Below the pieces are notes generated by a model. The model was not told where the DNA came from. It made no database searches and worked only from the letters and a program-made list of their open reading frames with translations. A stretch of DNA of 63,153 nucleotides from an uncultured Gammaproteobacteria bacterium (GTDB lineage Bacteria; Patescibacteriota; Microgenomatia; UBA12405): NCBI GenBank assembly GCA_964497945.1, contig CAZCFJ010000001.1:1-63153 (forward strand), given 5' to 3'. Within the stretch, counting starts at the first letter, position 1, and every line of letters begins with the position of its first letter. The translations under genes and the position numbers were made by a program. This document shows positions 1 through 63,153 of this stretch, piece after piece.

Positions 1-74
1 TCAGGCTGGCAAAGTCTTAGCCATTTATATCAAGAAATTGATTTTAAAGAAGACAAATATCAAAAAGCCTGTGA

Positions 75-644
75 TCAATTGGTTTTAACTTTATCACCCT
101 ATTTCCCCAACTCAAAAGAATTAATCGTCTCGAAGGTTACGATATTTCTAACTTAGGCTCTAAAGTTTTTGTTGGGGCTATGACGGTTTATCAAAATGGC
201 AAAATTGATACTTCTCAATACCGTCAATTTAAAATTGACAGTAAGATTACTCCTGATGATCAATTTATGATCAAAGAAATTATTTATCGTCGCCTCAAAC
301 ATCCAGAGTGGGGAATTCCGGATTTAATTGTAGTTGATGGTGGTAAACCCCAAGTCTCCGCTGCTGTTGCTGCTGTAGAGACGTTGTGTGCAACGTCTCT
401 ACAGAACAAAAACTTATTACCTAATATCCAGAATCTAACATCTAGTATCTCCATTATTGGCCTAGCCAAGAAACTTGAAACTATTATTATAAAAACTAAC
501 ATTGATGGTTGCCTGCCCGCCGATTGGCGGGAAATTAATTTACCCAAAAACTCGCCGGCTCTTCAATTACTTCAGCAAATTCGTGACGAAGCCCACCGCT
601 TTTCCAATCGCTATCGCAAAAATATCCTATCAAAAAGGTTATAA
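75..644 (+). CDS. uvrC: Excinuclease ABC subunit C (UvrC), C-terminal endonuclease/HhH part. The frame is open from 75, the first ATG is at 180, and the upstream part of the gene lies in another frame (1-153).
   Basis: Translation contains LEGYDISNLG (129-158, RIExxDxSx-type motif), VVDGGKPQ, IIGLAKK and the C-terminal QIRDEAHRFSNRYR, all typical of UvrC. Confidence 0.85.
   Translation, partial: SIGFNFITLFPQLKRINRLEGYDISNLGSKVFVGAMTVYQNGKIDTSQYRQFKIDSKITPDDQFMIKEIIYRRLKHPEWGIPDLIVVDGGKPQVSAAVAAVETLCATSLQNKNLLPNIQNLTSSISIIGLAKKLETIIIKTNIDGCLPADWREINLPKNSPALQLLQQIRDEAHRFSNRYRKNILSKRL
373..404. repeat. Perfect palindrome (14-bp stem, 4-nt loop) inside the uvrC coding sequence
   Basis: ctgtagagacgttg-tgtg-caacgtctctacag read directly. 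Confidence 0.9.
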
Positions 645-653
645 TACAAATAT

Positions 654-1643
654 ATGGCTTCAGAATCATTTCTAGATCGTACTGATACTCTATCTCCCGG
701 AGATATTTCAAAACGCTGTGACACCATCATTGGTCATTTCCAAACTTCTTATCCTAGGTTTGATTTAGAATATTTTAGAGGTAAAGGCATGTATACTCAT
801 ACCTCAATCGATCAGGATTTGGCTCTTTTAGAAAAAATTAAAAAAGATTTTACTCAAAAAAACAGTTCTTATCCCAAATCAGATCAAGAAAAAATGGCTC
901 ATTCAAGGAAAAGAAGTGAAGCTTTAGAAATAATTATTGCTGATCAAATAGAAACTAGCGATTGGTTTGGTGATACTGCACTACTTTTTAGAACCACCGA
1001 ATATGATGATTATGTTAATGGTGTCGATGCTGTAGTCGAATTTGATCAACCAGATGGTGATCATCGGATTGCTTTAGCAGTCGATTCAACCAGTAAAACT
1101 GAACTTCAAACTCTTGTTCCAAAAATCGATAGAAATATTTCTAAAATATTGACCAATAGATGCGGAGTTAGGTATTATGAATCTCCTCGTTTAGATAACC
1201 CTTACATTGGGCCACTCGTCGACATTATTCCTGTTGTTGTTGGGCTTGAAGCTCATCATACCAACGATTTAGTTACCTCTTTTGCCAGACTTCTTGATTT
1301 AGAACGGTCCAGTCAAGATCCAAACACTTCAAGTAATCTTAAAGTAATTCTACGAAACGAATTCCATCAACTTAGAAGAAAAATAGAAAAAGATCCTACC
1401 CAAATTATTTTTCTTGAAGAAATAAAATCTCAATTAGAGATGTATCGCTCTATTCTTAATCGGGAAAATAACCCTCAAATTCATATTTCAACTCACAAAT
1501 TAGACGGAATTATAGAAATAGTTAATGGAATAATTACATCCAAAGAACCAATAAAAGTAGATCTTGAATCAAAAATACCCCAAGGCGATGCAGTTTTTAA
1601 TTTAATCAAATATTCATCTCAAAAAAAACAAAAGTCGTTTTAA
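654..1643 (+). CDS. Hypothetical protein (329 aa), no family recognised
   Basis: Long ORF 9 nt after uvrC with a coding-like composition. No motif I can assign. Confidence 0.6.
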   Translation: MASESFLDRTDTLSPGDISKRCDTIIGHFQTSYPRFDLEYFRGKGMYTHTSIDQDLALLEKIKKDFTQKNSSYPKSDQEKMAHSRKRSEALEIIIADQIETSDWFGDTALLFRTTEYDDYVNGVDAVVEFDQPDGDHRIALAVDSTSKTELQTLVPKIDRNISKILTNRCGVRYYESPRLDNPYIGPLVDIIPVVVGLEAHHTNDLVTSFARLLDLERSSQDPNTSSNLKVILRNEFHQLRRKIEKDPTQIIFLEEIKSQLEMYRSILNRENNPQIHISTHKLDGIIEIVNGIITSKEPIKVDLESKIPQGDAVFNLIKYSSQKKQKSF

Positions 1644-1644
1644 C

Positions 1645-2265
1645 CTAATTACGCCTAAGTCCCAATTTGATTTTTTTAATTAACCCCATTTTATCTTGAC
1701 GATTCATTTTTAATTCACCACTTTCTGCCATCCACACAATTGACCCTTCATCAAATGACATAGTAACCCTCTTTCCATCGTGTCTTCCGATAAAACTATA
1801 TTCGGCTTTTGTTAACAACCTATACGGCTTTCGGTTATCTTTTTGTTTCCATTTTCCTGTTTCTCTATCTAAAAATCTTTGAGCCACAACCAAATTCGAT
1901 AAATAACCACTATAATATCTCCCATCACGTTTACCAGTTATCGCGGTTGCCACTCGCATTACTCGCTGGTGTTCAATTGGCACCCCAACAAAAAAATCAG
2001 CTTCCATATTTGGTCTACCGCAAATATCTCTATAACTATCTGTTTTAAAAACAGGTTGGCTTGTTTTGGTAACTATTACAACATCTTCACGATCTAACAA
2101 TTCATCTAAATCCAACCTTTCGTTTAATAAATATTTATCTTGTTTATCACTATCCCCATTAGGATGCCCATTAATCGACTCAAGCTCATTAGGATTTATT
2201 GAAGAAGGAAAATCTGAAAAAGTTAAAAATTCATCCTGATCAAAAATATCTAAACCTTCCTGCAT
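1645..2265 (-). CDS. Hypothetical protein (206 aa) with an acidic N-terminus and a basic C-terminal half
   Basis: Long ORF, tail-to-tail with the 654-1643 gene (1 nt between stops). No recognisable motif. Confidence 0.55.
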   Translation of the reverse strand: MQEGLDIFDQDEFLTFSDFPSSINPNELESINGHPNGDSDKQDKYLLNERLDLDELLDREDVVIVTKTSQPVFKTDSYRDICGRPNMEADFFVGVPIEHQRVMRVATAITGKRDGRYYSGYLSNLVVAQRFLDRETGKWKQKDNRKPYRLLTKAEYSFIGRHDGKRVTMSFDEGSIVWMAESGELKMNRQDKMGLIKKIKLGLRRN

Positions 2266-2297
2266 ATATTATATATACCTATAATATGTAAATTATA

Positions 2298-3758
2298 TCA
2301 TTTTTTCTCTTCCGGTTCAAATTTCATTGTTTTTCGAATGTGATCTTTTGCATTACTCGTCCTCACTATATCGATCCAATTTTTGTTGACATTCAATTTT
2401 TTACCCAACAGTACTTCTACTAAATCTCCATTTTTTAATTGATCATTAATTTTACCCATTTTACCGTTTATTTTTACACCAATACATCTGTCTCCCACAC
2501 TGGTATGTATTCGGTAAGCAAAATCCAAAGCTGTACTCCCTTTTGGTAATTGAATTGTGTCTCCTTTAGGAGTGAATACATAAATATAACTAGTCAGTAC
2601 CTTTAGCTGGTAATTATTAACATTATTATCACCCATTTGCCATTTAACTAGATCTTTTACCCATTCCATTCCCATTGATCCGCTACTAACACCTTTTCCC
2701 ATTTTATAAGCAATATGTGACGCTGGACCGAATTCATTAAATTCATGCATTTCTTTGGTTTTAATTTGAATTTCTACAGTCAAACCATCCCTCCAGGCGA
2801 TTGTTGTTTGTATTGATCGGTAACCATTTGGTTTTGGTGCTGAAATATAATCCTCAAATTCTTCCGGTAATGACCTATATTTTGCATGTAATAAACCCAA
2901 AACTGTATAGCACTCTACTAAACTATTGGTTAGTACTCTTATAGCTACTCTGTCTTTAACTTGATAAGATTCACCCTTTTTCTTTATTTTTGAAAATGTA
3001 CTGTAAAGACTTTTAATTCTGCCTTCAACAATAACATTATCAATATTATTTACTTTAAGTATCCTTTCAATTTCTGTTGTCACTAAATTCAACGCTTTAA
3101 TTTCATCTTTTTCTCTTTCTTTAAATAATTTTTGAATTCTTTCTGCCTCTTGAGGGTAGAGAATTTGAAAAGCAATATCTTCCAATCGTTTTTTAAAATA
3201 ATGAAGACCCACATATTCCGCCAATGGTCCATAAATTTGCATAATATTTTTGGCATACAATATTTGCCTTTCTTTTGGCAAATATTCAATAGTTAAACTA
3301 TTATGTAACTTATCTACCAATCTAATTATTAACACTCTTACGTCATTAACTGAGGAAAAGAAAAATTTTCTGAATTCTTCAATACTAGTTTGATTAATTT
3401 TAATTCCTGAAGTTTTTGTTTTTACTTCTGTTAGACCAGAAACCAACAATGCCACCTCATCTCCAAACTCACCAGCAATGTCTTCAATTGTAACTTTTGT
3501 GTCTTCTACACAATCATGCAACAAAGCGACGATCACTGCCTCTTGACCAATATTTAACTGAGCCACTACTTTAGCAATCCATGCTGGATGGGAGATATAA
3601 GGTTCGCCAGAATATCTTTTTTGACCATCATGAGCTTCAGCCATAAAATCATAAGCCCGTTTAATTACATTTCTATCTAAATTTGGCACTTTAGATATTG
3701 TTGTCTCTAAATCTTGCCAATAATTATCGTTAAAAGATAAATCTAGACCCATTCCCAA
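2298..3758 (-). CDS. rel: Bifunctional (p)ppGpp synthetase/hydrolase of the Rel/SpoT family, short form ending just after the TGS domain
   Basis: HD motifs HDGQKRYSGEPYISHP and LLHDCVEDT. Synthetase motifs GRIKSLYSTFSKIKKKG, DRVAIRV and EIQIKTKEMHEFNEFGPASHIAYK. TGS segment VFTPKGDTIQLPKGSTALDFAYRIHTSVGDRCIGVKINGK. Confidence 0.9.
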   Translation of the reverse strand: MGMGLDLSFNDNYWQDLETTISKVPNLDRNVIKRAYDFMAEAHDGQKRYSGEPYISHPAWIAKVVAQLNIGQEAVIVALLHDCVEDTKVTIEDIAGEFGDEVALLVSGLTEVKTKTSGIKINQTSIEEFRKFFFSSVNDVRVLIIRLVDKLHNSLTIEYLPKERQILYAKNIMQIYGPLAEYVGLHYFKKRLEDIAFQILYPQEAERIQKLFKEREKDEIKALNLVTTEIERILKVNNIDNVIVEGRIKSLYSTFSKIKKKGESYQVKDRVAIRVLTNSLVECYTVLGLLHAKYRSLPEEFEDYISAPKPNGYRSIQTTIAWRDGLTVEIQIKTKEMHEFNEFGPASHIAYKMGKGVSSGSMGMEWVKDLVKWQMGDNNVNNYQLKVLTSYIYVFTPKGDTIQLPKGSTALDFAYRIHTSVGDRCIGVKINGKMGKINDQLKNGDLVEVLLGKKLNVNKNWIDIVRTSNAKDHIRKTMKFEPEEKK

Positions 3759-3775
3759 TTTTACCCCAAAATCAA

Positions 3776-4567
3776 TTAGATTCTCTCAGCAAAAACCAAT
3801 AATCTTTGCCAATTAGTTCCAATTGGCCAACATGTTTGCAAAATTAATATTTCTTTGTCTTTATCTGTGTAGTTTAAGTAATCAGTATCTTTCGATTTAA
3901 TGATTTTTTCAGTATATACCCGATATGTAAAAATATTACCCTTATAACTTATTAGAATATCATCTCCGTCTTTCATTTCTCCAAGTAAATAAAAGACTGC
4001 ATTATCTCTGGCATCCAACACTCCCTGTTGACTCGAATGAGCAAATAAATAAACCGCTGTTCCTTTACCACCCCCAGGCAACGATGATTCATCTGAATGA
4101 GCTACCACATTATTTTTTAAAACTCTCAGATACTCTTCTTTTGAATAAGGTGACACATTTGCTTGTATCTTCGTATTTGCGCCAATCTTAGGTATATTTA
4201 TTCTAAATTCATCAGTATTTGCTTTTGGTAAGGGTGTTGGACTAGGTTCAATAACCAAAGTTGGTTGTAAGACCGGTGTCACAGTATTAACTTTAGTTGG
4301 TGTTGTTACTAAATTATTAGTTTGAGTTATTTTTTTTACCTCAGCTAAAACCTTATTTTGATCAATCAATTTATAGCGCATCCAGCTCATCATTATAGGG
4401 CTATATATATATAGTATCCCAACCACAGAGAATAAAGATAAAATACTGCCAAAATAAAAAATAATTTTTTTCCACCACCTAGGATTACTGTAAATTACAC
4501 CACCAGATTTTCTTATCTTGACGTGTCTTTTTTCGGGTGTTATTTTAAAAAAGTTGTTTAAAATCAC
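3776..4567 (-). CDS. Sortase-family transpeptidase, N-terminally membrane anchored
   Basis: N-terminal TM segment, a His motif (VYLFAHSS) and a catalytic TLxTC-like motif (ILILQTCWP) near the C-terminus. Confidence 0.75.
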   Translation of the reverse strand: MILNNFFKITPEKRHVKIRKSGGVIYSNPRWWKKIIFYFGSILSLFSVVGILYIYSPIMMSWMRYKLIDQNKVLAEVKKITQTNNLVTTPTKVNTVTPVLQPTLVIEPSPTPLPKANTDEFRINIPKIGANTKIQANVSPYSKEEYLRVLKNNVVAHSDESSLPGGGKGTAVYLFAHSSQQGVLDARDNAVFYLLGEMKDGDDILISYKGNIFTYRVYTEKIIKSKDTDYLNYTDKDKEILILQTCWPIGTNWQRLLVFAERI

Positions 4568-4592
4568 AACTAATTAAACCATTAATTCTTAT

Positions 4593-4621
4593 TTGACAAA
4601 AGGCCTCCGTTGCCTTAACAT
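4593..4621 (+). promoter_or_regulatory. Candidate sigma70-type promoter for greA (TTGACA-17 nt-TAACAT)
   Basis: Perfect -35 ttgaca at 4593-4598, a 17-nt spacer, and -10 taacat at 4616-4621 (4/6 match). Confidence 0.4.
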
Positions 4622-4685
4622 ACTAACTCAATATCTGCTTCTCCCGTGCAGAATTTAAACACTTCGGGAGTATTTTTTTATAAAC

Positions 4686-5144
4686 ATGAACCAAAAGAAT
4701 CTTTTGACCAAGGCCGGTTATGATCAGTTGACTCAACAACTTAAAGATTTAAAAGATAAACAAGATCATTTGATTACCCAAATTGAAGATGTTGCTCAGC
4801 CAGATGAATCGGGTGAGGATGGCTTAGCCTCTCAACTCAAAGAGGAGCTTGAAGTTACTAATACTCAAATTGAACAAATTGAAGAAACTTTAGAATCTAG
4901 TGAAATTATCAGCGACAAAACTTCTTTTGATGCTATTCAGGTTGGTTGTAAAGTCAAAATCAAAATTGCTGCTTCTACCAAAGAGTTTTTCATTGTTAAT
5001 CAACTCGAATCCGACCCAACTATCAACAAAATTTCTGATCAATCTCCGTTAGGCAAAGCCTTAATTGGCAAAAAAGTTAATGATGAAATTGAAGTTGAAG
5101 CTCCAGTTGGCAAAATTGTCTACAAAATCGTCTCTATCAACTAA
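4686..5144 (+). CDS. greA: Transcription elongation factor GreA
   Basis: N-terminal coiled-coil region (LTKAGYDQLTQQLKDLK) and C-terminal SDQSPLGKALIGKKVNDEIEVEAPVGKIVYKIVSI. The 152-aa size fits GreA. Confidence 0.9.
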   Translation: MNQKNLLTKAGYDQLTQQLKDLKDKQDHLITQIEDVAQPDESGEDGLASQLKEELEVTNTQIEQIEETLESSEIISDKTSFDAIQVGCKVKIKIAASTKEFFIVNQLESDPTINKISDQSPLGKALIGKKVNDEIEVEAPVGKIVYKIVSIN

Positions 5145-5173
5145 TTTGTCCTTCGGTATAGTAAAATAGTTTC

Positions 5174-6634
5174 ATGGCAGATATAAAGCTAAACGAACTT
5201 CAAAAGCAGCGCTTAGACAAACTGGAAAAAATTAAGTCTCTTGGGTTTAATCCGTACCCCCAACCAAATTTATCTCAAAAATCTTCTGTTGCTGACGCTC
5301 GCCAACAAATGGATAAGTCAGTCGAAGTCGCTGGTCGTTTAATGTCGCTTCGTGGTCACGGTAAAATTCTTTTTGCTGATTTACACGATCAAACAGGAAA
5401 AATTCAACTTTTCTTTCAAGAAAAAATTCTTGCTGAAAAAATGGATCAAACCAAACTTTTAGATTTGGGTGACATCATTTCTGTCTGTGGTGAAGTCTTT
5501 AAAACTACCGCCGGCGAAACCACCATCAATGTCTATAAATTTGAAATCTTATCTAAAAATCTTCGCCCACTTCCTGAAAAATGGCATGGTTTAAAAGATG
5601 TTGAAGAACGTTACCGTCAACGCTATGTTGATCTTATCGTTAACCCTGAAACCCGTGAAGTCTTTAAAACTCGAACGAAAATTCTAACCGAAATGCGTCG
5701 TTTTCTTGATGATCACGATTTTATGGAAGTTGAAACTCCGGTTCTTCAACCAGTTTATGGTGGAGCTTCTGCTAAACCATTTGTCACCCATCACAACACG
5801 CTCGATATGGACATGTATCTTCGTATTTCTGATGAACTTTATCTCAAAAGACTAATTGTTGGTGGTTTTGAAAAAGTTTACGAAGTCAGTCGTGATTTTC
5901 GCAACGAAGGCGTTTCTCGTTTTCACAATCCAGAATTTACTCAAATTGAATTTTATTGGGCCTATGTCGATTATGAAGTTTTAATGGAATTTACTGAGGA
6001 ACTTGTCAAAAATATTATTAAAATAGTCAAAGGCGATCTTAAATTTTCTTTTCAAGGAACCGATCTCGATTTTAGTAAACCAATTGAAAGAATTACTTTT
6101 ACTGATGTCATCAAAAAATATACCGGTATTAATATCGATCAAATTCACACTGAAGAAGATTTTAAACAGGTTCTTGCTGACAAAAATCTTAAAGTCGATA
6201 TGAAAGGTGTTGTTGGTCTTGGGGCTTGTTTTGATGCACTTTACAAAGAACATATCCGACCAAACATTGTTGGGCCGGCTTTTATTTGTGATTATCCGGC
6301 TGAAATGATTGCCCTTGCCAAACGCAAAGCCGATAATCCCAGCAAAATTTCTTCATTCCAATTGCTTATCTGTGGTACCGAATTCCTCAAAGCTTACAAT
6401 GAATTAAACGATCCCAAAGATCAATCCGATCGTTGGCTTGACGAAGTCGCTCTCGAAAAGAAAGGCAATGAAACTGCCATGCAATTTGACAGTGATTATA
6501 TTCGCGCTCTCGAATATGGTATGCCACCAACTGCTGGTTGGGGTATGGGCATCGATCGTTTTACTCAACTTCTCACCGACCAATCCACCATCAAAGACGT
6601 TATTCTCTTTCCAGCTATGAGAAACGAAGAGTAA
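5174..6634 (+). CDS. lysS: Lysyl-tRNA synthetase, class II
   Basis: Contains ERYRQRYVDLIVNPE, FRNEGVSRFHNPEFTQIEFYWAY and PPTAGWGMGIDR. Confidence 0.95.
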   Translation: MADIKLNELQKQRLDKLEKIKSLGFNPYPQPNLSQKSSVADARQQMDKSVEVAGRLMSLRGHGKILFADLHDQTGKIQLFFQEKILAEKMDQTKLLDLGDIISVCGEVFKTTAGETTINVYKFEILSKNLRPLPEKWHGLKDVEERYRQRYVDLIVNPETREVFKTRTKILTEMRRFLDDHDFMEVETPVLQPVYGGASAKPFVTHHNTLDMDMYLRISDELYLKRLIVGGFEKVYEVSRDFRNEGVSRFHNPEFTQIEFYWAYVDYEVLMEFTEELVKNIIKIVKGDLKFSFQGTDLDFSKPIERITFTDVIKKYTGINIDQIHTEEDFKQVLADKNLKVDMKGVVGLGACFDALYKEHIRPNIVGPAFICDYPAEMIALAKRKADNPSKISSFQLLICGTEFLKAYNELNDPKDQSDRWLDEVALEKKGNETAMQFDSDYIRALEYGMPPTAGWGMGIDRFTQLLTDQSTIKDVILFPAMRNEE

Positions 6635-6643
6635 AATAAATCA

Positions 6644-7303
6644 ATGAAATTACTCCTCACTTCAGCTGGCATTACCAATCAAACTATTCTGCAGGGTCTT
6701 GATGAATTGGCTGGCAAACCCTTAGATCAGTTGAAAGTTGCTTTTATCCCGACAGCCGCCAATTTAGAATCCGGGGATAAAGATTGGCTTATTGACGACC
6801 TTCGTCGTTTAAGTTTTTTAAAATTTAAACAAATTGATATCGTCGATATCTCTGCTCTTCCAAAAGAAATTTGGCAAAAAAGATTAGAAGAATCTGATGT
6901 TTTATTTGTCGAAGGTGGTAACACTTATCATTTAATGTATTGGTTTAATCAATCCGGTCTATCAAAAATTCTTCCAAAATTATTAGAAACTAGAATTTAT
7001 ATTGGTGTTAGCGCTGGTACAATTATTACCACTCCAAGTATAATTAACGCCGATTTTGAGGCTAAACCTCTCAAAGAAATTCATGAAGAAATTTTTCATG
7101 ATGGGTTAAATTTGGTTGATTTTATGGTTGAACCACATGTTAATTCTGAATATTTTCCCGAGTCAACTCTAAAAAATTTAGAAACTCGATCACAAAAATA
7201 TCAATATCCTATTTACGCTATTGATGATGAAACAGCCATTAAAGTTGATGGTGATAATATAGAAGTTATTAGTAATGGAGTTTGGAAAAAATTTGAAAAA
7301 TAA
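6644..7303 (+). CDS. Peptidase S51 family (dipeptidase E-like)
   Basis: Contains KLLLTSAG, FVEGGNTYHL and the nucleophile-elbow-like IGVSAGTII. Confidence 0.7.
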   Translation: MKLLLTSAGITNQTILQGLDELAGKPLDQLKVAFIPTAANLESGDKDWLIDDLRRLSFLKFKQIDIVDISALPKEIWQKRLEESDVLFVEGGNTYHLMYWFNQSGLSKILPKLLETRIYIGVSAGTIITTPSIINADFEAKPLKEIHEEIFHDGLNLVDFMVEPHVNSEYFPESTLKNLETRSQKYQYPIYAIDDETAIKVDGDNIEVISNGVWKKFEK

Positions 7304-7305
7304 TT

Positions 7306-7896
7306 ATGAATCGAGAAAATTATTTAAACGCTGTTAAAAATTCATTGGAACAAAATATTTTTTATCATTCTTTGGCTTTGGAAGCCTGTATGGGTGGAAT
7401 TTATGATTATTTTTCTCAAAACAATTTACTTAAATCAGATGAATTATCACGAGAGGATTGGACTTTAGCTGGTCTAATTCATGACATTGATTATGTCGGT
7501 GAATTTAAAGAATCTCACCCCAACAAAACCAGGGAAGCTCTCTCAAAATTTAATTTAGAAATTACTGATGACGTCGACAAGTTAGTCAAATCACACGCTC
7601 CCAAAATTTCTGGAATTAATCCGACCACTCAAGCTCAATGGTCTATTTTTTGTGCCGACAGTTTAACTGGTTTAATTGTCGCCGTTGCTTTTGTTTATCC
7701 TTCTCGAAAATTAAGTGATGTTAAAGTCAGTTCAGTTCACAAAAGATTTCTCAAAGAACCTCGTTTTGCTGCCGGCACCCGCCGCGATGAAGTCAAAATG
7801 TGTGAGTTATCAGAAGGTCTAAATATTCCTCTCGAAAAATTTATTGAAATTTGTCTTACTTCCATGCAACAGATCGCCCCAGAAATTGGGTTATAA
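7306..7896 (+). CDS. HD-domain metal-dependent phosphohydrolase
   Basis: HD signature LAGLIHDIDYV; about 196 aa. Confidence 0.6.
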   Translation: MNRENYLNAVKNSLEQNIFYHSLALEACMGGIYDYFSQNNLLKSDELSREDWTLAGLIHDIDYVGEFKESHPNKTREALSKFNLEITDDVDKLVKSHAPKISGINPTTQAQWSIFCADSLTGLIVAVAFVYPSRKLSDVKVSSVHKRFLKEPRFAAGTRRDEVKMCELSEGLNIPLEKFIEICLTSMQQIAPEIGL

Positions 7897-8257
7897 TTAC
7901 TCTGTGAGTCAATCATTAATTCTCGCCAAAAGTTTTCTTAATCAAATAGTTGAAGTAGTTATTGATAAACCACTGGGATGTACTTATTCAAAATATAAAA
8001 CCTATTTTGAGGTTAACTATGGTTTTATTCCTAATACAAAAGCTCCGGATGGTGAAGAATTAGACGCCTATGTTCTAAAAGTTGACCAGCCTTTAGAAAA
8101 ATTTGTTGGTAGGGTAGTGGCTATCATTCATCGTCTCAATGATGACGATGATAAATTAATTGTCGTTCCCGACGGTGAAACCATTACCGATGAAGAAATT
8201 AATAAACTAACTCATTTTCAAGAACAATTTTTCCAACACCAAATAATTAGAAAATAA
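7844..8257 (+). CDS. Short inorganic-pyrophosphatase-like protein. The start is uncertain: ATG 7844 overlaps the upstream gene by 53 nt, and GTG 7904 is an alternative.
   Basis: Contains NYGFIPNT, PDGEELDAYVL and NDDDDKLIVV, which resemble the family I PPase motifs NYGFIPxT, DGDPLDVLV and DxxDxKI. It is shorter than a typical PPase. Confidence 0.5.
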   Translation: MKFVLLPCNRSPQKLGYNYSVSQSLILAKSFLNQIVEVVIDKPLGCTYSKYKTYFEVNYGFIPNTKAPDGEELDAYVLKVDQPLEKFVGRVVAIIHRLNDDDDKLIVVPDGETITDEEINKLTHFQEQFFQHQIIRK

Positions 8258-8382
8258 AATAAATAAAGGCTTCTCCCTTTTTTACTTGCCCGCCTGTGGA
8301 GGGAGGGGAGATGTTGAACGAAGTGAAACAGAGAGGTTTTGTCTTTTGCGTTTAATCTGCGTAGATTTTAGCCCTTAATCTC

Positions 8383-8391
8383 TGTTAAAAT
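8383..8391 (+). promoter_or_regulatory. Candidate extended -10 promoter element (TGtTAAAAT) for serS
   Basis: tgttaaaat ends 9 nt before ATG 8401. Confidence 0.35.
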
Positions 8392-8400
8392 ATTCCAATT

Positions 8401-9669
8401 ATGATTGACATCAATTTGCTCCGACAAGAACCGGAAACCGTCCGTCAAGCATTAATTAATCGTCAAAAAGATTCATCCGTCGTTGACGAAATTATCAAAC
8501 TCGATTCCTCCCGCCGTGATCTTTTATCTAATGTTGAAAAACTTCGTGCTGATCAAAATATTCTCAGTCGTCAATTCAAAGGTAAACCAACAGAGGAACA
8601 AATTAAACAAGCCGGATCAATTAAAGAAAATCTTAAAAAATTAGAAACCGAATTAAAAGAAGTTGAAGACAAACAAAATTTAATTTTAGAAGAAATTCCT
8701 AATATTCCAGCGCCAGATGTTCCAGTTGGCAAAGATGATTCAGAAAATCCAGTTTACAAAACAGTAGGGGAACCGACCAAATTTGATTTTCAACCACTCG
8801 ATCATGCTGATCTTGGTGAAAAATTAGACATTATTGATGTCAAAAAAGCTGCCCAAGTCTCAGGTTCTCGTTTTGGTTATTTCAAAGGTCAAGGTGCTGT
8901 TCTCGAAATGGCTGTCATGTTTTATGCCTTCCAAAAACTTATCAAAAAAGGTTTTATCGGTATGATTCCTCCTGCCATGGTCAAAAGTTCTAGCGAATGG
9001 AAATGTGGTTATGCCAGCAACAAAAATTTATTTAATGCCTATTATTCTGCTCCCGAAGATGATTTAGTTTTTATCTCCAGTTCCGAACATGCTGTTGTTC
9101 CATATCACATGGAAGAAATTTTGGATGCTAATAATTTACCCTTAAAATACGTCAATTTTTCACCATGTTTCCGTCGTGAAGCCGGCACTTATGGTAAAGA
9201 TATGAAAGGTATGTTGCGGGTTCATTTTTTCAACAAAGTTGAAATGAATATCTTTACTCTTCCTGACTACAAAATTTCTGATGACATGTGTCTCGAAATG
9301 TTAGCCAACGAAGAAGAAATTATGCAGGAATTTGGTATCCCTTATCAGGTTGTCAAAAATTGTACCGGTGATTTACCTCAACCCAATCGTCGTATGTATG
9401 ATATTAATTCCTGGTTCCCCGGTCAAAACGCTTATCGTGAAACTCAATCGTGTAGTAATTGTGGTGATTATCAAGCCCGACGTCTCAACACTAAAGTCAA
9501 AATTAATGGCAAAAACGAATTTGTTCATATTCTCAACGCTACCATGATTACTGATCGAGCTGTTTTGGCTATCATCGAAAATCATCAACAAGCCGATGGT
9601 AGTGTCATTATTCCCGAATGTCTGCGTCCTTATACCAACTTTGACGTTATCAAACCTTCACAAAGCTAG
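8401..9669 (+). CDS. serS: Seryl-tRNA synthetase
   Basis: N-terminal coiled-coil arm, class II motifs CFRREAGTYGKD and TMITDRAVLAIIENHQ. Confidence 0.95.
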   Translation: MIDINLLRQEPETVRQALINRQKDSSVVDEIIKLDSSRRDLLSNVEKLRADQNILSRQFKGKPTEEQIKQAGSIKENLKKLETELKEVEDKQNLILEEIPNIPAPDVPVGKDDSENPVYKTVGEPTKFDFQPLDHADLGEKLDIIDVKKAAQVSGSRFGYFKGQGAVLEMAVMFYAFQKLIKKGFIGMIPPAMVKSSSEWKCGYASNKNLFNAYYSAPEDDLVFISSSEHAVVPYHMEEILDANNLPLKYVNFSPCFRREAGTYGKDMKGMLRVHFFNKVEMNIFTLPDYKISDDMCLEMLANEEEIMQEFGIPYQVVKNCTGDLPQPNRRMYDINSWFPGQNAYRETQSCSNCGDYQARRLNTKVKINGKNEFVHILNATMITDRAVLAIIENHQQADGSVIIPECLRPYTNFDVIKPSQS

Positions 9670-9682
9670 AGGAGCCACCCCA

Positions 9683-9718
9683 GTCCGGTTCCTTCAAAAT
9701 CTTTTGTCGGAACCGGAC
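9683..9718 (+). terminator. GC-rich hairpin downstream of serS (10-bp stem gtccggttcc/ggaaccggac, with an inner caaaa/ttttg extension). No clear U-tract.
   Basis: Inverted repeat read directly from the sequence. It is followed by gaaggtattt, so it is not a textbook intrinsic terminator. Confidence 0.4.
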
Positions 9719-9750
9719 GAAGGTATTTAAAATTAAATTTCCAACTAGTT

Positions 9751-9756
9751 TATAAT
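9751..9756 (+). promoter_or_regulatory. Candidate -10 box (TATAAT) for secA, 7 nt upstream of the ATG
   Basis: Perfect tataat at 9751-9756. No convincing -35 element. Confidence 0.3.
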
Positions 9757-9763
9757 TAAACTT

Positions 9764-12445
9764 ATGTTTTCACTCTTAAAAAATGTTTTTGACGACAATG
9801 CCAGACGGATTCGGTCGTATCAAAAATTAATTGACAAAATTAATTCTTTTGAACCAGAGATTACCAAACTAAACGACGAAGAGTTGTCTCAAAAAACTGT
9901 AACTTTCAAAAAACAACTCAAGAAAGGTAAAACTTTAGACGATCTTTTACCAGAAGCTTTTGCAGTTGTCCGTGAAGCTGTCAAACGTACTATTGGCGAA
10001 CGGGCTTATGATGTTCAGCTTATGTCAGCCATTACTCTTCATCAAGGTGCTATTGCCGAACAAAAAACCGGAGAAGGTAAAACTCATTCAGTTATTTTTC
10101 CGGCTTATTTAAACGCTCTAACCGGCAAAGGCGTTCATATCGTTACTCCAAACGATTATTTAACTCGTGTTGGTGCTGGTTGGTATCCTAAGGCTCTTCA
10201 TTTATTGGGTATTTCTACTTCTTGTTTAGTTCACGAGCAATCTTTCGTTTTAGACCCAGAATACACCGATGAATCGGAAAAAATTGATGACCGTTTAGCT
10301 CATCTAAAACCAGTTTCCCGCCAGGAAGCCTATTTAGCCGATGTTACTTACGGTACCAATAATGAATTTGGTTTCGATTATCTTCGTGACCATATGGCAC
10401 CTCACCAAGATCAAGTTGTTCAACGACCACATCACTTTGCCATTGTTGATGAAGTTGATTTTGTTCTTATTGATGAAGCTCGAACTCCCTTAATTATTTC
10501 TTCCCCCAACGATCAACCCACCGACAAATATTATAAATTTGCCAAAATTGCCGAACAACTTCAACCAACTGATTATGTTATCGACGAAAAGTCCCGTTCC
10601 GCCACTTTATCGGAATATGGTATTCGTAAAGTCGAAAGAACCTTAAATGTCACCAACTTATACGAAGAATCTTTTGAAACTATTCACTATATTGAAAATG
10701 CTATCAAAGCTCGAGCTTTATTTCACAAAGACAAAGATTATGTTGTCAAAGATGGTGAAATAATTATTGTCGATGAATTTACTGGTCGTATGATGAATGG
10801 TCGCCGTTGGTCGGATGGCCTTCATCAGGCTGTCGAAGCTAAAGAAGGTGTCACTGTCCAGCGTGAATCTCAAACTTGGGCTACTATCACTTTTCAAAAC
10901 TATTTCCGTCTTTACGAAAAACTCGCCGGTATGACTGGTACTGCCATGACCGAGGCCGAGGAGTTTAAAAAAATTTATGATCTTGATGTTGTTTCTATTC
11001 CTACTCATCGTCCAGTTCAACGTTCCGACCAACACGATTTAATTTTCAAAACTCAGCGATCAAAATATACTGCTATTGCCAATTTAGTTGAAGAAAAATA
11101 TAAAACCGGCCAACCAATTCTTATTGGTACTACTTCTATCGAAAAGAATGAAGTTATTTCATCTCTGCTTCGTAAAAAAGGTCTACCCCATCAAGTCTTA
11201 AATGCCAAAAATCATCGCTCAGAAGCTGAAATCATCGCCAAAGCTGGTAAAAAAGGCAGTATTACTGTGGCTACCAATATGGCTGGTCGAGGAGTCGATA
11301 TTATTCTTGGCGGTCCCAAAGATGGTATCGAAAAAGATAAATGGCAAAAAGAACACGACGAAGTTGTTAAATTGGGTGGTCTCTGTGTTATTGGTACCGA
11401 ACGCCATGAATCTCGTCGTATTGATAATCAATTGCGTGGTCGTGCTGGTCGTCAAGGTGATCCTGGCTATTCCCAATTTTATGTTGCTCTTGATGATGAT
11501 ATTATGCGTATCTTTGGTGGTGACAAAATTAGTTCCCTTATGGGTCGTTTTAATATGCCCGAAGATACCCCATTAACTCATCCGTTGGTTTCCAAGGTTA
11601 TCGAACAAATTCAGGTCAAAGTCGAAGGCTTTCATTTCGATGCTCGTAAAAATTTGGTCGAATATGATGATGTTATCAATAAACAACGTCAAATCGTTTA
11701 TCGTCTACGTGATCAGGTTTTATTAAATCAAAAAAATGATTCAGAAAAAAATCATGAATTAGTTTTCAAGTATTTATCCAATCAAATAAACAATTTGATA
11801 AGTATCAATACGTCTTATGAAACCGGAAAAATCGACTACGACAAGGCCACTTTAGAATTTATTGAAGTTTTACCATTAAATTCTTCTGGTCGTAGTGATC
11901 TTATTAAAGACCTCCAAAAAAGTGACAACCCTTCTGAAGTTTTAGTCCAAATTTTAGAAGACCAATGGCAATCTCGAGTTAAAATGTTTGGCAAAGAAAT
12001 TGCCGATAGTATTTTGGCCTTTTCTGTTGTCTCTACTCTTGATCCTCTTTGGGTCGAACATTTAACTGCTCTTGACGATCTACGTGATGGTGTTCGTCTT
12101 CGTGGTTATGCCCAAAAAGACCCACTAGTTGAATATCGTAAAGAGGGATTTGAGATGTTTCAGCGTTTAATGAATCAGTTTGAATATAATTTATCCAGAA
12201 AAATTTTCCGTCTCGAACCAGTTGCTCCTCAAACAGTCGTTCCTCAAAATGTTACCGAAGGTAGGGGAGCTACTCTCGAAAATCAACCTAGATCAAATAG
12301 TCAAACCAATAATGATGATCAAACAGTTGAATTACCTCCGTTGCCTCAACCAATTAAGAAAGATAAAATCGTCGGTCGCAACGATCTTTGTCCCTGTGGT
12401 TCGGGTAAAAAATATAAAAAGTGTTGTTATCCAAAATTCGGGTAA
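9764..12445 (+). CDS. secA: Preprotein translocase ATPase SecA with a C-terminal zinc-binding tail
   Basis: Contains AEQKTGEGKTH (Walker A), DEVDFVLIDEARTPLIIS and the C-terminal CPCGSGKKYKKCC. Confidence 0.97.
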   Translation: MFSLLKNVFDDNARRIRSYQKLIDKINSFEPEITKLNDEELSQKTVTFKKQLKKGKTLDDLLPEAFAVVREAVKRTIGERAYDVQLMSAITLHQGAIAEQKTGEGKTHSVIFPAYLNALTGKGVHIVTPNDYLTRVGAGWYPKALHLLGISTSCLVHEQSFVLDPEYTDESEKIDDRLAHLKPVSRQEAYLADVTYGTNNEFGFDYLRDHMAPHQDQVVQRPHHFAIVDEVDFVLIDEARTPLIISSPNDQPTDKYYKFAKIAEQLQPTDYVIDEKSRSATLSEYGIRKVERTLNVTNLYEESFETIHYIENAIKARALFHKDKDYVVKDGEIIIVDEFTGRMMNGRRWSDGLHQAVEAKEGVTVQRESQTWATITFQNYFRLYEKLAGMTGTAMTEAEEFKKIYDLDVVSIPTHRPVQRSDQHDLIFKTQRSKYTAIANLVEEKYKTGQPILIGTTSIEKNEVISSLLRKKGLPHQVLNAKNHRSEAEIIAKAGKKGSITVATNMAGRGVDIILGGPKDGIEKDKWQKEHDEVVKLGGLCVIGTERHESRRIDNQLRGRAGRQGDPGYSQFYVALDDDIMRIFGGDKISSLMGRFNMPEDTPLTHPLVSKVIEQIQVKVEGFHFDARKNLVEYDDVINKQRQIVYRLRDQVLLNQKNDSEKNHELVFKYLSNQINNLISINTSYETGKIDYDKATLEFIEVLPLNSSGRSDLIKDLQKSDNPSEVLVQILEDQWQSRVKMFGKEIADSILAFSVVSTLDPLWVEHLTALDDLRDGVRLRGYAQKDPLVEYRKEGFEMFQRLMNQFEYNLSRKIFRLEPVAPQTVVPQNVTEGRGATLENQPRSNSQTNNDDQTVELPPLPQPIKKDKIVGRNDLCPCGSGKKYKKCCYPKFG

Positions 12446-12453
12446 AATAAATT

Positions 12454-13470
12454 ATGCTAAGTTTTAAATTTACGGCCAAAAAAGTTTGGCGAGAAATCGA
12501 TCGATCATCCAAAATTCTTCTTCATCTTCATCCGGGCCCGGATGGTGATTCAGTTGGTTCTGCCTTGGCCATGTACCACGTTCTCAAATCTCTAAATAAA
12601 GATATTACCCTAATTCAAGGTGACAGTGACTTACCAAAAAATTTATCCACTTTACCCGGTGCTGACAAAATTATTCCCAAAAATATCTTTCAAATCGATT
12701 TAAATCAATATGATTTATTTATTATTCTTGACTCATCATCAATCAAACAAGTCAGTCGTCTTGGTGATCTAAAATTCCCTAAAAAACTGAAAACAGTTTG
12801 TATTGATCATCACGTTAGTAGTGAAAAATTTGCCAACATTAATTTAATTATGTCTTCAAGTTCCTCAACTTGCCAAGTAATTTATGAGTTACTCAATCTT
12901 AGAAAAATAAAAATAACCCCAAAAATTGCTGCTTGTATTTATACTGGTATTTATACCGACACTGGCGGTTTTAAATATTTCAATCCTACTTATAAAACCT
13001 TCAATATAGTCTCTCAGTTAGCCAAAATTTATCCAAAATTCCCAGATATTATTTTTAATATTGAAAACACCGATCAACCGGATCGTCTTAAATTTATTTC
13101 TCTTCTTCTTGGTTCAATTGAAACATTTTTTTCTGACCATGTTGCCATTGCCTCTATTTCTTTTGATGAAATTCAAAAAAATAAAATCAACTCCACCTCC
13201 ATGTTCAATACAGATGTTTCTAATATGATCAAGGCTGTTGTTGGTTGGGATATTGCCCTAACTTTAGTCGAAATTCAACCAGAAACAATCAAAATTAGTC
13301 TGCGTACCCGTGATAGTCAAAAATATGATTTGGCTAAAATTGCTGTTGCCACTAAAAATGGTGGTGGTCACAAAGCCGCCGCCGGAGCTACTTTAAATAT
13401 GTCTCTTCCTCAAGCCAAAGAAGCCATTTTAGCTCTTATTAAGAAACTTTATCCCAAAATTGATAAATAA
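12454..13470 (+). CDS. DHH/DHHA1 phosphoesterase (NrnA-like oligoribonuclease/pAp phosphatase)
   Basis: Contains HLHPGPDGDSVGSALAM, CIDHHVS and GGGHKAAAGA. Confidence 0.8.
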   Translation: MLSFKFTAKKVWREIDRSSKILLHLHPGPDGDSVGSALAMYHVLKSLNKDITLIQGDSDLPKNLSTLPGADKIIPKNIFQIDLNQYDLFIILDSSSIKQVSRLGDLKFPKKLKTVCIDHHVSSEKFANINLIMSSSSSTCQVIYELLNLRKIKITPKIAACIYTGIYTDTGGFKYFNPTYKTFNIVSQLAKIYPKFPDIIFNIENTDQPDRLKFISLLLGSIETFFSDHVAIASISFDEIQKNKINSTSMFNTDVSNMIKAVVGWDIALTLVEIQPETIKISLRTRDSQKYDLAKIAVATKNGGGHKAAAGATLNMSLPQAKEAILALIKKLYPKIDK

Positions 13471-13527
13471 AAAATGTTTTAACTTTCTACTTTATAATTT
13501 TCTAACTTTTTGCTTTATACTTATCTA

Positions 13528-13935
13528 ATGGATGGGTGCATTTTTTGCAAAGTTATCAAAGGTGAAATTCCATGCTATAAAGTCTACGAAGACGAACTTT
13601 TTTTAGCTTTTTTAGATATTAATCCTCTCAATTTAGGTCACACCTTAGTTATACCCAAACAACATTTTCAATGGGTCGACGAAGTCGAACCATACGATCA
13701 ATATTGGCAACTCACCCGTAAATTAAGTCAGGCTATTCAAAAAGCTACTAACTCAGTTTTAGTTTCTAAAATAGTTTATGGCCTCGGTGTTCCTCATGCT
13801 CATATTCATCTTGTCCCAAAATATGAAAAAGACGATCATATTGGTGGTATTCATCCCAACAATATTAAAACTATCTCTTCAGCAGAAATGACTCAAATCG
13901 CTCAAAAAATTAGCGCCTGTTTTTCTCAAATTTAA
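13528..13935 (+). CDS. HIT-family nucleotide hydrolase/transferase
   Basis: Contains CIFCKVIKGEIP and the histidine triad HAHIHLVP. ATG 13528 is preferred over the TTG at 13510. Confidence 0.85.
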   Translation: MDGCIFCKVIKGEIPCYKVYEDELFLAFLDINPLNLGHTLVIPKQHFQWVDEVEPYDQYWQLTRKLSQAIQKATNSVLVSKIVYGLGVPHAHIHLVPKYEKDDHIGGIHPNNIKTISSAEMTQIAQKISACFSQI

Positions 13936-15812
13936 TTTCCAGCTCTCTGTGCCCTCACTCGGTCAACCTTAGTCAAAAGTTTTTTGCGTAATCTAATCTT
14001 TTGCGGAGTTACGTCAATTAATTCATCGCTATTGATAAAATCCAAAGATTCTTCAATCGAGTATTTTACTGCTGGAGCCAAAACGATGTTGTCATCATTT
14101 CCTGCCGAACGAGTATTAGTCAAATGTTTACCCTTACAAATATTGATTTCTAAATCTCCTTCAACAGGTCTTAAACCTACAATTTGACCCTCATACACTT
14201 GTTCGTTAGGGTCAATAAAATTAGTTCCTCGGTGTTGAGCCAAATCCAAACCAAAAGATAAAGCTTTACCAGTTTCAAAAGCAATCATGACTCCGTTTCT
14301 TTCTTTTTTATTTTCATCTTGTTTTGGTTCATAACCCAAAAATAGGGTATTAATTGATACAGTTCCTTTTGTTGCTGAGACTAAAGCGTTACGTAAACCC
14401 AAACCATTTCTTTCACTAATTTTATAAGTCATTCTAGTTCCAGTTTTATCATCAGTTGTCATATCCAACATTTCGCCTTTTCGTTTTCCTAATTCTGCGG
14501 TAACTGTTCCTACATATTCTTCTGGAGTAATAATTATCATCTCATTAAATGGTTCACATACTTTTCCATCAATTGTTTTCAAAATTACTTCCGGTTTACC
14601 TACTTCCATAGCATAACCTTCACGTCGTAATTTTTCGATTAATATGGCTAAATGTAATTCACCTCTTCCCGAAACTAAAACTCTAATTGCATCTTTTGGA
14701 TCATCTTCAATTTTCAAACCCAAATTAGTTTCTACCTCTTCATTTAGTCTGGCTTTAAGTTCCCGACTGGTCAAAAATTTAGCCTCATCTTTGGCAAAAA
14801 TACTAGTGTTTGGTCCAAAACTAGCTTTAAGTGTTGGCGGTGTAATTTCAATTGCCGGCAACGCCACTTGGCAATTTATATCAGTTAAAGTTTGTCCGAT
14901 TTCAATTTCATTAATTCCGGCAATATAGACAATTTCCCCTGAACCAGCCTCAGTTACCTCTACTTTATTAATTCCTTCGTTAATATACATTCTTTCCACT
15001 CTAAAATTACCTTTAGTTTTTTGATCTGGATTAACCAAAGATACCGACATTCCTTTATTAATTTTTCCTTTATTAATTCTTCCCACGGCTAATTTACCCA
15101 AATATTCATTTTTTTCAAAATTAGATACCAACATTTGAAAAGGGGAGTCAATATCTCTTACCGCATTAGGAATAGTTTCCAAAATTTGTTCAAAAACGGG
15201 ACTAATATCAGCTTCTTGCTCCATATTTTCCGGCATTTGGTAAAAAGCTTTACCGTCTCTTCCGATACAGTAAATAACTGGAAAATCTAATAATTCCGGA
15301 TCATCTACCAAAGATAAAAATAAATTTTCTGTATCAGCTAAAACTTTCTTAACTTGTTGATCTTTTCGGTCAATTTTATTGATTATCAAAATAACCTTCA
15401 ATTTATTTTCCAAAGCTCTTTTTAATACAAACTTTGTTTGTGATAACGGCCCTTCAGCTGCATCCACAATCAACAACACTCCGTCAACCATATTTAATAC
15501 CCGTTCTACTTCACCGCCAAAATCAGCGTGTCCTGGAGTATCCACGATATTAATTTTTGTAGTTTTGCTTTGCTCCGCCGAAGCTTTACGCGAAGGAGAG
15601 TAAAAGACTGAAGTATTTTTCGATAGAATTGTAATTCCCTTTTCTCTTTCCAAATCATTACTGTCCATAATTCGGTCCATTTTCATTTCGTCTTGGTTAT
15701 CTCTAAAAGTATGAGTCTGTTTCAACAAAGCATCCACCAAAGTAGTCTTGCCATGGTCTACATGGGCAATCACAGCAACATTTCGAATATCAGTCAAATT
15801 AGGCATTCGCAT
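13932..15812 (-). CDS. typA: Translational GTPase TypA/BipA
   Basis: Contains [31 protein letters not shown] and NKIDR. The length and C-terminal domain are typical of BipA. Confidence 0.93.
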
Positions 15813-15883
15813 ATTCTACTACAAGATCATAATAATTCAATCATTAAATGATATCAAATTATTCCAATATATCGACAATTTTG

Positions 15884-15889
15884 TATAAT
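15884..15889 (+). promoter_or_regulatory. Candidate -10 box (TATAAT) 5 nt upstream of ATG 15895, in a leaderless-type arrangement
   Basis: ttgTATAATtattcATG read directly. The -35 element (attcca at 15861-15866) is weak. Confidence 0.35.
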
Positions 15890-15894
15890 TATTC

Positions 15895-16665
15895 ATGTCA
15901 AAAAATAAATTAATTTTGATTCCAATTATTTTGGTTGTATTTGCTAGTTTTTATCTCATTTTTTTTAAAAAATATCCTATTCAAAAAGTTGAAAACAAAA
16001 TTACCCAAATTTCCCAAAAAGTTGATGAAATTAAAGAAACTATAGCTCCCGTTCCTACTAAAATTCTTGACTCTGGCCTTCCCGATAAACATTTAATCAA
16101 AACTGCTTTTGTCCCTCAGTCACCAGAAAAAAATTGGGATCAACCATGGCAAGATGCCTGTGAAGAAGCTTCACTTTTAACCGTCGATTATTATTATCGT
16201 CAAATTACCCAATCTAATCCTCAAATAATAAAAAATGATCTTCAAAAAATATTTGAATTTGAAACTCAGCAATCTTTTACTCATGATGTTAATGTAGACC
16301 AGATGGCTTTAATTGCTCAAAATTATTTAAAATATACTCCAAAAATTATTAACAACCCCACAATTGATGACTTTAAAAAATATTTATCTCAAGATATTCC
16401 TATTATTATTCCAGCTAATGGCAAAATTCTTTATCAAGAAAATAAACATTTTAAAGACGGCGGCCCTTACTATCACAATCTAGTTATTCTTGGTTACGAT
16501 GATAATATTCAAAAATTTACGGTTCACGACGTTGGTACCCAATTCGGCGCTTATTTCAAATATACCTATTCATTACTTATGAAGAGTATTCACGATTTTC
16601 CTCAAACTCTCAAAAAAGAGGATATTGAGCTCGGCGATAAAAAAGTCTTAATTCTGCTAAAATAA
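15895..16665 (+). CDS. Secreted/anchored peptidase C39-like cysteine peptidase domain protein
   Basis: N-terminal TM/signal segment, Cys motif QPWQDACEEASLL, and His/Asp candidates in YHNLVILGYDD and VHDVG. Confidence 0.5.
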   Translation: MSKNKLILIPIILVVFASFYLIFFKKYPIQKVENKITQISQKVDEIKETIAPVPTKILDSGLPDKHLIKTAFVPQSPEKNWDQPWQDACEEASLLTVDYYYRQITQSNPQIIKNDLQKIFEFETQQSFTHDVNVDQMALIAQNYLKYTPKIINNPTIDDFKKYLSQDIPIIIPANGKILYQENKHFKDGGPYYHNLVILGYDDNIQKFTVHDVGTQFGAYFKYTYSLLMKSIHDFPQTLKKEDIELGDKKVLILLK

Positions 16666-16670
16666 ACTAT

Positions 16671-17279
16671 ATGAATCAAAAATTTAAATTGCTCAGTTTG
16701 ATTATTGTTTCATCTTTATTTATTTCCGGTTGTAGCCTTAAAAAAACAACCACCGATAAAAACAATCAAAATATGGATCTCAATACACCAGTCACTCCTA
16801 CCACTAATATTACAGTCAGTCCTACCGGTAAACAAACCAAAGAAAACCCGATAGTTTCCTTAAAAACCAAAAACGGTGAAATTCTTATCAAGTTATATCA
16901 AGATAAAACTCCCAAAACCGTCGCTAATTTTATTAAAAAAGCTGACAGTGGATTTTATAACGGTTTATCCTTTCATCGAGTAATTTCTGGTTTTATGGCC
17001 CAGGGTGGCGATCCAACGGGTACTGGTATGGGTGGCGGCAAACAAGACTCTGAGTTAAATAATGTCCCATTTGTTCGTGGTAGCCTTGGTTTAGCTAGAA
17101 CCGCTGAAACTAAATTAGTTAGTAATGATAGTCAATTTTTTATCTGTTTTACCACCGAAGGTTGCCAACATTTAACTTCAGATTATGTTAATTTTGGTGA
17201 AGTTATTTCCGGTCTTGATGTTCTCGATAAAATCACCCAAGGTGACAAAATTATTAGTATTACCTCCAAAACTAAATAA
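16671..17279 (+). CDS. Cyclophilin-type peptidyl-prolyl isomerase, lipoprotein
   Basis: Lipobox LFISGC, then FHRVISGFMAQGGDPTGTGMGG. Confidence 0.9.
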   Translation: MNQKFKLLSLIIVSSLFISGCSLKKTTTDKNNQNMDLNTPVTPTTNITVSPTGKQTKENPIVSLKTKNGEILIKLYQDKTPKTVANFIKKADSGFYNGLSFHRVISGFMAQGGDPTGTGMGGGKQDSELNNVPFVRGSLGLARTAETKLVSNDSQFFICFTTEGCQHLTSDYVNFGEVISGLDVLDKITQGDKIISITSKTK

Positions 17280-17719
17280 TGGTTAAACGAGCTACTTATT
17301 TTATTGTCGCAATTTTTATTTTTGCTGGTCTTTTTTGGTTTTTATCTCAACCGCCAAAAAATAATTCTAACTCCGACAACTCAAATGCAAACGCTGAAGA
17401 AAAAGATATTTACAAGGATTTTCCAGTTTACGATAATCCAAATTTGGTTTTTTATTGGGGAAACGGCTGTCCTCATTGTGAAAATGTCGAAAAATGGTTA
17501 AAAGAAAATAACTCTGATCAAAAAATAAAAGTAAATTATAAAGAAGTTTATTACAATAAAAATAATCAAACAGAACTTTATAATACTGCTCAACAATATT
17601 GCCCGGAAATAATTCAGGATGGTAACATTGGTGTTCCTACTGGATTTGATCCTGTCAATAAAAAATGTATCCAGGGTGATAACCCGATTATCGAGTTTCT
17701 TTCCGCCAAGTTAAAATAA
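17279..17719 (+). CDS. Membrane-anchored thioredoxin-fold thiol-disulfide oxidoreductase (CPHC motif)
   Basis: N-terminal TM segment. WGNGCPHCENV carries the same CPHC tetrad as DsbA. TAATG overlap with the upstream gene. Confidence 0.6.
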   Translation: MVKRATYFIVAIFIFAGLFWFLSQPPKNNSNSDNSNANAEEKDIYKDFPVYDNPNLVFYWGNGCPHCENVEKWLKENNSDQKIKVNYKEVYYNKNNQTELYNTAQQYCPEIIQDGNIGVPTGFDPVNKKCIQGDNPIIEFLSAKLK

Positions 17720-17723
17720 TTAA

Positions 17724-18107
17724 ATGGCCAAAAAATCTAAGCCCCAAAAAATTACTTTTGGTAGTATTATTCGATTGACTATTTTTGGAATTATCGTCTT
17801 TTTTCTAATTAATTGGCTTAGTCGGTCAAAAAACCCAACTATTTCATCAAATGACCCAACTTTATTTGTTGGTGAGACAATTGAACCATCCAATGTTTTG
17901 GGTGATATGTATTCCAAACTACCGGAAGATAGTCGCCATCAAATAGAAACTTTTAATCAAACTCAGGTTGGAAAATTCATTTTTAACTCTACCGAATATA
18001 TTAAATCTAAACTTGACGGCTTTCCTCAAAAACAAATCAAAGAAATTAAAAAGGGGATTATTAAAAATATTTCTGATGATATGATTAAAAACATTGACCA
18101 AAATTAA
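17724..18107 (+). CDS. Hypothetical membrane-anchored protein (127 aa)
   Basis: ORF with one N-terminal TM segment, tightly packed in the operon. Confidence 0.5.
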
Positions 18108-18109
18108 TT

Positions 18110-19183
18110 ATGAACTCATTTTCCGAACTTCAAGAAAAATTTACTGCCATCAAATTAAAACTAAAATTCGAAGATAACCTTCAAAAATTATCTGAATTAG
18201 AAAAAGAATCTCAAAACCCTAATCTTTGGGATAATCCTGCTCAAGCTCAAGAACTTCTGCAAAATATCGCTAACCTTCAAAAAAATATCCAACTGATTAA
18301 AGAAATCGATTCAGATATTTCTATTCTTGATGAATTTATTCAACTATCTGGAGAATCACCTGATTCGTCGTTGGAAATGGAAATTTCTAATTCTTTAGAA
18401 ACTTTAAACCAAAAAATATCTTCACTTGAAATTCAAACTTATTTATCTGGAAAGTATGATGCTAAATTTGCTTTACTTTCAATTCACGCTGGCCAAGGTG
18501 GTACTGAAGCTATGGATTGGGCTTCTATGTTACAACGCATGTATTTTCGTTATTTTGAACGCAAAGATTGGAAATATGAAGTAGTCGATTTAATTCCTGG
18601 TGAAGAAGCTGGTATTAAATCTGTTCATTTTAAAATTTCTCATCCGTTTGCTTATGGCTATCTCAAAAAAGAATCAGGAGTTCATCGTTTAGTTCGACTT
18701 TCACCCTTCAATGCCGATCAACTTCGTCAAACATCATTTGCCAAAGTTGAAGTTGTTCCAATTCTAGATTTTTCTTCAGATTTTAAAATTCCCGAATCAG
18801 AAATAGAATTTTCTGCTTTTCGTTCTGGCGGTAATGGTGGTCAAAATGTCAACAAAGTTTCTACTGCCGTTCGTTTGGTTCATAAACCAACAGGAATCAG
18901 TGTTTCCTGTCAAAGCCAACGCGGTCAAGAACAAAATCGTGAACTAGCTCTTCAAATGTTAACTTCTAAACTTTGGGCTATCGAAGAAGAAAAACAAAAC
19001 CAAGAAAAAAAAGATATTAAAGGTGAAAATGTGGTTGCTGGTTGGGGACACCAAATTCGATCTTATGTTCTTCACCCCTACAAAATGGTTAAAGATTTGC
19101 GAACCCGTTACGAAACATCCGATACTACGGCTGTTTTAGACGGTGATCTTGACGTTTTTATAGAAGCTGAATTAAAATTGTAA
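18110..19183 (+). CDS. prfB: Peptide chain release factor 2, encoded in a single uninterrupted frame
   Basis: GGQ motif ([18 protein letters not shown]) and the RF2-specific SPF motif (RLSPFNADQ). Confidence 0.93.
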
Positions 19184-19185
19184 CT

Positions 19186-20211
19186 ATGCCAAAAGCAGTT
19201 AAAGTAACTTTTACTTTCGTTTTAGTCCTAGTTTGTCTTTCATTTGGGATTTTTTATTCTGCTATAAATTTACTGGCTAAAAAATTAAATCAAACACCAA
19301 ATCATCTGACTAATTTTATTCAACAAATTACTCAACCAAATCCTTATAAAAACCAAGATAAAGTCAATTTTATAATTCTTGGTCTTGATAAACGTGATGA
19401 CTCGCTGGAAAAGACCGAAACTACCGATACTCTTATTTTTGCCTCATTAAACCGCAAAGATAATAAAATTAATCTCATTTCTATTCCTCGCGATCTCTGG
19501 TTTTATGACTTAAATGCCAAAATTAACGAAATTTATCCTTTATCTCTTAAAGAAACAGACAAATTCTCGTTTATTAAAGATAAATTTCAAAAACTAACTG
19601 GGCAAAAAATTGATCATGTTTTAATTCTGACTACCGATAATCTAATTCAATTTGTAAATTTAATTGGTGGTGTTGATGTTAATCTAGAAACTGGTTTTAT
19701 TGATAAACAATATCCTAATCCAGATTATATTAAAGATCCAAAATCTGGTGCTCCAATTTATAAAACCATTGAGTTTAAAGCCGGTCAAGTTCACTTAGAT
19801 CAATCAAACATAACTGAATTTGTTCGTTCTCGTCATGGCGGCGAAACTGCTGCTCAAGGTGGCACTGATTTAGGTAGAATTCAACGTCAACAATTGGTTA
19901 TTCAAGCTATTTTAGATAAAATTAAAAGCGGTACTTTTATTCAAAAATCATCACAAATATTTGATCTCTATCGTCTTTGGAATGAAAATATCATCAAAGA
20001 TATCTCTGACATTCAAGTTTTTCAAATTTTTGCTTCAATTGCCGAGAATTTATCAAAAATTTCTCTCAATAAAATTGAAATTAAAGTTGGTACCACCACC
20101 AAAGACGGTCTCATCTATCACCCAACTACTTTTGTCAATAAACAATGGGTTTTTGTTCCTGCCGATAAAGAATATAAAGCTTTTCAACAATTTTTCTCCG
20201 ACTCCATCTAA
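19186..20211 (+). CDS. LytR-CpsA-Psr (LCP) family glycopolymer-to-peptidoglycan ligase
   Basis: N-terminal TM segment, then TDTLIFASLNRKDNKINLISIPRDLW and RSRHG..GTDLGRIQRQQ. Confidence 0.85.
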   Translation: MPKAVKVTFTFVLVLVCLSFGIFYSAINLLAKKLNQTPNHLTNFIQQITQPNPYKNQDKVNFIILGLDKRDDSLEKTETTDTLIFASLNRKDNKINLISIPRDLWFYDLNAKINEIYPLSLKETDKFSFIKDKFQKLTGQKIDHVLILTTDNLIQFVNLIGGVDVNLETGFIDKQYPNPDYIKDPKSGAPIYKTIEFKAGQVHLDQSNITEFVRSRHGGETAAQGGTDLGRIQRQQLVIQAILDKIKSGTFIQKSSQIFDLYRLWNENIIKDISDIQVFQIFASIAENLSKISLNKIEIKVGTTTKDGLIYHPTTFVNKQWVFVPADKEYKAFQQFFSDSI

Positions 20212-20261
20212 CTATTTTTGGTTTTTCTATCATCTGAGATCTACGATCTAATATCTAACTT

Positions 20262-20270
20262 TGCTATACT
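20262..20270 (+). promoter_or_regulatory. Candidate extended -10 promoter (TGcTATACT) for the 20317-23545 operon
   Basis: tgctatact read directly, about 46 nt upstream of ATG 20317. Confidence 0.35.
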
Positions 20271-20276
20271 GAATTA

Positions 20277-20305
20277 TTACTAATTCACTATTTACTAATT
20301 AACTA
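20277..20305 (+). repeat. Direct repeat ttactaattCacta / ttactaattAacta (14 nt, 1 mismatch, 15-nt period) in the 5' leader of the 20317 operon
   Basis: Read directly at 20277-20290 and 20292-20305. Confidence 0.6.
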
Positions 20306-20316
20306 CTCAAATACCT

Positions 20317-20808
20317 ATGGATATACCAAATTTATCAACCACACCCAATGTTAATCCAATTAATAATGATTCTCTAAAACTTCCCAAAACACCGAAGTTG
20401 ATTTATGCCATTGTCATTATTTTGGCTATTACTTCTGGTTTTTGGATTTCTCGTTTCTGGCCAACCAAAACTGCCTCTAATCAAATCAGCTCTTCAGAAA
20501 GTTTAGTTAATAATCAAGCCGCCCAAATCGCCGAAGGTGAGCAAGTCAAAGTCGGTGTTCTTTATGGCAATACTAGTAAAACTTTTGCCGATAGCGCTAC
20601 TGGCACTGTTAAAGCTGGCGGAGTTAATGGAGAGGGAACTCATACTCTTGAACGTGAAGGTGGTAAAACTCAAAATGCCGCCCTTACCTCATCGGTCATC
20701 GATCTTGATCTATTCATTGATAAGAAAGTTGAAGTTAAAGGTGAAACCAACGATTCCAATAAAGCTGGTTGGCTTATGGATGTTGGCAGCATCAAAATTC
20801 TTGAATAA
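20317..20808 (+). CDS. Hypothetical membrane-anchored extracytoplasmic protein (163 aa)
   Basis: ORF with one TM segment (LIYAIVIILAITSGFWI), ending 2 nt upstream of ftsE. Confidence 0.5.
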   Translation: MDIPNLSTTPNVNPINNDSLKLPKTPKLIYAIVIILAITSGFWISRFWPTKTASNQISSSESLVNNQAAQIAEGEQVKVGVLYGNTSKTFADSATGTVKAGGVNGEGTHTLEREGGKTQNAALTSSVIDLDLFIDKKVEVKGETNDSNKAGWLMDVGSIKILE

Positions 20809-20810
20809 AA

Positions 20811-21500
20811 ATGAAAATAGTTTTTGACAAAGTTGATAAAAATTTTGGCCCGATCGCCGCTCTAAAAGGCATTAGTTTTACTGTCGATCAGGGTGATTTT
20901 ATTTTTATTGTTGGTCCATCAGGTGCTGGTAAATCAACCATTCTCAAACTTATTCTAAATCAAATTAAGCCTAGCTTTGGCCAAATTACGATTGATGATA
21001 TTGATTTAGCTTTTGGCAAAAAGGATTCAATCGATCATATTCGTCGTCAAATTGGCGTCATCTTTCAGGATTATCAACTCATTATGGATAAATCCGTCGA
21101 AGAAAATATTGCCTTAAGTCTAGATATTATTTCCTTTCCAAAAGATAAAGTTGCCTCAAAAATAGATGAAGTTATCAAGCAAGTCAATTTAAACAATCGT
21201 CGATTTTTATTCCCTTCACAATTATCCGGTGGGGAACTTCAACGAGCTGCTTTAGCTCGAGCTTTAGCTATCGAACCAAAAGTAATTTTAGCCGATGAAC
21301 CGACTGGTAATTTAGACGCTGAAAACTCCTGGAATTTAGTCAAGCTGCTCAAAGATATTAATCAAAAAAGTAATACTACTATTATCATGACTACCCACAA
21401 TCAAGAAATTGTTGATTCTTTAGGAAAAAGATGTATTGAAGTTAAAGATGGAGAAATCCTTAAAAAATCTATTCATTCAAAAAAACATGACCACAGTTAA
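20811..21500 (+). CDS. ftsE: Cell-division ABC ATPase FtsE
   Basis: Walker A GPSGAGKST, ABC signature LSGGELQRAALARAL, Walker B ILADEPTGNLD. Followed by ftsX. Confidence 0.9.
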   Translation: MKIVFDKVDKNFGPIAALKGISFTVDQGDFIFIVGPSGAGKSTILKLILNQIKPSFGQITIDDIDLAFGKKDSIDHIRRQIGVIFQDYQLIMDKSVEENIALSLDIISFPKDKVASKIDEVIKQVNLNNRRFLFPSQLSGGELQRAALARALAIEPKVILADEPTGNLDAENSWNLVKLLKDINQKSNTTIIMTTHNQEIVDSLGKRCIEVKDGEILKKSIHSKKHDHS

Positions 21501-22359
21501 CACTACTTGGCACCATATTCGTCGTTCACCAATTCAAAGTTTTACTGCTTTGATCTTGATGATTTTTAGTTTTGTCTTAATCTCGGCTTTTTTGGTCGTT
21601 AGTTCTGGTCTAGCTAAGGTTCTTGATTATTTCGAGACCAAACCAGAAATTACAATTTTCATCAAAGATAACCTTGACGCTTCAATTATTGAAAATACCA
21701 AACAAGATTTATCAAATTATTCCGGTATTAAGGAAGTTAAATATATTTCCAAAGAAAAAGCTCTAGAAATTTATAAACAACAAAATAAAGATAACCCGAT
21801 GTTAACCGAAATGGTTACTGCTAACATTTTACCTGCTTCATTCGAAGTTACTGTTTCCGATGCCTCTGTTTTAGAAAAAATTTATCAAAATTATGCCACT
21901 AAAACTGATGTTGTTGATGAAATTATTTATCAAAAAGATGTTATTAGTTCACTTTTAGACTGGACTAAAATTATTCGTAAAAGTGGCTTAACAATCACAA
22001 TTATAGTCATTCTTATTAGTTTCTTTTCAGTTTCTTCTATCATTGGTATGAAAACTACTAATAGAAAAGATGAAATAAAAATTAGTCGTCTTTTAGGTGC
22101 CTCCAATTTTTATGTCAAAAAACCATTTTTAGTCGAAGGTTTATTTTATGGTTTCTTTGGTAGTCTAGTTGGTACTTTGTTTGTTTTTATTACTGTTATT
22201 GTCTTTAGACAATCTATAAATTCATTCTTTAATCCAGTTGATTTTATTACTAATGATTTCGGTCTATATGGTATTGCCTTGGCTGTTGAAATTATCTTCG
22301 GTTGTCTGATTGGTCTTTTAGCCAGCCTTATTGGTGTTAAAAGATACATCAAATTTTAA
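21487..22359 (+). CDS. ftsX: Cell-division permease-like protein FtsX
   Basis: Four-TM FtsX topology with a large first extracytoplasmic loop. ATG 21487 gives a 14-nt overlap with ftsE. Confidence 0.85.
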   Translation: MTTVNTTWHHIRRSPIQSFTALILMIFSFVLISAFLVVSSGLAKVLDYFETKPEITIFIKDNLDASIIENTKQDLSNYSGIKEVKYISKEKALEIYKQQNKDNPMLTEMVTANILPASFEVTVSDASVLEKIYQNYATKTDVVDEIIYQKDVISSLLDWTKIIRKSGLTITIIVILISFFSVSSIIGMKTTNRKDEIKISRLLGASNFYVKKPFLVEGLFYGFFGSLVGTLFVFITVIVFRQSINSFFNPVDFITNDFGLYGIALAVEIIFGCLIGLLASLIGVKRYIKF

Positions 22360-22363
22360 TCTG

Positions 22364-23545
22364 ATGCTCAAAAAGTTAATCTTATTGGTTCTAACTGCTT
22401 TTTTTTTAATCACTCCTATTTTAGTTTTAGCCGATAACACCGAAGATTTGCAAAATCAAATTGAGCAATATACCAAAAAACTTAATGAACTCGGTACTGC
22501 TAAAAACACTCTTTCTAATCAAATTAAATTACTTGATTCTCAATATCAACTAACTTTACTTAAAATTACTCAAACAGAGAATTCAATTAAAATATTAGAG
22601 AAAGAAATCGCCCAATTAAGCACAGAAATTGGTAAACTCGAAATCCAAATTAATCAATTGTCAGCCGAATATATCCATCAAACCGTCCAAAATTATAAAC
22701 TCCAAAAACGTATCCCTTCATTCGCTTACATTTTTACTTCCAATTTAAACGGTTTTTTAGAGCAACATGAATATATTTCTGCTATTCAAAAAAATAGTCA
22801 AAATAATTTAATTAGTTTAGAAACCGTTCGTTACAATTACGATGAACAAAAAACTGCCAAAGCTAAGAAACAAGATGAACTTAAAACACTTCAAGATACC
22901 CTTGATAGCCAGAAAAAAAGCTTAACTAGCCAAAAAACATCAAAAAATAATCTTCTAGAATCAACTAAAAATGATGAAAAAAAATATCAATCACTCCTAG
23001 CTGAAGCTCAATCTCAACTCGCCGCTCTCAAAAACTTTTCTAGTGCTGCTGGTGGCAGTACTTGTCTTGGTTCAGTTCCTGGTTCTGGTAGTGATGGTAA
23101 TTTTTATTCTCAACGTGATCCTCGATGGTGTAGTCAATATATTGGTAATTCTCATGACACTATTGGTTCTGTTGGATGCTTTATTAGTAGTATTTCCATG
23201 GTTTATAAAAAATTAGGTAACAATATCACTCCATCAGCTTACGCTGCTAATTCTAGTAATTTTTGGGGTAATACTGCCTATATGGCCACACCAAATCCTC
23301 CTAGTGGTTACACTTATAAACAAGTCTCATATAATAGTGGTGTTATCGACGACGAATTAAAAGCTGGTCGTTATGTTATTGCCCAAATGAAAATGTCTAA
23401 TGTTGCTGGAATGCATTTTATTGTTATTATTAGCGGTAGTAATGGCAATTACAAAATTCACGATCCTTGGTTTGGCGCTGATCAAAATTTTTCTGATCGT
23501 TATTCCCCAGCATTAGTTATGAGTCTCCGACTTATAACTAAATAA
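22364..23545 (+). CDS. Secreted coiled-coil protein with a C-terminal C39/CHAP-like cysteine peptidase domain (PcsB/CwlO/RipC-like FtsEX partner)
   Basis: Signal peptide (MLKKLILLVLTAFFLITPILVLA) and about 200 aa of heptad-rich sequence. C-terminal Cys/His/Asp candidates are GSVGCFISSISMVY, GMHFIVI and IHDPW. Confidence 0.6.
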   Translation: MLKKLILLVLTAFFLITPILVLADNTEDLQNQIEQYTKKLNELGTAKNTLSNQIKLLDSQYQLTLLKITQTENSIKILEKEIAQLSTEIGKLEIQINQLSAEYIHQTVQNYKLQKRIPSFAYIFTSNLNGFLEQHEYISAIQKNSQNNLISLETVRYNYDEQKTAKAKKQDELKTLQDTLDSQKKSLTSQKTSKNNLLESTKNDEKKYQSLLAEAQSQLAALKNFSSAAGGSTCLGSVPGSGSDGNFYSQRDPRWCSQYIGNSHDTIGSVGCFISSISMVYKKLGNNITPSAYAANSSNFWGNTAYMATPNPPSGYTYKQVSYNSGVIDDELKAGRYVIAQMKMSNVAGMHFIVIISGSNGNYKIHDPWFGADQNFSDRYSPALVMSLRLITK

Positions 23546-23579
23546 CTTCAGCCAAAGGCTGATCCGCCTCTGGCGGAAA

Positions 23580-23612
23580 AATCCCCTGTCTTTCGACAGG
23601 GGATTAATTTTT
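23580..23612. terminator. Bidirectional intrinsic terminator between convergent genes
   Basis: 11-bp stem aatcccctgtc/gacaggggatt with loop tttc. It is flanked by aaaaa on the 5' side and aattttt on the 3' side, giving a U-tract on both strands. Two small GC hairpins precede it (23548-23562 and 23564-23576). Confidence 0.75.
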
Positions 23613-23634
23613 ATATGTTTTTCTAAGATCTAAA

Positions 23635-24264
23635 TTAGAAACCTCGGATTTTCTTTCTTAAAGCCAATCCTGAAATACCGGCAGTAATTACACCAATAGT
23701 TTCAAGAACCAAAGCTGGATTACCAGTTTCTGGAACAATCACACCACTTCTGGTTCCAATATAATAAGTGGCATCATCTTTTTCGTTGATACCGTCAACA
23801 CTAGCTTTAGCTACGTTTGTTTCTTTAGCTAAAGTTTTAACTTCCTCAGCCTTATCAATTTTAGCTCTAATTAAAAATTCTCGAGAATCTCCGGCATTAA
23901 GTTCATCAATAGTCCATTCAATTTTATTATCAGTACTATTGTAGGTACCTGGAAAGAAGATTAATTTTAAAAATGGAGGTAATTCATCGGTTACCTTGAT
24001 ATTTTTCATCTTGGTAGTACCAGTATTAGTTACTTTCACTTTAAATTCCAAAACATCATCTTCAATAAAAACTTTTGTCGAACTAGAAATATTATCGACA
24101 TAATCTGAAGAGTGAATTGGTCTTAATTTCTTATCAATGGACAGAGTTTTTCTATTATCCTCACTTGAATAAGAATCTGCCTTAACTTTGGCAGGATTCA
24201 AAGAAGATCCAACCACTAAAGTGGCCAAAGTAGCAACTAAAAATAAACCTTTATTTAATTTCAT
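23635..24264 (-). CDS. Surface protein with a DUF11-type repeat domain and a C-terminal PETG sortase sorting signal
   Basis: Signal peptide and KVKVTNTGTTKMKNIKVTDELPPFL (DUF11-like). The C-terminus is VPETG, then a hydrophobic stretch, then RKKIRGF. Confidence 0.7.
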   Translation of the reverse strand: MKLNKGLFLVATLATLVVGSSLNPAKVKADSYSSEDNRKTLSIDKKLRPIHSSDYVDNISSSTKVFIEDDVLEFKVKVTNTGTTKMKNIKVTDELPPFLKLIFFPGTYNSTDNKIEWTIDELNAGDSREFLIRAKIDKAEEVKTLAKETNVAKASVDGINEKDDATYYIGTRSGVIVPETGNPALVLETIGVITAGISGLALRKKIRGF

Positions 24265-24356
24265 TATTATCTATCTAATAAATAATTATAGGCCATTATA
24301 TAAGCAAAACGTCTATTTGTCAAGTTAATCCATATATTCACCAAACCAGATACTTT

Positions 24357-24365
24357 TGTTATACT
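24357..24365 (+). promoter_or_regulatory. Candidate extended -10 promoter (TGtTATACT) at the head of the glycosylation cluster
   Basis: tgttatact ends 10 nt before ATG 24376. A ttcacc -35 candidate lies 17 nt upstream (24337-24342). Confidence 0.4.
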
Positions 24366-24375
24366 CATATTTAGT

Positions 24376-25104
24376 ATGAACAAACCTATTATTGATGAGT
24401 TATCTGTCTTCTTCCCTTGTTATAACGAAGAAAAAAATATCCAAAATACTGTCTCCAAAGCTGTTCCTGTGTTAAACAGATTAGTCAAAAAATGGGAAAT
24501 TATTCTTATTAATGATGGTTCAAAAGATAAAACTGGCCAAGTTTTAGAGAAAATTCAAAAACAATATCCAAAACAAGTTAAAATCATTACCCATAATCCC
24601 AATCGCGGCTACGGTGGCGCTCTCAAAAGTGGTCTTTATAATTCCCAGTATCAATGGATTACTTTTACCGATTCCGATGGTCAATTCGATTTTTCTGAGA
24701 TTTCTAATTTGATCAAAAAACAACAAGAGACCAAAGCCGATGTTGTCATTGGTTATTATCTTTCCCGTCAAGTTTCCAAAAGTACTATTATCACTTCAAA
24801 AATTTGGGAGTTAATCGTTTTTGTTCTTTTTGGTCTCAAAGTTACCGATATTGATTGCGGCTTTAAATTAATCAATAAAAAAGTCGTTGATACAATTCCC
24901 AAGCTCGAAGCCGAAAGGGGGGCCTTCATTAGTAGCGAATTTTTAATTAAAGCCAAAAAATCCGGTTTTAAAATTGTCGAAATTGGTGTCCATCATTATC
25001 CGCGAACTGAGGGTAAGGCTACCGGACGAAACATTAAAGTTATTTTAAAAAGTTTTTCTGATCTTTTCCGTCTTTGGTTTAAAATTAACTTTCATCGTGC
25101 TTAA
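24376..25104 (+). CDS. GT2 glycosyltransferase, polyprenyl-phosphate sugar synthase type (DPM1/GtrB/ArnC-like)
   Basis: Contains FPCYNEEKNI, INDGSKDKTG, NRGYGGALKSG and FTDSDGQFD. Confidence 0.8.
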   Translation: MNKPIIDELSVFFPCYNEEKNIQNTVSKAVPVLNRLVKKWEIILINDGSKDKTGQVLEKIQKQYPKQVKIITHNPNRGYGGALKSGLYNSQYQWITFTDSDGQFDFSEISNLIKKQQETKADVVIGYYLSRQVSKSTIITSKIWELIVFVLFGLKVTDIDCGFKLINKKVVDTIPKLEAERGAFISSEFLIKAKKSGFKIVEIGVHHYPRTEGKATGRNIKVILKSFSDLFRLWFKINFHRA

Positions 25105-26581
25105 AATCAAAAAAATACTCTTTTCAAATTGGTTACTTATTTCCATCATCCTCTTGGGTTCTTTCCTTCGACTCTACAAAATAGGGGATTATATGGAATT
25201 TTTAGGTGATCAAGGCCGGGACGTTTATATTATTCGTGATTTTCTCAAAAATGGCAATTTATTTTTCATTGGTCCTCAAACTAGTATTGGTAACATGTAT
25301 CTTGGTCCTTGGTTTTATTATCTCATTGCTCCGGCTCTCTTAATTTCCAACTTCAATCCGGTTGGTCCAGCAATTTTTATTGCCTTAATTAATATCGCTA
25401 CTATAATTCTTATTTATTTTGTTTGTCAAAAATGGTTTAACCGATCTATTGGATTAATTTCCGCGTTTCTTTTTTCCATTTCTCCAGTGGTTATCAAATA
25501 TTCCAATTTTATTTGGAATCCCAATATTATGCCTTTTTTTGCCCTTTTATTTATCTATTTCTTCTTTGAAGCCATTTTTAAAAATCATTACAAGCTCTTT
25601 ATTTATGCCTCCATCGCCTTTGTTATGGCTATTAATAGCCATTATCTGGGTTTAGCCTTATTACCTTTGCCCGGTATTTGTTGGTTTTTTTTACTTATCA
25701 AGTTTATTAAATCCAAATCAAAATACCTTAAACCATTTCTCCTTAACTCATTTTTTGCTTTATTAGTCTTTATTATTTCTCTTACTCCTCAAATTCTTTT
25801 TGATATTAAACATAACGGCCAAAATATTAATGCCTTGTTCCATTTCTTTACCTACCGCGAAACTACTGTCAATATCAAACCATACAAGGCAATTCCCCAA
25901 CTGCCGGCAATTTTTAATCAAATCAATACCGACCTCATCTCTGGTTGTCAAATTATCCCGGGGATTATCATTAGTTTCGTCCTCATCACTCTAATCACCA
26001 TCTATCTTTTCCGGAAAAAATTAACCAATAAACACTATCTTATTATTTTAGGTTGGTATTTTTTTGGTTTAGTTTCCTTAGGCCTTTATAAACAACATCT
26101 TTATGCCCATTACTTTGGGTTTTTGTTTCCTGCTATTTTTATTATTGTCGGAGTTTTGATTAATAAATTTAAAATTGTTGGTATACCGCTCCTAATCTTT
26201 ATTACTTATTTATCGTTTACTAATAATCTATTTATTCAAAAGCCAAATTACCAGCTTCAACACGCCAAAAATATAGGTACCGCCATTAATAATCATCTCT
26301 ATTCGAATGATGGTTTATACAATATATCAATGTTAGCCTCATACAATGATTTCCGGGCTCAAGCCCCCAGATACTTTGTCAATCAAAATCAACTTTTATC
26401 AATGGAGGAATATTCTTCGGCCAAAACTTTATTTATCATTGTTGATGACCCATCAAAATGGCCCGATAATATTAACTCCGATATTTGGGAAATAAATGTT
26501 TTTAAAGAAAATTCCCAATATAAAGTAACTGAAGAATTTACTAGTTCCGACAATACAAAAATTTTTAAATTATCAAAATAA
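25097..26581 (+). CDS. Polytopic membrane protein, GT-C-fold glycosyltransferase-like (ArnT/PMT_2-like)
   Basis: At least 10 predicted TM segments, the first-loop acidic motif FLGDQGRDVYI, and a soluble C-terminal tail. The GTG start overlaps the upstream GT2 gene by 8 nt. Confidence 0.6.
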   Translation: MLKIKKILFSNWLLISIILLGSFLRLYKIGDYMEFLGDQGRDVYIIRDFLKNGNLFFIGPQTSIGNMYLGPWFYYLIAPALLISNFNPVGPAIFIALINIATIILIYFVCQKWFNRSIGLISAFLFSISPVVIKYSNFIWNPNIMPFFALLFIYFFFEAIFKNHYKLFIYASIAFVMAINSHYLGLALLPLPGICWFFLLIKFIKSKSKYLKPFLLNSFFALLVFIISLTPQILFDIKHNGQNINALFHFFTYRETTVNIKPYKAIPQLPAIFNQINTDLISGCQIIPGIIISFVLITLITIYLFRKKLTNKHYLIILGWYFFGLVSLGLYKQHLYAHYFGFLFPAIFIIVGVLINKFKIVGIPLLIFITYLSFTNNLFIQKPNYQLQHAKNIGTAINNHLYSNDGLYNISMLASYNDFRAQAPRYFVNQNQLLSMEEYSSAKTLFIIVDDPSKWPDNINSDIWEINVFKENSQYKVTEEFTSSDNTKIFKLSK

Positions 26582-26596
26582 ATTCAACTTATTTTG

Positions 26597-26602
26597 TATA
26601 AT
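26597..26602 (+). promoter_or_regulatory. Candidate internal -10 box (TATAAT) 6 nt upstream of ATG 26609
   Basis: ttgTATAATaaaactATG read directly. Confidence 0.3.
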
Positions 26603-26608
26603 AAAACT

Positions 26609-27376
26609 ATGAATCAATTATCTATTGTTATTCCTTGCTATAACGAAGAAAATAATCTCAAAAGAGGCGTTTTAAATCAAGTCTATGATTTTCTAAAAAA
26701 TCAGAAATTCAACTGGGAGGTTTTAGTTTGTAATGATGAATCTACTGATAATAGTCTTAAATTAATTCAAGAATTTGTTACTAAACACAAGGGTTTTCGA
26801 GTTTTAGATTTACCTCATGGTGGTAAACCATCGGCAGTTTGGGGCGGTATTCAACAAGCTAAATATCCTATTGTCTTATTTACCGACATGGATCAGTCCA
26901 CTCCTCTCAAAGAATCACTTAAATTACTGCCTTATTTTGACCAAGGATACGATGTTGTTATTGGTTCACGCGGTATTAATCGCGAAGGCAATTCTCTAAT
27001 CAGAAAAATCATGGCCCGTGGATTTCTTTTGGGTCGTCGATTATTTTTATTGTCCAATATTATTGACACCCAATGTGGTTTTAAAGCTATTAAAACTGAT
27101 TTAGCCAAAAAAATCTTTCCTAATCTCCAATTCTTTAAAGACAAAAGTGATACCAAAGGCTGGCGGGTTTCTGCCTTCGATGTCGAATTGCTTTTCATGG
27201 CTCAGAAATGGGGTTACAAAATCAAAGAAGTTTTAGTCGATTGGAAAAACGAAGATTCTAGCACTACCAAAGGTGACGATTCCAAACGCTTCAAAAAAGA
27301 ATCAAAACAGATGCTCCAGGAAATTATTCGGGTCAAACGTAATGACCTTCGTGGTTTATATGATCAAAAAAAATAA
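26609..27376 (+). CDS. GT2 glycosyltransferase, polyprenyl-phosphate sugar synthase type
   Basis: Contains IPCYNEENNL, CNDESTDNS, FTDMDQSTP and DTQCGFKAI. Confidence 0.8.
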   Translation: MNQLSIVIPCYNEENNLKRGVLNQVYDFLKNQKFNWEVLVCNDESTDNSLKLIQEFVTKHKGFRVLDLPHGGKPSAVWGGIQQAKYPIVLFTDMDQSTPLKESLKLLPYFDQGYDVVIGSRGINREGNSLIRKIMARGFLLGRRLFLLSNIIDTQCGFKAIKTDLAKKIFPNLQFFKDKSDTKGWRVSAFDVELLFMAQKWGYKIKEVLVDWKNEDSSTTKGDDSKRFKKESKQMLQEIIRVKRNDLRGLYDQKK

Positions 27377-28883
27377 TTGGGGATTAAAAATATTCCTTTC
27401 CCTTATAATTATCGGAGTCTATTTTTTTACTCGACTTCAAAATCTTACTTCGATTCCTGTTTTTGGTGATGAAGCTATTTATATTCGCTGGTCACAAATT
27501 ATCAAAAATGAAGAAACCCTTCGTTTTATTCCCCAAACTGATGGTAAACAACCACTTTTTATGTGGCTTACTGCCGTTTTACTTCGATTTCATTTTGATC
27601 CTCTTATAACTGGTCGTCTTGTGTCTGTTTTAGTCGGTTTTATTAGTCTTATTGGAATTTTTATAACTACTTGTGTGGTTATCGATTTTTTCAATCCTTC
27701 TCGTGATCCAATTAAATTCATTAAAGAATCCATCAGAGACAACTTTTATTACGGTTTTCTTTCATCATTGATTTATCTCTTTATCCCTTTTACTTTTTTC
27801 TTTGATAGATTATCAGTTCCTGATAATCTGCTTTCAGCCTTCGGTATTTGGTCACTTTTGTTTTCATTACTCTTAGCTAAATTTCGTCGTCTTGATCTGT
27901 CCTTAATCCTAGGTATGATTTTAGGTCTTGCCTGGTTAACTAAATCTCCGGCTATCTATTTTATTGCTTTATCAATTTCTACTTTTTTTGTCTTTAATTT
28001 CAAACGAATTAATACTTATTATTTGCCTATTATTTCATCGATTATTGCTTTTTTAATTTACAATATTCTTCGACTTGGTCCTCAATTTAATATGATTTCT
28101 CTTCGTAATCGGGACTATGTTTGGACCTTATCAGAAATTATCAAACATCCATTCGATCCACTAATACCTCATTTACACGATACTTTAATGATTTTTGGCC
28201 AATATATTTCTTGGCCAATTCTAATCTTCGCTCTCGTTGGTCTTTTCTTATTCTTTTTTTATCAAAAAAACACCCATCTTTTCGTTATTCTCGGGTGGGC
28301 ACTTTTACCTCTAATTGCCAATTCTGCCATGGCTAAAGTTTTTACCGCCAGATATATTCTTTTCATTATTCCTTCAATCATAATTCTTATTAGTGTCGGT
28401 TTATCTGTATTTTTTAAAAACAATATTTCTCGAATTATCTTTGTTTTAATCCTTCTTATTCCTAATTTATTTTGGCTCAAAAAAATTAGCACTGATCCTT
28501 TTCATATTCAATTATTAAGCACTGAAGCCGGTTATCTTAGCGATTGGACCTCTGGTTGGGGTATTAAAAATTGTGCTGATTATCTAAAAGAAAGATCAAA
28601 AGTCGCCAATGTTATTGTCGGTACCGAAGGTTCTTTCGGTACTTTACCCGATGGACTCCAAATCTACACTGACGGCACCAAACAACTTACTATAATCGGC
28701 CTTGGACTAGGTTTTACTTCCGTTCCTGATAATTTAAATAACGCCAAAAAATTTGGCGATGAAGTTTATATTATTGCTAATCAGTCAAGATTAAAATTAA
28801 ATTCTTTAGAAATGGATAAAGTCAAAATTATTCAAAAATATTCAAAACCAGATAACGATTATTTGTTGTTAATTCAAATATGA
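27360..28883 (+). CDS. Polytopic GT-C glycosyltransferase-like protein (PMT_2/ArnT-like)
   Basis: First-loop motif VFGDEAIYIRW, then DGKQPLFMW, many TM segments and a C-terminal soluble domain. ATG 27360 overlaps the upstream GT2 gene by 17 nt. Confidence 0.7.
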   Translation: MIKKNNWGLKIFLSLIIIGVYFFTRLQNLTSIPVFGDEAIYIRWSQIIKNEETLRFIPQTDGKQPLFMWLTAVLLRFHFDPLITGRLVSVLVGFISLIGIFITTCVVIDFFNPSRDPIKFIKESIRDNFYYGFLSSLIYLFIPFTFFFDRLSVPDNLLSAFGIWSLLFSLLLAKFRRLDLSLILGMILGLAWLTKSPAIYFIALSISTFFVFNFKRINTYYLPIISSIIAFLIYNILRLGPQFNMISLRNRDYVWTLSEIIKHPFDPLIPHLHDTLMIFGQYISWPILIFALVGLFLFFFYQKNTHLFVILGWALLPLIANSAMAKVFTARYILFIIPSIIILISVGLSVFFKNNISRIIFVLILLIPNLFWLKKISTDPFHIQLLSTEAGYLSDWTSGWGIKNCADYLKERSKVANVIVGTEGSFGTLPDGLQIYTDGTKQLTIIGLGLGFTSVPDNLNNAKKFGDEVYIIANQSRLKLNSLEMDKVKIIQKYSKPDNDYLLLIQI

Positions 28884-30130
28884 AATTTTCCCAAAAAAAA
28901 TTATTTTTAATCATGTTATTAGCCATTTCTATTCGAGTTTTTTTAATGCTTTTTAGCTATCATCCTGATCTGGCAGGACAAACCTTATCTAGCTATTTCT
29001 TTGCTTCAAAAAACATTTTTAATATTTATGACTACCTTCTTAATCTTAGCCCAAATCATCCGTTGGTAAAAAACTTTGGTGTTGGAGATATTTTTATATA
29101 TCCACCGTTAACTTATTTTACTTTGGGGATTTTCCAAAAAATTCTTTCTCCGTTCAATATTTACCCATTTATTCAAAACATTATGAATGGGGTTAATATT
29201 TATACCATCTCTAATCTCAATATAAATTTGTTTTTACTAAAACTGCCATATCTTTTTATCGATATTCTTCTGGCTTATTTATTGACCAAATTATTTAATA
29301 ACGATAAGCAAAAAAAGAATATTTTTATTTTATGGCTCTTCAACCCAGTTACTCTTTATACCACTTTTTGCATGGGGGTCTTCGATATTATTCCAGTTCT
29401 TTTTACTGTACTTTCCTTAATTTTTATAAAAGACAAAAAATATTGTTTAAGCGCTGCTATGCTGGGTATCGGAGCTGCTTACAAAATGTATCCTTTATAT
29501 TTACTCCCGATTTTATCTTTTGCCACTTCAAAAAACTTTAAAGATTTCATCAAAATCAATTTTGCTGGGGTTATTCCGTTAATATTGACTAATATTCCAT
29601 TCATAACCTCTAGTGCCTATCGATACATGGTTTTTAGTCCCAAAAGTCAAAAAATGCTTTTTATGGAATGGATGATGACTAACGCTGAAGGTATTTATCC
29701 TTTTATTTTATTAACTACCATATTAATAATATTTGCTTCTCAGAAAAAAGATTTATTCACTAAAATTCCGGCTCAATTTTATCTTATTTTTTTTCTTATT
29801 CTATTTTCAGTTACCCACTATCACCCCCAATGGTTCATTTGGGTTACCCCGTTTATTTTAATTGACTTAGTTGCAAACAATTTTAAAAATTTCTGGAGCT
29901 ACCTATCTTTATTTGCTATTTATACTTTTATTGTCTTCACTTTTGAAAACTCACTCTCAGTTGGTTTATTCGCTGTTATTAATACCAATCTGAATAATTT
30001 TACAGGAACCGCTAATATTATTTCCAAATTTACTGATATTTTTACCTTAAAAAGCATCCTTAGGAGTGTTTTTGCTGGAATTAGTTTATACTTAAGCCAC
30101 GATTTGCTTGTTAAAAAACAATCAGAATAA
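28880..30130 (+). CDS. Polytopic membrane protein, a divergent member of the second GT-C-like family in this cluster
   Basis: The N-terminus (SYHPDLAGQ ... IYPPLTYF) is similar to the 41674, 42907c and 46863 proteins. ATGA overlap with the upstream gene. Confidence 0.5.
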   Translation: MKFSQKKLFLIMLLAISIRVFLMLFSYHPDLAGQTLSSYFFASKNIFNIYDYLLNLSPNHPLVKNFGVGDIFIYPPLTYFTLGIFQKILSPFNIYPFIQNIMNGVNIYTISNLNINLFLLKLPYLFIDILLAYLLTKLFNNDKQKKNIFILWLFNPVTLYTTFCMGVFDIIPVLFTVLSLIFIKDKKYCLSAAMLGIGAAYKMYPLYLLPILSFATSKNFKDFIKINFAGVIPLILTNIPFITSSAYRYMVFSPKSQKMLFMEWMMTNAEGIYPFILLTTILIIFASQKKDLFTKIPAQFYLIFFLILFSVTHYHPQWFIWVTPFILIDLVANNFKNFWSYLSLFAIYTFIVFTFENSLSVGLFAVINTNLNNFTGTANIISKFTDIFTLKSILRSVFAGISLYLSHDLLVKKQSE

Positions 30131-30135
30131 TCTTT

Positions 30136-31923
30136 ATGTCTAAAATTTTTTCAAAAATTCGAACATTTATCTTTTGGTTTATTAAACAAAAATACTTTCC
30201 TTACGTTTTAATTATTGTCTTATCAATTCCTGCTTTTTTCTTCTTTTTTAAACCGGGAGTATATTGGAACATGCATGATGATATGCAAATGATTCGTCAG
30301 TTAGAATTTGAAAAATGCCTTTATGACGGCCAAATTCCTTGTCGATGGACCCCTGACTTAGGATTTGGTTATGGTTATCCTTTATTTAATTTTTATCCAC
30401 CATTACCGAGTATTATTGGCCAAGTTTTTCGTACTTTTGGTTTTGACTTTATGACCACAGTGAAATTAGTGGCCGTTCTTCAATTTATTTTAGCTGCTTG
30501 TTTTATGTATTTACTTGTCTCATCAATTTTTGGTATTACCGGCGGTCTTATTTCCGCTTTATTTTATACTTATGCTCCTTACCATGCTCTTAACATTTAT
30601 GTCCGTGGAGCTATGAATGAAGCTTGGGCATCTGTCTTTTTTCCACTTATTCTCTATTTTTCTAGAAAACTTATCTTAGAAAAGAAACCAAAATCCATCA
30701 TTGGTTTAGGAATATCATTCAGTTGTCTTCTCTTGTCACACAACCCCATGGCTTTAACTTTTACCCCAATACTTTTTATCTGGTGTATTTTTTGGATTAT
30801 AACCGAATTTTCCAAAAAAACGTCAATTTTAAAAAATATTCAAAAACAACTTTCTACTATTTGGGGACTTTATTTGTCCGGCATTTTATCTATCGGTCTG
30901 GTCGCTTTTTTTACCTTTCCTGTTCTTACAGAAACTAAATATGTCAGCATTGATTCCATGTTTAATGGCTATTATTATTTTTCAGCCCATTTTGTTTCGC
31001 TTTTCCAAATGTTTATTAGTAACTTTTGGGGTGATGGGGGATCAATCTGGGGACCAAATGATAGTATGTCATTTATGATTGGTTATCTTCATTGGGCAAT
31101 TCCTCTTTTTATTACCATCATGGTTTTTGTCAATTTTTTAAAAACCAAAAAAATTAACTCAAAGATTCTTCTTTCTGTTATTTTTGCTTTTATTGGGTTA
31201 TTTACCGCTTTTATGTGTCATGAAAAATCGACTCCTCTTTGGTTCATTTTTCCGATTATTCAAAAGGTTCAGTTTCCTTGGAGATTTTTAAACTTAACTA
31301 CCTTTGCTTTTTCTTTTACTGTAGGTGTTTTGCCAATAATTTTTTCCCAAATTTTCCGACTCAAAGATAAATTTATTAGTATTATAACCACTATTATTTT
31401 AATAATTTTATTTATCGTCAATATTAAATATTTCTATCCGGTTCACAGTGGACCTATTACTGATAACCAAAAGTTTTCTGGTTTAAATTGGGAACGACAA
31501 ATAACCTCGGGTATCTATGACTATCTTCCAAAAACTGCTGCTAAAGCCGCTATTTCGCCGGCTCGGGAATATATTGATGAAATTGACCCAAAAGAGGCTC
31601 TTATAAATATTTCTGGACAGCAAAAAGGCACAGATTGGTTACTTTTTACAGTTTCTTTAAGTCAGGAAGCAAAAATTACCATTTCCCAGTTAGCCTTTCC
31701 TAACTTTATTATTACCGATAACAATCAAAAAATTAACTATCAAATTGACCCTGAATTCGGCAGAATGATCATCAATTTAAAATCAGGTCAACATCAAATC
31801 TTTGTTAAATTAACCAACACTCCAATAAGAACTATTTCTAATTACATCTCACTTGTAACTCTAATCGGTTTAAGTGTCTATCTATTAAAACCTCTATGGA
31901 CCAAATTGATCTTCAAGAAATAA
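30136..31923 (+). CDS. Large polytopic membrane protein (595 aa), GT-C-like, no paralog in the window
   Basis: First loop MHDDMQMIRQLEFEKCLYDGQIPCRWTPDLGFGYGYPLFNFYPPLP, more than 10 TM segments, and a C-terminal soluble domain followed by a TM segment. Confidence 0.5.
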   Translation: MSKIFSKIRTFIFWFIKQKYFPYVLIIVLSIPAFFFFFKPGVYWNMHDDMQMIRQLEFEKCLYDGQIPCRWTPDLGFGYGYPLFNFYPPLPSIIGQVFRTFGFDFMTTVKLVAVLQFILAACFMYLLVSSIFGITGGLISALFYTYAPYHALNIYVRGAMNEAWASVFFPLILYFSRKLILEKKPKSIIGLGISFSCLLLSHNPMALTFTPILFIWCIFWIITEFSKKTSILKNIQKQLSTIWGLYLSGILSIGLVAFFTFPVLTETKYVSIDSMFNGYYYFSAHFVSLFQMFISNFWGDGGSIWGPNDSMSFMIGYLHWAIPLFITIMVFVNFLKTKKINSKILLSVIFAFIGLFTAFMCHEKSTPLWFIFPIIQKVQFPWRFLNLTTFAFSFTVGVLPIIFSQIFRLKDKFISIITTIILIILFIVNIKYFYPVHSGPITDNQKFSGLNWERQITSGIYDYLPKTAAKAAISPAREYIDEIDPKEALINISGQQKGTDWLLFTVSLSQEAKITISQLAFPNFIITDNNQKINYQIDPEFGRMIINLKSGQHQIFVKLTNTPIRTISNYISLVTLIGLSVYLLKPLWTKLIFKK

Positions 31924-33338
31924 AACACAAAACTACCAGTAGTGTTATTTTTTTATCACTCAGAAACCTGGGTATCCAAGCAATAGCCTTTATTGGCTTT
32001 TTTCTCTTAAGTTATCTTTTAGGCACAAACGAAGTTGGTGTTTTTGCTATCGTCGCTGAATCTGTAAGCATTCTTGGTTATTTTTCCGATATAGGGCTAG
32101 CTGCTGCTTTAATTCAACAAAAAGATGAGGTTACCAAAGACGAACTTCAAACAACTTTTTGTATTCAACAAACGCTAGTTATGATTGCTCTAATCATAGC
32201 TTTTCCTATTGTCAGCAAACAACATTTAGGTTTCAATGAAATCTGGATTGTTATCTCTCTCTGCTTTTCCTTTATGGCCGCTTCACTTAAAACAATCCCG
32301 TCAGTTCTTCTGGAAAGAAAATTAAATTTTAAACTTCTGTCTACCATCGATATTATCGAAAATATTACTTTTTACCTTATAGCCGTAATTTTTGCTTTTC
32401 TAGGTTTTGGAACTCTCTCGTATGCTATTGCTACGTTTGTCCGTAGTTTACTTGGTCTTATTATAATATACAAATTTATCTCATGGCCAATTGGTTTTTC
32501 ATTTTCCAAAAATGTCGCTAAAAAACTTTTTAAATATGGTGTCCCTTATCAAATGAACTCATTAATATCGGTAGCAAAAGATCGATTATCAAACCTTTTT
32601 GTTGCTCAAATTATTGGCACTAATTCATTTGGAATTTTAGCCTGGGCTCAAAAAGGTCCTCGAATGCCATTAAGTTTTATGGATGCGATTATGAAGATAA
32701 CTTTCCCGACTTTTTCCAGGCTTCAAGATCATAAAGATTTACTAAAAAAATCACTTAATAAAAGTCTTTTCTTTATTGCCTTAATTGTATTTCCCGCCTT
32801 AGTTGGAATATCATTTATTGGCCTAGATTTCATCTACATTGTTCCAAAATATACCAAATGGTTGCCGGCAATTTTACCCATGTATTTATACGCCTTTAAT
32901 AGTGCCATTGCTGCTATCACGACACCAATTACCAATGCTTTTAATGCTATAGGAAAAATAACTCTAACCACAAAATTTATGGTTCTGTGGACTATATTAA
33001 CTTGGATATTTTTCCCTACGCTTAGCTGGAAATTTGGATATATGGGCACTGTCGTCGCCTCTGTAATTGTTGGTATTAGTTCATTTATTGTTTGGTTTGT
33101 TGCTCAACGGGAATTTGGGTTCAGTATATTTGAATCTGTCAAAAAGCCATTTCTTGGTTCAATTTTAATGGGACTAATATTATTACTAGTCAACCAGTTT
33201 AACTTAAATCATTTATTAAATGTGATAATCAAAATTATTATTGGTTGTTTAACGTATTTTATTTTTATCATTTTCTCTTCAAAAGACGAAATTAATTGGT
33301 TTTGGCAACAAATTCAATGTCTCAAAAACAAAAAATAA
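31896..33338 (+). CDS. Wzx-like (MOP superfamily) polysaccharide/oligosaccharide flippase
   Basis: 480 aa with about 12-14 TM segments. The N-terminal organisation (SLRNLGIQAIAFIGFFLLSYLLG..VGVFAIV) is typical of Polysacc_synt proteins. Confidence 0.7.
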   Translation: MDQIDLQEIKHKTTSSVIFLSLRNLGIQAIAFIGFFLLSYLLGTNEVGVFAIVAESVSILGYFSDIGLAAALIQQKDEVTKDELQTTFCIQQTLVMIALIIAFPIVSKQHLGFNEIWIVISLCFSFMAASLKTIPSVLLERKLNFKLLSTIDIIENITFYLIAVIFAFLGFGTLSYAIATFVRSLLGLIIIYKFISWPIGFSFSKNVAKKLFKYGVPYQMNSLISVAKDRLSNLFVAQIIGTNSFGILAWAQKGPRMPLSFMDAIMKITFPTFSRLQDHKDLLKKSLNKSLFFIALIVFPALVGISFIGLDFIYIVPKYTKWLPAILPMYLYAFNSAIAAITTPITNAFNAIGKITLTTKFMVLWTILTWIFFPTLSWKFGYMGTVVASVIVGISSFIVWFVAQREFGFSIFESVKKPFLGSILMGLILLLVNQFNLNHLLNVIIKIIIGCLTYFIFIIFSSKDEINWFWQQIQCLKNKK

Positions 33339-35032
33339 TTCCCGCGCTAATTATCCTTTTAGGAACAATTGTTACTTCATTGACCATGATTCGTAGTGGT
33401 CTTACATATAATTTTGGTCTCGGTTTTTGGGGACCAAATGGTCACGATGGTATTTGGCATTTAAGTCTGATCAACCAGCTCCAAAAAAATATTCCTCCTT
33501 TCAATCCAGTATATAGTGGCAGTATTTTAACTAATTATCATTGGGGGTTCGATTTAGTTGCCGCCATTTTAGGAAAATTATTCAATAATAATAGCTTCGT
33601 TTATTTTCAGTTTTTACCCATAATTTTTGGTCTAACTTTAGGTTATCTATCTTTTAGACTCATCAAACAAACTACCAAAAACTCAACTTTGGCTAATATT
33701 TTTACTTTTTTGATTTATTTTTCGGGCTCATTTGGATGGATTTATACTTTAATTAAATCAGGCAACCTTGGGGGAGAATCACTTTTTTGGTCAATGCAAT
33801 CCGTTTCAACTTTAATCAATCCACCATTTGCGCTTTCCTTAATCATTATACTTTTTGGATTAATTCTCTGGTCAAAAAACAACTCATCTAATAAATATAA
33901 AATTGCAACTATTAACGGAATAATATTTGGGGTTCTTTCTGGAATCAAAGTTTATGCCGGCATTCTCATTGGTCTGACTTTGGTTATTTTTTGGTTCTTT
34001 GATTTTCTTAAAACTAAAAAAATTTTTAACTACAACTTTTTTACCTGGATCACCACTTTAACTATTTCTCTAGTCATTCTTGGATCACTTGGTGTTCTCA
34101 AAAGTTCTTCAATTTTAGAATTCAAACCACTTTGGTTTACTCACTCTATGATTGAATCTACCGACAAATTTTACTTTCCCAAAATTGCCGCTTATCGAAT
34201 TAATCTCTCACAAAATCTAAATCCCATTAAACTTCCGTTTTATATCGGACTTGAAACCGGTCTTATATTTATATTTATTATTGGCAACATGGGTTTCAGA
34301 GTCTTTGGGCTAATTCCAATCTATAAAAAAATCAAAAACCGTCAATTTACTTCATTCGAAAAATTAACTCTCATTTTAATGAGTCTCGCCCTATTCATTC
34401 CTCTCATTTTTGTTCAAAAAGGCACGGCTTGGAATACTATTCAATTTTTTTATTATTTTCTCTTTTTTTCAAATTTATTTTTTGCCCAATTCATCTCTGA
34501 TTTTTTAAAAATAAAAAGTAAAAAAAACATTGTTATTATGATTTTTATCCTCGCCGTAACCAATCTTACAAGTATTGCTACTATTAAAGATTATTTAGGT
34601 AACCCTCCGCCATCAGCTATACCGAATAAAGAAATTGAAGCCCTTAATTTCCTTAAAAATCAAAAAGATGGTATCGTTTTAACCTTTCCTTATGATCAGC
34701 ATGCTAAAAATAAACTCCAATTAAAAACTCCCATTCCTATGTATCTTTATGAGACTACTTCTTATGTTTCCGCTTTCAGTAATAAAATTGTCTTCCTTGA
34801 AGACGAAATGAATCTCGATATTACTGGTTTTAACTGGCAGGATAGAAAAAGTGAATCAATAAAATTCTTCAACTCCAACGACCAGTTTTTTGCCAGAGGT
34901 TTTTTAGTCAATAATCAAATCAGTTATATATACCTCATAAACGGTCAAAAAATTACTTTAGATGAATCTCAACTCCAAATTAATAAAATTTTTGATAATG
35001 GCCAAAGTCAAATCTATCAAGTTCAAAGGTGA
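33317..35032 (+). CDS. Large polytopic membrane protein (571 aa), unknown family; candidate polymerase, ligase or GT-C
   Basis: Many TM segments, the first loop GFWGPNGHDGIWHLSLINQL, and a C-terminal soluble domain. ATG 33317 overlaps the flippase gene by 22 nt. Confidence 0.45.
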   Translation: MSQKQKIIPALIILLGTIVTSLTMIRSGLTYNFGLGFWGPNGHDGIWHLSLINQLQKNIPPFNPVYSGSILTNYHWGFDLVAAILGKLFNNNSFVYFQFLPIIFGLTLGYLSFRLIKQTTKNSTLANIFTFLIYFSGSFGWIYTLIKSGNLGGESLFWSMQSVSTLINPPFALSLIIILFGLILWSKNNSSNKYKIATINGIIFGVLSGIKVYAGILIGLTLVIFWFFDFLKTKKIFNYNFFTWITTLTISLVILGSLGVLKSSSILEFKPLWFTHSMIESTDKFYFPKIAAYRINLSQNLNPIKLPFYIGLETGLIFIFIIGNMGFRVFGLIPIYKKIKNRQFTSFEKLTLILMSLALFIPLIFVQKGTAWNTIQFFYYFLFFSNLFFAQFISDFLKIKSKKNIVIMIFILAVTNLTSIATIKDYLGNPPPSAIPNKEIEALNFLKNQKDGIVLTFPYDQHAKNKLQLKTPIPMYLYETTSYVSAFSNKIVFLEDEMNLDITGFNWQDRKSESIKFFNSNDQFFARGFLVNNQISYIYLINGQKITLDESQLQINKIFDNGQSQIYQVQR

Positions 35033-35053
35033 TAAACTTACATTATTAAACTT

Positions 35054-35989
35054 ATGAAATCTAAACCTAATATATCTGTCGTTATTAATGTTCGTAATGA
35101 AGCCGAACATTTATCAAAATGCCTTAAGTCCATCAAAGATTTAGCTGATGAAATCATCGTCGTCGATATGAAATCAACCGACAATAGTGTTACTATTGCC
35201 AAAAATTATAAAGCCAAAATTTTTAGTTATCGACCAATGAAATTTGTTGAACCTGCCAGAAACTATGCTCTTTCAAAAGCTACTGGAAAATGGATTCTTT
35301 TGCTTGACCCAGATGAATATCTCACTAAAACTCTTAAAAAAGAATTAAAAAAAATTACCCAAAGATCTGATGTTGATTTTGTTAAAATGCCTCGACAAAA
35401 TTTTATTTTTGGTAAATGGATCAAACACGCTAATTGTTGGCCCGACTATCTAATTAGGTTTTTCAAAAGTGGTACTGTCACTTGGCAAAAAGAAATTCAT
35501 AGTCAACCAGTTACTACAGGCAACGGTATCACTCTTTTAGATTCCGAAAAACTTGCCATTAAACATAATAATTATGAAAATATTAATCAATTCATCCTTC
35601 GTGCCATCAGGTATAGTAATATTCAAGCCGACGAATTAAACGCCAAAGAATATAAGGTTAAGGTCAGCGATTTTATGCTTAAACCAATTCAGGAATTTAA
35701 TAGTCGGTTTTTCTTTGCTGAAGGTTACAAGGACGGTGTTCACGGACTAATATTTTGTCTTTTACAAGGTTTTGCTATCGGTTTAATTTACGCCAAACTA
35801 TGGGAAAAGCAAGGGTCACAAGACAAACAAATTCTTCGAGAATCATTTGTTTCTGCTTCGCAAGAAGCCACCTTCGAATACGATCATTGGTTTTCTAAGT
35901 TCTTCCGTGAAGAATATTCACCAGGGTTTTTTAAGAGCTTTATCATCAAATTCCGTCATTGGCTCAATTATTTAACTAAAAATTTTTAA
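35054..35989 (+). CDS. GT2 glycosyltransferase (paralog group with 36920 and 56299)
   Basis: Contains ISVVINVRNEAEHL, VVDMKSTDNS and LLLDPDEY, plus the C-terminal amphipathic GYKDGVHGLIF..YAKLWE. Confidence 0.8.
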   Translation: MKSKPNISVVINVRNEAEHLSKCLKSIKDLADEIIVVDMKSTDNSVTIAKNYKAKIFSYRPMKFVEPARNYALSKATGKWILLLDPDEYLTKTLKKELKKITQRSDVDFVKMPRQNFIFGKWIKHANCWPDYLIRFFKSGTVTWQKEIHSQPVTTGNGITLLDSEKLAIKHNNYENINQFILRAIRYSNIQADELNAKEYKVKVSDFMLKPIQEFNSRFFFAEGYKDGVHGLIFCLLQGFAIGLIYAKLWEKQGSQDKQILRESFVSASQEATFEYDHWFSKFFREEYSPGFFKSFIIKFRHWLNYLTKNF

Positions 35990-35996
35990 TTTATCT

Positions 35997-36929
35997 ATGA
36001 TTCAAATAGCCATGGTTATTCTCAATTGGAATAAACCAGAAATGACCATCGATACTATTAATTCAATCGAAAAAATTAATACTCACGGGTTTAAATACAA
36101 AATATTTTTAGTTGATAATGGTTCGTCGGATAATTCTTTGGAAATTTTTAAAAATAAGTATTCTTCTGACTCAAAAATAGAAATCATTGAAACACACGCC
36201 AATTTAGGCTTTGTTGGTGGTAACAATGTTGCTATAAAACACATTTTAAAAACCAATTTCGATCAGATTCTTTTAATCAATAACGATGTTATTGTTGACC
36301 CTGATTTTCTAAAAAATTTAATTAAAAATAGCCATAAATATCAAGTTCTTGGTCCAAAAATTTATTTTGCTCCAGGTTATGAATATCATGCTGATTGGTA
36401 CAAACCATCCCAAAAAGGTCACGTTATATGGTTTGCTGGTGGTCAAATTGACTGGGATAATATCTATGGTAGCCACATTGGAGTTGACGAAGTTGATTGT
36501 GGCCAAAAAGATCAAATTAATGATCATATTGATTTTCTTACCGGTTGTTGTCTTCTAATTAATCGTCGAGTTTTTGAAAAAATTGGTTTATTAGACGAAA
36601 AATTTTTTATGTATCTTGAAGACGCTGATTTTTGTCAACGAGCCAAAAAAGCTGATTTTAAGTTAGCCTATATTCCCGAATCAAAAATTTGGCATATTAA
36701 TTCCGGTTCTTCCAAAAGTGGCGGAGATCTCCATAGATCAGCGCTTCATAAATTTTTTCTAACCAGAAACAGACTACTTTTTGGTTTTAAATATGCTAAG
36801 TTAAAAACTAAATTAGCCCTTATAAAAGAGTCTTTTTATCAACTATTCAATCCGTCTACTTCAAAATGGCAAAAAACTGGCATTATTGATTTTTATTTAC
36901 AAAAATTTGGTAAGGGCTCATGGCAATAA
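35997..36929 (+). CDS. GT2 glycosyltransferase (rhamnosyltransferase-like group with 38910 and 46090)
   Basis: Contains VILNWNKPEMT, VDNGSSDNS, LINNDV and YLEDADF. Confidence 0.8.
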   Translation: MIQIAMVILNWNKPEMTIDTINSIEKINTHGFKYKIFLVDNGSSDNSLEIFKNKYSSDSKIEIIETHANLGFVGGNNVAIKHILKTNFDQILLINNDVIVDPDFLKNLIKNSHKYQVLGPKIYFAPGYEYHADWYKPSQKGHVIWFAGGQIDWDNIYGSHIGVDEVDCGQKDQINDHIDFLTGCCLLINRRVFEKIGLLDEKFFMYLEDADFCQRAKKADFKLAYIPESKIWHINSGSSKSGGDLHRSALHKFFLTRNRLLFGFKYAKLKTKLALIKESFYQLFNPSTSKWQKTGIIDFYLQKFGKGSWQ

Positions 36930-37711
36930 ATAAAACACCCTTATCAATAATTGTTCTGGCTGGTAACGAAGAAAAAATGATTGTTGATTGTCTTAAAACT
37001 TGTTCTTGGGCTAAAGAAATTATTTTAGTCGCCGCCAATTCCACTGATAATACCGTTAATTTAGCAAAAAAAACTATTCCCTCTATTAAAATAGTTAAAA
37101 CCTTCGATGAATACAACAAAAATTTTAGCAAATGGCGCAATCTTGGTTTTAAATCATCTAACCAAAAGTGGATTTTTTATCTTGACGCCGATGAACGCAT
37201 CTCACTTAAACTTAAAAAAAAGATAATTAAGACTATCAATAGCAGTGCTCTATTTTCACATTATGCTATCTCTCGAGCTAATCATTTTTTAGGTCAACGC
37301 GTCCGTTATGGAGGAACTTACCCCGATTATGTCAAAAGACTTTTTAATCGAGATTTTTTTCAAGGATATCAAGGTGTTCTGCACGAACAACCAATAATTA
37401 CAGGGAAAATGGGTTATATTGACGTCGATTTACTTCATTACACTCATCGAGATTTAACTTCTATGGTTAATAAAACTTTAGTTTGGACAGATACTGAAGC
37501 TCAAGCTTTATTTAAATCTGGTCACCCACCAGTTGTTTGGTGGCGCTTTATTAGAATGATGCTTACCAAAGGCTGGGAACGGCTTATCAAACAACAAATG
37601 TGGCGTGATGGTCAGGTTGGTTGGATTTCAGTTATGTTTGAAGTTTTTAACACATTTTTGATTTATGCTCGTCTTTGGGAATTACAACAAAAGCAAAATC
37701 AAAAAATTTAA
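36920..37711 (+). CDS. GT2 glycosyltransferase
   Basis: Contains LSIIVLAGNEEKMI, NSTDNT and YLDADE, plus the C-terminal WRDGQVGWIS..YARLWE. Confidence 0.8.
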   Translation: MAINKTPLSIIVLAGNEEKMIVDCLKTCSWAKEIILVAANSTDNTVNLAKKTIPSIKIVKTFDEYNKNFSKWRNLGFKSSNQKWIFYLDADERISLKLKKKIIKTINSSALFSHYAISRANHFLGQRVRYGGTYPDYVKRLFNRDFFQGYQGVLHEQPIITGKMGYIDVDLLHYTHRDLTSMVNKTLVWTDTEAQALFKSGHPPVVWWRFIRMMLTKGWERLIKQQMWRDGQVGWISVMFEVFNTFLIYARLWELQQKQNQKI

Positions 37712-37726
37712 GGTATTATAAAGTTA

Positions 37727-38908
37727 ATGGATAAAAAGGCTGCTATTTATGATCCGTATTTAGATACTCTCGGAGGTGGAGAAAGATATTGTCTCACAGT
37801 TGCCGAAGTTCTTCTAAAAAACGGTTTTCAGGTTGATATCTTTTGGTCGGGAGAAAAAGATTTAATTCAAAAAGCCGAAAAAAGATTTTCTTTAGACCTT
37901 CAAAATTTAAAAATCGTTCCCGATATTTTTGGTATTCAACCACAAAATCTCGATTTAATCGAAGAAAATGATCATCTTTCAAGATTTACTCGCCGAGTAG
38001 TCAATCAACCGGAAATTAAAATTAAAGTTGATCGTTTTTTTAAAAAGTTTAAAAATAGCCGTCAATACGACGTTATTTTTTATATGAGTGATGGTAGTAT
38101 TCCTACATTGTTTGGTAAAAAAAATTATCTTCATGTTCAAGTACCCTTTGCCTCTCAAACAAAACCTCTCGCTCAATTAAATCACCAAATCAAATCAAAA
38201 CTTTTATCCAAAGTTATTTGTAATTCCCAATTTACTGCCCGGTTTCAGGAAAAATCTCTCAAAGATAAAGTTTTAGTCGTCTATCCGCCGGTTGACGTTG
38301 ATAAATTTTATTCCGATTCACACAAAGAAAATATTATTCTCTCTGTTGGCCGTTTTGATAATATTCTTAATGCCAAAAAACAAGATGTTTTAATTGATGC
38401 TTTTAAGCTATTAATTAAACAATCTTCAAATCCCAATTGGAAACTGGTTTTAGCTGGCGGTAGCCTTAATGATCCATCTAAAAATAGTTACTTACAATAT
38501 TTACAGAAAAACGCTAAAGGTTTACCTATTGAGTTTATTGTCAACCCTCCGTTTAATATACTTCAACAGATATATTCAAAATCAAAAATTTATTGGCACG
38601 CTGCCGGTTTTGATGTCGACGAAAGTGAACATCCGGAAAATACCGAACATTTTGGTATCACCGTTGTCGAAGCTATGGCGTCCGGATTAGTTCCTGTCGT
38701 TATTTCTCAAGGCGGTATTCCTGAAATAGTTGATCACGGTGTTAATGGGTTTTTATGGAAAACTATCGATGAACTTGTCTCAAAAACTCAAAAATTAATT
38801 GATGACCCGGAAACTCTCAAAAGAATGTCCGAACAATCACTAATAAATTGCCAACAATTTTCCAAAAGTAACTTTGAAAAAAAATTAATGGGTATTATTA
38901 ATCAATAA
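37727..38908 (+). CDS. GT4 (GT-B fold) glycosyltransferase
   Basis: Ex7E region EHFGITVVEAMASGLVPVV; 393 aa. Confidence 0.85.
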   Translation: MDKKAAIYDPYLDTLGGGERYCLTVAEVLLKNGFQVDIFWSGEKDLIQKAEKRFSLDLQNLKIVPDIFGIQPQNLDLIEENDHLSRFTRRVVNQPEIKIKVDRFFKKFKNSRQYDVIFYMSDGSIPTLFGKKNYLHVQVPFASQTKPLAQLNHQIKSKLLSKVICNSQFTARFQEKSLKDKVLVVYPPVDVDKFYSDSHKENIILSVGRFDNILNAKKQDVLIDAFKLLIKQSSNPNWKLVLAGGSLNDPSKNSYLQYLQKNAKGLPIEFIVNPPFNILQQIYSKSKIYWHAAGFDVDESEHPENTEHFGITVVEAMASGLVPVVISQGGIPEIVDHGVNGFLWKTIDELVSKTQKLIDDPETLKRMSEQSLINCQQFSKSNFEKKLMGIINQ

Positions 38909-38909
38909 A

Positions 38910-39785
38910 ATGAAGATCTCAGTTGTTATAACCAATTGGAACGGACTTCCGATTCTTCAAAAAAATCTTGAGTCTATCATCAAAAATAGTCCTGAAGCTG
39001 AAGAATTAATTTTAGCCGACGATGCATCACAGGATAAAAGTATTTTATTTGCTCAAAAAATTCAAAAAAAATACCCTCAACTTAAAATAATTGCCCATAA
39101 AAATAACCTGGGTTTTGGTGCCAACTCTAACGATGCAGTCAACCAATCAAAAGGGGATTTGGTTGTCCTTCTAAACAATGATATTTATCCTCACCCAAAA
39201 TATATTACTAATGCTCTCAAACATTTTAATGATCCGAATGTTTTTGGCGTTGGTTTTGCTGAGCTTGGTCACGAAAATTGGGCCAAGTTTTTTTGGAAAA
39301 ACGGATATCTTCAACATGAACCGGGGACATCAAATAATAATCAAGTTCATATTTCTGGTTGGGTTTCCGGGGGTAGTTCTATAGTTCGTAAAAGTCTTTT
39401 TCAAAAACTTGGTGGTTTTGATTCTGTTTACCAACCATTTTATTGTGAAGATTTAGATCTCGGTTACCGGGCCTGGAAATCCGGGTATACTTTACTTTGG
39501 GAACCAAAAAGTATTGTTGAACATCATCATGAAACAACAATGTCAAAATTTTCCCCTAATTTCCTCAACTATGTCAAAGAGCGCAATCGTCTTTTAAATA
39601 CCTGGCGTAACATTACTGATCCTAATCTTTTAAACCAAAACAAATTGGCTTTAGTCGGTCGAGTTTTGAATGGCCCAAATTATATTAAAATCATCCGTGC
39701 TGCCAAAAAACAAATTAAAAAATCTTCCTTACCAATTGTTTTTCCAAAACTGACAGATATGGAAATATTGTCTTTATTTAAATAA
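38910..39785 (+). CDS. GT2 glycosyltransferase
   Basis: Contains ISVVITNWNG, ADDASQDKS, LLNNDI and CEDLDL. Confidence 0.8.
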   Translation: MKISVVITNWNGLPILQKNLESIIKNSPEAEELILADDASQDKSILFAQKIQKKYPQLKIIAHKNNLGFGANSNDAVNQSKGDLVVLLNNDIYPHPKYITNALKHFNDPNVFGVGFAELGHENWAKFFWKNGYLQHEPGTSNNNQVHISGWVSGGSSIVRKSLFQKLGGFDSVYQPFYCEDLDLGYRAWKSGYTLLWEPKSIVEHHHETTMSKFSPNFLNYVKERNRLLNTWRNITDPNLLNQNKLALVGRVLNGPNYIKIIRAAKKQIKKSSLPIVFPKLTDMEILSLFK

Positions 39786-40267
39786 TGAATCGTAAAAAAT
39801 TTATTTTTTTCTATTTACCTATTTGTTTATTTTTAGGGTTAAGTATTTTTTTTACTCTAAAAAATTTTTCCAAAAAAAACTTTTCTATTGAAAAGTTAAA
39901 AACTCTCACCGAGTCAATATCTAGTAAAAAAGATAAAACAGATAATCTATGTAAATATCAAATTCTTAGTGAGCCAAAAGTAGCCGATCAATACGTTAAA
40001 ATAAATTTTTGGTGTCAAGATCAAACTAAGGCTAGAAGTACCCTTTCTCTAAATGCTCTCCCAGACACCACTATTGAGGGTATTTTAAAAGAATATGCCA
40101 GAATCATTAATTTTGATTATGAATTAATTTCCCAAAAACAGTGGTACTGTTTAGTTAATGATCAGGAAATATTAAATAATAATCTGAAACAAAACATTAA
40201 ACCAGCCAGTACTATTGATTGCTTTGAAAATAAAAATTTATATCGATATGATCAGAAAGAGCTTTAA
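39785..40267 (+). CDS. Hypothetical N-terminally anchored protein (160 aa) with four Cys residues
   Basis: TM segment FIFFYLPICLFLGLSIFF, then about 130 aa with no recognisable family. TAATG overlap with the upstream gene. Confidence 0.5.
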   Translation: MNRKKFIFFYLPICLFLGLSIFFTLKNFSKKNFSIEKLKTLTESISSKKDKTDNLCKYQILSEPKVADQYVKINFWCQDQTKARSTLSLNALPDTTIEGILKEYARIINFDYELISQKQWYCLVNDQEILNNNLKQNIKPASTIDCFENKNLYRYDQKEL

Positions 40268-41648
40268 AATTCTCATTTTTTTATCAATAGTAATTTTTGC
40301 TTTTTATCTTCGAAAAAGGGATTATGCTCAAATTCCCATCCCCGGACAATCAGTCGATGAATATAGTTATTCCTGGGTTGGGTTATCTCTTATAAAAACC
40401 GGTATGCCAATCGGCATTTCTGGTATTCCTGGATATCAAAATCAACTTTCTCGTTATATTAATGTCGATCGACTTTATCAAACAGTTTCTAGTGATCCGC
40501 TTACCATTAACTATCCTTGGATGGATCATCCACCTCTGCTCGGTCTTATTACTGGTGGCTACGCTTCGTTGGCCGGAGCCAATGTTTTTGAAGACACTAC
40601 TGCCCTTCTAATCAGACGCCCTATAATTATAATTTCCACTATTTCCGTCGCCCTTTTGATGATTTTTTGTTGGTTAAACTTTAATTTTACTAGTTGTATT
40701 ATTTCGGGTGCTATTTATGCAACTACTCCACTAGTTGTTTTAAGCAGTCGTATGATTCAAGCCGAAAATGCCATCATTCCTTGTTTTCTTACCGTAATGA
40801 TTTGTTTAAGTTTATACATAAATAAAAAAAATGATTTATGGCTGATCCTAGCCGGGGTATTTTCCGGCATCGCCACGTTATTTAAACTAACAGGTATTGC
40901 TTGCTATCTCTTTGTTTTTCTTTCCCTCCTTTACCAAAATGGAAAATTTAACCGACAATTCTTCAAAGATCTTAGATTTTTTCTTTTAATTAGTTTACCT
41001 ATTAGCTCTATGTTTATTTTTTATGGTTTGGCCTATGGATCAAAAAACTTCTTTACTATTTTATTTTCTAACGCCAATAGATTTTATGGTATCGGTCCCA
41101 ATGCTATCATCGATTTGATTCGAAATCAAAGATTAACCCAACACAAATTTTTACCAGAAATATGGCTTATTGTTGGATGGTTTACTTTTATGATTTCTTC
41201 TTTTAAAGAAAAGAAAAACTTATCATCTATTCTAATTTATATTTCTCTAATCTCTTACCTAATCATTTACATTTTCTTTGGTAGTCAACCATATGGTTGG
41301 TATACTTTTCCATTTTGGCCGCTGCTAATCCTCAGTCTCACTGATTTCCTTTTTAATTCGCTCCAAAACAACCAAAATACCTTAATTACTTTTTTTATTG
41401 CAATAGTTTTACTCGGAAGCAATATCAGTCGAGTTGTTGGAATTTTTGATTTTCAATCTATATCAAATTTTTGGCGATTTACTATCTCTGGTATTTTTTT
41501 TATTTTAATAATCAAATTTATTTTAAAAAAACCAAGCAACTACTTCTTCAAAATCTTAATCATAGTCATATTACTAATATCAATCTATTTTAACGTCCGC
41601 TATTTAAATCTAATTAATATCGATTTTTGGTGGCAAAACATTTCTTAA
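40248..41648 (+). CDS. Polytopic GT-C glycosyltransferase-like protein (DE first-loop motif)
   Basis: Contains GQSVDEYSYSWVG, then MDHPPLLGLITG, and many TM segments. Confidence 0.6.
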   Translation: MIRKSFKILIFLSIVIFAFYLRKRDYAQIPIPGQSVDEYSYSWVGLSLIKTGMPIGISGIPGYQNQLSRYINVDRLYQTVSSDPLTINYPWMDHPPLLGLITGGYASLAGANVFEDTTALLIRRPIIIISTISVALLMIFCWLNFNFTSCIISGAIYATTPLVVLSSRMIQAENAIIPCFLTVMICLSLYINKKNDLWLILAGVFSGIATLFKLTGIACYLFVFLSLLYQNGKFNRQFFKDLRFFLLISLPISSMFIFYGLAYGSKNFFTILFSNANRFYGIGPNAIIDLIRNQRLTQHKFLPEIWLIVGWFTFMISSFKEKKNLSSILIYISLISYLIIYIFFGSQPYGWYTFPFWPLLILSLTDFLFNSLQNNQNTLITFFIAIVLLGSNISRVVGIFDFQSISNFWRFTISGIFFILIIKFILKKPSNYFFKILIIVILLISIYFNVRYLNLINIDFWWQNIS

Positions 41649-41673
41649 ATACAACACCGTTATATTGCACTTT

Positions 41674-42993
41674 ATGAAAAAGTTTTTTTTATTTTCTTTT
41701 TTTATAATCTTTTCTTTAATACTACGGATATTTATTTCTATCAATATTAAACCCCAAGGAGATGTTCTTATTCACCAAGAATGGGCTGAAGTCTTATACC
41801 ACAAAGGTTTATCAGGATCATATTTTTCTCAAGGTTGGACTTACACACCCCCAACTCAACCCCCTTTAATGATGATGTCGTATTTTATTTCTCATCTTAT
41901 CTACGAAAATCGTAATATTTTCTCTTTACTTCATAACTACACCAAAATTCCACCTGCTTCTATTTTAATTGGCTTTCAAAAATATGGTGAAATTCTTACT
42001 CTTAGGATCTGGGAATTTATTGCCTGCATTATTTCTGGTTTAATTATTTACTTTCATTTTTCCAAAAAAACTTCATTTAAAAAATCATTCATAATTTTTT
42101 TGTTAATAATTTTTAACCCTATTACGATTTTCATCAATTCAGTTTGGGGTCAAAATGATTTATTGCCAACTTGTTTCCTTTATTTATCATTCCTTCTACT
42201 TTTCTCTCCATTTAACATTTTAAGTCCAATAATTTTTTCTATTGGTATTTTATTTAAACCAACAATTGCCATTATTTCTCCTTTATTTATATGTATTTTT
42301 TTATACATATTACATAAAAACAATTTAAAAAATAAAATAACCAAACTAATCTTAGTTGTTATTTCAATAATTACTCTAGTTTATATTTCTTTTAAGCCCT
42401 TTATTCCATTAAAAATGGAACCAACTAATTATATTTTCAATGTTGTTGCTAACCGAATTAGTACTTCATCAAAAGGTCTTAAAATAGCCTCAGTTTCTGC
42501 TTTTAATTTGTATTCGCTTATTTTTAACATTGATCAGACATATGCCACTAATGACAATTTTATGATTCAACTATGTGATGTCGGAACCATTTTTTATATT
42601 ATTCTCAATATTTATTTTATTTTTAAATTAATTCGATCAAAAAAAGTTACCTTTAATCATACCTTATTTTCCATTTATTTTATTTCTCAAGGATCATTTT
42701 TGTTTACAACTAACATGTTAGAAAGATATTTTATTCCTGCATTTTTATCCGCTGTTGTTATAACCGTAATTTATTGGAAAAGATTTGGTTGGCTTATGGT
42801 CCTTCAACAAATAATCTGGTTTATAAATCTTATTTATGCCTACTACTATCGAGTCAACGAATCAATCAATCACCTTTTTCGGGATAATTATTTCCTTTTA
42901 ATTAGATTATTTTCTCTTGCTAATATTTTTATATTTATACGTCTCTTTCAGAGATATAAAAAATATTTTTCCATAAATAAAAAGATTGATTAA
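41674..42993 (+). CDS. Polytopic membrane protein, second GT-C-like family (WGQxD / xERY motifs)
   Basis: Contains VWGQNDLLP and NMLERYFIPAF. The N-terminus is similar to 42907c and 46863. Confidence 0.55.
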   Translation: MKKFFLFSFFIIFSLILRIFISINIKPQGDVLIHQEWAEVLYHKGLSGSYFSQGWTYTPPTQPPLMMMSYFISHLIYENRNIFSLLHNYTKIPPASILIGFQKYGEILTLRIWEFIACIISGLIIYFHFSKKTSFKKSFIIFLLIIFNPITIFINSVWGQNDLLPTCFLYLSFLLLFSPFNILSPIIFSIGILFKPTIAIISPLFICIFLYILHKNNLKNKITKLILVVISIITLVYISFKPFIPLKMEPTNYIFNVVANRISTSSKGLKIASVSAFNLYSLIFNIDQTYATNDNFMIQLCDVGTIFYIILNIYFIFKLIRSKKVTFNHTLFSIYFISQGSFLFTTNMLERYFIPAFLSAVVITVIYWKRFGWLMVLQQIIWFINLIYAYYYRVNESINHLFRDNYFLLIRLFSLANIFIFIRLFQRYKKYFSINKKID

Positions 42994-44259
42994 AGATAAG
43001 AGTTTTGGAATTATTTGATTTGACCAACCAAAGATATTTTTTATTCCATCAAGCTGCTGAGGAACAGAAAAAACATAAAACATACTTAAGAAGTAAATTA
43101 TCGACAATATGACAAAATATTTCCAATAATCTCTCTTGTAAATTGAATAAAATAATAATGCAACCATTCCAAAAAAAGCATATCTTTCGTGCATTCCAGT
43201 CATAAAAAGCCAACCGCCAAAACCGGTTGTAAAAATCGACAAAAATACCGTCTCTAGCTTTTTGTATTTTACTAATCTAAAGGATAGTAAAGAAATTATC
43301 CCCAGTAAAATCCAACCCCATGTTTTTGCTGTCAAAAACAAATATCTTGTCGTTTCAAACCCAACCTTACTTGGAAAAGGAAAAAACAAATACCAAAAAT
43401 TAAACGAGTTTTGATTAATCAATCCTTCACTAGTATTTAACCTTTTTGCCAACAAAAAGAATAAATCCGTAATTTTTCCAGCATTAAACCAAGTCATCGT
43501 CCAAAGGCTAAAAATTCCAGCCAACAAACCACCTAACAACAAATTTCTCCATGGTTGTTTTTGTTTAAACCAGATAAATAAAAACAACGGAAATAAAATT
43601 ATACAATCAGGCTTTAAATTAATTGCCGTTGCATAAAATAACGGAGACCAAATAGAACGCTTAGTTGTTAAAAAAATAAAAGATAATATCAAAAATAAAA
43701 ATGATAGTTGATCAGATTGACCCCAAATAGCCGACAAATACCAAGAGAATGGCAACAATAAATATGCCAAAACAAACTTCTTCCAATCAACTTTTTTAAT
43801 TTTACAAACCTTATAAATTATCCCAGCAATCAAAAAATCAGCTAAAACCATAATTTGCTTGATCACTATAATCACTCCTACTAAATATTCAGTATTTTCA
43901 TACCTTGCCGTACCAAACCATTTAATAAAATTAAAAAACCAAATAAACTTAGTTGGTGCTAAACGATGCAAAGCTATAAAGTTTCCCCAGCTAGACATTA
44001 ACCACATCAACAAACTATGTATCTTATAAGCCTCAAAATAAATCCAACTAATTAATGGTGGATGGTTTGGCCAAATACATCCCCACTTATTCCAGTTATA
44101 CAAACCTTTTGTTCCTCCGTTAACATACATCCATTTTCCCCATTCAACTTGAATCCTGAGATCGCTATGAGCTGGTAAAAAAGACAATCCAAATCTCAAT
44201 AAAAACAGGAATAAAACCACAACAATCTTTTTTTTATTTTTTTTAAACCACCAATTCAT
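42907..44259 (-). CDS. Polytopic membrane protein, second GT-C-like family; the only minus-strand gene inside the cluster
   Basis: Contains IWGQSDQLSF, GMHERYAFFG and NHPPLISWIYF. Its 3' end overlaps the 3' end of the convergent 41674 gene by 87 nt. Confidence 0.55.
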   Translation of the reverse strand: MNWWFKKNKKKIVVVLFLFLLRFGLSFLPAHSDLRIQVEWGKWMYVNGGTKGLYNWNKWGCIWPNHPPLISWIYFEAYKIHSLLMWLMSSWGNFIALHRLAPTKFIWFFNFIKWFGTARYENTEYLVGVIIVIKQIMVLADFLIAGIIYKVCKIKKVDWKKFVLAYLLLPFSWYLSAIWGQSDQLSFLFLILSFIFLTTKRSIWSPLFYATAINLKPDCIILFPLFLFIWFKQKQPWRNLLLGGLLAGIFSLWTMTWFNAGKITDLFFLLAKRLNTSEGLINQNSFNFWYLFFPFPSKVGFETTRYLFLTAKTWGWILLGIISLLSFRLVKYKKLETVFLSIFTTGFGGWLFMTGMHERYAFFGMVALLFYSIYKRDYWKYFVILSIIYFLSMFYVFSVPQQLDGIKNIFGWSNQIIPKLLSLINLFIYGKIFFISLKETYKYKNISKRK

Positions 44260-44265
44260 AACTTC

Positions 44266-44274
44266 ATTATAACA
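44266..44274 (-). promoter_or_regulatory. Candidate extended -10 promoter (TGtTATAAT on the minus strand) 6 nt upstream of the ATG at 44259
   Basis: The minus strand reads ggtTGtTATAATgaagttATG. Confidence 0.4.
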
Positions 44275-44347
44275 ACCTTACTTCTTTAAAAAACGGCTAT
44301 TTTTTAGTGTAAAATGAAACCATATAACCAACCCTAACTAAGTTTAA

Positions 44348-46093
44348 ATGAAAAGCAAAAGTAAAATAATCTTATTCATTATAATCCTTGCCGCCGCAAT
44401 TCTTAGATTTTATCAATTAGATTCAATACCTTATCCCCTTAATGGTGATGAAAAAGCTTTTGGTTACTATGCATGGTCAATTTCTCATTTCGGTACAGAT
44501 GAATATAATAATCGATTTCCTTTGTATTTTCCTTCAATCGGGGACTATAAATACCCTGTATATGCTTATACTTCCGCCATTTTTTCCTTAATTTTAGGAC
44601 TAAATCCAATTCTTCCCAGACTCGTTTCCTCACTTGCATCTATTTTAATGATTCTCATAATTTATAATTTTTCTAAAATTCTTTTTAAATCAGAAAAAAT
44701 AGCCATAGTTTCGGCAACCTTACTGGCAATTTCCCCTTGGAATCTAACTTTCAGCCGTACCGCCTCCGAATCAAATTTAATGACATTCCTCTCTTTTTTT
44801 GGATTTTTCTTACTCTATAAATACTTTTTTGTTAGCTCCAAAAATAAACATCTATTTTTTTCTATTATTCTCCTCACACTTTCATTGTTTACCTATTCTG
44901 CAAGTAGAGTATTTATACCATCAATGTTATTTTGTATTTTTATTTCAACCATTTTTTTTGCTAAAAAAAATACTATTAAAAAATCATTTTTAATCTTTTT
45001 ACTAATTAGCCTTATCGCTATTGTTTCTTCCATCAACCCAGCTAGCCGAGCCAGAGCCAATGGTCTTTCAATTCTATCTCAACCAACCAATCGACAAAAT
45101 TGGATTTCTGAATCAACCTATACATTAGGTTTAGGCCAACCAACAAATCCCATTATTACCCGACTTTTTTTTAATAAAGCTACTGGTCTTTTAAAAGAAT
45201 TTTCCCAACGCTATTTTTCACATTTTTCCCCCGATTACCTTTTTATTAGTGGTGATGTGGTTAAACTTAACGCTACTCATAATTTTGGTAATTTTTATAT
45301 TTTTGAGATTATTTTCTTTGCCATTGGAATTGCTTTATTAATTAATAGAGCATTCAAGAAAGATTTGCCTTCATTTTTAATCCTTTTTGGAATATTTATT
45401 AGCCCAATTGCTGCTTCAGTCACTGTTGAAACCCCATCGGCCGTTCGACAGCTTGTTGGTCTACCTTATTTTTTAATAGCCATTTCTCTTGGTATAGTTT
45501 TTTTAACTCAAAAAATAAAATGGTTGACAATTCCTATTTTCATCGTCTATTTTTACTTTTTTATTTTTCTTATTTTATCTATTTTTAAAATTAAACCTTA
45601 TCAACAACCATGGACTAGTGATCAAGGTAATGAACAATTAACAAATAAGACCTGGCAAATAAAAGACCAATATAAATATGTCTTTATACCAAATGATCCA
45701 TATATCGATTTTTTGTTTTACAAACAGATTCCACCACAAAAATTTTTATCTGAAGCAAAAATAGACCCAGAAGTAATTGGCAAATGGAGTCGTGTTTTAC
45801 AATATAAAAATATTATATTTAACTCAGATAAAAATTGCCCAAAAATAGGTCAAAAAAATGCTTTATACATTTGTATTGGTGAAGAAATTTCACCTTTTGC
45901 CAAAATAGTTGATATTATCAACTATAAAGACGGTAACCCTCACTATTTACTCATCGACTTTCCTGGGGGTGACCAATCAAGTCAAAATTTATCTGGAAAA
46001 ATTAAATACATAAAACCTCAAGATATGGATAGTAGATGGCCAAAAGGTATTTTTACTAATCCAAATCAGTACTATTTAAACTTAACTCTATGA
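44348..46093 (+). CDS. PMT/ArnT-like GT-C glycosyltransferase, paralog A of a six-member family
   Basis: Contains NGDEKAFGYYAWS, FPSIGDYKYPVYAY, ISPWNLTFSRTASESN and HFSPDYLFISGD, plus the C-terminal NDPYIDFLFYKQIPPQ. Confidence 0.75.
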   Translation: MKSKSKIILFIIILAAAILRFYQLDSIPYPLNGDEKAFGYYAWSISHFGTDEYNNRFPLYFPSIGDYKYPVYAYTSAIFSLILGLNPILPRLVSSLASILMILIIYNFSKILFKSEKIAIVSATLLAISPWNLTFSRTASESNLMTFLSFFGFFLLYKYFFVSSKNKHLFFSIILLTLSLFTYSASRVFIPSMLFCIFISTIFFAKKNTIKKSFLIFLLISLIAIVSSINPASRARANGLSILSQPTNRQNWISESTYTLGLGQPTNPIITRLFFNKATGLLKEFSQRYFSHFSPDYLFISGDVVKLNATHNFGNFYIFEIIFFAIGIALLINRAFKKDLPSFLILFGIFISPIAASVTVETPSAVRQLVGLPYFLIAISLGIVFLTQKIKWLTIPIFIVYFYFFIFLILSIFKIKPYQQPWTSDQGNEQLTNKTWQIKDQYKYVFIPNDPYIDFLFYKQIPPQKFLSEAKIDPEVIGKWSRVLQYKNIIFNSDKNCPKIGQKNALYICIGEEISPFAKIVDIINYKDGNPHYLLIDFPGGDQSSQNLSGKIKYIKPQDMDSRWPKGIFTNPNQYYLNLTL

Positions 46094-46887
46094 CATTTTC
46101 TATCATTATAGTTACCTGGAACACTGCCGAAATTACTAAAAAATGTGTTGAGACTATTAATAAGTATCTTCCTAATTCGGCCATTATCGTTGTTGATAAT
46201 GGTTCCAAAGATAATACCGTTGAATTACTTAGACCATTTAAAAATGTAAAGATTGTAGAAAATCACGCTAATCTAGGTTTTGCCAAAGCCAATAATATTG
46301 GTCTTAAATACACCAACACTGATTATATTGTTTTTATGAACTCTGATATCGAATTACTTGATTCTAGTCTTCTTAAGATGATTAACTATCTTCAACAAAA
46401 TCCTAAAATTGGAATTATTGGCCCCAAATTTCTCAATCCTGATTTAACCCCACAAGCCTCCGTTTTTCCTCCACAAACACCTCTTAATGCTTTTAAAGAA
46501 TTTTGGTTAAATCAAAAAGAGGCATATTCTAAATACATTCCAAAAGGGGATAATCCTAGTAAAGTTAGTTATATTTCTGGTGGCTTTATTGTTGTTAAAA
46601 AAGATTTTTTCCTCAAAATTGGTCAATGGAACGAAAAATATTTTTTCTATTTTGAAGATATGGATCTTTGTCGTCAAATAAAACAGTTTGGTAAAGATAT
46701 TGTTTTTTATCCAAAATGCCAAGTAATCCATCGTCATGGTGCTAGTGGAAAAAATTTAGCTCCAAATCAAGACCAATGGCGTCGACTCATCCCTAGTAGT
46801 ATTAAATTTCATGGATATTTCAAACACTATTTAATTAATTTTATAATTTGGTCTGGACAAAAATGGCAAAAAATAATCAAAAGATAA
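46090..46887 (+). CDS. GT2 glycosyltransferase
   Basis: Contains FSIIIVTWNT, VDNGSKDNT, MNSDI and FEDMDL. ATGA overlap with the upstream gene. Confidence 0.8.
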   Translation: MTFSIIIVTWNTAEITKKCVETINKYLPNSAIIVVDNGSKDNTVELLRPFKNVKIVENHANLGFAKANNIGLKYTNTDYIVFMNSDIELLDSSLLKMINYLQQNPKIGIIGPKFLNPDLTPQASVFPPQTPLNAFKEFWLNQKEAYSKYIPKGDNPSKVSYISGGFIVVKKDFFLKIGQWNEKYFFYFEDMDLCRQIKQFGKDIVFYPKCQVIHRHGASGKNLAPNQDQWRRLIPSSIKFHGYFKHYLINFIIWSGQKWQKIIKR

Positions 46888-48152
46888 GATCAATTTTACT
46901 TCTTGCCATTCTAATCAGAGTTATTTTGGTTTTTATTTCTGCTTGGCATCCGGATTTACCCAATCACATCGACTGGGGAAATCGTTTCCTATCTTACGGG
47001 CCTCGTAATTTTTATGAGAGTTCTGTTTGGAGTGTATCTTGGCCCAATCAACCATTTGGTAGTATTCTTCTTTTCGCCTCTATAGCCCTAATTAAAAATT
47101 GGCTTTTTGCTGGCATAATGTTTATTAATAACCATATTCCGGCTTTTCCCTCATTTATTATCCCTATCTTAGAATTAAAACTTCATGCTTGGTTAGTTAA
47201 ACTACCTTTTATTTTAGCCGATTTAGGTATTGGCTACCTTATTTACAAAACAGTTTTAGAACTTAAAGATTCAAAAATTGCCAGTATCGCCGCTTCATTT
47301 TTTTTATTTAACCCAGTCCTTATTTACAATTCTACAATTTGGGGACAAACTGACTCGCTAATAAATTTACTTGCTCTATTAGGATTTTATTTAGTCTTCA
47401 AAAAAAAATATTTACCAGGTATTATTCTTTTTCTCTCAACATTTTTGTTTAAACTTTCTCTTATTATTTATCTACCTATTTTTGGCCTTTTTCTACTTAA
47501 AAGAATTCAGGATTGGAAAAAATTTATCTTACCTATTTTGTTTTTCATTTTATTTATTTTCTGTTTAGCTATTCCTTTTACTTTTGATGGTAAAAATTCT
47601 TTTCAATGGCTTTGGTACATGTATACCAATCGTGTCTTAGTTAGACAGGGAAGTATGCTCAACGGCAATGCTTTTAATCTTTGGTCTCTTATTTTTAGTA
47701 TCGATATTTCCAAATCGGAATTTGGTCAATTCCTTGGTTTATCTTACCAGCTTATTGGTAGAATTTTATATATTATTTTCCTTATTCCTATTTGGATAAA
47801 ATTTTTTCGTTCGCCAAATAGTCTTATTAATCTACTCTCAGCTCTCACTCTTTCAACATTTGGTAGCTTTATTTTTCTCACTAACATGCACGAAAGATAC
47901 CTTTATCCAATTTTTCCGTTAATTACTATTTTAATTTTTCTTCCAAATTCATTTATTAAAAAAACCGATTTAATTATTTTATCTGTTATTCATTTTCTGA
48001 ATCTCTATAATCTTTGGTTTTATCCATCCATTCCCTTTATCAAAACCGCTCTAATAAGTTTCAACTTCCTTCTTTGTCGTTTTTTTTCATTTATACTAAT
48101 AATAATCTGCCTCAATTATTTGGTCAGATATCTAAAAAGTGAAATTAAATAA
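46863..48152 (+). CDS. Polytopic membrane protein, second GT-C-like family
   Basis: Contains AWHPDLPNHIDWGNRF, IWGQTDSLIN and NMHERYLYPIF. Confidence 0.55.
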   Translation: MAKNNQKIRSILLLAILIRVILVFISAWHPDLPNHIDWGNRFLSYGPRNFYESSVWSVSWPNQPFGSILLFASIALIKNWLFAGIMFINNHIPAFPSFIIPILELKLHAWLVKLPFILADLGIGYLIYKTVLELKDSKIASIAASFFLFNPVLIYNSTIWGQTDSLINLLALLGFYLVFKKKYLPGIILFLSTFLFKLSLIIYLPIFGLFLLKRIQDWKKFILPILFFILFIFCLAIPFTFDGKNSFQWLWYMYTNRVLVRQGSMLNGNAFNLWSLIFSIDISKSEFGQFLGLSYQLIGRILYIIFLIPIWIKFFRSPNSLINLLSALTLSTFGSFIFLTNMHERYLYPIFPLITILIFLPNSFIKKTDLIILSVIHFLNLYNLWFYPSIPFIKTALISFNFLLCRFFSFILIIICLNYLVRYLKSEIK

Positions 48153-49812
48153 ACTAAACGTCAGTTTAATCTTTCTTTTGGTTTTTTCATTAATTATTAG
48201 GTTAGTTAAAATTAACAACCTTAGTTTATTTAGTGATGAAATTGATGTTGGTTATCAAGCATTTTCTTTACTTAACACTTTTCATGATTATAAAGGTAAT
48301 TTTTTACCAATTTATATTCAATCACTCACAGAATCTAGAGCCCCATTATCAATTTATCTGACGATTCCTACCATAAAAATTTTTGGACTTAACACTCTTG
48401 GTGTTAGACTTCCACCAATAATTTTTGGTGTCATAAGTATTTTCTTATTTTATAAACTAATCCTTCTCCTTTCAAAATCTAACGCCCTAGCGTTCTATAG
48501 CTCCGCAGCTCTATCTTTTCTTCCCTGGCATTTTCAATATAGTCGGGCTGGGTTTGAAGTTACACTACTTCTTTCTCTCATTCTTGCTGGTACTCTTTAC
48601 CTCTTTAAATTTCAGCAACAACACAAGAACCGTTATCTTTATTTTGGTATTTTATTTTTTTGTCTTAGTTTTTATACCTACAACACCGCTAATATTTTTG
48701 TTCCTCTAATTATAATTTCCATTTTTTTTCTTAATTTCAAAGAATTTACTTCACTCCTCAAATTTAAAAATATTTTTATTTCCGGATTAATTTTTATAAT
48801 TATCACTCTTCCGCTACTTCAACAAATATTTTTTGGATCGGCCGCCAACCGATTTAGTCTAATTAGTATTTTTCATGACCAGTCTACCATTAATCAAATC
48901 ATTGAAAAAAGAACTTCATTTTCTGCTACTAACCAAAAAATAGAATCACTTTTTCATAATAAACCTATCGCTTGGTTACAAGTCTTTACTCAAAACTATC
49001 TCGCCAGTCTTTCTCCATCATTTCTATTTGTCCATGGTGATCAGTTAAATCTTCGTCATCAAATAACCGGTTTCGGCCTAATTTTTATTTCATTTTCCCC
49101 TTTACTTATTTTTGGACTTTTAGTAAAAAATAAACATTCTTTACTTAACAAATTAATGCTTTGTTGGTTATTTTTATCTCCAATTGCCGCCTCGTTGACT
49201 ATAAATGGTGGCACCCATGCTACTCGGTTATTTCTTATGACTCCAGCCTTAGCATATTTTATTGGTTCTGGAGTCTATTATTTAATTTATTCCCAAACCA
49301 AAATATCTAAACTAATACTAATTACAATTGTTTTAACAACAATTTTTGAAATAACCCAATTTTGTCATGAGTATTTTGTTCACTATCCAAAAAATTCTTT
49401 TGAAGTTTGGAATTACGGTTACCAAAATCTTTTTCAATCAATTCCCCAAAACTCAAATCATATTTACATTAGTAATACCACCTATAATTCACTCCTGCCA
49501 TATGTTTTTTATCAAAAATATTCGCTTAACCAAAAACAAATTCTCGACGATCTCAATCACCCAATCGACAACAATATGTCCGGATTTATTTTAGATTCTC
49601 ATACTACTTTCATTAACAACTGGGGCCAATCAGATGTTCTTCAAAAAATCAATCAAATTTCTCAATTTGGCGATACTTTTCTCCTTTTTCAAATTAAAGA
49701 TATTCCTGGAGATATGGATTTTTCTCAAAAACCACTTACAGGTTTTAAAACTGTCAAAACCATTTACAATCCTAACCATACTATTTTAGGTCAAGTTATT
49801 CAAAAACAATGA
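48139..49812 (+). CDS. PMT/ArnT-like GT-C glycosyltransferase, paralog B
   Basis: Contains FSDEIDVGYQAFS, FLPWHFQYSRAGFEVT and SLSPSFLFVHGD. GTG start with a 14-nt overlap. Confidence 0.7.
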   Translation: MKLNKLNVSLIFLLVFSLIIRLVKINNLSLFSDEIDVGYQAFSLLNTFHDYKGNFLPIYIQSLTESRAPLSIYLTIPTIKIFGLNTLGVRLPPIIFGVISIFLFYKLILLLSKSNALAFYSSAALSFLPWHFQYSRAGFEVTLLLSLILAGTLYLFKFQQQHKNRYLYFGILFFCLSFYTYNTANIFVPLIIISIFFLNFKEFTSLLKFKNIFISGLIFIIITLPLLQQIFFGSAANRFSLISIFHDQSTINQIIEKRTSFSATNQKIESLFHNKPIAWLQVFTQNYLASLSPSFLFVHGDQLNLRHQITGFGLIFISFSPLLIFGLLVKNKHSLLNKLMLCWLFLSPIAASLTINGGTHATRLFLMTPALAYFIGSGVYYLIYSQTKISKLILITIVLTTIFEITQFCHEYFVHYPKNSFEVWNYGYQNLFQSIPQNSNHIYISNTTYNSLLPYVFYQKYSLNQKQILDDLNHPIDNNMSGFILDSHTTFINNWGQSDVLQKINQISQFGDTFLLFQIKDIPGDMDFSQKPLTGFKTVKTIYNPNHTILGQVIQKQ

Positions 49813-51458
49813 AAAATAAAATTATACTAATCGTAATCATTATTTTAGGTGCTTTTTTAAGGTTAATTAATCTAGGTAATCTTCCTAATGCCTTCTCTCC
49901 TGATGAATTAGCCCAAGGCTACACCGCTTTTTCTATTATCCAAACTGGCAAAGATGAATGGGGAAATACTAATTTATTTAATCTTCAATCATTTGGTGAC
50001 TATAAACCACCAATTCAGACCCTACTTATAATCCCTTCAATTAAACTTTTTGGTCTTACTCCATTTGCTGTTAGATTACCTAATGCAATTTTTGCCATAT
50101 TTACCATTCTTTTAACTTATCTTATCGCCGAAAATTTATTTAAAAACCCCAAAATTTCCCTTTTAAGTGCTCTTTTTATTAGTCTATCACCTTGGAGTTT
50201 ACCAATGTCTCGAATTGCTTTAGAAGCAAATTTAGTTGTCTTTATAATTTCACTCGCCACCTATATTTTTTTAAAGGCCAATCAAAAAAATAATCTTTTT
50301 CTATTAATATTCTCCGTATTAATTTTTAGTATTAGTCTTTTTACTTATCATTCGGCTAAAATTTTTACACCATTATTTTTAATCTTTTTGATTATTCATC
50401 AAAAAACTTATTCTAAACCAAAATTAATTTTTACTTCTATTATTCTTTTTTTCATCTTCTTTAGTCTTAATTTTTATCTTAATAATCAAATAAAATCAAA
50501 TAGAACAGGGGATATTGCTATTTTTAACCCTACTGATCATTGGTCGTATGTTTCCAATAGCCAATATGAAATTACCCAAAATGGTTTACCGTATTCTATT
50601 ACTAAAATATTTTATAACAAAATCGTCTATCTTTACGAAATATTTAGTCAAAATTATTTATCATATTTTTCCCCTCAATTTTTAATTACCCAAGGTGCCG
50701 GCGAAACTACCTACGGTATGATTCCGGGGTATGGAGTTCTCGGTATAATTCCTGGACTTGGTTTTGTTCTTTCATTGATTTTTTTAATTCAAAAAAGACC
50801 TTTAGAACAAAAAAAGAACCTTTTCTTTCTCCTTTTTACTCTTATGGTTCCACCACTAATTGCCGCCATTGCCAAAGGTCAATATTCAGCCAACAGAGTT
50901 TCTTTAATGATGCCTTTTATTCAAATTTTTGCCGCTTTTGGCCTCATTACTTTTATTTCAGAAATTAAACAATACCAAAAAATAGTTTACGTTTTTATTT
51001 TTTCAGTTTTTAGTTTTACTACCCTCATTTTTCTCCAAAGATATTTTTTTCAAGGAAACCAAATTTTAGCTGAAGGCATGCTTTATGGTCATCAACAAGC
51101 CAATGAATATCTTCAAAAAATTTCCTCCGATCATATTATTTACTCTCGAAAACTTTCTGAACCACAAGCTTATGTCAGCTTTTTCAATCAAGTTAACCCA
51201 AAAATCATCCAGTCAGAATCAACTAACTGGTCTCAATATCAACAAAGAGGGTTATCTTTTCTTGATCAACTCAGTGAATACAAATTAGGCAAATTTATTT
51301 TTAAAGAAATTAATATACCCTCAGATTCACAATTGCCCAACACTTTAATTATTGGTCGCCCCGAAGAGTTTCGCGATATAAAGCCTGACTATATCATTAA
51401 TTATCCTTCTAAATCAGAATTAAAACCGGCTATTTATATTTACCATACCAAAATATGA
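49809..51458 (+). CDS. PMT/ArnT-like GT-C glycosyltransferase, paralog C
   Basis: Contains SPDELAQGYTAFSIIQTGKDEWG, QSFGDYKPP and LSPWSLPMSRIALEAN. ATGA overlap. Confidence 0.75.
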   Translation: MKNKIILIVIIILGAFLRLINLGNLPNAFSPDELAQGYTAFSIIQTGKDEWGNTNLFNLQSFGDYKPPIQTLLIIPSIKLFGLTPFAVRLPNAIFAIFTILLTYLIAENLFKNPKISLLSALFISLSPWSLPMSRIALEANLVVFIISLATYIFLKANQKNNLFLLIFSVLIFSISLFTYHSAKIFTPLFLIFLIIHQKTYSKPKLIFTSIILFFIFFSLNFYLNNQIKSNRTGDIAIFNPTDHWSYVSNSQYEITQNGLPYSITKIFYNKIVYLYEIFSQNYLSYFSPQFLITQGAGETTYGMIPGYGVLGIIPGLGFVLSLIFLIQKRPLEQKKNLFFLLFTLMVPPLIAAIAKGQYSANRVSLMMPFIQIFAAFGLITFISEIKQYQKIVYVFIFSVFSFTTLIFLQRYFFQGNQILAEGMLYGHQQANEYLQKISSDHIIYSRKLSEPQAYVSFFNQVNPKIIQSESTNWSQYQQRGLSFLDQLSEYKLGKFIFKEINIPSDSQLPNTLIIGRPEEFRDIKPDYIINYPSKSELKPAIYIYHTKI

Positions 51459-53038
51459 AATCGACTAAAACATTAATTACTTTAGTTCTGGTTCTCGGCT
51501 TTATTTCTCGAATTATTTTTATTGGTCAATTTCCCCCTAGTCTCAATTGGGATGAAGTTTCCCATGGTTACAATGCATATTCCATCCTAAAAACTGGGCA
51601 TGATGAATGGGGAATGTTTTTACCAACTATTTTTCGATGTTATGGTGATTTTAAACTTCCGGTTTATATTTACTCCACTATTTTACCAATTTTATTTTTT
51701 GGACTAAACTCACTTTCCGTTAGATTCATTTCCATTTTATCTGGCAGTTTAACCCCTTTGATTATTTTTTTAATTCTAAAAAAACTTACTCCCCATCAAA
51801 AAATTCTCCCTTTTATAGGACTTTTAATTACTGCTTTTTCACCTGGAACTATTTTTATTTCTCGAATTGCTCTCGAAGCCAACCTCTTTATGTTTTTATT
51901 TTGTCTTAGTTTTTACTTTTTAATTTCTCACAAATTCGGTTGGAGTAGTTTTATATTTAGTCTTTGTCTCTTTACTTACAACAGTAGTCGAGTTCTCTTA
52001 CCTTTTTATTTGCTTAGCCTTATTTTTCTTGTTTTTAAAACCAAATTTAATTTAAAAAAACATTTTCTCGTCTTTATTCCATTTATTTTGTTTAGCGGTT
52101 TAACCCTTTTTCAGACTCTAAATCAATCTGGCCAAGCTCGATATCAATGGGTTTCAATCCTTGACTCTGGTTCTATCAACCGTATCAATGAGCTTCGTCA
52201 AATTTATCCCAGGTTGTTAGTTAATAAAGTTACATATTTTTCCTTTAATGCGGCAAAAAACTACCTTAGCCATTTCAATCCAGAATTTCTTTTTTTCTCT
52301 GGTGGATCTAATTATCAATTTAGCCTTCCTAATTTTTATTTAATTTCACCTTTGTTGATTCCTTTTTTAATTTTAGGATTAATTTATTTGTTTAAGAACA
52401 AAAAACAACCATATTTATTACTTCTTCTTTTTTGGTTCTTAGCTTCACCAATTCCATCGGCTATTACTCGCGACGCTCCTCATGTTCTTCGTAGCATCAT
52501 TTTTATTCCAATTACTATTCTAATAATTAGCCTTGGGTTTAATTTTGCCCTTACTAAGTTCAAGTCTTTACCCATCTTTTACACTCTAATCAGCCTTATT
52601 GTTGGCCAATTTTTCTTTTGGCCCAAGTATATTGAATATTCTCAAAATTATTCCTCCTCATGGCAATATGGCTATCAACAAGCAATTGATTATATTAAGA
52701 ATCACTATCAAGGCTATGACCAGATAATCATTACCAAAAAATATGGTGAAGCCCACGAATTTTTACTTTTCTATTGGCCGTGGAATCCTCAAAATTATCA
52801 AACTGATAGTTCTAAAAACTGGGACTATCATGCCACTTGGTATTGGGTTAACGCTTTTGACAAATTTAAGTTTATTAATGATTGGGAAATCAAAGACTAT
52901 ACTCAAAATATCAAGCAGGATCAGAAAACCCTTTTAATTACTTCACCAAACAATTACAATCAAAGTAATACTAAACACTTAGAAACCATTAATTTTCTCA
53001 ATAACACACCTGTCTTTGAAATTTTGGAAATAAAATGA
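51455..53038 (+). CDS. PMT/ArnT-like GT-C glycosyltransferase, paralog D
   Basis: Contains NWDEVSHGYNAYSILKTGHDEWG, YGDFKLPVYIY and FISRIALEAN. ATGA overlap. Confidence 0.75.
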   Translation: MKSTKTLITLVLVLGFISRIIFIGQFPPSLNWDEVSHGYNAYSILKTGHDEWGMFLPTIFRCYGDFKLPVYIYSTILPILFFGLNSLSVRFISILSGSLTPLIIFLILKKLTPHQKILPFIGLLITAFSPGTIFISRIALEANLFMFLFCLSFYFLISHKFGWSSFIFSLCLFTYNSSRVLLPFYLLSLIFLVFKTKFNLKKHFLVFIPFILFSGLTLFQTLNQSGQARYQWVSILDSGSINRINELRQIYPRLLVNKVTYFSFNAAKNYLSHFNPEFLFFSGGSNYQFSLPNFYLISPLLIPFLILGLIYLFKNKKQPYLLLLLFWFLASPIPSAITRDAPHVLRSIIFIPITILIISLGFNFALTKFKSLPIFYTLISLIVGQFFFWPKYIEYSQNYSSSWQYGYQQAIDYIKNHYQGYDQIIITKKYGEAHEFLLFYWPWNPQNYQTDSSKNWDYHATWYWVNAFDKFKFINDWEIKDYTQNIKQDQKTLLITSPNNYNQSNTKHLETINFLNNTPVFEILEIK

Positions 53039-54690
53039 AATCAAATACCAATACCAAAATAATTCTTATTCTCATAGTTTTAATTGGCTTCTTTATCAGA
53101 ATTATTTTCTCTCAAAAAATTCCCTTACTTTGGGATGAAGCTGCCTTAGGTTACAACGCTTATTCCATTCTTCAAACAGGACGTGATGAATATGGTCAAT
53201 TTTTGCCAATTATTTTTAAATCATTTGGTGATTACAAACCCGGACTTTACATCTATCTTTGTTTACCCTTTATTAAGCTTCTTGGACTTAATGAAATTGC
53301 AGTTCGGCTACCTTCAATTATTTTAGGTTCATTATTACCCCTTTTTATCTATTTATTAATCAAAGAAATCAATCCTAAATCACATCATGTCGCTTTTTTA
53401 ACTGCTCTTATTACGGCTTTTAATCCTTACAATGTTCACTTTAGTCGTGGTTCCTGGGAAACCAATATTCTTACTTGTGAATTAGTTTTAGCCTGTTTCT
53501 TTTTTTATCGTTATCTCAATTCTCAAAAAACAAAATCATTAGTATTTTCTGCTACCATTTTTGGTCTATCACTTTTTACCTATCAAGCGGGAAAAATGAT
53601 CAGCCTTTTTATGGTTTTAATCCTTTTCATTTTAAATTTTCAAAAAATAAATACCGGTCTGCCCGGTAGGCAAATTAAAAAAATTATTACTGGATTTATT
53701 ATTCCCTTGGGAATATTCTCTTTACCCGTTGTCTATGGTTTGCTATTTAATAGCAACGCTAATCGACTTAAAGTTGTTAGCCTTTTTTCTTATCCTCGAT
53801 CTTCGTCTGAAACCCAAACAATTATTAATGAAACCAATAATTTGGATTATCAACTTTTCTACGGTCAGCCAATGTTTTTTTTGCGCAATTTTCTCTCCCG
53901 TTATTTCAACCACTTTTCTACAAAATTCCTAGCCTTTGAAGGTGACTGGCAAAACCCCCGCCATTCAGCCCCATATCTCGGTGTTCTTCTTTATCCCAGT
54001 TTAATCTTTTTATTTATTGGACTGTTTTCCGGTTATACTCGAGAAAAAATTGAAAAACTCAATATTTTCTTCCTTCTTTGGTTATTAGTTGCTCCCATTC
54101 CTTCAGCCCTAACCCGTGATTCTGTTCAATCCGTCAGAGCTATGTCATTATCTATTCCCTTAGTTTATTTCATTGGTTTAGGAATTTATACTTTCTTCGA
54201 AAAATTCAAATCAAATATCCTTAAAATGATAATTATCGGGGTTTATATAATCTCTTTTGCTTACTATAGCGACCTTTATCTTAATCATATGGTTATCAAA
54301 TCACCCTATGATTTTCTTTATGGTTACAAACAAGCCATGGAATTTATAAATAAAAATCAAGCTAATTATCAGCACATTACTTTTACTGATTTTTACGGTC
54401 AACCATACATCTATTATCTTTTTTACTCCCAATATCCTCCTCAAATCTATCAACAACAAGCCAAACTTACCGATGATTCTCTGGATACCGGTAAAATCCC
54501 TTCGGTCGATAAAATTAATTTTGGCACTCCTAATTTTGATACTATCAAACAAACTCCCCATTCTTTAGGTATTTTTTCTCAAGAAGAAATTTATCGGCAG
54601 GGGATTGATAAAAATCCAGAATTCTCCAAATTTAAACCATTAAGTCCAATTGGTAATATTTCTACTTTTTACGCTTGTGAAAATCCTTAA
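53035..54690 (+). CDS. PMT/ArnT-like GT-C glycosyltransferase, paralog E
   Basis: Contains LWDEAALGYNAYSILQTGRDEYG, KSFGDYKPGLYIY and DFYGQPYIYYLFYSQYPPQ. ATGA overlap. Confidence 0.75.
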   Translation: MKSNTNTKIILILIVLIGFFIRIIFSQKIPLLWDEAALGYNAYSILQTGRDEYGQFLPIIFKSFGDYKPGLYIYLCLPFIKLLGLNEIAVRLPSIILGSLLPLFIYLLIKEINPKSHHVAFLTALITAFNPYNVHFSRGSWETNILTCELVLACFFFYRYLNSQKTKSLVFSATIFGLSLFTYQAGKMISLFMVLILFILNFQKINTGLPGRQIKKIITGFIIPLGIFSLPVVYGLLFNSNANRLKVVSLFSYPRSSSETQTIINETNNLDYQLFYGQPMFFLRNFLSRYFNHFSTKFLAFEGDWQNPRHSAPYLGVLLYPSLIFLFIGLFSGYTREKIEKLNIFFLLWLLVAPIPSALTRDSVQSVRAMSLSIPLVYFIGLGIYTFFEKFKSNILKMIIIGVYIISFAYYSDLYLNHMVIKSPYDFLYGYKQAMEFINKNQANYQHITFTDFYGQPYIYYLFYSQYPPQIYQQQAKLTDDSLDTGKIPSVDKINFGTPNFDTIKQTPHSLGIFSQEEIYRQGIDKNPEFSKFKPLSPIGNISTFYACENP

Positions 54691-56299
54691 ACAAATAATT
54701 CTTCCATTAATTTTAGTTATTGCTTTTTTAATTAGATTCATCGACCTTAATAATACTCCGGCATTAAATCCTGACGAAGCCGCTTTAGGTTACAATGCCT
54801 ATTCTCTCATTCTCACTGGAAAAGACGAACATGGCGTTTCTTGGCCACTTCACTTTAAATCTTTTGGCGACTACAAACCAGGCGGTTATGTCTATTTAGC
54901 CATTCCATTTATCAAAATTTTTGGTTTAACCCCAATTGCTACTAGACTTCCTAATCTAGTCTTATCTATTTTAACTATTTTATTTTTATATAAACTTGTT
55001 TTACTACTTACTAAAAACTATTTACTATCAAACTTGACCGCTTTTGTTTTGACTGTCAGTCCTTGGCACATTCATTTTAGTCGAGGTGCTTGGGAATCAT
55101 CAGCCGCATTAGCTTTTATTGTCATCGGAACTTACTTTTTCTTTAAATCAATCAAAGAAAAATTTTTGCTCAACTTTCTACTTTTTACTTTTAACTTTGT
55201 ACTTTCTTTGTACATCTATCATTCTGCCAGACTTGTTGCTCCACTTTTAGCTCTTAGTCTTTGTTGCCTTTATTTTAAATTTTTAATCAAAAAATTACCT
55301 CAAATAATTATTCCTATTATTTTTGCCGGAATTCTTGCCGCTCCAGTTTTATTTTCCTTTTTAAACAATGGTGGTACCGCTCGCATCGGTGGTGTTGGTT
55401 TAGGTGCCGATACTGGTCCAGCCAATAGATCAGAAGAATTACTTAACCAACATCAGGGTGTCAAATTAATCAATCGAGTTACTCATAACAAAAGAGTCCT
55501 TTATCTTATTTCTTGGGCCGAAAAATATTCTTCTCACTTCGATTTTAATTTCCTCGGTATTAATGGTGACGAAGTTCCCCGGTCAAAAGTTCCCGAAATG
55601 GGTCAAATTTATTTAATCGAAATACCTTTACTTCTCTTAGGTATTATTTTTATCCTCAAAACTAAAGAATTTAGTTCCAAATCTAAAATATTTATTTTTG
55701 CTTTTCTCTTCATTTCTCCCGTTGCCTCATCTTTAACCTTTCAAGCCCCATCGGCTCTTCGAGCCCTACCTATGGTTATTCCTATTACCATTTTCATTTC
55801 TTCTGGTATTTATTATTTTTTTGTTTTATTAAAAAATCTTGAATCTAAAATCTTAAATCCAATAAAAATAGTTTTTATTGTTATTTATGGTTATTTCATT
55901 GCCTATTATTTTGATTCGTATTTTCTCCACTACGCCAAACGTTATCCTTTTGCCTGGCAATACCAATTTAACCAGTTAGTTCCATATTTAGAAACTCAAA
56001 AAAATAATTATCAAAACATCTATATTACCGATAAATATGATCAACCTTACATTCTTTTCCTTTTCTTTTCTCAATACCCACCCCAAAATATTCAACCACA
56101 AATTAAATTAACCCAACCCGATAAATATGGTTTCTCTACGGTTTTGAGTTATGATAATTACCATTTTGGTAAAATTAATTGGGATCAAATTCCAAATGAT
56201 TCTCTGGTTGTTGCCTCAGATGAAAATGTACCACAACAACCTTACAAAATTATTTACTTTTCAAACAGTCAGCCAGCATTTAAAATTTATCAAAAATAA
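54677..56299 (+). CDS. PMT/ArnT-like GT-C glycosyltransferase, paralog F
   Basis: Contains NPDEAALGYNAYSLILTGKDEHG, KSFGDYKPGGYVY and DKYDQPYILFLFFSQYPPQ. GTG 54677 is preferred, giving MKILK... like the other paralogs. Confidence 0.7.
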   Translation: MKILKQIILPLILVIAFLIRFIDLNNTPALNPDEAALGYNAYSLILTGKDEHGVSWPLHFKSFGDYKPGGYVYLAIPFIKIFGLTPIATRLPNLVLSILTILFLYKLVLLLTKNYLLSNLTAFVLTVSPWHIHFSRGAWESSAALAFIVIGTYFFFKSIKEKFLLNFLLFTFNFVLSLYIYHSARLVAPLLALSLCCLYFKFLIKKLPQIIIPIIFAGILAAPVLFSFLNNGGTARIGGVGLGADTGPANRSEELLNQHQGVKLINRVTHNKRVLYLISWAEKYSSHFDFNFLGINGDEVPRSKVPEMGQIYLIEIPLLLLGIIFILKTKEFSSKSKIFIFAFLFISPVASSLTFQAPSALRALPMVIPITIFISSGIYYFFVLLKNLESKILNPIKIVFIVIYGYFIAYYFDSYFLHYAKRYPFAWQYQFNQLVPYLETQKNNYQNIYITDKYDQPYILFLFFSQYPPQNIQPQIKLTQPDKYGFSTVLSYDNYHFGKINWDQIPNDSLVVASDENVPQQPYKIIYFSNSQPAFKIYQK

Positions 56300-57129
56300 T
56301 GTTGAATAAAATGAAATCCGCACTTTCAGTCACTTTAGCTACTTATAACGAATCAAAAAATATTACCCGATGCTTAGATGCCATCAAAGATATTGCCGAT
56401 GAAATCATTGTTGTCGACGGCCAATCACAGGATAACACTGTGGAACTTATCAAAAAATTTAAACAAGCCAAAGTTATTTCTACCACCAATAAACCCATGT
56501 TTCATATTAATAAACAAATGGGTATTGATGCATGCCAAAGTAGTTGGATTCTCCAGCTCGATGCCGACGAAATCGTTACTCCAGAACTTAAAAAAGAGAT
56601 ATCTTCGATAATAAAAGTTAATCCATCAGAAATTAAAGAAAACGGTTTTTGGATTCCCCGGAAAAATTATTTTCTAGGAACTTTTCTCAAAAAAGGCGGT
56701 CAATATCCTGATCCTACAATCAGATTTTATAAAAATGGCAAAGCTCACTTACCTTGTAAAGATGTTCATGAACAAGCCGTTGTCGATGGTCAAGTTGGCT
56801 GGCTCAAAAACGACTTAGAACATTACGCTGACACTTCATTTTCTCTCTATTTACTTCGAGCCAATCGTTATACTACGCTTTTAGCAAATGAATTAAAAGA
56901 AAAAAATACCAAAATAAACTTTCTAAACTTTATAAAATTTTACTTTTTTAAACCAACTTGGTGGTTTTTAAAAACATTTTTCCGCCATCGTGGTTATGTC
57001 GATGGTTTTCCAGGATTTGTTTTTTCATTTTTTTCCGGACTTCGATTCGCTATTGCTTACACCAAATACTATGAATTAGTAAAAACTAAACGCGATATAA
57101 ATTTATCCCAAGACTGGGACAAAAAATGA
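56299..57129 (+). CDS. GT2 glycosyltransferase (same group as 35054 and 36920)
   Basis: Contains LSVTLATYNESKNI, VVDGQSQDNT and QLDADE, plus the C-terminal GYVDGFPGFVF..YTKYYE. Confidence 0.8.
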   Translation: MLNKMKSALSVTLATYNESKNITRCLDAIKDIADEIIVVDGQSQDNTVELIKKFKQAKVISTTNKPMFHINKQMGIDACQSSWILQLDADEIVTPELKKEISSIIKVNPSEIKENGFWIPRKNYFLGTFLKKGGQYPDPTIRFYKNGKAHLPCKDVHEQAVVDGQVGWLKNDLEHYADTSFSLYLLRANRYTTLLANELKEKNTKINFLNFIKFYFFKPTWWFLKTFFRHRGYVDGFPGFVFSFFSGLRFAIAYTKYYELVKTKRDINLSQDWDKK

Positions 57130-58220
57130 ATAAAAAAATAAGAATTGCTATTGATATTTCTCCTACTATTGACGGTAATGCTATTAGAGGAGTAGGGTAT
57201 TACACCCAAAATTTAGTCGATGCTTTACAAAAAGAAATAAAAACCAACCCAGATTACAACAACTGGTCTATTAACCTTATCAAAAATAGCCAAGAGCTAA
57301 AAGCTAATAGCTACAAGCTAATACATTATCCTTACTTTGATCCATTCAAATTAACTCTACCTCAAACAAAAGATATTCCTACAGTTATCACTGTCCACGA
57401 TCTCATCCCTCGCCAGTTTAAATCCCATTTTCCGGTTGGTATTAAAGGTGAATTTAAATGGCTTTTCCAAAAAAACCGTCTTAAAAAAGTTTCATCTATT
57501 ATTACTGTCTCCGAATACTCCAAAAAAATTATTAACCAAATAATTAAATATCCACTTTCCAAAATAACCGCCATTTATGAGGCTGCTGATTTTAGTTTCA
57601 AACAAACAAAAGATAAATCAAAATTAAAAGAAATTAAAAATAAATATTCTCTACCAGAGAAATTTGTTTTATTTGTTGGTGATATTAATTGGAATAAAAA
57701 TATTCCTAATTTAGTTAGGGCTTGTCTTAAAAACAAATATCCTCTAGTCATTGTTGGTTCTGCTGCCACCAAAAAAGATGTTCCTGACCATCCTTGGACA
57801 CAGGATCTTCGTTGGCTCCAGTCTAAGGCTCTAAAGATCCAACGTTCTAACGCTCTAATATTCACCGGTTTTGTCCCAGACGAAGACTTACCTCTTATTT
57901 ACAATCTTGCCACTATTTACTGCCAACCGTCATTTGCAGAAGGTTTTGGCTTACCATTACTTCAAGCTATGCAGTCGGGCTGTCCTATTGCCTTTAGTCG
58001 CGATACCTGTTTGCCGGAAATTATGGATAGTTGTGGTGTTTCATTTAATCCCCGTTCTGTTTCTGATATTTCCTCTGCTCTCAAAAAACTTTGGCTTAAC
58101 TCTAGTCTTCGTCAGAAATATCAAAAATGCGGTCTCCAAAGATCAAAATTCTTTAAATGGGAAAAAACTGCCAAACAAACCCTAAGTGTCTACAAAAGTT
58201 TACTTGGCTATGAAAAATAA
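57126..58220 (+). CDS. GT4 (GT-B fold) glycosyltransferase
   Basis: Contains FVGDINWNKNIP and EGFGLPLLQAMQSGCP. Confidence 0.85.
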   Translation: MNKKIRIAIDISPTIDGNAIRGVGYYTQNLVDALQKEIKTNPDYNNWSINLIKNSQELKANSYKLIHYPYFDPFKLTLPQTKDIPTVITVHDLIPRQFKSHFPVGIKGEFKWLFQKNRLKKVSSIITVSEYSKKIINQIIKYPLSKITAIYEAADFSFKQTKDKSKLKEIKNKYSLPEKFVLFVGDINWNKNIPNLVRACLKNKYPLVIVGSAATKKDVPDHPWTQDLRWLQSKALKIQRSNALIFTGFVPDEDLPLIYNLATIYCQPSFAEGFGLPLLQAMQSGCPIAFSRDTCLPEIMDSCGVSFNPRSVSDISSALKKLWLNSSLRQKYQKCGLQRSKFFKWEKTAKQTLSVYKSLLGYEK

Positions 58221-59013
58221 CACCCACTTTCTTTCGATTATCGTTCCAATATACAAACAAGCCGACACTATTCAAAACGATCTAGAGAATATCATTCAAG
58301 TATTAGATCAAATCCGATATGAATATGAGATTATTGCCGTTATTGACGGTATAAAAGTTGACAAATCATATCAAAATGCCAAAAAAATTAAATCAAAAAA
58401 TCTTAAAGTCATTGGTTACCAACACAATCACGGTAAGGGTTATGCTGTCCGTTACGGCATGGCTCAAACAAAAGGTGATTACGTCGGTTTTATCGATGCT
58501 GGTATGGAAATTGATCCCAATGGTATCTCTATGATTCTAGAGCACATGGAATGGTATAACGCCGATGTTATTGTTGGATCAAAACGTCATCCCGCCTCAC
58601 AAGTAAATTATCCATTAGACAGGAAAATTATTAGTTTCGGTGGTCACCTAATCGCCAAATATTTACTTGGTATTAATGTTTATGATACTCAGGCCGGTCT
58701 TAAAATTTTCCGTCGTCAAGTTCTAATCAAAGTTCTTCCTCGACTTATTATTAGGACTTATGCCTTTGATTTGGAAATACTAGCTGTTGCTAACAACCTT
58801 GGTTTTACCAAAATTTACGAGGCTCCAATAAAGTTAAATTATAACTTTCAAAGTTTAACTCATGCCACGGGATTAAAAGTTATTCGTCAATGTCTTATTG
58901 ATGCTTTAGCAGTTTTTTATCGACTAAAAATACTCCATTATTACGATGATAAAAATAAAAGAAAATGGATTTACGATCCAGATCTTGAGATGAGAATTAA
59001 CACTGGTTTATGA
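58210..59013 (+). CDS. GT2 glycosyltransferase, polyprenyl-phosphate sugar synthase-like
   Basis: Contains LSIIVPIYKQ, HNHGKGYAVRYG, FIDAGMEIDP and DTQAGLKIF. Confidence 0.7.
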   Translation: MKNNTHFLSIIVPIYKQADTIQNDLENIIQVLDQIRYEYEIIAVIDGIKVDKSYQNAKKIKSKNLKVIGYQHNHGKGYAVRYGMAQTKGDYVGFIDAGMEIDPNGISMILEHMEWYNADVIVGSKRHPASQVNYPLDRKIISFGGHLIAKYLLGINVYDTQAGLKIFRRQVLIKVLPRLIIRTYAFDLEILAVANNLGFTKIYEAPIKLNYNFQSLTHATGLKVIRQCLIDALAVFYRLKILHYYDDKNKRKWIYDPDLEMRINTGL

Positions 59014-59990
59014 AAAAAATTTTATTTTCTATTATTATTCCTGTCAGACGAAGTAATCCCTACCTTAAAGAAACAATTAATCATCTCAAGAGCCAAACCA
59101 AAAAAAACTTTGAAACTATAATTATTACCGATAAAATCTCTGGTTCGGCTAATCCTTCAGAAAAAAGAAACCTAGGCGCCCAAAAAGCCAAAGGTAAATA
59201 TTTGGTTTTTTTTGATGACGATTCATATCCATCTTTAAATTATTTTAAAAATGCCGAAAAATTAGTCAAAAAATATACAAATTTTGCTGGTTTTTGCGGT
59301 CCATGTTTAACTCCAACCAAAGATGATACCTTCAAACAAGCATCAGGTTTAGTCTGGTCAAGTTGGTTTGGTAGTGGTGGAGCTGGTGTCTATCGCAACA
59401 GTAAACAATCACCCCGTTTTGTTGATGACTACCCCAGTGTCAATTTAATTATTAAAAAAACCGATTTTATTAAAGCCGGCCAATTTAATCAAAATTACTG
59501 GCCTGGAGAAGATACGGTTCTTTGTTTAAATCTCACCAAAAAATTAAATCTTAAAATATATTACCATCCATCGCTTACCGTTTATCACCACCGTCGTTCA
59601 GTTTTAATTCATCACCTTCAACAAATTACCCGATACGCTATTCAACGTGGTTTTTTTGCCAAAAAATTTCCCCAAACCAGTCTAAGAATCGGTTATATAA
59701 TGCCATCAATTTTTGTTTTTTATTTAATAATATTAATTATTAATTATTTAATTATTAATTATAAATTATTGTACCTTCCATTATATTTATATTTATCAAT
59801 ATTAACATTAACTTTTATAAAGTTTGTTTTGAAAACAAAAAAAATTTTTCTTTCTATTATTTCTACACTCACTATACCTATTACCCACATTTATTACGGT
59901 ATACTATTCCTACATGGCTTATCTAAAAAAGAGGTCAAATTCAAAGCCCACCAAATCAATCGCAAAAACGGACACTACATTGGCGGTTAA
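59010..59990 (+). CDS. GT2 glycosyltransferase with C-terminal transmembrane helices
   Basis: Contains FSIIIPVRRSN and FFDDDSYP. The C-terminal ~100 aa are hydrophobic (IFVFYLIILIINYLIINY...). Confidence 0.75.
   Translation: MKKILFSIIIPVRRSNPYLKETINHLKSQTKKNFETIIITDKISGSANPSEKRNLGAQKAKGKYLVFFDDDSYPSLNYFKNAEKLVKKYTNFAGFCGPCLTPTKDDTFKQASGLVWSSWFGSGGAGVYRNSKQSPRFVDDYPSVNLIIKKTDFIKAGQFNQNYWPGEDTVLCLNLTKKLNLKIYYHPSLTVYHHRRSVLIHHLQQITRYAIQRGFFAKKFPQTSLRIGYIMPSIFVFYLIILIINYLIINYKLLYLPLYLYLSILTLTFIKFVLKTKKIFLSIISTLTIPITHIYYGILFLHGLSKKEVKFKAHQINRKNGHYIGG
59733..59762 (+). repeat. Perfect 15-nt tandem duplication (ttaattattaattat x2) encoding LIINY-LIINY
   Basis: Read directly, inside the TM region of the 59010 gene. 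Confidence 0.9.
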
Positions 59991-61419
59991 AAGTATTGCC
60001 ATCTCTTATCCACCACTAAAATCTAACAAAGGAACAGCATTTTTGTCCCAAAACCGTCAGTTTCAATGGACAAATACAGGGAATGTTATTTATCCAGTTA
60101 TTCCGGCTTATGCTGCCACTTTACTTCAATCAAAAGGAATAAAAGTTTTTTGGGATGATGCTATTGCTCAAAAATTAACTTTTAATCAATGGTTTCAACG
60201 TCTTAAAATCAATAAACCCGACCTAATCGTTATTGAAACCAAAACCCCTGTTATTAAAAAACATTGGGAAATTATCAAAAAAATTCGTCAAAAAAGTTTG
60301 GAAATTGGTAATTGGAACTTGGTTATTGTCCTTATGGGTGATCATGTCACTGCTCTTCCACAAGAATCAATCAAAAAATGTCCGGTTGATTATGTTCTAG
60401 TTGGTGGCGACTACGATTTTTTACTTGATGAACTTATTACTCAGATCAATTCTAATAACCCTCCAAAAAATAAAATTTTCAAAACTCAAAAAAATCACGA
60501 CTTAAATAGTCTTCCAATTATTGATCGTCAACTAACTCAATGGCAACTTTATGCCTACAACAACACTAATTATAAATACAAACCAGGATCTTATGTTATG
60601 TCTGGCCGCGATTGCTGGTGGGGTAAATGTAATTTTTGTTCCTGGACAACGTTGTTCCCAGGAAAATGTTTTCGATCATTCAGTGTTGAACATACTATTT
60701 CCGAAATAGAAAATTTAATCAATAATTTTGGTGTTAAAGAAATTTTTGATGATTCGGGTACTCTTCCAATAGGCAAATGGCTTAACGATTTTTGTCATCA
60801 AATGATTGACAAAGGACTAAACCAAAAAGTCTCTTTTGGTTGTAATATGCGATTTGGTGCCCTAAATCAAAAAGAATATCTTCTTATGAAAAAAGCTGGT
60901 TTTCGTTTTATTTTGTATGGGCTAGAATCTGCCAATCAATCAACTTTAGATTTTATTAATAAAAACGAAAAAACTAGTGATGTTATTAATACCCTCAAAA
61001 TGGCCAAAAATGCCGGGCTAGAACCTCACATTACTGTCATCATTGGTTTTCCAAACGAAACTTTAAAAAATGCCCAAAATACCCTTAATTTAGCTAGAAA
61101 AATTTTTCAAGAAAATTTAGCTGATAGCCTTCAAGCCACCTTACTTATCCCTTATCCTGGCACACCTCTATATAAGTATTGTCAGCAAAATAAATTACTT
61201 TTAACCAAAGATTGGGATAAATATGATATGCGTCAACCAATTATTAAGTCATCAATTTCTCCCAAAAAACAAATTGAACTTGTTCAAAATTTATTCAAAG
61301 GTATATTAACTCCAAAATTTTTAGTCAAAAAAATTCTCTCTATTCATTCAATCGCCGATATAAAACATCTTAGTAATTACGCCCTAAAATACATTCAAAA
61401 ATTAAAAGACTTTTCATGA
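59914..61419 (+). CDS. B12-binding-domain radical SAM enzyme (class B-like). The start is uncertain: ATG 59914, or TTG 59980.
   Basis: N-terminal B12-binding-like region (VLMGDHVTALP..VDYVLVGGDYDF), the Cys cluster SGRDCWWGKCNFCSW, and a later GLESAN motif. Confidence 0.75.
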   Translation: MAYLKKRSNSKPTKSIAKTDTTLAVKSIAISYPPLKSNKGTAFLSQNRQFQWTNTGNVIYPVIPAYAATLLQSKGIKVFWDDAIAQKLTFNQWFQRLKINKPDLIVIETKTPVIKKHWEIIKKIRQKSLEIGNWNLVIVLMGDHVTALPQESIKKCPVDYVLVGGDYDFLLDELITQINSNNPPKNKIFKTQKNHDLNSLPIIDRQLTQWQLYAYNNTNYKYKPGSYVMSGRDCWWGKCNFCSWTTLFPGKCFRSFSVEHTISEIENLINNFGVKEIFDDSGTLPIGKWLNDFCHQMIDKGLNQKVSFGCNMRFGALNQKEYLLMKKAGFRFILYGLESANQSTLDFINKNEKTSDVINTLKMAKNAGLEPHITVIIGFPNETLKNAQNTLNLARKIFQENLADSLQATLLIPYPGTPLYKYCQQNKLLLTKDWDKYDMRQPIIKSSISPKKQIELVQNLFKGILTPKFLVKKILSIHSIADIKHLSNYALKYIQKLKDFS

Positions 61420-62432
61420 TTAAAGTTTCTTTTATTATTCCCACTCTCAATGCTCAAAAAGTTTTAGAAACCTGTCTCAAATCAATCACCCATCAAGAAT
61501 TCACCAAATCAGATTATGAAATTATTGTCATCGATGGTGGTTCTACTGATAATACTATTAAAATTGCCAAAAAATATAATTCCATTATTCTTCAAAATCC
61601 TCTTAAAACTGCCGAAGCAGGTAAAGCCATTGGTGTTAAACAAGCCCAGGGAAAATTCATTTGTCTTATTGATTCAGATAATATTTTACCTACATCAAAT
61701 TGGCTTCAAAAAATGCTTTTCCCTTTTAATCACGATCCAAAAATTGTTGGTACTGAACCAATCAAATTTACCTATAGACCCCATTCTGGATTAATTGAAA
61801 GATATTCTGCCCTAATTGGCGCCAACGATCCCTACGCCTTTATTACTGGTGTTTATGATAAACAAAATTACATCAATAACAAATGGACTGGCCTTAAAAT
61901 AGAACAAATCGATAAAAATAAATATATTTTAATAAAATTAAATTCGACTTCAGCCATACCTACTATTGGTGCTAATGGAACTATTTTTAAAGCCAATTTT
62001 TTAAAAGAAAATTTAACATCGGACTATTTGTTCGATATTGATATTATTTCTCAAGTTCTTCATCAAACTCAACAACCCATCTATTTTGCTAAGGTTAAAA
62101 CTGATATTATTCATACTTATTGCGAATCGTCGATCAAAAAATTTATCATTAAACAAAATCGTCGTCTTGTCGACTATTACACTTACAAATCATTTCGTCA
62201 TTATCAATGGCAAACACCAAATTTCCATTATCAAATAAAATTTATTCTTTATACTGTTACTATAATTCCATTAATATATCATTCTCTATTGGGTTTTTCC
62301 AAAAAAAACGATCCAGTTTGGTTTTTACATCCGTTCTTTGTTATCACTACGTTCTTTATTTACATCTTAGTTACTCTCAAACTCAAACTAGGTTTACTAA
62401 AACCAATCGATAGATCATCATGGAGACAATGA
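61416..62432 (+). CDS. GT2 glycosyltransferase with C-terminal transmembrane helices
   Basis: Contains VSFIIPTLNA, VIDGGSTDNT and LIDSDN, plus C-terminal hydrophobic segments. Confidence 0.75.
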   Translation: MIKVSFIIPTLNAQKVLETCLKSITHQEFTKSDYEIIVIDGGSTDNTIKIAKKYNSIILQNPLKTAEAGKAIGVKQAQGKFICLIDSDNILPTSNWLQKMLFPFNHDPKIVGTEPIKFTYRPHSGLIERYSALIGANDPYAFITGVYDKQNYINNKWTGLKIEQIDKNKYILIKLNSTSAIPTIGANGTIFKANFLKENLTSDYLFDIDIISQVLHQTQQPIYFAKVKTDIIHTYCESSIKKFIIKQNRRLVDYYTYKSFRHYQWQTPNFHYQIKFILYTVTIIPLIYHSLLGFSKKNDPVWFLHPFFVITTFFIYILVTLKLKLGLLKPIDRSSWRQ

Positions 62433-63056
62433 TTATTGTCTAATTGCAATACCGGTAATTTGATCTCCAATATCCTCAATAATGTAGCCTTTTTCTTTTA
62501 ACAAAGAAAAACATTTTTGCTTTTCACCGGGATTTAAATATGCATATTCAAAAAAAATTAATTCCGGCTTAATCTTTTCAAAATTAATCTGTTTAATTAC
62601 TTGATAATCATATCCCTCAACATCAATCGAAAAAACATCAACTTTTGTTACTTTATTTTTTATTAAAAGTTTTTCTAAAGTTGAACATTTAACCACACTT
62701 TTTACTACCTGACCCTCAGAAAAGTTCCAATTTTTCATATTATTCAACATAAGTTTTTTATCAAAAGACCCCAATTGGTCATAACCAGAACCAAGCTCCT
62801 TGGTTTTCTTTAAATGCCAAAAATCTTTTTTTCCATTACGTGTTGAAATAGCTTTTTTTTCCAAAATTATCCCAGGAATATTTTTATATACTTTTTTTAA
62901 TCTCTCAAAGACATAAGGAACTGGTTCAACCATAATTCCTCTCCATTTATATCTAAAAACAAATTCACCTAAAGGATCACCAGATAAACCGTCATTCGCC
63001 CCAATATTAACAAAATAAACTTTACCTTTCTTTCTCATATTAATATCCAACAACAA
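62433..63056 (-). CDS. FkbM-family SAM-dependent methyltransferase. The frame stays open to the window edge, so the true 5' end may lie beyond 63153.
   Basis: Contains FVNIGANDGLSGDPL, VEPVPYVFERL and FSIDVEGYDYQVIK. Candidate starts are ATG 63038 and TTG 63056. Confidence 0.75.
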   Translation of the reverse strand: MLLDINMRKKGKVYFVNIGANDGLSGDPLGEFVFRYKWRGIMVEPVPYVFERLKKVYKNIPGIILEKKAISTRNGKKDFWHLKKTKELGSGYDQLGSFDKKLMLNNMKNWNFSEGQVVKSVVKCSTLEKLLIKNKVTKVDVFSIDVEGYDYQVIKQINFEKIKPELIFFEYAYLNPGEKQKCFSLLKEKGYIIEDIGDQITGIAIRQ

Positions 63057-63153
63057 AGTTCTTATTCTATTTTGTGGTTTACAAAATTCAGGAAATTCCC
63101 AATATATTTTATATAAAAATTTTTTAAGATAAACCGAATTAGCTAATTTTTGT

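Follow-up and report, generated by a model that had tools for sequence, protein, structure and literature searches.

A conserved, GT-C-rich gene cluster of Candidatus Shapirobacteria as a putative envelope-glycan assembly locus

What would a bacterium with a tiny genome build with about 39 kb of sugar-adding genes? This question is raised by a window of 63,153 nucleotides (the whole stretch of DNA analyzed here) from Candidatus Shapirobacteria (Patescibacteria), in which 32 contiguous ORFs, 30 of them on the plus strand (ORF list), occupy positions 24376–63056. We consider it rather likely, without being confident, that they form a conserved envelope-glycan assembly locus, in which a lipid-carrier glycan is built in two compartments.

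Gene content and packing of the cluster

The cluster encodes 15 polytopic GT-C proteins, 11 GT2 and two GT4 enzymes (both sets assigned by Pfam); the remaining four genes code for a Wzx flippase, a B12 radical SAM enzyme, an FkbM methyltransferase and an orphan protein (Table 1). A sequence-only reading had claimed a GT-C-dominated cluster of 32 genes, and all its class counts were reproduced using the ORF list, Pfam, paralogy, profiles and structural models. Six of its ATG starts (27360, 33317, 40248, 41674, 46863 and 54677) lie slightly 3' of the first possible start; 46863 and 54677 match independent gene calls, and 33317 is backed by a 571-aa database record. The neighbors that it had named, the LCP gene 19186, the sortase gene 3776c and the VPETG sortase substrate 23635c, are indeed present.

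In the same DNA (locus L001), an independent gene caller placed overlaps of 1–25 nt at 14 of 14 successive plus-strand junctions, and with these start/stop overlaps the genes look co-translated. The lowest-GC stretch (GC 0.27 over 42001–44000) holds 42907c, the sole reversed GT-C gene. Because the window stops at 63153, the locus spans at least 39 kb.

Table 1. Genes of the cluster and two flanking genes (fractions of 41, related loci in which the gene was found)
Feature	Coordinates	Strand	Evidence
LCP (LytR-CpsA-Psr) glycopolymer ligase	19186..20211	+	LytR_cpsA_psr 5e-25; TIGR00350 above cut-off
Surface protein	23635..24264	-	signal peptide, DUF11/CLIPPER domain (DUF11 7e-13), VPETG sorting signal, then TM segment, then RKKIRGF
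GT2a, soluble, polyprenyl-phosphate sugar synthase-like	24376..25104	+	Glycos_transf_2 1e-30
GT-C C1, PMT_2-type	25097..26581	+	PMT_2 3.4e-10, above cut-off; 9 TM; GDQ loop 1; best match in 38/41
GT2b, polyprenyl-phosphate sugar synthase-like	26594..27376	+	Glycos_transf_2 1e-24; 33/41
GT-C C2, PMT_2-type	27273..28883	+	PMT_2 1.1e-6, above cut-off; 8 TM; GDE loop 1; claimed start 27360; 35/41
GT-C C3, GT87/PIG-M-like	28880..30130	+	GT87 29.2 bits (cut-off 25); HPD loop 1
GT-C C4, divergent PMT_2-like core member	30136..31923	+	Foldseek GT-C matches; no Pfam match; 39/41
Wzx/MOP-family flippase	31896..33338	+	Polysacc_synt_3 7e-40, 137 bits; NCBIfam MOP flippase 8e-36, O-glycosylation flippase 2e-24; 11 TM; 41/41
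GT-C OSTL, OST-fold	33296..35032	+	AF2 fold; likely start 33317
GT2c, cytoplasmic, core	35054..35989	+	Glycos_transf_2 4e-19; 41/41
GT2d, cytoplasmic, rhamnosyltransferase-like	35997..36929	+	Glycos_transf_2 4e-15; TIGR01556 4e-17, below cut-off; 39/41
GT2e, cytoplasmic	36920..37711	+	Glycos_transf_2 5e-14; 41/41
GT4a, cytoplasmic GT-B	37727..38908	+	Glycos_transf_1 3e-27; 41/41
GT2f, cytoplasmic	38910..39785	+	Glycos_transf_2 6e-23; 37/41
Orphan, 160 aa	39785..40267	+	one N-terminal TM, residues 7-25; no Pfam or NCBIfam match; close relatives only, 3/41
GT-C C6, PMT_2/PMT-type	40215..41648	+	PMT_2 1.8e-10; PMT 25.5 bits (cut-off 22.7); 10 TM; VDE loop 1
GT-C B1, PIG-M/GT87-like	41665..42993	+	Alg6_Alg8 2.5e-4, weak, below cut-off; paralogous to 42907c (5e-22) and 46848
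GT-C B2, PIG-M/GT87-like	42907..44259	-	paralogy 1e-17 to 1e-22 with 41665, 46848; no Pfam match; 8 TM
GT-C A1, PMT_2	44348..46093	+	PMT_2 2.8e-8; GDE motif; 27-35% identity to five other A paralogues
GT2g	46090..46887	+	Glycos_transf_2 6e-28; usual partner B-type GT-C
GT-C B3, PIG-M/GT87-like	46848..48152	+	paralogy (28880 2e-9, 42907c 8e-17); no Pfam match; 9 TM; likely start 46863
GT-C A2, PMT_2	48139..49812	+	PMT_2 5e-11; SDE motif; L004 ortholog 55% identity
GT-C A3, PMT_2/PMT	49809..51458	+	PMT_2 2e-13; PMT 34.6 bits; L004 ortholog 61% identity
GT-C A4, PMT_2	51455..53038	+	PMT_2 weak, 0.0036; WDE motif; 35% identity to 53035, E 1e-59
GT-C A5, PMT_2/PMT	53035..54690	+	PMT_2 7e-14; PMT 31.7 bits
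GT-C A6, PMT	54650..56299	+	PMT 25.0 bits (cut-off 22.7); 34% identity to 53035, E 2e-86; likely start 54677
GT2h, conserved distal module	56299..57129	+	Glycos_transf_2 1e-19
GT4b, conserved distal module	57126..58220	+	Glycos_transf_1 8e-24
GT2i, polyprenyl-phosphate sugar synthase-like	58186..59013	+	Glycos_transf_2 1.5e-22
GT2j	59010..59990	+	Glycos_transf_2, Glyco_tranf_2_2; three C-terminal TM segments (within residues 230-301)
B12-binding (class B) radical SAM	59914..61419	+	Radical_SAM 6e-14; weak B12-binding match; NCBIfam nearest HpnJ 1e-36, BchE 7e-33 (B12 class), below cut-off
GT2k	61416..62432	+	Glycos_transf_2 2e-24; two C-terminal TM segments (274-292, 301-319)
FkbM-family methyltransferase	62433..63056	-	Methyltransf_21 3e-16; TIGR01444 56 bits, above cut-off; at the window's end

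The GT-C membrane proteins

Sequence, profile or predicted fold identifies each of the 15 polytopic proteins as GT-C, which bears out the GT-C dominance proposed earlier. Ten are PMT_2/ArnT-like, four PIG-M/GT87-like, and one (33296) has a predicted OST fold. PMT_2 or PMT matches were obtained for nine of the 15, eight above the Pfam cut-off and one (51455) below it. The four members of the PIG-M-like group (28880, 41665, 42907c and 46848) are covered by a group profile matching the solved structure of GPI mannosyltransferase 1 (E 2e-15; profile A3, with 46848 as its first row, matches PDB 23gf_B at 2e-15). Hydropathy prediction gives 7–10 TM segments in each protein, and the active-site loop is outward-facing, an acidic first-loop residue following the K/R-rich N-terminus and TM1 in 15 of 15. 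The loop-1 motif is D-E in the PMT_2-type proteins, with the exceptions of GDQ (25097) and HDD (30136); H-P/S-D in the PIG-M-like group, with the exception of GD (41665); and GFWGPNGHD in 33296.

The sequence-only reading would have been refuted if most of these proteins were transporters. They are not transporters, and the models of 30136 and 33296 match transporters only at probability <0.2, all their high-probability Foldseek matches being GT-C. The AF2 model of 30136 (pLDDT 84.2), with a C-terminal beta-sandwich preceding the final TM helix, matches AglB/STT3 (1e-5), Pmt4 (1e-4), AftA, ArnT, Emb and AftD; among the homologs of this protein, some have PF13231 and are named "glycosyltransferase family 39". 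Homologs of 53035, forming more than 100 clusters at 61–85% identity in Ca. Shapirobacteria, are named GT39 or phospholipid carrier-dependent glycosyltransferase.

For 33296 no match was found in Pfam (in any of 37 family members, even at E<=10), in NCBIfam, or in PDB by sequence or profile. Its AF2 model is confident (pLDDT 89.5, pTM 0.89) and is closest to the oligosaccharyltransferases STT3/AglB/PglB, which account for 18 of the top 21 Foldseek matches (2.5e-10 to 1e-6), the other three being the C-mannosyltransferase DPY19. The model of the PMT_2-like 30136 also ranks oligosaccharyltransferases first, about 100,000-fold more weakly. Since 33296 has neither a WWDYG motif nor an STT3 sequence signal, its putative oligosaccharyltransferase role is inferred from the fold ranking only. 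The family comprises 1575 representative clusters and occurs in 316 species genomes; D44, E154 and D283 are among the residues that never vary in it.

The GT-C paralogues share about 30% identity with each other, yet 55–63% with their own orthologs in a 1.117-Mb contig, which are collinear with the window. This low mutual identity, together with a closer collinear ortholog for each paralogue, points to old, individually kept genes that may have distinct, non-redundant roles.

Conservation and integrity of the locus

A syntenic core (GT2–GT-C pairs, 30136, Wzx, 33296, three GT2, GT4 and GT2, in this order) was found in all 41 long loci, which come from different species of Shapirobacteria, Woesebacteria, Blackburnbacteria and other Microgenomates. 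Conservation of the core runs deep across Microgenomates: the identity of the 33296 homologs drops to 39–40%, and 33296 and Wzx, present in 41 of 41 loci, always adjoin. The locus consists of two conserved modules with a variable array of GT-C paralogues, including 40215, between them. GT2h and GT4b keep their position in loci L004, L085 and L086, where the radical SAM gene is conserved as well, and the pair of GT2g and B3 recurs in L004, L017 and L031.

A chimeric assembly, which would also have refuted the claimed cluster, is rejected: two contigs from other metagenome assemblies are 99.97–99.98% identical over the last 18–20 kb of the locus, and the synteny is deep. The 1,117,440-bp contig of a relative holds at least 38 kb of the cluster, and a complete 916,571-bp Woesebacteria chromosome has a related locus; these sizes and the homologs named Candidatus Shapirobacteria fit the earlier guess of a reduced genome of about 1 Mb. 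As had been supposed, no description of such a GT-C-rich architecture was found in the literature searched, where the Microgenomates-wide core is apparently undescribed.

A putative two-compartment assembly route

Three GT2 proteins look, by sequence similarity, like polyprenyl-phosphate-sugar synthases. The best solved-structure matches are ArnC (3e-17), GtrB sll0501 (2e-16) and Dol-P-Man synthase (8e-9) for 24376, which also has NCBIfam matches to ArnC, PgfS and PpgS, all below cut-off; GtrB (9e-14), Dol-P-Man synthase (1e-12) and ArnC (7e-9) for 26594; and Dol-P-Man synthase (3.5e-11) and GtrB (4e-10) for 58186. Their presence supports the earlier claim of outer-face assembly from lipid-phosphate-monosaccharide donors.

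In the proposed route, the GT2 and GT4 enzymes 35054–38910, and probably 56299–57126 and 59010, would build a cytoplasmic oligosaccharide on a polyprenyl phosphate carrier, and 31896 would flip it to the outer side of the membrane; 31896 is a clear Wzx family member, while its lipid-linked substrate is inferred. The synthase-like proteins, on the strength of their family resemblance, would load polyprenyl phosphate with single sugars, which the 14 PMT_2/ArnT-like and PIG-M/GT87-like GT-C proteins could use outside the cell to lengthen the glycan and add branches to it, one linkage per anciently diverged paralogue. For this last step fold, topology and motifs are established and the substrates are inferred. 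The flipped glycan would then be transferred onto an acceptor by 33296. The radical SAM protein 59914 probably tailors a sugar or lipid, and with the FkbM methyltransferase it may modify the product, while the variable GT-C arrays between the conserved modules could generate glycan diversity among lineages.

Neither Wzy nor Wzz families were detected in Pfam or NCBIfam scans of the cluster proteins, which favors en-bloc transfer over polymerization. No initiating phosphoglycosyltransferase (WecA/MraY-type or PglC/WbaP-type) was found in the cluster or the scanned window ORFs; the model therefore assumes that the lipid-linked primer comes from elsewhere or, as in haloarchaea, is made on a monophosphate carrier. 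A GtrA-like flippase for lipid-phosphate-monosaccharides is absent, and the window offers no sugar-nucleotide synthesis genes from which the sugars could be identified. The locus may also hold more than one pathway. The product and a host-attachment role remain inferences without expression or chemical data.

The acceptor is unresolved. We prefer a protein of the cell surface, for example an S-layer protein or a pilin; the sortase-anchored DUF11 protein 23635c is another candidate, and it adjoins GT2a in Shapirobacteria loci. Alternatively, the LCP enzyme 19186, encoded nearby, could ligate the glycan to peptidoglycan and is thus a candidate for the last transfer step, onto the wall; in locus L022 an LCP gene lies directly 3' of the cluster. 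Transfer to protein would be the inferred task of 33296, with the reservation on its role given above.

The earlier analogy with mycobacterial arabinogalactan holds for the assembly logic only, a two-compartment lipid-carrier glycan; no Emb-type or arabinose-pathway family was found in Pfam and NCBIfam scans of the cluster proteins. In joining Wzx and an OST-fold GT-C with Dpm1-like GT2s and PIG-M/ALG-like GT-Cs, the locus resembles at least as well the lipid-linked oligosaccharide assembly of the ER (as for N-glycans) or of archaea. On a smaller scale, 24376 and 26594, each directly 5' of its paired GT-C (25097 and 27273), resemble GtrB/GtrC-type modules, and 61416 has an architecture similar to that of GtrB/ArnC. 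Glycosylation outside the cell by GT2 and GT-C pairs has precedents in CsbB/YfhO and GtlB (PMC5836110) and in the streptococcal Pgf machinery (bioRxiv 10.1101/2022.10.10.511621).

Composition of the cluster and its membrane glycosyltransferases

Thirty-two adjoining ORFs, named here by their start coordinates, form a glycosylation cluster (Table). Analysis of the ORF list with Pfam reproduced exactly the inventory of an earlier sequence-only reading, whose overall interpretation is supported with the refinements described below. The start positions of that reading were downstream ATGs; those at 46863 and 54677 agree with independent gene calls and that at 33317 with a 571-aa database record. 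As the window stops at 63153, 39 kb is the minimum extent of the cluster. Start and stop codons overlap between cluster genes, which suggests very long transcription units. Scans of the 63 kb window for tRNA genes and, at the gathering threshold, for Rfam families were negative. The upstream 24 kb carry housekeeping genes, encoding SecA, a class II (D/K/N-type) aminoacyl-tRNA synthetase, SerRS, RelA/SpoT, BipA and a peptide chain release factor.

Table. Genes of the cluster at 24376-63056 (start coordinates in the window; c, minus strand; strands from the ORF list)
Feature	Genes	Strand	Evidence
GT2 glycosyltransferases (11; GT2a to GT2k in this order)	24376, 26594, 35054, 35997, 36920, 38910, 46090, 56299, 58186, 59010, 61416	+	Pfam
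GT4 glycosyltransferases (2; GT4a, GT4b)	37727, 57126	+	Pfam
Wzx-type flippase	31896	+	Polysacc_synt_3, 137.5 bits; Polysacc_synt, 73 bits
Radical SAM enzyme	59914	+	Pfam, B12-binding match weak; nearest in NCBIfam HpnJ/BchE, class B type
FkbM methyltransferase	62433c	-	Pfam
Anchored orphan, 160 aa	39785	+	no family
Polytopic proteins (15; rest of the cluster)	25097, 27273, 28880, 30136, 33296, 40215, 41665, 42907c, 44348, 46848, 48139, 49809, 51455, 53035, 54650	+, except 42907c	7-10 TM segments each (hydropathy prediction)

The suggestion that the polytopic proteins are GT-C-like glycosyltransferases holds for all fifteen, on the evidence of Pfam, paralogy and profile comparisons, or predicted structure. 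Matches to PMT_2 or PMT above the Pfam cut-off were obtained for 25097, 27273, 40215, 44348, 48139, 49809, 53035 and 54650; 51455 matched PMT_2 below the cut-off, 28880 matched GT87 (29.2 bits, cut-off 25), and 41665 matched Alg6_Alg8 weakly. Six proteins (group A: 44348, 48139, 49809, 51455, 53035 and 54650, or A1-A6) share 27-35% identity (E 1e-30 to 1e-86) and are distantly linked to 25097 and 27273 in the paralogy comparison, and three (group B: 41665, 42907c and 46848), about 25% identical to each other, are linked to 28880. A profile of 29 group B sequences matched the solved GPI mannosyltransferase 1 (PIG-M/Gpi14) with E-values of 2e-15 and 4e-13. In an alignment of B-type GT-Cs that also contains 28880, residue D36 is invariant, and the criteria for GT50/GT87-type enzymes are met by 28880, 41665, 42907c and 46848.

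The two remaining proteins, 30136 and 33296, gave nothing meaningful in sequence searches against PDB chains. In some close homologs of 30136, PF13231 is present and the annotation reads "glycosyltransferase family 39"; the AF2 model of 30136 (pLDDT 84.2, pTM 0.87) matches AglB/STT3, Pmt4, AftA, ArnT, EmbA/B and AftD with E-values from 1e-5 to 1e-3.

The acidic first-loop motif, which had been noticed in most of these proteins, was found in all fifteen. It reads D-E in the PMT_2-type proteins (GDQ in 25097, HDD in 30136), H-P/S-D in group B (GD in 41665) and GFWGPNGHD in 33296, and since it follows a K/R-rich N-terminus and the first TM segment, the loop is placed outside the cell. PF02366 was matched above the cut-off by 40215, 49809, 53035 and 54650, all with the D-E motif. 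The MIR domains that eukaryotic PMTs carry in the lumen between TM7 and TM8 had no match in any Pfam scan of the cluster, and the PMT-type proteins (477-581 aa) end in a C-terminal domain that matches no family. They are better filed under PMT_2 (ArnT/GT83/GT39-like, the bacterial type) than with the GT39 PMTs. When the C-terminal domains of 53035, 44348, 30136 and 33296 were scanned, Pfam gave no useful information. Weak matches to NCBIfam TIGR03663, well below the cut-off, were seen for 25097 (E 6e-9) and 53035 (E 1e-14); this model, the "flippase activity-associated protein Agl23", describes a component of archaeal N-glycosylation.

Three of the GT2 enzymes, GT2a (24376), GT2b (26594) and GT2i (58186), have ArnC, GtrB (sll0501) and archaeal Dol-P-Man synthase as their best solved structures (E 3e-17 to 4e-10), and in NCBIfam they match PgfS, PpgS, ArnC, dolichyl-phosphate hexose transferase and AglJ, with scores that fall far short of the equivalog cut-offs. 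GtrB and ArnC are proteins of 320-370 aa with C-terminal TM helices, which archaeal DPMS also has. The three cluster proteins have 242-275 aa and no C-terminal TM pair, an architecture like that of TM-less Dpm1, and we therefore do not claim membership of the GtrB/ArnC subfamily; C-terminal TM segments are present in GT2k (61416) and GT2j (59010). These ArnC/GtrB/DPMS-like genes are the only support, and an indirect one inferred from sequence, for the possible use of polyprenyl-phosphate-sugar donors by the GT-Cs. GT2a and GT2b each lie directly upstream of a PMT_2-type GT-C gene (24376/25097 and 26594/27273), and a GT2 with a GT-C is the arrangement of known extracytoplasmic glycosylation systems such as CsbB/YfhO and GtlB (PMC5836110) and, likewise, of the streptococcal Pgf machinery (bioRxiv 10.1101/2022.10.10.511621).

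Two circumstances that would have overturned the sequence-only reading, a chimeric assembly and polytopic proteins that are in fact transporters, can be regarded as effectively refuted. Five polytopic proteins lack a direct Pfam match, and nothing was found in favor of either circumstance. In the fold searches with 33296 and 30136, transporters appeared only at E>0.05 and probability <0.2. An identical copy of the 53035 protein is encoded on two further metagenome contigs, from JGI and from ENA, which match the window at the nucleotide level with 99.98% identity over 20.1 kb (43035-63153) and 99.97% over 18.4 kb (44657-63062), respectively; GC content varies little over the locus (0.27-0.33), and dozens of genomes share its gene order. 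The near-identical contigs and the even GC content therefore exclude a chimera for practical purposes.

The ENA contig differs from the window by four mismatches and one gap. The gene calls of this assembly split 49809 into parts of 137 and 417 aa (positions 5153-6801 of the ENA locus L002, corresponding to 49809-51458 of the window), owing to an error of assembly or to a frameshift variant present in the population. A strongly negative GC skew (-0.25 to -0.31) marks the stretch from 42001 to 56000; AT skew is likewise negative across most of the GT-C arrays, and the lowest GC content (0.27) is found at the reversed gene 42907c. The codon content of membrane proteins is the probable cause. An unusual strand composition disparity has been reported for a Microgenomates genome (PMC7143001).

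The OST-fold protein 33296

The protein 33296 (571 aa) is encoded directly after the Wzx flippase in every locus examined (41/41), and its homologs are annotated as hypothetical proteins. None of 37 members of its family had any Pfam match at E<=10, PF02516 (STT3) included, 33296 had no match in NCBIfam, and a 37-sequence profile of the family found no matches in PDB. The family comprises 1575 representative clusters at E<=1e-3 (50% identity), 741 of them at E<=1e-30.

High-probability matches of the predicted structure (pLDDT 89.5, pTM 0.89) were to GT-C structures only. Eighteen of the top 21 Foldseek matches were catalytic subunits of OSTs (human and yeast STT3, AglB and PglB) with E-values from 2.5e-10 to 1e-6 (5e-7 for PglB) and TM-scores of 0.45-0.56; the other three were the C-mannosyltransferase DPY19 (about 3e-7), and AftA (1e-4) and ArnT (4e-4) came next. 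An isolated C-terminal domain of AglB also matched the model (E 1e-2, TMt 0.50), which meets the overall STT3/AglB/PglB fold, a GT-C core of 13 TM segments with a mixed alpha/beta C-terminal domain. Among 79 orthologs of 39-100% identity, E154, S155, F157, W158 and D283 are invariant, and H43, D44, W47, H48, K211, R328, W372, N373, T374 and others are kept in at least 95%. We infer that the acidic residues of external loops and the basic residues fit a metal- and phosphate-binding GT-C site.

The WWDYG motif could not be found: no WWD occurs in any of the 37 or 80 family members examined. A K-D-Y-x-G sequence just after the last TM segment, at the place that WWDYG has in the OSTs, was considered as a degenerate form of it; this sequence is confined to the Shapirobacteria subset of the family and was rejected because D425 is not conserved outside that subset. 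Judged by its sequence, 33296 does not belong to the STT3 family. The ranking of folds alone cannot assign its function either, as OSTs also head the ranking for the unrelated, PMT_2-like 30136, at an E-value about 100,000-fold weaker (1e-5). On the strength of the predicted model we regard 33296 as a candidate for a new GT-C family that has no Pfam or NCBIfam model and whose closest structures are OSTs.

Among the best-scoring family representatives, roughly one in three is a long form (1010-1166 aa), the window copy being a short form. Fusion with Wzx was considered for homologs of 1012 aa and ruled out, the additional part being an N-terminal extracytoplasmic domain; in the single example inspected (13158-16202 of locus L003) it comprises about 420 aa and has no Pfam match.

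Conservation and structure of the locus

A scan with the 33296 alignment identified relatives in 316 species-representative genomes titled Shapirobacteria, Woesebacteria, Blackburnbacteria, Microgenomates or "Patescibacteria group", and one relative lies on a complete Woesebacteria chromosome of 916,571 bp. Homologs of 53035, 33296 and 30136 are named Candidatus Shapirobacteria, a lineage of Patescibacteria (CPR) within Microgenomates. Many TPA MAG records that carry the cluster (L006-L084) are titled "uncultured Gammaproteobacteria bacterium" and one "Clostridia bacterium"; these titles do not match the gene content and are evidently unreliable.

To define the core of the cluster, the window proteins were compared with the ORFs of 41 loci of at least 21 kb. 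Besides Wzx and 33296, GT2c, GT2e and GT4a were found in all 41; 30136 and GT2d occur in 39 loci, 38 contain a best match to 25097, and GT2f was found in 37, 27273 in 35, GT2b in 33 and 28880 in only 16. Gene order is the same across the 41 loci, with identity of the 33296 protein down to 39-40%, and the median content per 21.7 kb is eight GT-C-like proteins (range 4-9) and seven GT2/GT4 enzymes.

A second block, A5-A6-GT2h-GT4b-GT2i-GT2j-radical SAM-GT2k, is conserved in other Shapirobacteria. The locus can thus be divided into a module at 24376-39785 and another at about 51455-62432, each conserved separately, with a variable region between them (40215-51458 here); in some genomes 40215-46093 is replaced by YfhO-like GT-Cs of 750-830 aa or PTPS_related proteins. 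On the contig Ga0395526_000001 (1,117,440 bp), from a near-complete relative, two overlapping loci (L003 and L004) join into one contiguous co-directional cluster; it has 12 GT-Cs and measures no less than 38 kb, which amounts to 3.4% of the contig or more. The group A paralogs, about 30% identical to each other, each have an ortholog of 55-63% identity on this contig in the same order. It follows that the duplications are old and that each copy has been kept, a pattern that, as far as sequence comparison can tell, points to different specificities and not to recent amplification.

Relatives contain additional tailoring genes: two NDP-sugar epimerase/dehydratase genes, class I SAM methyltransferases, and YfhO-like or PTPS_related membrane proteins (L085, 19399-21527; L086, 18338-18940 and 20953-21641; in Woesebacteria, for example, L069, 19129-19776). 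The epimerase/dehydratase genes are carried at the distal end. ORFs of about 217 aa in Woesebacteria loci, considered as a PglC-type initiator, proved to be class I SAM methyltransferases.

Known systems and possible products

The enzyme families of the cluster are known. What is new is that GT-Cs are so dense and so dominant, with 15 of them in 39 kb of a genome of about 1 Mb, that the locus is conserved deep across a class of Patescibacteria, and that it contains an unrecognized OST-fold family. We class the cluster as a form of lipid-linked extracytoplasmic glycosylation; it is a member of none of the systems with which it was compared. The N-glycan pathway of the ER and the archaeal Agl pathway share every category of parts: cytoplasmic GT2 and GT4 enzymes, a MOP/Wzx flippase (31896, with 11 predicted TM segments and an NCBIfam MOP flippase match of 8e-36, meets the Wzx/MOP criteria), Dpm1/Alg5-like synthases, outward-facing ALG/PIG-M- and PMT-like GT-Cs, an OST-fold GT-C and methyltransferases, AglP being one in Haloferax. 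Weak matches to the AglJ and Agl23 models occur in the cluster, and its logic also resembles GPI assembly. However, the cluster lacks the STT3 signature, WWDYG and an ALG7/WecA-type initiator, its host is a bacterium, and no acceptor protein has been shown. To our knowledge, its GT-C count is far above that of any described archaeal or bacterial N-glycosylation locus.

Mycobacterial arabinogalactan and LAM assembly (EmbA/B/C, AftA-D, PimE, Mpt, Lcp1), named as the closest known logic by the sequence-only reading, likewise combines many GT-Cs with few polyprenyl-phosphate-sugar donors and an external glycan; a nearby LCP ligase, GT87/PimE-like members and fold-level matches to AftA, Emb and AftD add to the likeness. 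The analogy holds for the logic and the folds but not for the families, as scans of the window found neither Emb-type domains nor an arabinose-donor pathway. Mycobacterial galactan is exported by an ABC-type system, whereas the cluster uses Wzx, and the mycobacterial genes are spread over a 4.4-Mb genome. The three-component systems of Gram-positive bacteria and Gtr serotype conversion (CsbB/GtrB, a flippase and YfhO/GtlB/GtrC; PgfS/PgfM1/PgfM2) share the GT2-then-GT-C pairs; the best NCBIfam matches include PgfS and ArnC, below cut-off, and YfhO-like proteins occur in the loci of relatives. In those systems, in contrast, one or two GT-Cs decorate a polymer made elsewhere, and the cluster has no GtrA-type flippase and no C-terminal TM helices in its synthases. 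The Campylobacter N-glycosylation locus pgl is similar as a compact operon of cytoplasmic glycosyltransferases (PglA/H/I/J), a flippase and an OST-type GT-C, PglB, to which 33296 has a fold match, but its flippase PglK is of the ABC type, its single GT-C does not extend the glycan outside the cell, and the cluster lacks the PglC initiator, bacillosamine genes and WWDYG.

In line with the claim that no described system has this architecture, a literature search found none, most subscription-journal papers being outside its scope. With the same limitation, the literature on CPR, Patescibacteria and Microgenomates contained no account of the locus or of GT-C enrichment, which is suggestive only. 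A 2024 review of Patescibacteria does not mention glycans, and the nearest remark, a single line on a complete Microgenomates genome, gives 29 glycosyltransferase genes (PMC7143001).

From the observed families, folds, topology motifs, gene order and conservation a lipid-carrier assembly line in two compartments can be inferred as the most likely mode of action, although no expression or chemical data bear on its substrates, the order of its steps or its acceptor. Cytoplasmic GT2 and GT4 enzymes would build an oligosaccharide on polyprenyl phosphate, Wzx would move it to the outer face, and Dpm1-like GT2s would make at least three lipid-phosphate-monosaccharide donors, with which 14 outward-facing GT-Cs would lengthen and branch the glycan. 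The OST-fold enzyme may then pass it to an acceptor, or the LCP protein may ligate it to the wall, and the radical SAM enzyme and the methyltransferase would tailor it. Searches of the 32 cluster proteins and the scanned flanking proteins gave no match to Wzy, Wzz/PCP, Bac_transf or Glycos_transf_4 (MraY/WecA), and no GtrA-like flippase, initiating phosphoglycosyltransferase or NDP-sugar gene is present in the window. The pairing of Wzx with 33296, the OST-first fold ranking and the absence of Wzy and Wzz from these scans are arguments for en-bloc transfer. In its full form this reading, a bacterial counterpart in Microgenomates of the lipid-linked-oligosaccharide pathway of the ER and archaea, with 33296 as founder of a WWDYG-less OST family of STT3 fold that transfers the glycan en bloc to surface proteins, is unlikely to be right, though far from negligible. 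If true, complex protein glycosylation of a general kind would be among the core traits of this major lineage of ultra-small bacteria.

Other explanations have to be weighed against the inferred assembly line. The cluster could make a wall polymer by the arabinogalactan logic, in which a polyprenyl-diphosphate glycan is begun in the cytoplasm, flipped by Wzx, elaborated by the GT-Cs and ligated by the LCP protein 19186, with 33296 merely extending it; we consider this possible, if on balance doubtful. The LCP gene lies 4.2 kb upstream of the cluster, and the distant locus L022 has an LCP gene immediately after the cluster; the fold searches matched AftA, EmbA/B and AftD; the PIG-M/GT87-like enzymes are similar to mannosyltransferases of the PimE type; and many non-redundant GT-C paralogs, such as the Emb, Aft and Mpt enzymes, are typical of the building of complex polysaccharides. 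However, a release factor gene, the FtsEX operon and a reversed gene separate the LCP gene from the cluster, which therefore does not have it in its operon, and LCP adjacency was seen in just one other locus. Moreover, Pfam and NCBIfam scans found no Emb-type family, decaprenyl-phospho-arabinose pathway or TagO/WecA-type initiator, and a wall polymer leaves the strict Wzx-33296 pairing and the OST-first ranking unexplained.

A little more doubtful is an island of several independent systems lying side by side, for example a Wzx-dependent glycan, two or three GtrB/GtrC-like modules that decorate different targets and a distal radical SAM module. The two separately conserved modules with a middle region that differs between genomes, and the GT2-GT-C pairs, which look self-contained, are as such an island would have them. 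Against it, the 1.117-Mb contig carries the modules without a break and in one direction, the codon overlaps suggest very long transcription units, and there are three donor synthases for 14 GT-Cs, from which it follows that donors are shared. A membrane-anchored glycolipid similar to LM/LAM or GPI, begun on a lipid in the cytoplasm by PimA/B-like GT4 enzymes and extended outside by the PIG-M/PimE- and PMT_2-like GT-Cs, seems improbable. Four GT-Cs do match GPI mannosyltransferase 1 or GT87, and GT4b weakly matches glycolipid-anchor and diacylglycerol glucosyltransferases (IagA/BgsA, Mgs) in NCBIfam, but the GT4 scores are far under the family cut-offs, the four B-type GT-Cs belong to the less conserved part of the cluster (note the restricted distribution of 28880), and we know of no Wzx with an adjoining OST-fold enzyme in the PIM/LM/LAM or GPI pathways.

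Patescibacteria have lost most of their biosynthesis, and the retention of about 39 kb for glycan building on the outer membrane face, in a locus whose core is common to Shapirobacteria, Woesebacteria and Blackburnbacteria argues that its product is central to the envelope, perhaps with a role in host attachment or phage evasion. The analysis names a gene set for probing the cell-surface chemistry of CPR bacteria and makes testable predictions about the envelope of ultra-small bacteria. It also provides a natural collection of at least 14 diverged transferases, dependent by inference on lipid-phosphate sugars, for enzymology and glyco-engineering.

A DUF11/CLIPPER surface protein with a signal peptide and a VPETG, TM segment and basic tail is encoded at 23635-24264 on the minus strand and adjoins GT2a in several Shapirobacteria loci; it is a possible glycosylation acceptor. 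A class C-like sortase (3776-4567, minus strand) lies 19 kb upstream. Just upstream of the cluster, an operon at 20317-23545 comprises the genes for a 163-aa TM protein, FtsE (20811) and FtsX (21436), together with that for a coiled-coil protein that has a domain of the Peptidase_C39_2-like kind (22331). A similar arrangement, in which an ABC ATPase system is combined with a papain-like peptidase on a membrane-anchored coiled coil, is mentioned as the "patescibacterial operon" in bioRxiv 10.1101/2025.01.14.632903. A second C39-like secreted protein is encoded at 15895.

Follow-up and report, generated by a model that had tools for sequence, protein, structure and literature searches.

Two overlapping GT2/GT-C gene pairs in Candidatus Shapirobacteria as predicted modules for lipid-linked sugar synthesis and extracytoplasmic glycosyl transfer

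The DNA analyzed here (the window, the whole stretch of 63,153 nt) comes from a tiny, uncultured member of Candidatus Shapirobacteria and contains two consecutive gene pairs, in each of which a GT2 glycosyltransferase gene overlaps a gene for a polytopic membrane protein. These genes and the features which bear on them are as follows.

23635..24264, minus strand: DUF11/CLIPPER surface protein with sorting signal; divergently transcribed, conserved neighbor
24337..24365, plus strand: weak match to a sigma-70-like promoter (TTCACC-17-TATACT, TG preceding the -10 hexamer); consensus match only
24376..25104, plus strand: GT2-1, 242-aa GT-A glycosyltransferase without TM helices; predicted polyprenyl-phosphate sugar synthase
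25097..26581, plus strand: GT-C-1, 494-aa polytopic membrane glycosyltransferase with ArnT/PMT-like GT-C fold; GTG start
26609..27376, plus strand: GT2-2, 255-aa GT-A glycosyltransferase without TM helices, ATG start; predicted second polyprenyl-phosphate sugar synthase
27360..28883, plus strand: GT-C-2, 507-aa polytopic PMT_2-family membrane protein; DE motif in the post-TM1 loop
30136..31923, plus strand: 595-aa polytopic membrane protein with weak PMT_2/PTPS_related similarity; follows the pairs in the conserved block
31896..33338, plus strand: Wzx/MOP-type flippase (Polysacc_synt_3, 7e-40)
58210..59013, plus strand: GT2-3, 267-aa GT2, synthase-like overall; atypical active-site motifs PIYKQ and FIDAGMEID

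The open reading frame coordinates confirmed the overlaps of 8 nt and 17 nt claimed for the two pairs in the first-pass annotation. The GT2-1/GT-C-1 overlap is GTGCTTAA, with the GTG of GT-C-1 at 25097, while GT2-2 and GT-C-2 overlap by 17 nt from the ATG at 27360 or by 35 nt from an alternative ATG at 27342, which makes GT-C-2 6 residues longer. The GTG start of GT-C-1 was supported since residues 12–32, which make up TM1, are conserved across 34 homologues (with R25 and Y32 invariant), are modelled at pLDDT 84–96 and would be lost in the genome's own gene call (P0121, 462 aa from M33). The GT2 and GT-C genes had also been described as translationally coupled, and may be, but overlapping junctions are the rule throughout the cluster, so overlap alone marks out neither pair. 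A strong terminator at 23580–23605 ends the upstream unit, and the promoter match, which lies 11 nt 5' of the GT2-1 ATG, marks the probable start of the transcription unit.

Both GT2 proteins matched PF00535 (Pfam) and gave full-length NCBIfam alignments to ArnC, PpgS, PgfS, haloarchaeal Dol-P hexose transferase and AglJ, all with scores far below the equivalog cut-offs, none of which was reached by either protein. The best phmmer matches of GT2-1 in the PDB were ArnC, GtrB and Pyrococcus furiosus DPMS (PfDPMS, E 8e-9). Comparison of a structural model with GtrB, an earlier suggestion, was carried out for GT2-1 (AF2 model, pLDDT 95.2), and the top 25 Foldseek matches in the PDB were all ArnC, GtrB or PfDPMS (TMq 0.61–0.81; ArnC and PfDPMS 0.73–0.81). 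These alignments span ~230–240 columns and include both amphipathic interface helices (residues 135–152 and 220–239; hydrophobic moment of 220–237, 0.71). GpgS, WrtF and other non-synthase GT2s also matched the model, at TMq 0.54–0.68. The DPM1/GtrB/ArnC-type motifs previously noted in both proteins are present in GT2-1 (FPCYNEEKN, NDGSKD, FTDSDGQ), which retains equivalents of PfDPMS E12, D89/D91/Q93, S135 and R202 (residues defined in PMC5526996). Counting against a synthase reading, GT2-1 has a Tyr at the position of PfDPMS Arg117, a phosphate- and mannose-binding residue; the Tyr is found in 120 of 120 close homologues, and Arg in 110 of 150 family representatives.

GT2-2 is only 28% identical to GT2-1 and scored 112 bits against the GT2-1 family HMM. 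Its best matches were GtrB (2e-13), PfDPMS (2e-12) and ArnC in the PDB, and PgfS, ArnC and haloarchaeal Dol-P hexose transferase in NCBIfam. It carries the motifs as well (IPCYNEENN, NDESTD, FTDMDQS), save that the Gln lies one position earlier than in FxDxDxQ (DMDQS); this and the absent A-loop Arg count against a synthase assignment. In the tree GT2-2 grouped with PfDPMS, ArnC and GtrB (support 93/90). The phylogeny that had been proposed as a check placed GT2-1, GT2-2 and GT2-3 on the ArnC/GtrB/DPMS side and the remaining GT2s of the window with WcaA. The processive synthase PgaC of E. coli fell loosely on the same side as GT2-1 and GT2-2, without firm placement, and other GT2 activities are therefore compatible with the tree taken by itself. 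ArnC, GtrB and PfDPMS are thus the nearest relatives of GT2-1 and GT2-2 by sequence, and the fold comparison, which covered GT2-1, gave the same result.

The downstream membrane proteins had been expected to have GT-C folds. For GT-C-1 this was seen in an AF2 model (pLDDT 87.8), for which the top Foldseek match was ArnT (5f15, TMq 0.63) and all 25 matches at E ≤ 1e-3 were GT-C enzymes, whereas for GT-C-2 the assignment comes from the PMT_2 profile and an invariant loop-1 motif. Both proteins exceeded the PF13231 (PMT_2) cut-off of 26.1 bits (GT-C-1, 40.8; GT-C-2, 29.5). Residues E34, D38 and D42 of GT-C-1, which closely follow TM1 and are predicted to lie in the first external loop, are invariant. 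GT-C-2 has at least 8 hydrophobic segments, and D37-E38 in its loop 1 is invariant in 72 of 72 orthologues.

In sister lineages, e.g., Candidatus Daviesbacteria, the GT2-1/GT-C-1 pair is a single polypeptide, and GT2-1 and GT-C-1 therefore probably associate physically. A census of the nearest 150 50%-identity clusters of the GT2-1 family gave at least 20 fusions to GT-C domains (17 PMT_2, 2 GT87 and 1 YfhO, the latter in P0290) and 14 to GtrA_DPMS_TM within the same polypeptide, with one triple GT2-GtrA-PMT_2 fusion. The GT-C halves of nine full-length and two shorter fusions are full-length GT-C-1 orthologues (259–479 bits for the full-length fusions). Adjacency of GT2 and GT-C is far beyond chance, since in 72 of 80 related loci the gene immediately 3' of the GT2-2 orthologue is a GT-C-2 orthologue and a polytopic membrane protein is adjacent or fused in 49 of 80 GT2-1-family loci; the other 31 loci, without such a neighbor, count against pairing. 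Relatives of GT2-1 in other phyla adjoin PMT_2, TMEM260-like, DUF2298 and STT3-like membrane proteins. The four-gene block is conserved across Microgenomates together with the 595-aa membrane protein (PMT_2 28.9 bits in a six-frame search, PTPS_related E 0.021; orthologue in 63 of 80 related loci) and the Wzx-type flippase, which was seen after the pairs in 44 of 80 loci; among the others, many end before that position. The DUF11 gene has a perfect consensus promoter (24323–24295, minus strand) and its neighborhood is conserved in loci L002–L005.

Three to five donor synthases had been proposed to feed 15 GT-C candidates. Three synthase-like GT2s are present in the window, the third being the atypical GT2-3. 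This protein resembles the synthases overall (PDB best matches PfDPMS 4e-11 and GtrB 1e-9; 100 bits against the GT2-1 family HMM), but in 120 of 120 homologues YNE and DxDxQ are replaced by PxYKQ and FID[AS]GME, GT2-3 lacks the DxD motif's second Asp, and its place on the ArnC/GtrB/DPMS side of the tree is not firm. As these variant motifs are conserved despite its nearness to PfDPMS and GtrB, GT2-3 is only a possible member of the synthases. The GT2s at 59010 and 61416 have the C-terminal TM helices ascribed to them but are not synthase-like; their catalytic domains group with the glycan-extending WcaA, TarS and chondroitin synthase, and neither gave an ArnC, GtrB or DPMS match in the PDB. 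With ~4–6 synthase-like GT2s genome-wide against 15 PMT_2 matches, one-to-one pairing is impossible for most GT-Cs; lipid donors are probably shared among them, and adjacency need not mean exclusive partnership.

The window has no GtrA-type flippase, as the first-pass annotation stated; a Wzx-type flippase, however, shares the conserved block of the pairs. A free GtrA gene was found neither in the window nor elsewhere in the genome, and the genome search that had been advised returned one GtrA domain, fused to a GT2 on contig C23 which is the true DPMS-like gene of this genome (E 4e-39 to 5mlz, full length). Contig C2 carries a GacI/GacJ-like pair consisting of a GT2 and a 113-aa DUF2304 protein, and no match to the SMR family was obtained anywhere in the 86%-complete assembly. 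The Wzx protein is encoded by one of the assembly's two MOP-family genes and may by analogy export lipid-linked sugars (like GacK) or a lipid-linked oligosaccharide.

The synthase/GT-C two-gene module put forward for both pairs is supported by sequence, fold, natural fusions and conserved synteny. Most likely the pairs charge a membrane lipid carrier with a sugar in the cytoplasm, and this sugar ends up on a surface molecule outside the cell. To the full three-step explanation, with each pair comprising a polyprenyl-phosphate-sugar synthase and a GT-C user of its product, we assign a probability of about 0.75. GT2-1 and GT2-2 would act as monotopic GT-A enzymes on the cytoplasmic membrane face, held there by amphipathic interface helices and not by TM helices, and each would charge polyprenyl phosphate with a single sugar taken from a nucleotide sugar. 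Family, fold, fusions and synteny are observed here, and the chemistry, the sugars, the flippase and the acceptor are inferred. UppS is encoded in the genome, so the lipid carrier is available. The lipid-linked monosaccharide would then reach the outer membrane face, with the Wzx-type flippase as leading candidate by analogy with GacK. Finally, the cognate GT-C-1 or GT-C-2 would spend it on an extracellular acceptor; each GT-C carries conserved acidic residues in its first outer loop. As acceptor, a cell-wall glycopolymer or a surface protein is probable, the DUF11/CLIPPER protein being one possibility.

A less probable, though still credible, arrangement is that GT2-1 and GT2-2 make common donors for many GT-Cs and that adjacency reflects operon economy or use of the GT-C as a membrane anchor. 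The shortage of synthases relative to the PMT_2 matches and further GT-C-like proteins, the tandem GT-C array at 44348–56299 with no synthase of its own inside it, and the 31 GT2-1-family loci lacking a polytopic neighbor all point in this direction. Repeated fusion of GT2-1 with GT-C-1, and the class-wide retention by each GT2 of its own GT-C orthologue, argue for at least a preferred partner; shared donors and paired genes are compatible and not mutually exclusive. We consider it unlikely that the modules serve protein O-glycosylation of the Pmt/Ppm1 or PgtC2/GtrB type, with DUF11 or other surface proteins as acceptors in place of a wall polysaccharide. The conserved DUF11/CLIPPER neighbor with its consensus promoter and the PMT_2 membership of both GT-Cs are consistent with such a role, for which there is a streptococcal precedent, as PMC12041528 describes GT-C enzymes that glycosylate Ser/Thr-rich regions with a GtrB product. 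This argument is one of neighborhood, however, and the Wzx flippase and many cytoplasmic glycosyltransferases of the block, as well as an LCP ligase upstream (19186–20211; LytR_cpsA_psr in loci L002–L005), fit a wall-linked glycopolymer, while GT-C-1 matches ArnT, and not Pmt, best in fold.

Least probable of all, in our estimate, is that the two GT2s are glycan-extending or lipid-glycosylating enzymes acting on a lipid-linked oligosaccharide, glycolipid or phosphoglycerate-type acceptor, with GT-C neighbors through a common envelope polymer. The great breadth of the GT2 family, the low equivalog scores, the GpgS and WrtF matches, the position of PgaC in the tree and the lack of an Arg117 equivalent in GT2-1 would allow it. 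Nevertheless, polyprenyl-phosphate glycosyltransferases account for the top 25 structural and all top sequence matches, neither interface helix is missing, and the GtrA and GT-C fusions frequent in the family would make little sense for a cytoplasmic oligosaccharide extender.

Among known systems, GacI/J/K/L, responsible for the GlcNAc side chain of group A carbohydrate in Streptococcus pyogenes, and the homologous Epa system share with the polyprenyl-phosphate reading a GT-A synthase without TM helices, a Wzx-type and not GtrA-type flippase in the locus, a GT-C that transfers the sugar outside and an LCP ligase proposed for final wall attachment; GacI is active and associates with the membrane by itself, and its partners are the Wzx-type GacK and the GT-C GacL (bioRxiv 10.1101/180810; PMC8035078). 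Here, by contrast, no DUF2304 partner lies beside GT2-1 or GT2-2; synthase and GT-C genes instead overlap directly, and in relatives the two are fused. The CsbB/YfhO, YkcC/YkcB and YkoT/YkoS modules of Bacillus subtilis are likewise two-gene synthase/GT-C units with several paralogous pairs per genome and a flippase, GtcA, encoded elsewhere (PMC8035078, PMC5836110). One GT2-1 relative is fused to a YfhO domain. CsbB-type synthases have C-terminal TM helices, which GT2-1 and GT2-2 lack, and the GT-Cs here are of PMT_2 and not YfhO type. The same three-component logic is found in ArnC/ArnT (with ArnE/F) and GtrB/GtrA/GtrC of Enterobacteria and phages (PMC11127046), which include the best sequence and fold matches of GT2-1 (ArnC, GtrB), the best sequence match of GT2-2 (GtrB) and the best fold match of GT-C-1 (ArnT); ArnC and GtrB, however, each end in two TM helices and are encoded beside a small dedicated flippase (loci L086, L087), and no such flippase lies beside GT2-1 and GT2-2. 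PfDPMS, eukaryotic DPM1 and actinobacterial Ppm1/PpgS have the same GT-A core with its DxDxQ motif and two amphipathic interface helices binding polyprenyl phosphate, although PfDPMS is only a distant relative of both GT2s and GT2-1 differs from it at Arg117. PfDPMS without residues 230–352 is still membrane-targeted and active (PMC5526996), and PpgS is cited in bioRxiv 10.1101/180810 as working with the DUF2304 protein Rv3632. The two pairs would add a further member to the known multi-component transmembrane glycosylation systems, following a well-known strategy in a strongly conserved form.

The four genes at the head of the cluster lie where the first-pass annotation had placed them, as two overlapping pairs of a putative lipid-sugar synthase (GT2) and a putative membrane glycosyltransferase (GT-C):

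24376-25104, forward strand: GT2-1, synthase of the first pair, 242 aa
25097-26581, forward strand: GT-C-1, transferase of the first pair, 494 aa, GTG start, overlap with GT2-1 GTGCTTAA
26609-27376, forward strand: GT2-2, synthase of the second pair, 255 aa
27360-28883, forward strand: GT-C-2, transferase of the second pair, 507 aa; ATG 27342 is a possible alternative start

The source assembly comprises 664 kb in 53 contigs and is ~86% complete. Near-identical homologues carry the names Candidatus Shapirobacteria or Woesebacteria (Microgenomates/Patescibacteria, CPR), and GT2-1 shows 77-95% identity across its 120 closest homologues (Shapirobacteria or Woesebacteria wherever the source was named). 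A strong terminator (23580-23605) and a divergent promoter region (24265-24375) upstream of GT2-1 indicate that a transcription unit begins with these four genes; terminator-like matches within ORFs gave a weak signal, 12 against 6.7 ± 2.5 expected by chance. The GTG at 25097 is the true start of GT-C-1, because 34 homologues conserve residues 12-32, which form TM1 in a confident model. The database gene call of 462 aa from Met33 (protein P0121), like those of several relatives, deletes this conserved TM1 (25097-25192). Overlapping junctions were the norm throughout the whole cluster, so that overlap by itself is not specific to the pairs. That GT2-1 and GT-C-1 are a single fused gene split by a sequencing frameshift was rejected, as overlaps of -8, -4 and -19 nt recur in independent assemblies. 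An antisense ORF (26932-27198, 88 aa) was taken as spurious.

Both GT2-1 and GT2-2 contain the Pfam domain PF00535, and by sequence the solved structures nearest to them belong to polyprenyl-phosphate glycosyltransferases: ArnC, GtrB and Pyrococcus furiosus DPMS (PfDPMS). The two share only 28% identity, indicating an old split and not a recent duplication. Against NCBIfam each aligned over its full length to ArnC, PpgS, PgfS, a haloarchaeal Dol-P hexose transferase and AglJ, at scores far below the equivalog cut-offs. An AlphaFold model of GT2-1 built on 68 sequences (pLDDT 95.2) was compared with the PDB using Foldseek and, in agreement with the GtrB-type class proposed in the first-pass annotation, the best 25 matches were all ArnC, GtrB or PfDPMS (TMq 0.61-0.81; ArnC and PfDPMS 0.73-0.81). 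Structural alignments to ArnC/DPMS covered ~230-241 columns, that is the whole protein, and other GT2s matched only from rank 26 on (TMq ≤0.68). The model contains the two extra helices which define the class, at residues 135-152 and 220-239; residues 136-154 are hydrophobic, while residues 220-237 have the highest hydrophobic moment of the protein (0.71) with a mean hydrophobicity of +0.25. These are predicted from the model to be the two amphipathic interface helices that bind the lipid acceptor in this class, and the sequence of GT2-2 shows only one such candidate, a basic amphipathic helix at the C-terminus. Sequence and modelled fold together place GT2-1 among the polyprenyl-phosphate glycosyltransferases, and GT2-2 is assigned there from sequence only, the basis on which GT2-3 (58210-59013) was also compared.

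The metal and donor motif of PfDPMS consists of Glu12 (YNE) and 89-DADLQH-94 (PMC5526996). GT2-1 has both parts (CYNEE and DSDGQ) and retains equivalents of PfDPMS Glu12, Asp89/Asp91/Gln93, Arg202 and, as far as a loose alignment shows, Ser135, together with the 'SRQ' Arg of ArnC and GtrB. GT2-2 keeps the motif in part, with CYNEE and a DMDQS in which the Gln is one position early, and the A-loop Arg is missing. Over the acceptor-phosphate-binding positions of PfDPMS (Arg117, Arg131 and Ser135) the alignment is loose; GT2-1 reads Tyr/Thr(?)/Ser there, GT2-2 Arg/Arg/Ala and GT2-3 Lys/Arg/Ser. PfDPMS Arg117 binds phosphate and mannose (PMC5526996); the corresponding residue 128 of GT2-1 is Tyr (GYYxxRQ) in 120/120 close homologues, and Arg is found at this position in 110/150 representatives of the GT2-1 family. 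The Tyr may point to another donor sugar or to another mode of acceptor binding. The Asp39 equivalent was rejected as a guide to donor specificity since it is Asp in the UDP users ArnC and GtrB and in the GDP user DPMS alike.

No TM helix was found in GT2-1, GT2-2 or GT2-3 when each was inspected for a C-terminal TM anchor. Such an anchor, of two helices in GtrB/ArnC and four in PfDPMS, is not universal in the family (PMC5526996; 10.1101/180810) and is also absent from GacI, PpgS and DPM1-type enzymes such as human DPM1 (bioRxiv 10.1101/180810). As PfDPMS lacking its TM domain still reaches the membrane with activity equal to that of the full enzyme (PMC5526996), the missing helices are no obstacle for GT2-1 and GT2-2.

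The first-pass annotation had counted up to three more synthase-like GT2s in the window, at 58210, 59010 and 61416, and these fared differently. In a tree of 30 GT2 domains which included E. coli K-12 ArnC, GtrB/YfdH, WcaA, WcaE and PgaC as well as PfDPMS and Synechocystis GtrB segments, GT2-1, GT2-2, GT2-3 and a further enzyme of the assembly (contig C23, see below) fell on the ArnC/GtrB/DPMS side (92/88 support), and the window's other GT2s, 59010 and 61416 among them, grouped with WcaA (92/80). PgaC was also on the synthase side, with its position not resolved, so the tree is supportive and not decisive. The genes at 59010 and 61416 do encode two or three C-terminal TM helices, the feature on which they had been proposed as GtrB-type donor synthases, but no synthase was among their PDB matches and the GT2-1 family HMM gave them 34 bits or no score; the proposal was rejected, and neither is a donor synthase. 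GT2-3 is nearest to PfDPMS/GtrB and scored 100 bits against the same HMM, but its motifs are atypical: PxYKQ stands for YNE and FID[AS]GMEI, with Gly for the second Asp, for DxDxQ, and the window protein itself reads IYKQ and DAGME. Both variants (PxYKQ and FID[AS]GME) are kept in 120/120 homologues, which makes GT2-3 an atypical member at best, with what its sequence predicts to be a conserved non-canonical active site on a DPMS-like scaffold.

The membrane partners GT-C-1 and GT-C-2 both scored above the curated cut-off of Pfam PMT_2 (40.8 and 29.5 bits, cut-off 26.1) and are scarcely alignable with each other. Searches of the PDB by sequence gave no match for GT-C-1, GT-C-2 or the GT-C-1 family profile, and GT-C-1 was placed by fold comparison only. 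The top Foldseek match of its model (pLDDT 87.8) was ArnT 5f15 (TMq 0.63 / TMt 0.58), and 25/25 matches at E≤1e-3 were GT-C enzymes, including OST/PglB/AglB, ALG9/12 and Pmt4; Emb, AftB, ALG3 and PIG-M-like proteins followed with weaker E-values. The predicted structure of GT-C-1 thus shows an ArnT-like GT-C fold, a class marked by a polytopic TM core whose first outer loop carries juxtamembrane helices, and the earlier assignment of both downstream membrane proteins to GT-C holds for GT-C-1 at the level of a model and for GT-C-2 through its PMT_2 match alone. Directly behind TM1, the predicted first external loop of GT-C-1 carries E34, D38 and D42, which do not vary among 34 sequences, and the corresponding loop of GT-C-2 carries D37-E38, invariant across 72 orthologues; by analogy with the family these acidic residues would be catalytic.

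The two pairs are conserved, and fused, in relatives. GT2-1 was searched against all 1.84 billion cluster representatives, and the best 150 clusters (35-66% identity) were taken, of which 54 were long proteins; among these, 17 carried PMT_2, 14 GtrA_DPMS_TM, 2 GT87 and 1 YfhO by Pfam. Both domain orders were seen; examples are a triple GT2-GtrA-PMT_2 fusion (P0266, 923 aa), a GT2-YfhO protein (P0290, 1008 aa) and a PMT_2-GT2 protein of reversed order (P0292, 673 aa). In nine full-length fusions, two of them from Candidatus Daviesbacteria genomes, the membrane half matched nearly the entire GT-C-1 family profile (259-479 bits), and two shorter fusions matched it in part, indicating that the same GT2-1/GT-C-1 pair is one polypeptide in sister lineages. 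One GT4-GT2 fusion was also present in the GT2-1 family, and LPG_synthase_TM proteins were adjacent in two loci.

Synteny of the GT2-1 family was followed in 80 loci, one genome per species, found with a 12-sequence alignment. Every Patescibacteria locus with enough sequence had a polytopic protein of 450-545 aa downstream of or fused to the synthase, the downstream gene usually overlapping it by 4-44 nt. Loci from Planctomycetota, Chloroflexota and other phyla more often had the large membrane protein upstream. Among 46 such neighbours there were 23 PMT_2 and 4 TMEM260-like proteins, with single cases of DUF2298, DUF2079, GT22, STT3, Alg6/8 and PTPS_related. For the GT2-2 family, a GT-C-2 orthologue was directly downstream in 72/80 loci. 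The order GT2-1, GT-C-1, GT2-2, GT-C-2, a 595-aa membrane protein (30136-31923) and a Wzx-type flippase gene (31896-33338) is kept across Microgenomates. A gene for a GT87-like membrane protein (28880-30130), which lies between GT-C-2 and the 595-aa protein, was present in only 9/80 related loci and is a variable insertion in this otherwise fixed block. The Microgenomates-type block was also seen at 60-97% identity in numerous MAG records that bear the title 'uncultured Gammaproteobacteria' or 'Pseudomonadales' (loci L006, L008, L011 and others) and in one titled 'Candidatus Methanoperedens'; these titles look like mislabels.

A genome-wide search for GtrA flippases, which the first-pass annotation had called for, found a single GtrA domain in the assembly, where it forms the C-terminal half of a GT2 of 397 aa (C23:4637-5830, reverse strand; locus L001:1483-2676(-)). 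This protein matches PfDPMS 5mlz over its full length (4e-39) and adjoins an RmlA-like nucleotidyltransferase, and from its sequence it is predicted to be the genome's genuine DPMS-type synthase. Outside the window, the stretch C2:5836-8440 (reverse strand) holds a fourth synthase-like GT2 of 224 aa, which scored 123 bits with the GT2-1 family HMM. A gene for a 113-aa DUF2304 membrane protein (58.6 bits) overlaps that of this GT2 by 4 nt, and the flanking genes encode a 528-aa 9-TM protein and a GT4 with a 563-aa 11-TM protein, both large membrane proteins having no match in Pfam. This GT2 and its DUF2304 neighbor are arranged like GacI/GacJ and PpgS/Rv3632 (bioRxiv 10.1101/180810). Other genes of the assembly include UppS, two of the MraY/WecA family, three for sugar nucleotidyltransferases and two of MOP/Wzx type, one of these within the conserved block. 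No SMR-type flippase was found in the ~86%-complete assembly, and neither a GtrA nor an SMR gene was found beside the pairs. PMT_2 matches numbered 15, of which 13 were over the curated cut-off, with 10 in the window, two on contig C4 and one each on C10, C15 and C44. The match on C10 adjoins a WecA/MraY-family gene.

We infer that GT2-1 and GT2-2 would each charge polyprenyl phosphate with one sugar at the inner face of the membrane, that the lipid-linked sugar would then be flipped to the outer face, and that the cognate GT-C would move it from the lipid to an external acceptor. By analogy with the Wzx-type GacK (PMC8035078), the Wzx of the block (31896-33338) is the best candidate for the flippase of these lipid-linked sugars, although it could equally export an oligosaccharide instead of a lipid-linked monosaccharide. 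A dedicated flippase might be dispensable altogether if the TM-less synthase docked on its own GT-C and the two-enzyme complex itself passed the polyprenyl-phosphate sugar across the membrane. This would explain both the overlapping genes here and the fusions in sister lineages, and we consider it distinctly unlikely; were it true, the long-sought path by which lipid-linked monosaccharides cross the membrane in organisms without free GtrA or SMR flippases would lie in the membrane domain of the GT-C or at the interface between synthase and GT-C.

As to the acceptor, an upstream LCP ligase gene at 19186-20211 (its counterparts in loci L002-L005 match LytR_cpsA_psr), the abundance of cytoplasmic GTs and the presence of the Wzx together point to a wall-linked glycopolymer. 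A possible alternative is O-glycosylation of protein, with a candidate acceptor in the DUF11 surface protein encoded next door, whose gene adjoins the pairs, is conserved and is strongly promoted: this DUF11/CLIPPER sortase-substrate gene (23635-24264, reverse strand) diverges from GT2-1, has a perfect TTGACA-17-TATAAT promoter upstream (24295-24323, reverse strand) and keeps its neighbourhood in L002-L005.

To our knowledge the envelope chemistry of ultrasmall Patescibacteria (CPR) is essentially unknown, and a limited literature search found no paper on CPR/Patescibacteria GT-C, polyprenyl glycosylation or GT2::GT-C fusions, which does not prove that none exists. Small as it is, this genome has 15 GT-C matches of the PMT_2 type alongside several lipid-sugar synthases, and the two pairs are the most conserved part of this machinery, making them good entry points for learning the surface sugars of these organisms. 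The natural GT2::GT-C and GT2::GtrA::GT-C fusions are a ready-made argument for synthase and transferase acting as a unit, and offer constructs for structural work on the passage of lipid-linked sugars between membrane faces.

The parallel to ArnC/ArnT, GtrB/GtrC and CsbB/YfhO modules drawn in the first-pass annotation is supported by sequence, by the modelled folds of the first pair, by fusions and by synteny, and by analogy the pairs appear to follow the three- or multi-component transmembrane glycosylation logic of GtrA/B/C, ArnC/T, CsbB/YfhO, GacI/J/K/L and PpgS/Rv3779 (PMC11127046, PMC8035078, PMC5836110). Since this logic is textbook, the value lies in annotation and target choice and not in a new principle. 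Among characterised systems the nearest is the GacI-type variant, which has a TM-less synthase and a Wzx-type flippase; unlike the GacI-type, the GT-C gene of the pair itself overlaps, or is fused with, the synthase gene, with no small helper protein.

Follow-up and report, generated by a model that had tools for sequence, protein, structure and literature searches.

Gene content of the locus

The analysed window, i.e. the whole stretch of 63,153 nt, belongs to a member of Candidatus Shapirobacteria (CPR/Patescibacteria) and carries one cluster of glycan genes, about 38 kb long. The cluster includes six full-length paralogous ORFs of the plus strand (A–F). A preliminary description had proposed these six; all of them were found in the ORF list, and BLASTP shows full-length homology. 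The paralogs and the genes around them are as follows.

19186–20211: LCP ligase, upstream of the array
24376–44259, mixed genes: upstream part of the glycan cluster (Pfam and BLASTP)
24376 and 26594, in the upstream part: GT2s resembling polyprenyl-phosphate sugar synthases
25097, 27273 and 40215, in the upstream part: three more distant PMT_2 GT-Cs
28880–30130, 41665–42993 and 42907–44259 (the last on the minus strand), in the upstream part: GT87/ALG6-like GT-Cs
30136 and 33296, in the upstream part: two polytopic proteins of unknown family
31896–33338: Wzx-like flippase (Pfam Polysacc_synt_3 match)
44348–46093, plus strand: paralog A, 581 aa, GT-C of the PMT_2 type (Pfam PMT_2, E = 2.8e-8)
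46090–46887, plus strand: GT2 glycosyltransferase (Pfam Glycos_transf_2, E = 6e-28), overlapping the end of A by 4 nt
46848–48152, plus strand: polytopic protein of 434 aa from a second family resembling GT-Cs (BLASTP to three relatives in the window)
48139–49812, plus strand: paralog B, 557 aa, GT-C (Pfam PMT_2, E = 5e-11)
49809–51458, plus strand: paralog C, 549 aa, GT-C (Pfam PMT_2, E = 1.8e-13; PMT, E = 1.9e-8)
51455–53038, plus strand: paralog D, 527 aa, GT-C (Pfam PMT_2 below threshold)
53035–54690, plus strand: paralog E, 551 aa, GT-C, the copy chosen for the AlphaFold2 model
54677–56299, plus strand: paralog F, 540 aa, GT-C (Pfam PMT, E = 1.7e-5)
56299–62432, plus strand: downstream block of GT2, GT4, GT2, GT2, B12-binding radical SAM and GT2 genes (Pfam and NCBIfam)

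Paralogs B–F form an unbroken tandem, as had been described, with genes overlapping end to end by 4 nt at B/C, C/D and D/E and by 14 nt at E/F; the GT2 gene and the gene of the 434-aa protein lie between A and B. For F the ORF lister chose a TTG start at 54650 (549 aa), but judging from the sequence the GTG at 54677 is the more probable one, since its product begins with MKILKQ, like the other copies and the orthologs. Pfam PMT_2 or PMT matches exceed the gathering cut-off in five of the six paralogs. D falls below it (PMT_2, 18 bits with the cut-off of 26.1), yet it is a full-length homolog of E (35% identity, E = 8e-58).

The original count of six stands for the paralogs proper but understates the GT-C content of the window, which additionally holds the three PMT_2 proteins, four GT-Cs of the second family and the two polytopic proteins at 30136 and 33296, which may also be GT-C-like. 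The relatives of the 434-aa protein are the three GT87/ALG6-like proteins, which match Pfam GT87 above the cut-off and Alg6_Alg8 weakly, below it; the 434-aa protein itself matches the profile of the six paralogs weakly, in the N-terminal core (E = 5e-6). The upstream part contains further GT2 and GT4 genes. The third gene of the downstream block is a GT2 resembling polyprenyl-phosphate sugar synthases, and three GT2s resemble ArnC, PgfS, PpgS and AglJ, all with sub-threshold scores. Flippases of the GtrA, SMR and MATE types are absent from the scanned ORFs of the window. With so many glycosyltransferases, the cluster could make more than one product.

Divergence of the six copies

All 15 pairs of paralogs align over about 390–560 residues, with identity of about 27–35% (BLASTP, E from 9e-30 to 5e-86). 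E and F had been named the closest pair; this holds by score (269 bits, 34% identity), but the identity of D and E is slightly higher (35.5%, 193 bits). A and B are indeed the most divergent copies (A against B–F, E = 2e-31 to 1e-41). Five collinear sequence blocks had also been reported, and they are present, but B departs from block 2 (SLTESRAPLS, with Arg replacing the EL1 Lys), and blocks 3–5 are looser than originally written. Only D-E, G-Y, S-R...E, Y, R and a few Gly and Pro residues are invariant in all six copies. At the DNA level, the longest stretch in common comprises 64 nt encoding the DE loop, and even this is only 63–73% identical. As had been supposed, the array is not an assembly duplication.

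Fold, topology and catalytic residues

The AlphaFold2 model of paralog E (pLDDT 95.1, pTM 0.94) was compared with PDB structures by Foldseek. All 23 matches at E ≤ 1e-3 are GT-Cs of class A; the matches include STT3A (5.5e-7), ArnT (9e-7, TM-score 0.56), PglB, AglB, ALG9, Pmt4 (1.8e-4) and EmbC. Together with the Pfam matches, this bears out the earlier assignment to PMT/ArnT-like GT-Cs and its expectation of a glycosyltransferase fold. At the sequence level, the best PDB match of the family profile is ArnT 5ezm (E = 1e-4), with K68 of paralog E aligned to ArnT K85, which touches the lipid-carrier phosphate (PMC7801869), and E142 aligned to ArnT D158. The D-E pair, S-R...E, Y183, R244 and R368 (numbering of E) are retained in all six copies.

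The topology model, built from secondary structure, hydrophobicity and charge (the positive-inside rule), predicts 11 TM helices and a cytoplasmic N-terminus, and places the DE motif, the universally conserved residues and the C-terminal domain on the non-cytoplasmic side. Lys and Arg make up about 27–44% of the loops assigned as cytoplasmic and 5–10% of the short outer loops. The original view that both the DE loop and the C-terminal domain face outward agrees with this model and with the ArnT alignment. The similarity extends beyond low-complexity TM segments, as the frequency of the majority residue across orthologous clades is 0.52–0.65 in extracytoplasmic loops and 0.27–0.52 in TM helices. 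Thirteen of the 29 universally conserved residues are in EL1, and the others are spread over the TM helices, the outer loops and the C-terminal domain; the 44 clade-specific conserved positions include 11 in EL1, 9 in EL4 and 13 in the C-terminal domain. Neither set has a single member in the cytoplasmic loops. The catalytic and donor core is kept, and paralog-specific positions fall in outer loops and in the C-terminal domain, a pattern that had been anticipated.

The C-terminal domain is confidently modelled as a small alpha/beta fold of about 130 aa. Searched alone, it had no significant match among PDB structures, Pfam or PDB sequences and did not recover ArnT. A carbohydrate-binding fold, which the preliminary description had raised as a question, finds no support: the domain is not recognisable as such a module and is alpha/beta, unlike the beta-sandwich CBMs of Emb proteins. 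It would be a previously undescribed domain. In A it is longer than in the other copies and has a conserved Cys pair; the motif CPK-x(9-10)-C is repeatedly present in A-type sequences.

Multi-member PMT families are known in fungi. The paralogs of the window could likewise be protein O-glycosyltransferases, each modifying Ser/Thr of different secreted or surface proteins, e.g. pilins or S-layer proteins. The hallmark of PMTs, the loop-1 DE motif with 11 TM helices, is shared with bacterial Pmt (PMC8698208), C, E and F exceed the cut-off of Pfam PMT (PF02366), the structural matches include Pmt4, and a gene of a DUF11 surface-repeat protein is located nearby (23635–24264, minus strand). However, we regard this reading as fairly unlikely. 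ArnT and STT3 outrank Pmt as structural matches, the NCBIfam Pmt equivalog scores 22 bits with the cut-off of 800, and known Pmt enzymes have no extra C-terminal domain. The setting, with approximately a dozen GT2s, two GT4s, the Wzx-like flippase and the upstream LCP, has the make-up of a polysaccharide pathway, and no Ser/Thr-rich candidate substrate was found within the window.

Conservation of the array in related genomes

Paralog E has more than 100 orthologs with identity of 61–86%, and all named ones are labelled Candidatus Shapirobacteria. A has few close orthologs (about 8 at identity of at least 65%); an A-type copy is also present in the related locus L034 (66%). We fetched loci from 80 GTDB species, of which 52 have at least four copies. 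Among the latter, the patterns BCDEF, ABDEF, CDEF and BDEF recur, the order (B)(C)-D-E-F being found in about 50 species-level genomes. D, E and F adjoin in nearly every locus and form the most widely shared run, and the order of the downstream block is repeated after F in loci L001, L002 and L003. The array is less constant in its upstream part: some related arrays lack C, some loci have additional B-, D- or E-like copies, which can be on either strand, and few have A. Locus L002 carries a YfhO gene upstream of its array.

In the neighbour-joining tree of 272 sequences, clade membership tracks the position in the array: 33 of the 38 locus members of the C clade are at position -2, all 45 locus members of the F clade are at position +1, and a member of the D clade adjoins E in 51 loci. 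Bootstrap support is 100% for the B, C and F clades and weak for the D and E clades (0.03 and 0.38, respectively). The same order, with an orthologous clade of its own for each copy, persists down to about 40% identity. All six copies are under purifying selection (dN/dS 0.06–0.24), with 0.14 for A, 0.06–0.08 for F and 0.12–0.24 for B, the fastest-evolving copy (dN 0.31). The expansion is old and maintained, as had been claimed, and the B–F array is ancient and probably non-redundant. A distinct specificity of each paralog is suggested by orthology and by the location of the clade-specific residues, the D and E clades being weakly supported. The original hypothesis, in which paralogs with their own acceptors or linkages would work one after another on a single polymer or on proteins rich in Ser/Thr, is plausible.

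Phage-borne Gtr clusters are known to alter O antigens, and the variable upstream copies might be taken to indicate a reservoir of decorating enzymes, interchangeable or variable, with which the cell would vary its surface, the content of the array resulting from recent turnover. We consider this very improbable, given that D-E-F, and often B-C-D-E-F, hold their order and clades to about 40% identity, that the dN/dS values are low, that no inter-copy repeat exceeds 64 nt, that none of the 43 scanned window ORFs matches a mobile-element family in Pfam, and that the base composition is even over the whole window.

The nearly constant adjacency of D, E and F is also consistent with adjacent paralogs forming an obligate hetero-oligomer, as in Pmt1–Pmt2 and EmbA–EmbB, with some copies serving mainly in scaffolding or acceptor binding. 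Co-translation at a fixed ratio is suggested by the overlaps between stop and start codons; in one related genome, a D-type copy and a homolog of the window ORF 30136–31923 are fused in a single ORF; and solved Emb and Pmt relatives dimerise, according to the titles of the PDB entries. But the catalytic and phosphate-binding residues are complete in all six copies, and hence none of them looks like a pseudo-enzyme. We find such obligate assembly quite unlikely, though compatible with the explanation that we prefer.

Proposed role

The presence of five back-to-back copies in an order common to dozens of related species suggests that they jointly build a cell-surface sugar structure. We consider it reasonably probable that A–F are active, non-redundant GT-C enzymes of class A, each having its own position or acceptor in one envelope glycoconjugate. 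In each, the small alpha/beta C-terminal domain would be joined to a PMT-like core with 11 TM helices, and the active site would lie on the outer face of the cytoplasmic membrane. The site would comprise the EL1 Asp-Glu pair, the Lys or Arg opening the second juxtamembrane helix, and the S-R...E at the outer end of TM3. Outer loop 3 would contribute a Tyr to it, and outer loops 4 and 5 would contribute Arg residues.

We infer the following order of events. The GT2s of the cluster would charge polyprenyl phosphate with sugars on the cytoplasmic side, the lipid-linked sugars would be flipped to the other side of the membrane, and each paralog would then make one sugar transfer, at its separate position or acceptor. 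The acceptor would most probably be a wall-linked or lipid-linked glycopolymer, whose core the numerous cytoplasmic GT2s and GT4s would assemble and the cluster's Wzx-like protein would export. D, E and F would perform the most widely shared steps, and B, C and A would perform accessory or lineage-variable ones.

Comparison with known systems

None of the sources names the subfamily beyond a generic GT39/ArnT-like label, and every function-specific NCBIfam model that matched scored far below its cut-off. Bacterial Pmt (CAZy GT39; M. tuberculosis Rv1002c, S. coelicolor Pmt), which uses a polyprenyl-phosphate sugar as the donor (PMC8698208), resembles the window proteins in the Pfam PMT/PMT_2 match, the 11 TM helices with the N-terminus inside, the DE motif in the first outer loop and the basic and acidic residues that are conserved in outer loops 1, 3, 5 and 9. 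In contrast to Pmt, the window proteins have the additional C-terminal domain, lack a long cytoplasmic N-terminus, score far below the Pmt equivalog cut-off and are encoded by five or six clustered copies instead of one gene.

ArnT (CAZy GT83, PDB 5ezm/5f15), the lipid A aminoarabinose transferase, is the second-best structural match. Its alignment with the window proteins matches the Lys of the K-P-P motif as well as the acidic residue where TM3/TM4 ends on the outer side, and it also has a soluble C-terminal domain outside the membrane. However, ArnT has 13 TM helices rather than 11, and the ArnT equivalog model yields 25.6 bits with the cut-off of 567. The acceptor of ArnT, lipid A, is a component of Gram-negative outer membranes.

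Mycobacterial arabinosyltransferases EmbC-EmbA-EmbB (CAZy GT53) are also tandem paralogous GT-Cs with extracytoplasmic C-terminal domains, and share the class A fold with paralog E (Foldseek E from 3e-4 to 1e-2). They are described as using a polyprenyl-phosphate sugar donor and acting at different points of envelope glycan synthesis (PMC7305291). Emb proteins are larger (about 1,100 aa), with the alignment limited to about 390–400 columns of the membrane core, and have more TM helices as well as beta-sandwich CBMs (PMC11127046); their operon has three genes, whereas the array has five and belongs to a different phylum.

In three-component systems (GtrA/B/C, CsbB-GtcA-YfhO and the GT136 system), a cytoplasmic polyprenyl-phosphate-sugar synthase and a flippase serve a GT-C modifying an exported glycan, and some of these GT-Cs bear a C-terminal acceptor-binding domain (PMC11127046). 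The pathway proposed for the window cluster follows this scheme. However, these systems have one GT-C each, whereas the window encodes five or six of one subfamily and at least seven of other families; none of the scanned window ORFs encodes a small flippase, and the candidate synthases are sub-threshold matches.

In Rhizobium leguminosarum, RgtA and RgtB each put GalA on the outer Kdo of Kdo2-lipid A (PMC4402001). Similar to the window array, RgtA/RgtB/RgtC/RgtD are several GT-C paralogs of the PMT_2 type; their acceptor is LPS, and the only link to them in our data is the UniRef label of one fragment, "Glycosyltransferase RgtA/B/C/D-like". The Rgt enzymes use a common lipid-linked donor and have further target positions, with roles also for RgtC, RgtD and RgtE. 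Among known systems, the Rgt set is the nearest functional parallel to an arrangement of one donor, several paralogs and one glycoconjugate.

Six divergent paralogs

Six plus-strand open reading frames (ORFs), at the positions named in the preliminary description, were recovered in the ORF listing of the window. They encode PMT/ArnT-like GT-C proteins of 527-581 aa, further denoted as paralogs A to F.

44348-46093, plus strand, paralog A
48139-49812, plus strand, paralog B
49809-51458, plus strand, paralog C
51455-53038, plus strand, paralog D
53035-54690, plus strand, paralog E
54650/54677-56299, plus strand, paralog F (two candidate starts)

The genes B to F form an uninterrupted array, the overlaps being 4 nt for each of the B/C, C/D and D/E pairs and 14 nt for E/F; between A and B there are one GT2 gene and a gene for a 434-aa polytopic protein. 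The ORF lister puts the start of F at TTG 54650. Most probably, the start is GTG 54677, as assumed earlier, since it yields an N-terminus (MKILKQ) like that of the other paralogs and a length of 540 aa, as in the closest orthologs.

All 15 pairs of paralogs are 27-35% identical across most of their length (BLASTP, E 9e-30 to 5e-86). E and F, already named as the closest pair, have the top score (34% over 526 residues, E 6e-88 with F taken from 54677). The six-way alignment contains 25 invariant columns, including the D-E pair, G-Y, S-R...E, one Tyr, two Arg, and several Gly and Pro. All five motif blocks of the preliminary description were found, but in a less strict form: the second block departs in B (Arg for Lys), and the third to fifth are looser than the patterns proposed. 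Conservation is highest in the outer loops of the proteins; hence, the similarity is not confined to transmembrane (TM) segments, and its origin from hydrophobic composition alone was rejected. A reading of some copies as pseudo-enzymes was rejected as well, the catalytic residues being intact in all six.

At the DNA level, the only stretch common to the copies is the 64 nt encoding the loop with the D-E pair (the DE loop), with 63-73% identity. Thus, in the lack of long DNA repeats, both an assembly duplication, discounted from the beginning, and recent gene conversion are ruled out.

Family assignment, predicted fold and predicted topology

Five of the six paralogs (A, B, C, E, F) match Pfam PMT_2 and/or PMT above the gathering cut-off, and D scores 18 bits, below the 26.1 cut-off. 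Matches to curated function-specific NCBIfam models (ArnT, Pmt, Agl23, LA_3751/2) are all far under their cut-offs. In particular, only C matched the protein O-mannosyltransferase model NF058602 (22 bits; cut-off 800 bits) and the ArnT model NF009784 (25.6 bits; cut-off 567 bits), the other five paralogs having no match to either.

The AlphaFold2 model of E, built on an alignment of 109 homologs, has pLDDT 95.1 and pTM 0.94. In the Foldseek search of this model against PDB, all matches at E<=1e-3 (n = 23) were STT3, ArnT, PglB, AglB, ALG9, Pmt4 or EmbC, that is, GT-C class A enzymes and none of the non-glycosyltransferase folds that would speak against the initial assignment. The top matches were STT3A (E 5.5e-7) and ArnT (E 9.3e-7, TM-score 0.56), TM-scores reaching up to 0.56; E-values for EmbA/B, AftD and AftB were slightly weaker than the 1e-3 threshold. 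A profile of the six sequences found nothing among PDB sequences, and the 109-sequence profile reached ArnT (5ezm, E 1e-4).

The residues D34-E35 (here and below, numbering of paralog E) are invariant in the six paralogs and 109 diverse homologs. K68 aligns with the Lys of the ArnT K-P-P motif, K85, which contacts the phosphate of the lipid carrier (PMC7801869); E142 aligns with ArnT D158, and Y183, with ArnT K203 (the ArnT numbers assume a 3-residue offset of the deposited chain).

We derived the topology of E from the helices of the model, hydrophobicity and charge; this is our own reading. It comprises 11 TM helices (approximately 5-28, 87-112, 117-138, 143-163, 167-179, 185-207, 211-238, 320-335, 341-358, 370-390 and 394-422) with the N-terminus inside. 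Placed outside are the first loop 29-86, consisting of two juxtamembrane helices and a hairpin, the long loop 239-319, and the C-terminal domain (CTD) 423-551. In the six paralogs, Lys and Arg together account for about 27-44% of the assigned cytoplasmic loops versus 5-10% of the short outer loops. A similar arrangement is known for the bacterial (S. coelicolor) Pmt, which has 11 helices, a DE motif in its first loop and functionally important residues in loops 1, 3, 5, 7 and 9 (PMC8698208). Given this Pmt-like arrangement and the charge bias (positive-inside rule), the DE loop is predicted to lie outside the membrane, as the homology to ArnT and PMT also suggests; this bears on one refuting condition of the preliminary description, a cytoplasmic DE loop. 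By homology and by the model of E, all six proteins are intact enzymes of GT-C class A, and their active site is predicted to face outward. By analogy we infer that the donor is a polyprenyl-phosphate-linked sugar, with indirect support from the conserved Lys aligned with ArnT K85 and from GT2 proteins of the cluster that resemble lipid-sugar synthases.

Searched against 1.84 billion cluster representatives, the six-sequence profile retrieved 36,479 proteins with E<=1e-3, of which 6,132 had E<=1e-30, the best matches covering it almost end to end. Hence, the subfamily, CTD included, is large.

Conservation of the array in related genomes

More than 100 orthologs of E have 61-86% identity; those with names are annotated as glycosyltransferase family 39 or phospholipid carrier-dependent glycosyltransferase of Candidatus Shapirobacteria. 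Close orthologs of A are few. At 27-35% identity, it has more distant relatives in Woese-, Davies-, Gottesman- and Levybacteria and in Parcubacteria.

Scanning GTDB with one genome for each species yielded 80 loci. The query was an alignment of E orthologs only, so that every locus is anchored on E, and the presence of E in the loci says nothing about its prevalence. Each locus ORF of at least 300 aa was assigned to the best-matching paralog of the window. The genes adjacent to E best match their positional counterparts, and the order B-C-D-E-F recurs at 35-89% identity and extends, with about 40% identity, to genomes bearing a Woesebacteria or Microgenomates label. The commonest pattern is BCDEF (12 loci), followed by ABDEF, CDEF and dBDEF; ABCDEF and BDEF were also seen. 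Of the 52 loci that have four or more copies, 45 carry D-E-F at the end of the array, and the other seven end with D-E, mostly at a contig end. The gene order following F (GT2-GT4-GT2-GT2-radical SAM-GT2) is retained in three related loci, L001-L003.

Clades of the paralogs in the neighbor-joining tree (Poisson distance, 272 proteins, 40 bootstrap replicates); positions are relative to E
B clade: bootstrap 100%; locus members at upstream positions -2 to -5
C clade: bootstrap 100%; 33 of 38 locus members at position -2
D clade: bootstrap 0.03; 51 at position -1, plus extra copies
E clade: bootstrap 0.38; 51 at position 0, plus extra copies
F clade: bootstrap 100%; all 45 locus members at position +1

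In the comparison with four related genomes, all six paralogs have dN/dS values of 0.06-0.24, and as dS is saturated, the true values are lower if anything. The slowest copy is F (dN 0.07), and the fastest one is B (dN 0.31). The full support of the B, C and F clades (as opposed to 0.03 and 0.38 for D and E), the retained order and the low dN/dS agree with the old, maintained expansion proposed initially. Judging from these sequence comparisons, each copy is old and has been maintained individually, and none is interchangeable with another. If, alternatively, the copies constituted a variable repertoire of decoration enzymes, neither a conserved order nor purifying selection would be expected; both contradict this explanation, which we regard as very improbable.

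In some arrays (L010, L012, L013, L016 and L042), the D- and E-type genes are separated by one more copy of about 538 aa, only 30-33% identical to E or F of the window. Thus, in some lineages the array is still gaining members.

Many contigs with the array (L004, L006, L008 and others) are titled "uncultured Gammaproteobacteria", and of two more, L045 and L074, one is titled Candidatus Methanoperedens and the other, Clostridia. As their gene content matches Shapirobacteria/Microgenomates, these titles look like placeholder names or a result of mis-binning.

Common and clade-specific positions

Across clades B to F, conservation reaches at least 90% at 29 positions: 13 in outer loop 1, seven in TM helices (three of these seven at the outer end of TM3), and the rest in the CTD and outer loops 3, 4 and 5. 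A further 44 positions are strongly conserved within the clades and differ between them, including 11 in outer loop 1, nine in outer loop 4 and 13 in the CTD; this count was obtained with a relaxed criterion, and a stricter one (at least 80% in all five clades) leaves a single clade-specific site. None of the 29 universal and none of the 44 clade-specific positions are in cytoplasmic loops. Such a pattern would be expected for a common catalytic and donor site combined with paralog-specific recognition of the acceptor. It is suggestive rather than conclusive, and its distribution matches the conserved donor core and variable acceptor loops and CTD anticipated in the preliminary description.

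The C-terminal domain

In a separate model, built on 38 sequences, the CTD is a small alpha/beta domain of about five strands and seven helices (pLDDT 91.2). Its structure has no significant match in PDB (best E 0.4, TM-score at most 0.36), its sequence matches no Pfam family and no PDB sequence, and the CTD as a query does not retrieve the periplasmic domain of ArnT. Hence, the carbohydrate-binding fold considered initially did not materialize: there is no recognizable carbohydrate-binding module. A homolog search with the CTD alone yielded only short gene fragments from short contigs, with no new architecture and no informative names. In the A-type copies the CTD has a conserved Cys pair, CPK-x(9-10)-C, which weakly agrees with an extracytoplasmic location.

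The surrounding glycan cluster

The paralogs belong to a glycan cluster that extends over about 38 kb, between 24376 and about 63056, and lies almost wholly on the plus strand. Besides the proteins listed below, it encodes about a dozen GT2 enzymes, two GT4 enzymes and one FkbM methyltransferase.

25097, 27273 and 40215, three further PMT_2 proteins, sharing only the N-terminal core with A-F
28880-30130, 41665-42993, 42907-44259 (minus strand) and 46848-48152, second GT-C-like family of four paralogous polytopic proteins, 416-450 aa
30136-31923 (595 aa) and 33296-35032 (578 aa), two polytopic proteins with 8-9 hydrophobic segments each
31896-33338, Wzx-like Polysacc_synt_3 protein, between the 30136 and 33296 ORFs
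59914-61419, B12-binding radical SAM protein, among GT2 genes downstream of F
19186-20211, upstream of the cluster, LCP-family (LytR_cpsA_psr) protein, putative ligase
22331-23545, upstream of the cluster, 404-aa protein with one hydrophobic segment at the N-terminus
within 19186-24264, upstream of the cluster, FtsE/FtsX
within 19186-24264, upstream of the cluster, minus strand, DUF11 surface-repeat protein

The second GT-C-like family matches Pfam GT87 above the cut-off and ALG6/ALG8 weakly, under the cut-off. One of its members (46848-48152) is the gene between A and B, and another (42907-44259) is the sole minus-strand gene of the cluster. The two polytopic proteins at 30136-31923 and 33296-35032 have no Pfam or NCBIfam match; acidic or His-Asp motifs are seen in them shortly past the first TM helix, and their candidate roles are those of a polymerase, a ligase or additional GT-C enzymes. 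In a related Shapirobacteria genome, a single 1098-aa ORF (L065:6640-9936, plus strand) joins a homolog of the 30136-31923 protein (N-terminal half, 34% identity, E 2e-93) with a D-type paralog (C-terminal half), with no stop codon or run of N at the junction. It may be either a natural fusion, functionally tying the 30136 family to the array, or a frameshift artefact.

The only transporter-like candidate of the cluster is the Wzx-like protein. No small flippase (Pfam families of the GtrA, SMR or MATE type) was found among the 43 ORFs scanned; the window has 58 ORFs of at least 120 aa, the other 15 being at 180-8257 or nested inside larger ORFs. For the GT2 proteins at 24376, 26594 and 58186, the best NCBIfam models include ArnC, PgfS, PpgS, AglJ and dolichyl-phosphate hexose transferase, all matches being far under the cut-offs. 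The radical SAM protein, which occupies the same position in L001-L003, has sub-threshold similarity to HpnJ (about 1e-36) and BchE (7e-33) and may point to an unusual modification of a sugar as part of the pathway. No tRNA or Rfam matches were found in the window, and a scan of it for consensus promoters and terminators gave counts at or below the shuffle expectation.

Proposed role of the array

From the established chemistry of the family and the content of the cluster, the following steps can be proposed. Cytoplasmic GT2 enzymes would produce polyprenyl-phosphate sugars, which would then be flipped across the membrane, and each paralog would transfer one sugar to a distinct position of one envelope glycoconjugate. 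Its core would be made by soluble GT2 and GT4 enzymes and exported by the Wzx-like protein, and the LCP enzyme may then attach the product to the wall. If, vice versa, the acceptors were proteins, each paralog would O-glycosylate different protein substrates; no candidate substrate was found in the window, and we consider this variant unlikely. The paralogs might also form an obligate hetero-oligomeric complex, which seems quite improbable as a separate explanation but is compatible with the stepwise assembly of one glycoconjugate.

Dozens of species have kept the five-gene array in order and under purifying selection. This, together with its place inside the 38-kb cluster, points to a complex surface glycan that is typical of the lineage and assembled largely outside the membrane. 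Much more tentatively, and with a rather low probability in our estimate, B-F (with the core D-E-F) could work as an obligatory extracytoplasmic assembly line for a Microgenomates-specific envelope polymer, perhaps organized as one physical multi-enzyme complex; it would then be a functional counterpart of mycobacterial arabinan synthesis, with the CTD as a previously unseen acceptor-binding fold. If so, and if these ultra-small bacteria live attached to hosts, the polymer could serve as the attachment surface.

The envelope of CPR/Patescibacteria is the interface of tiny, mostly uncultured bacteria with their hosts and phages, and to our knowledge there is almost no experimental knowledge about it. 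The array offers targets for heterologous expression, glycan chemistry on enrichments and structural work: the enzymes of five orthologous families, defined catalytic residues, 44 positions that are candidates for specificity, and one uncharacterized CTD.

Comparison with known systems

We found no literature on this array or on GT-C/GT39 expansions in CPR bacteria. Current views are not overturned, since GT-C enzymes as a class and the concept of GT-C sets made up of paralogs are already established; undescribed are the deeply conserved five-gene order, the uncharacterized CTD and the product.

By predicted topology and by motifs, bacterial Pmt (GT39) is nearest in the manner of working, our 11-TM model with the long catalytic loops outside agreeing with the topology of the S. 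coelicolor enzyme, whereas by sequence and structure score the nearest is ArnT (GT83). The latter has 13 TM helices followed by a periplasmic domain; the paralogs have 11 helices in the predicted topology, although the C-terminal outer domain is present. Since the paralogs fall short of the curated models of both Pmt and ArnT, we assign them to neither functional family.

The gene arrangement recalls embCAB and the Rhizobium Rgt paralogs, of which RgtA and RgtB each attach GalA to the outer Kdo (PMC4402001). Emb proteins (GT53) are likewise tandem paralogs of one operon, as are B-F with their short overlaps and an order conserved in related genomes, but they are about 1,100 aa long and end with carbohydrate-binding modules, whereas the paralogs are about half this length, with an alpha/beta CTD. 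The overall logic matches that of the three-component extracytoplasmic glycosylation systems (PMC11127046).
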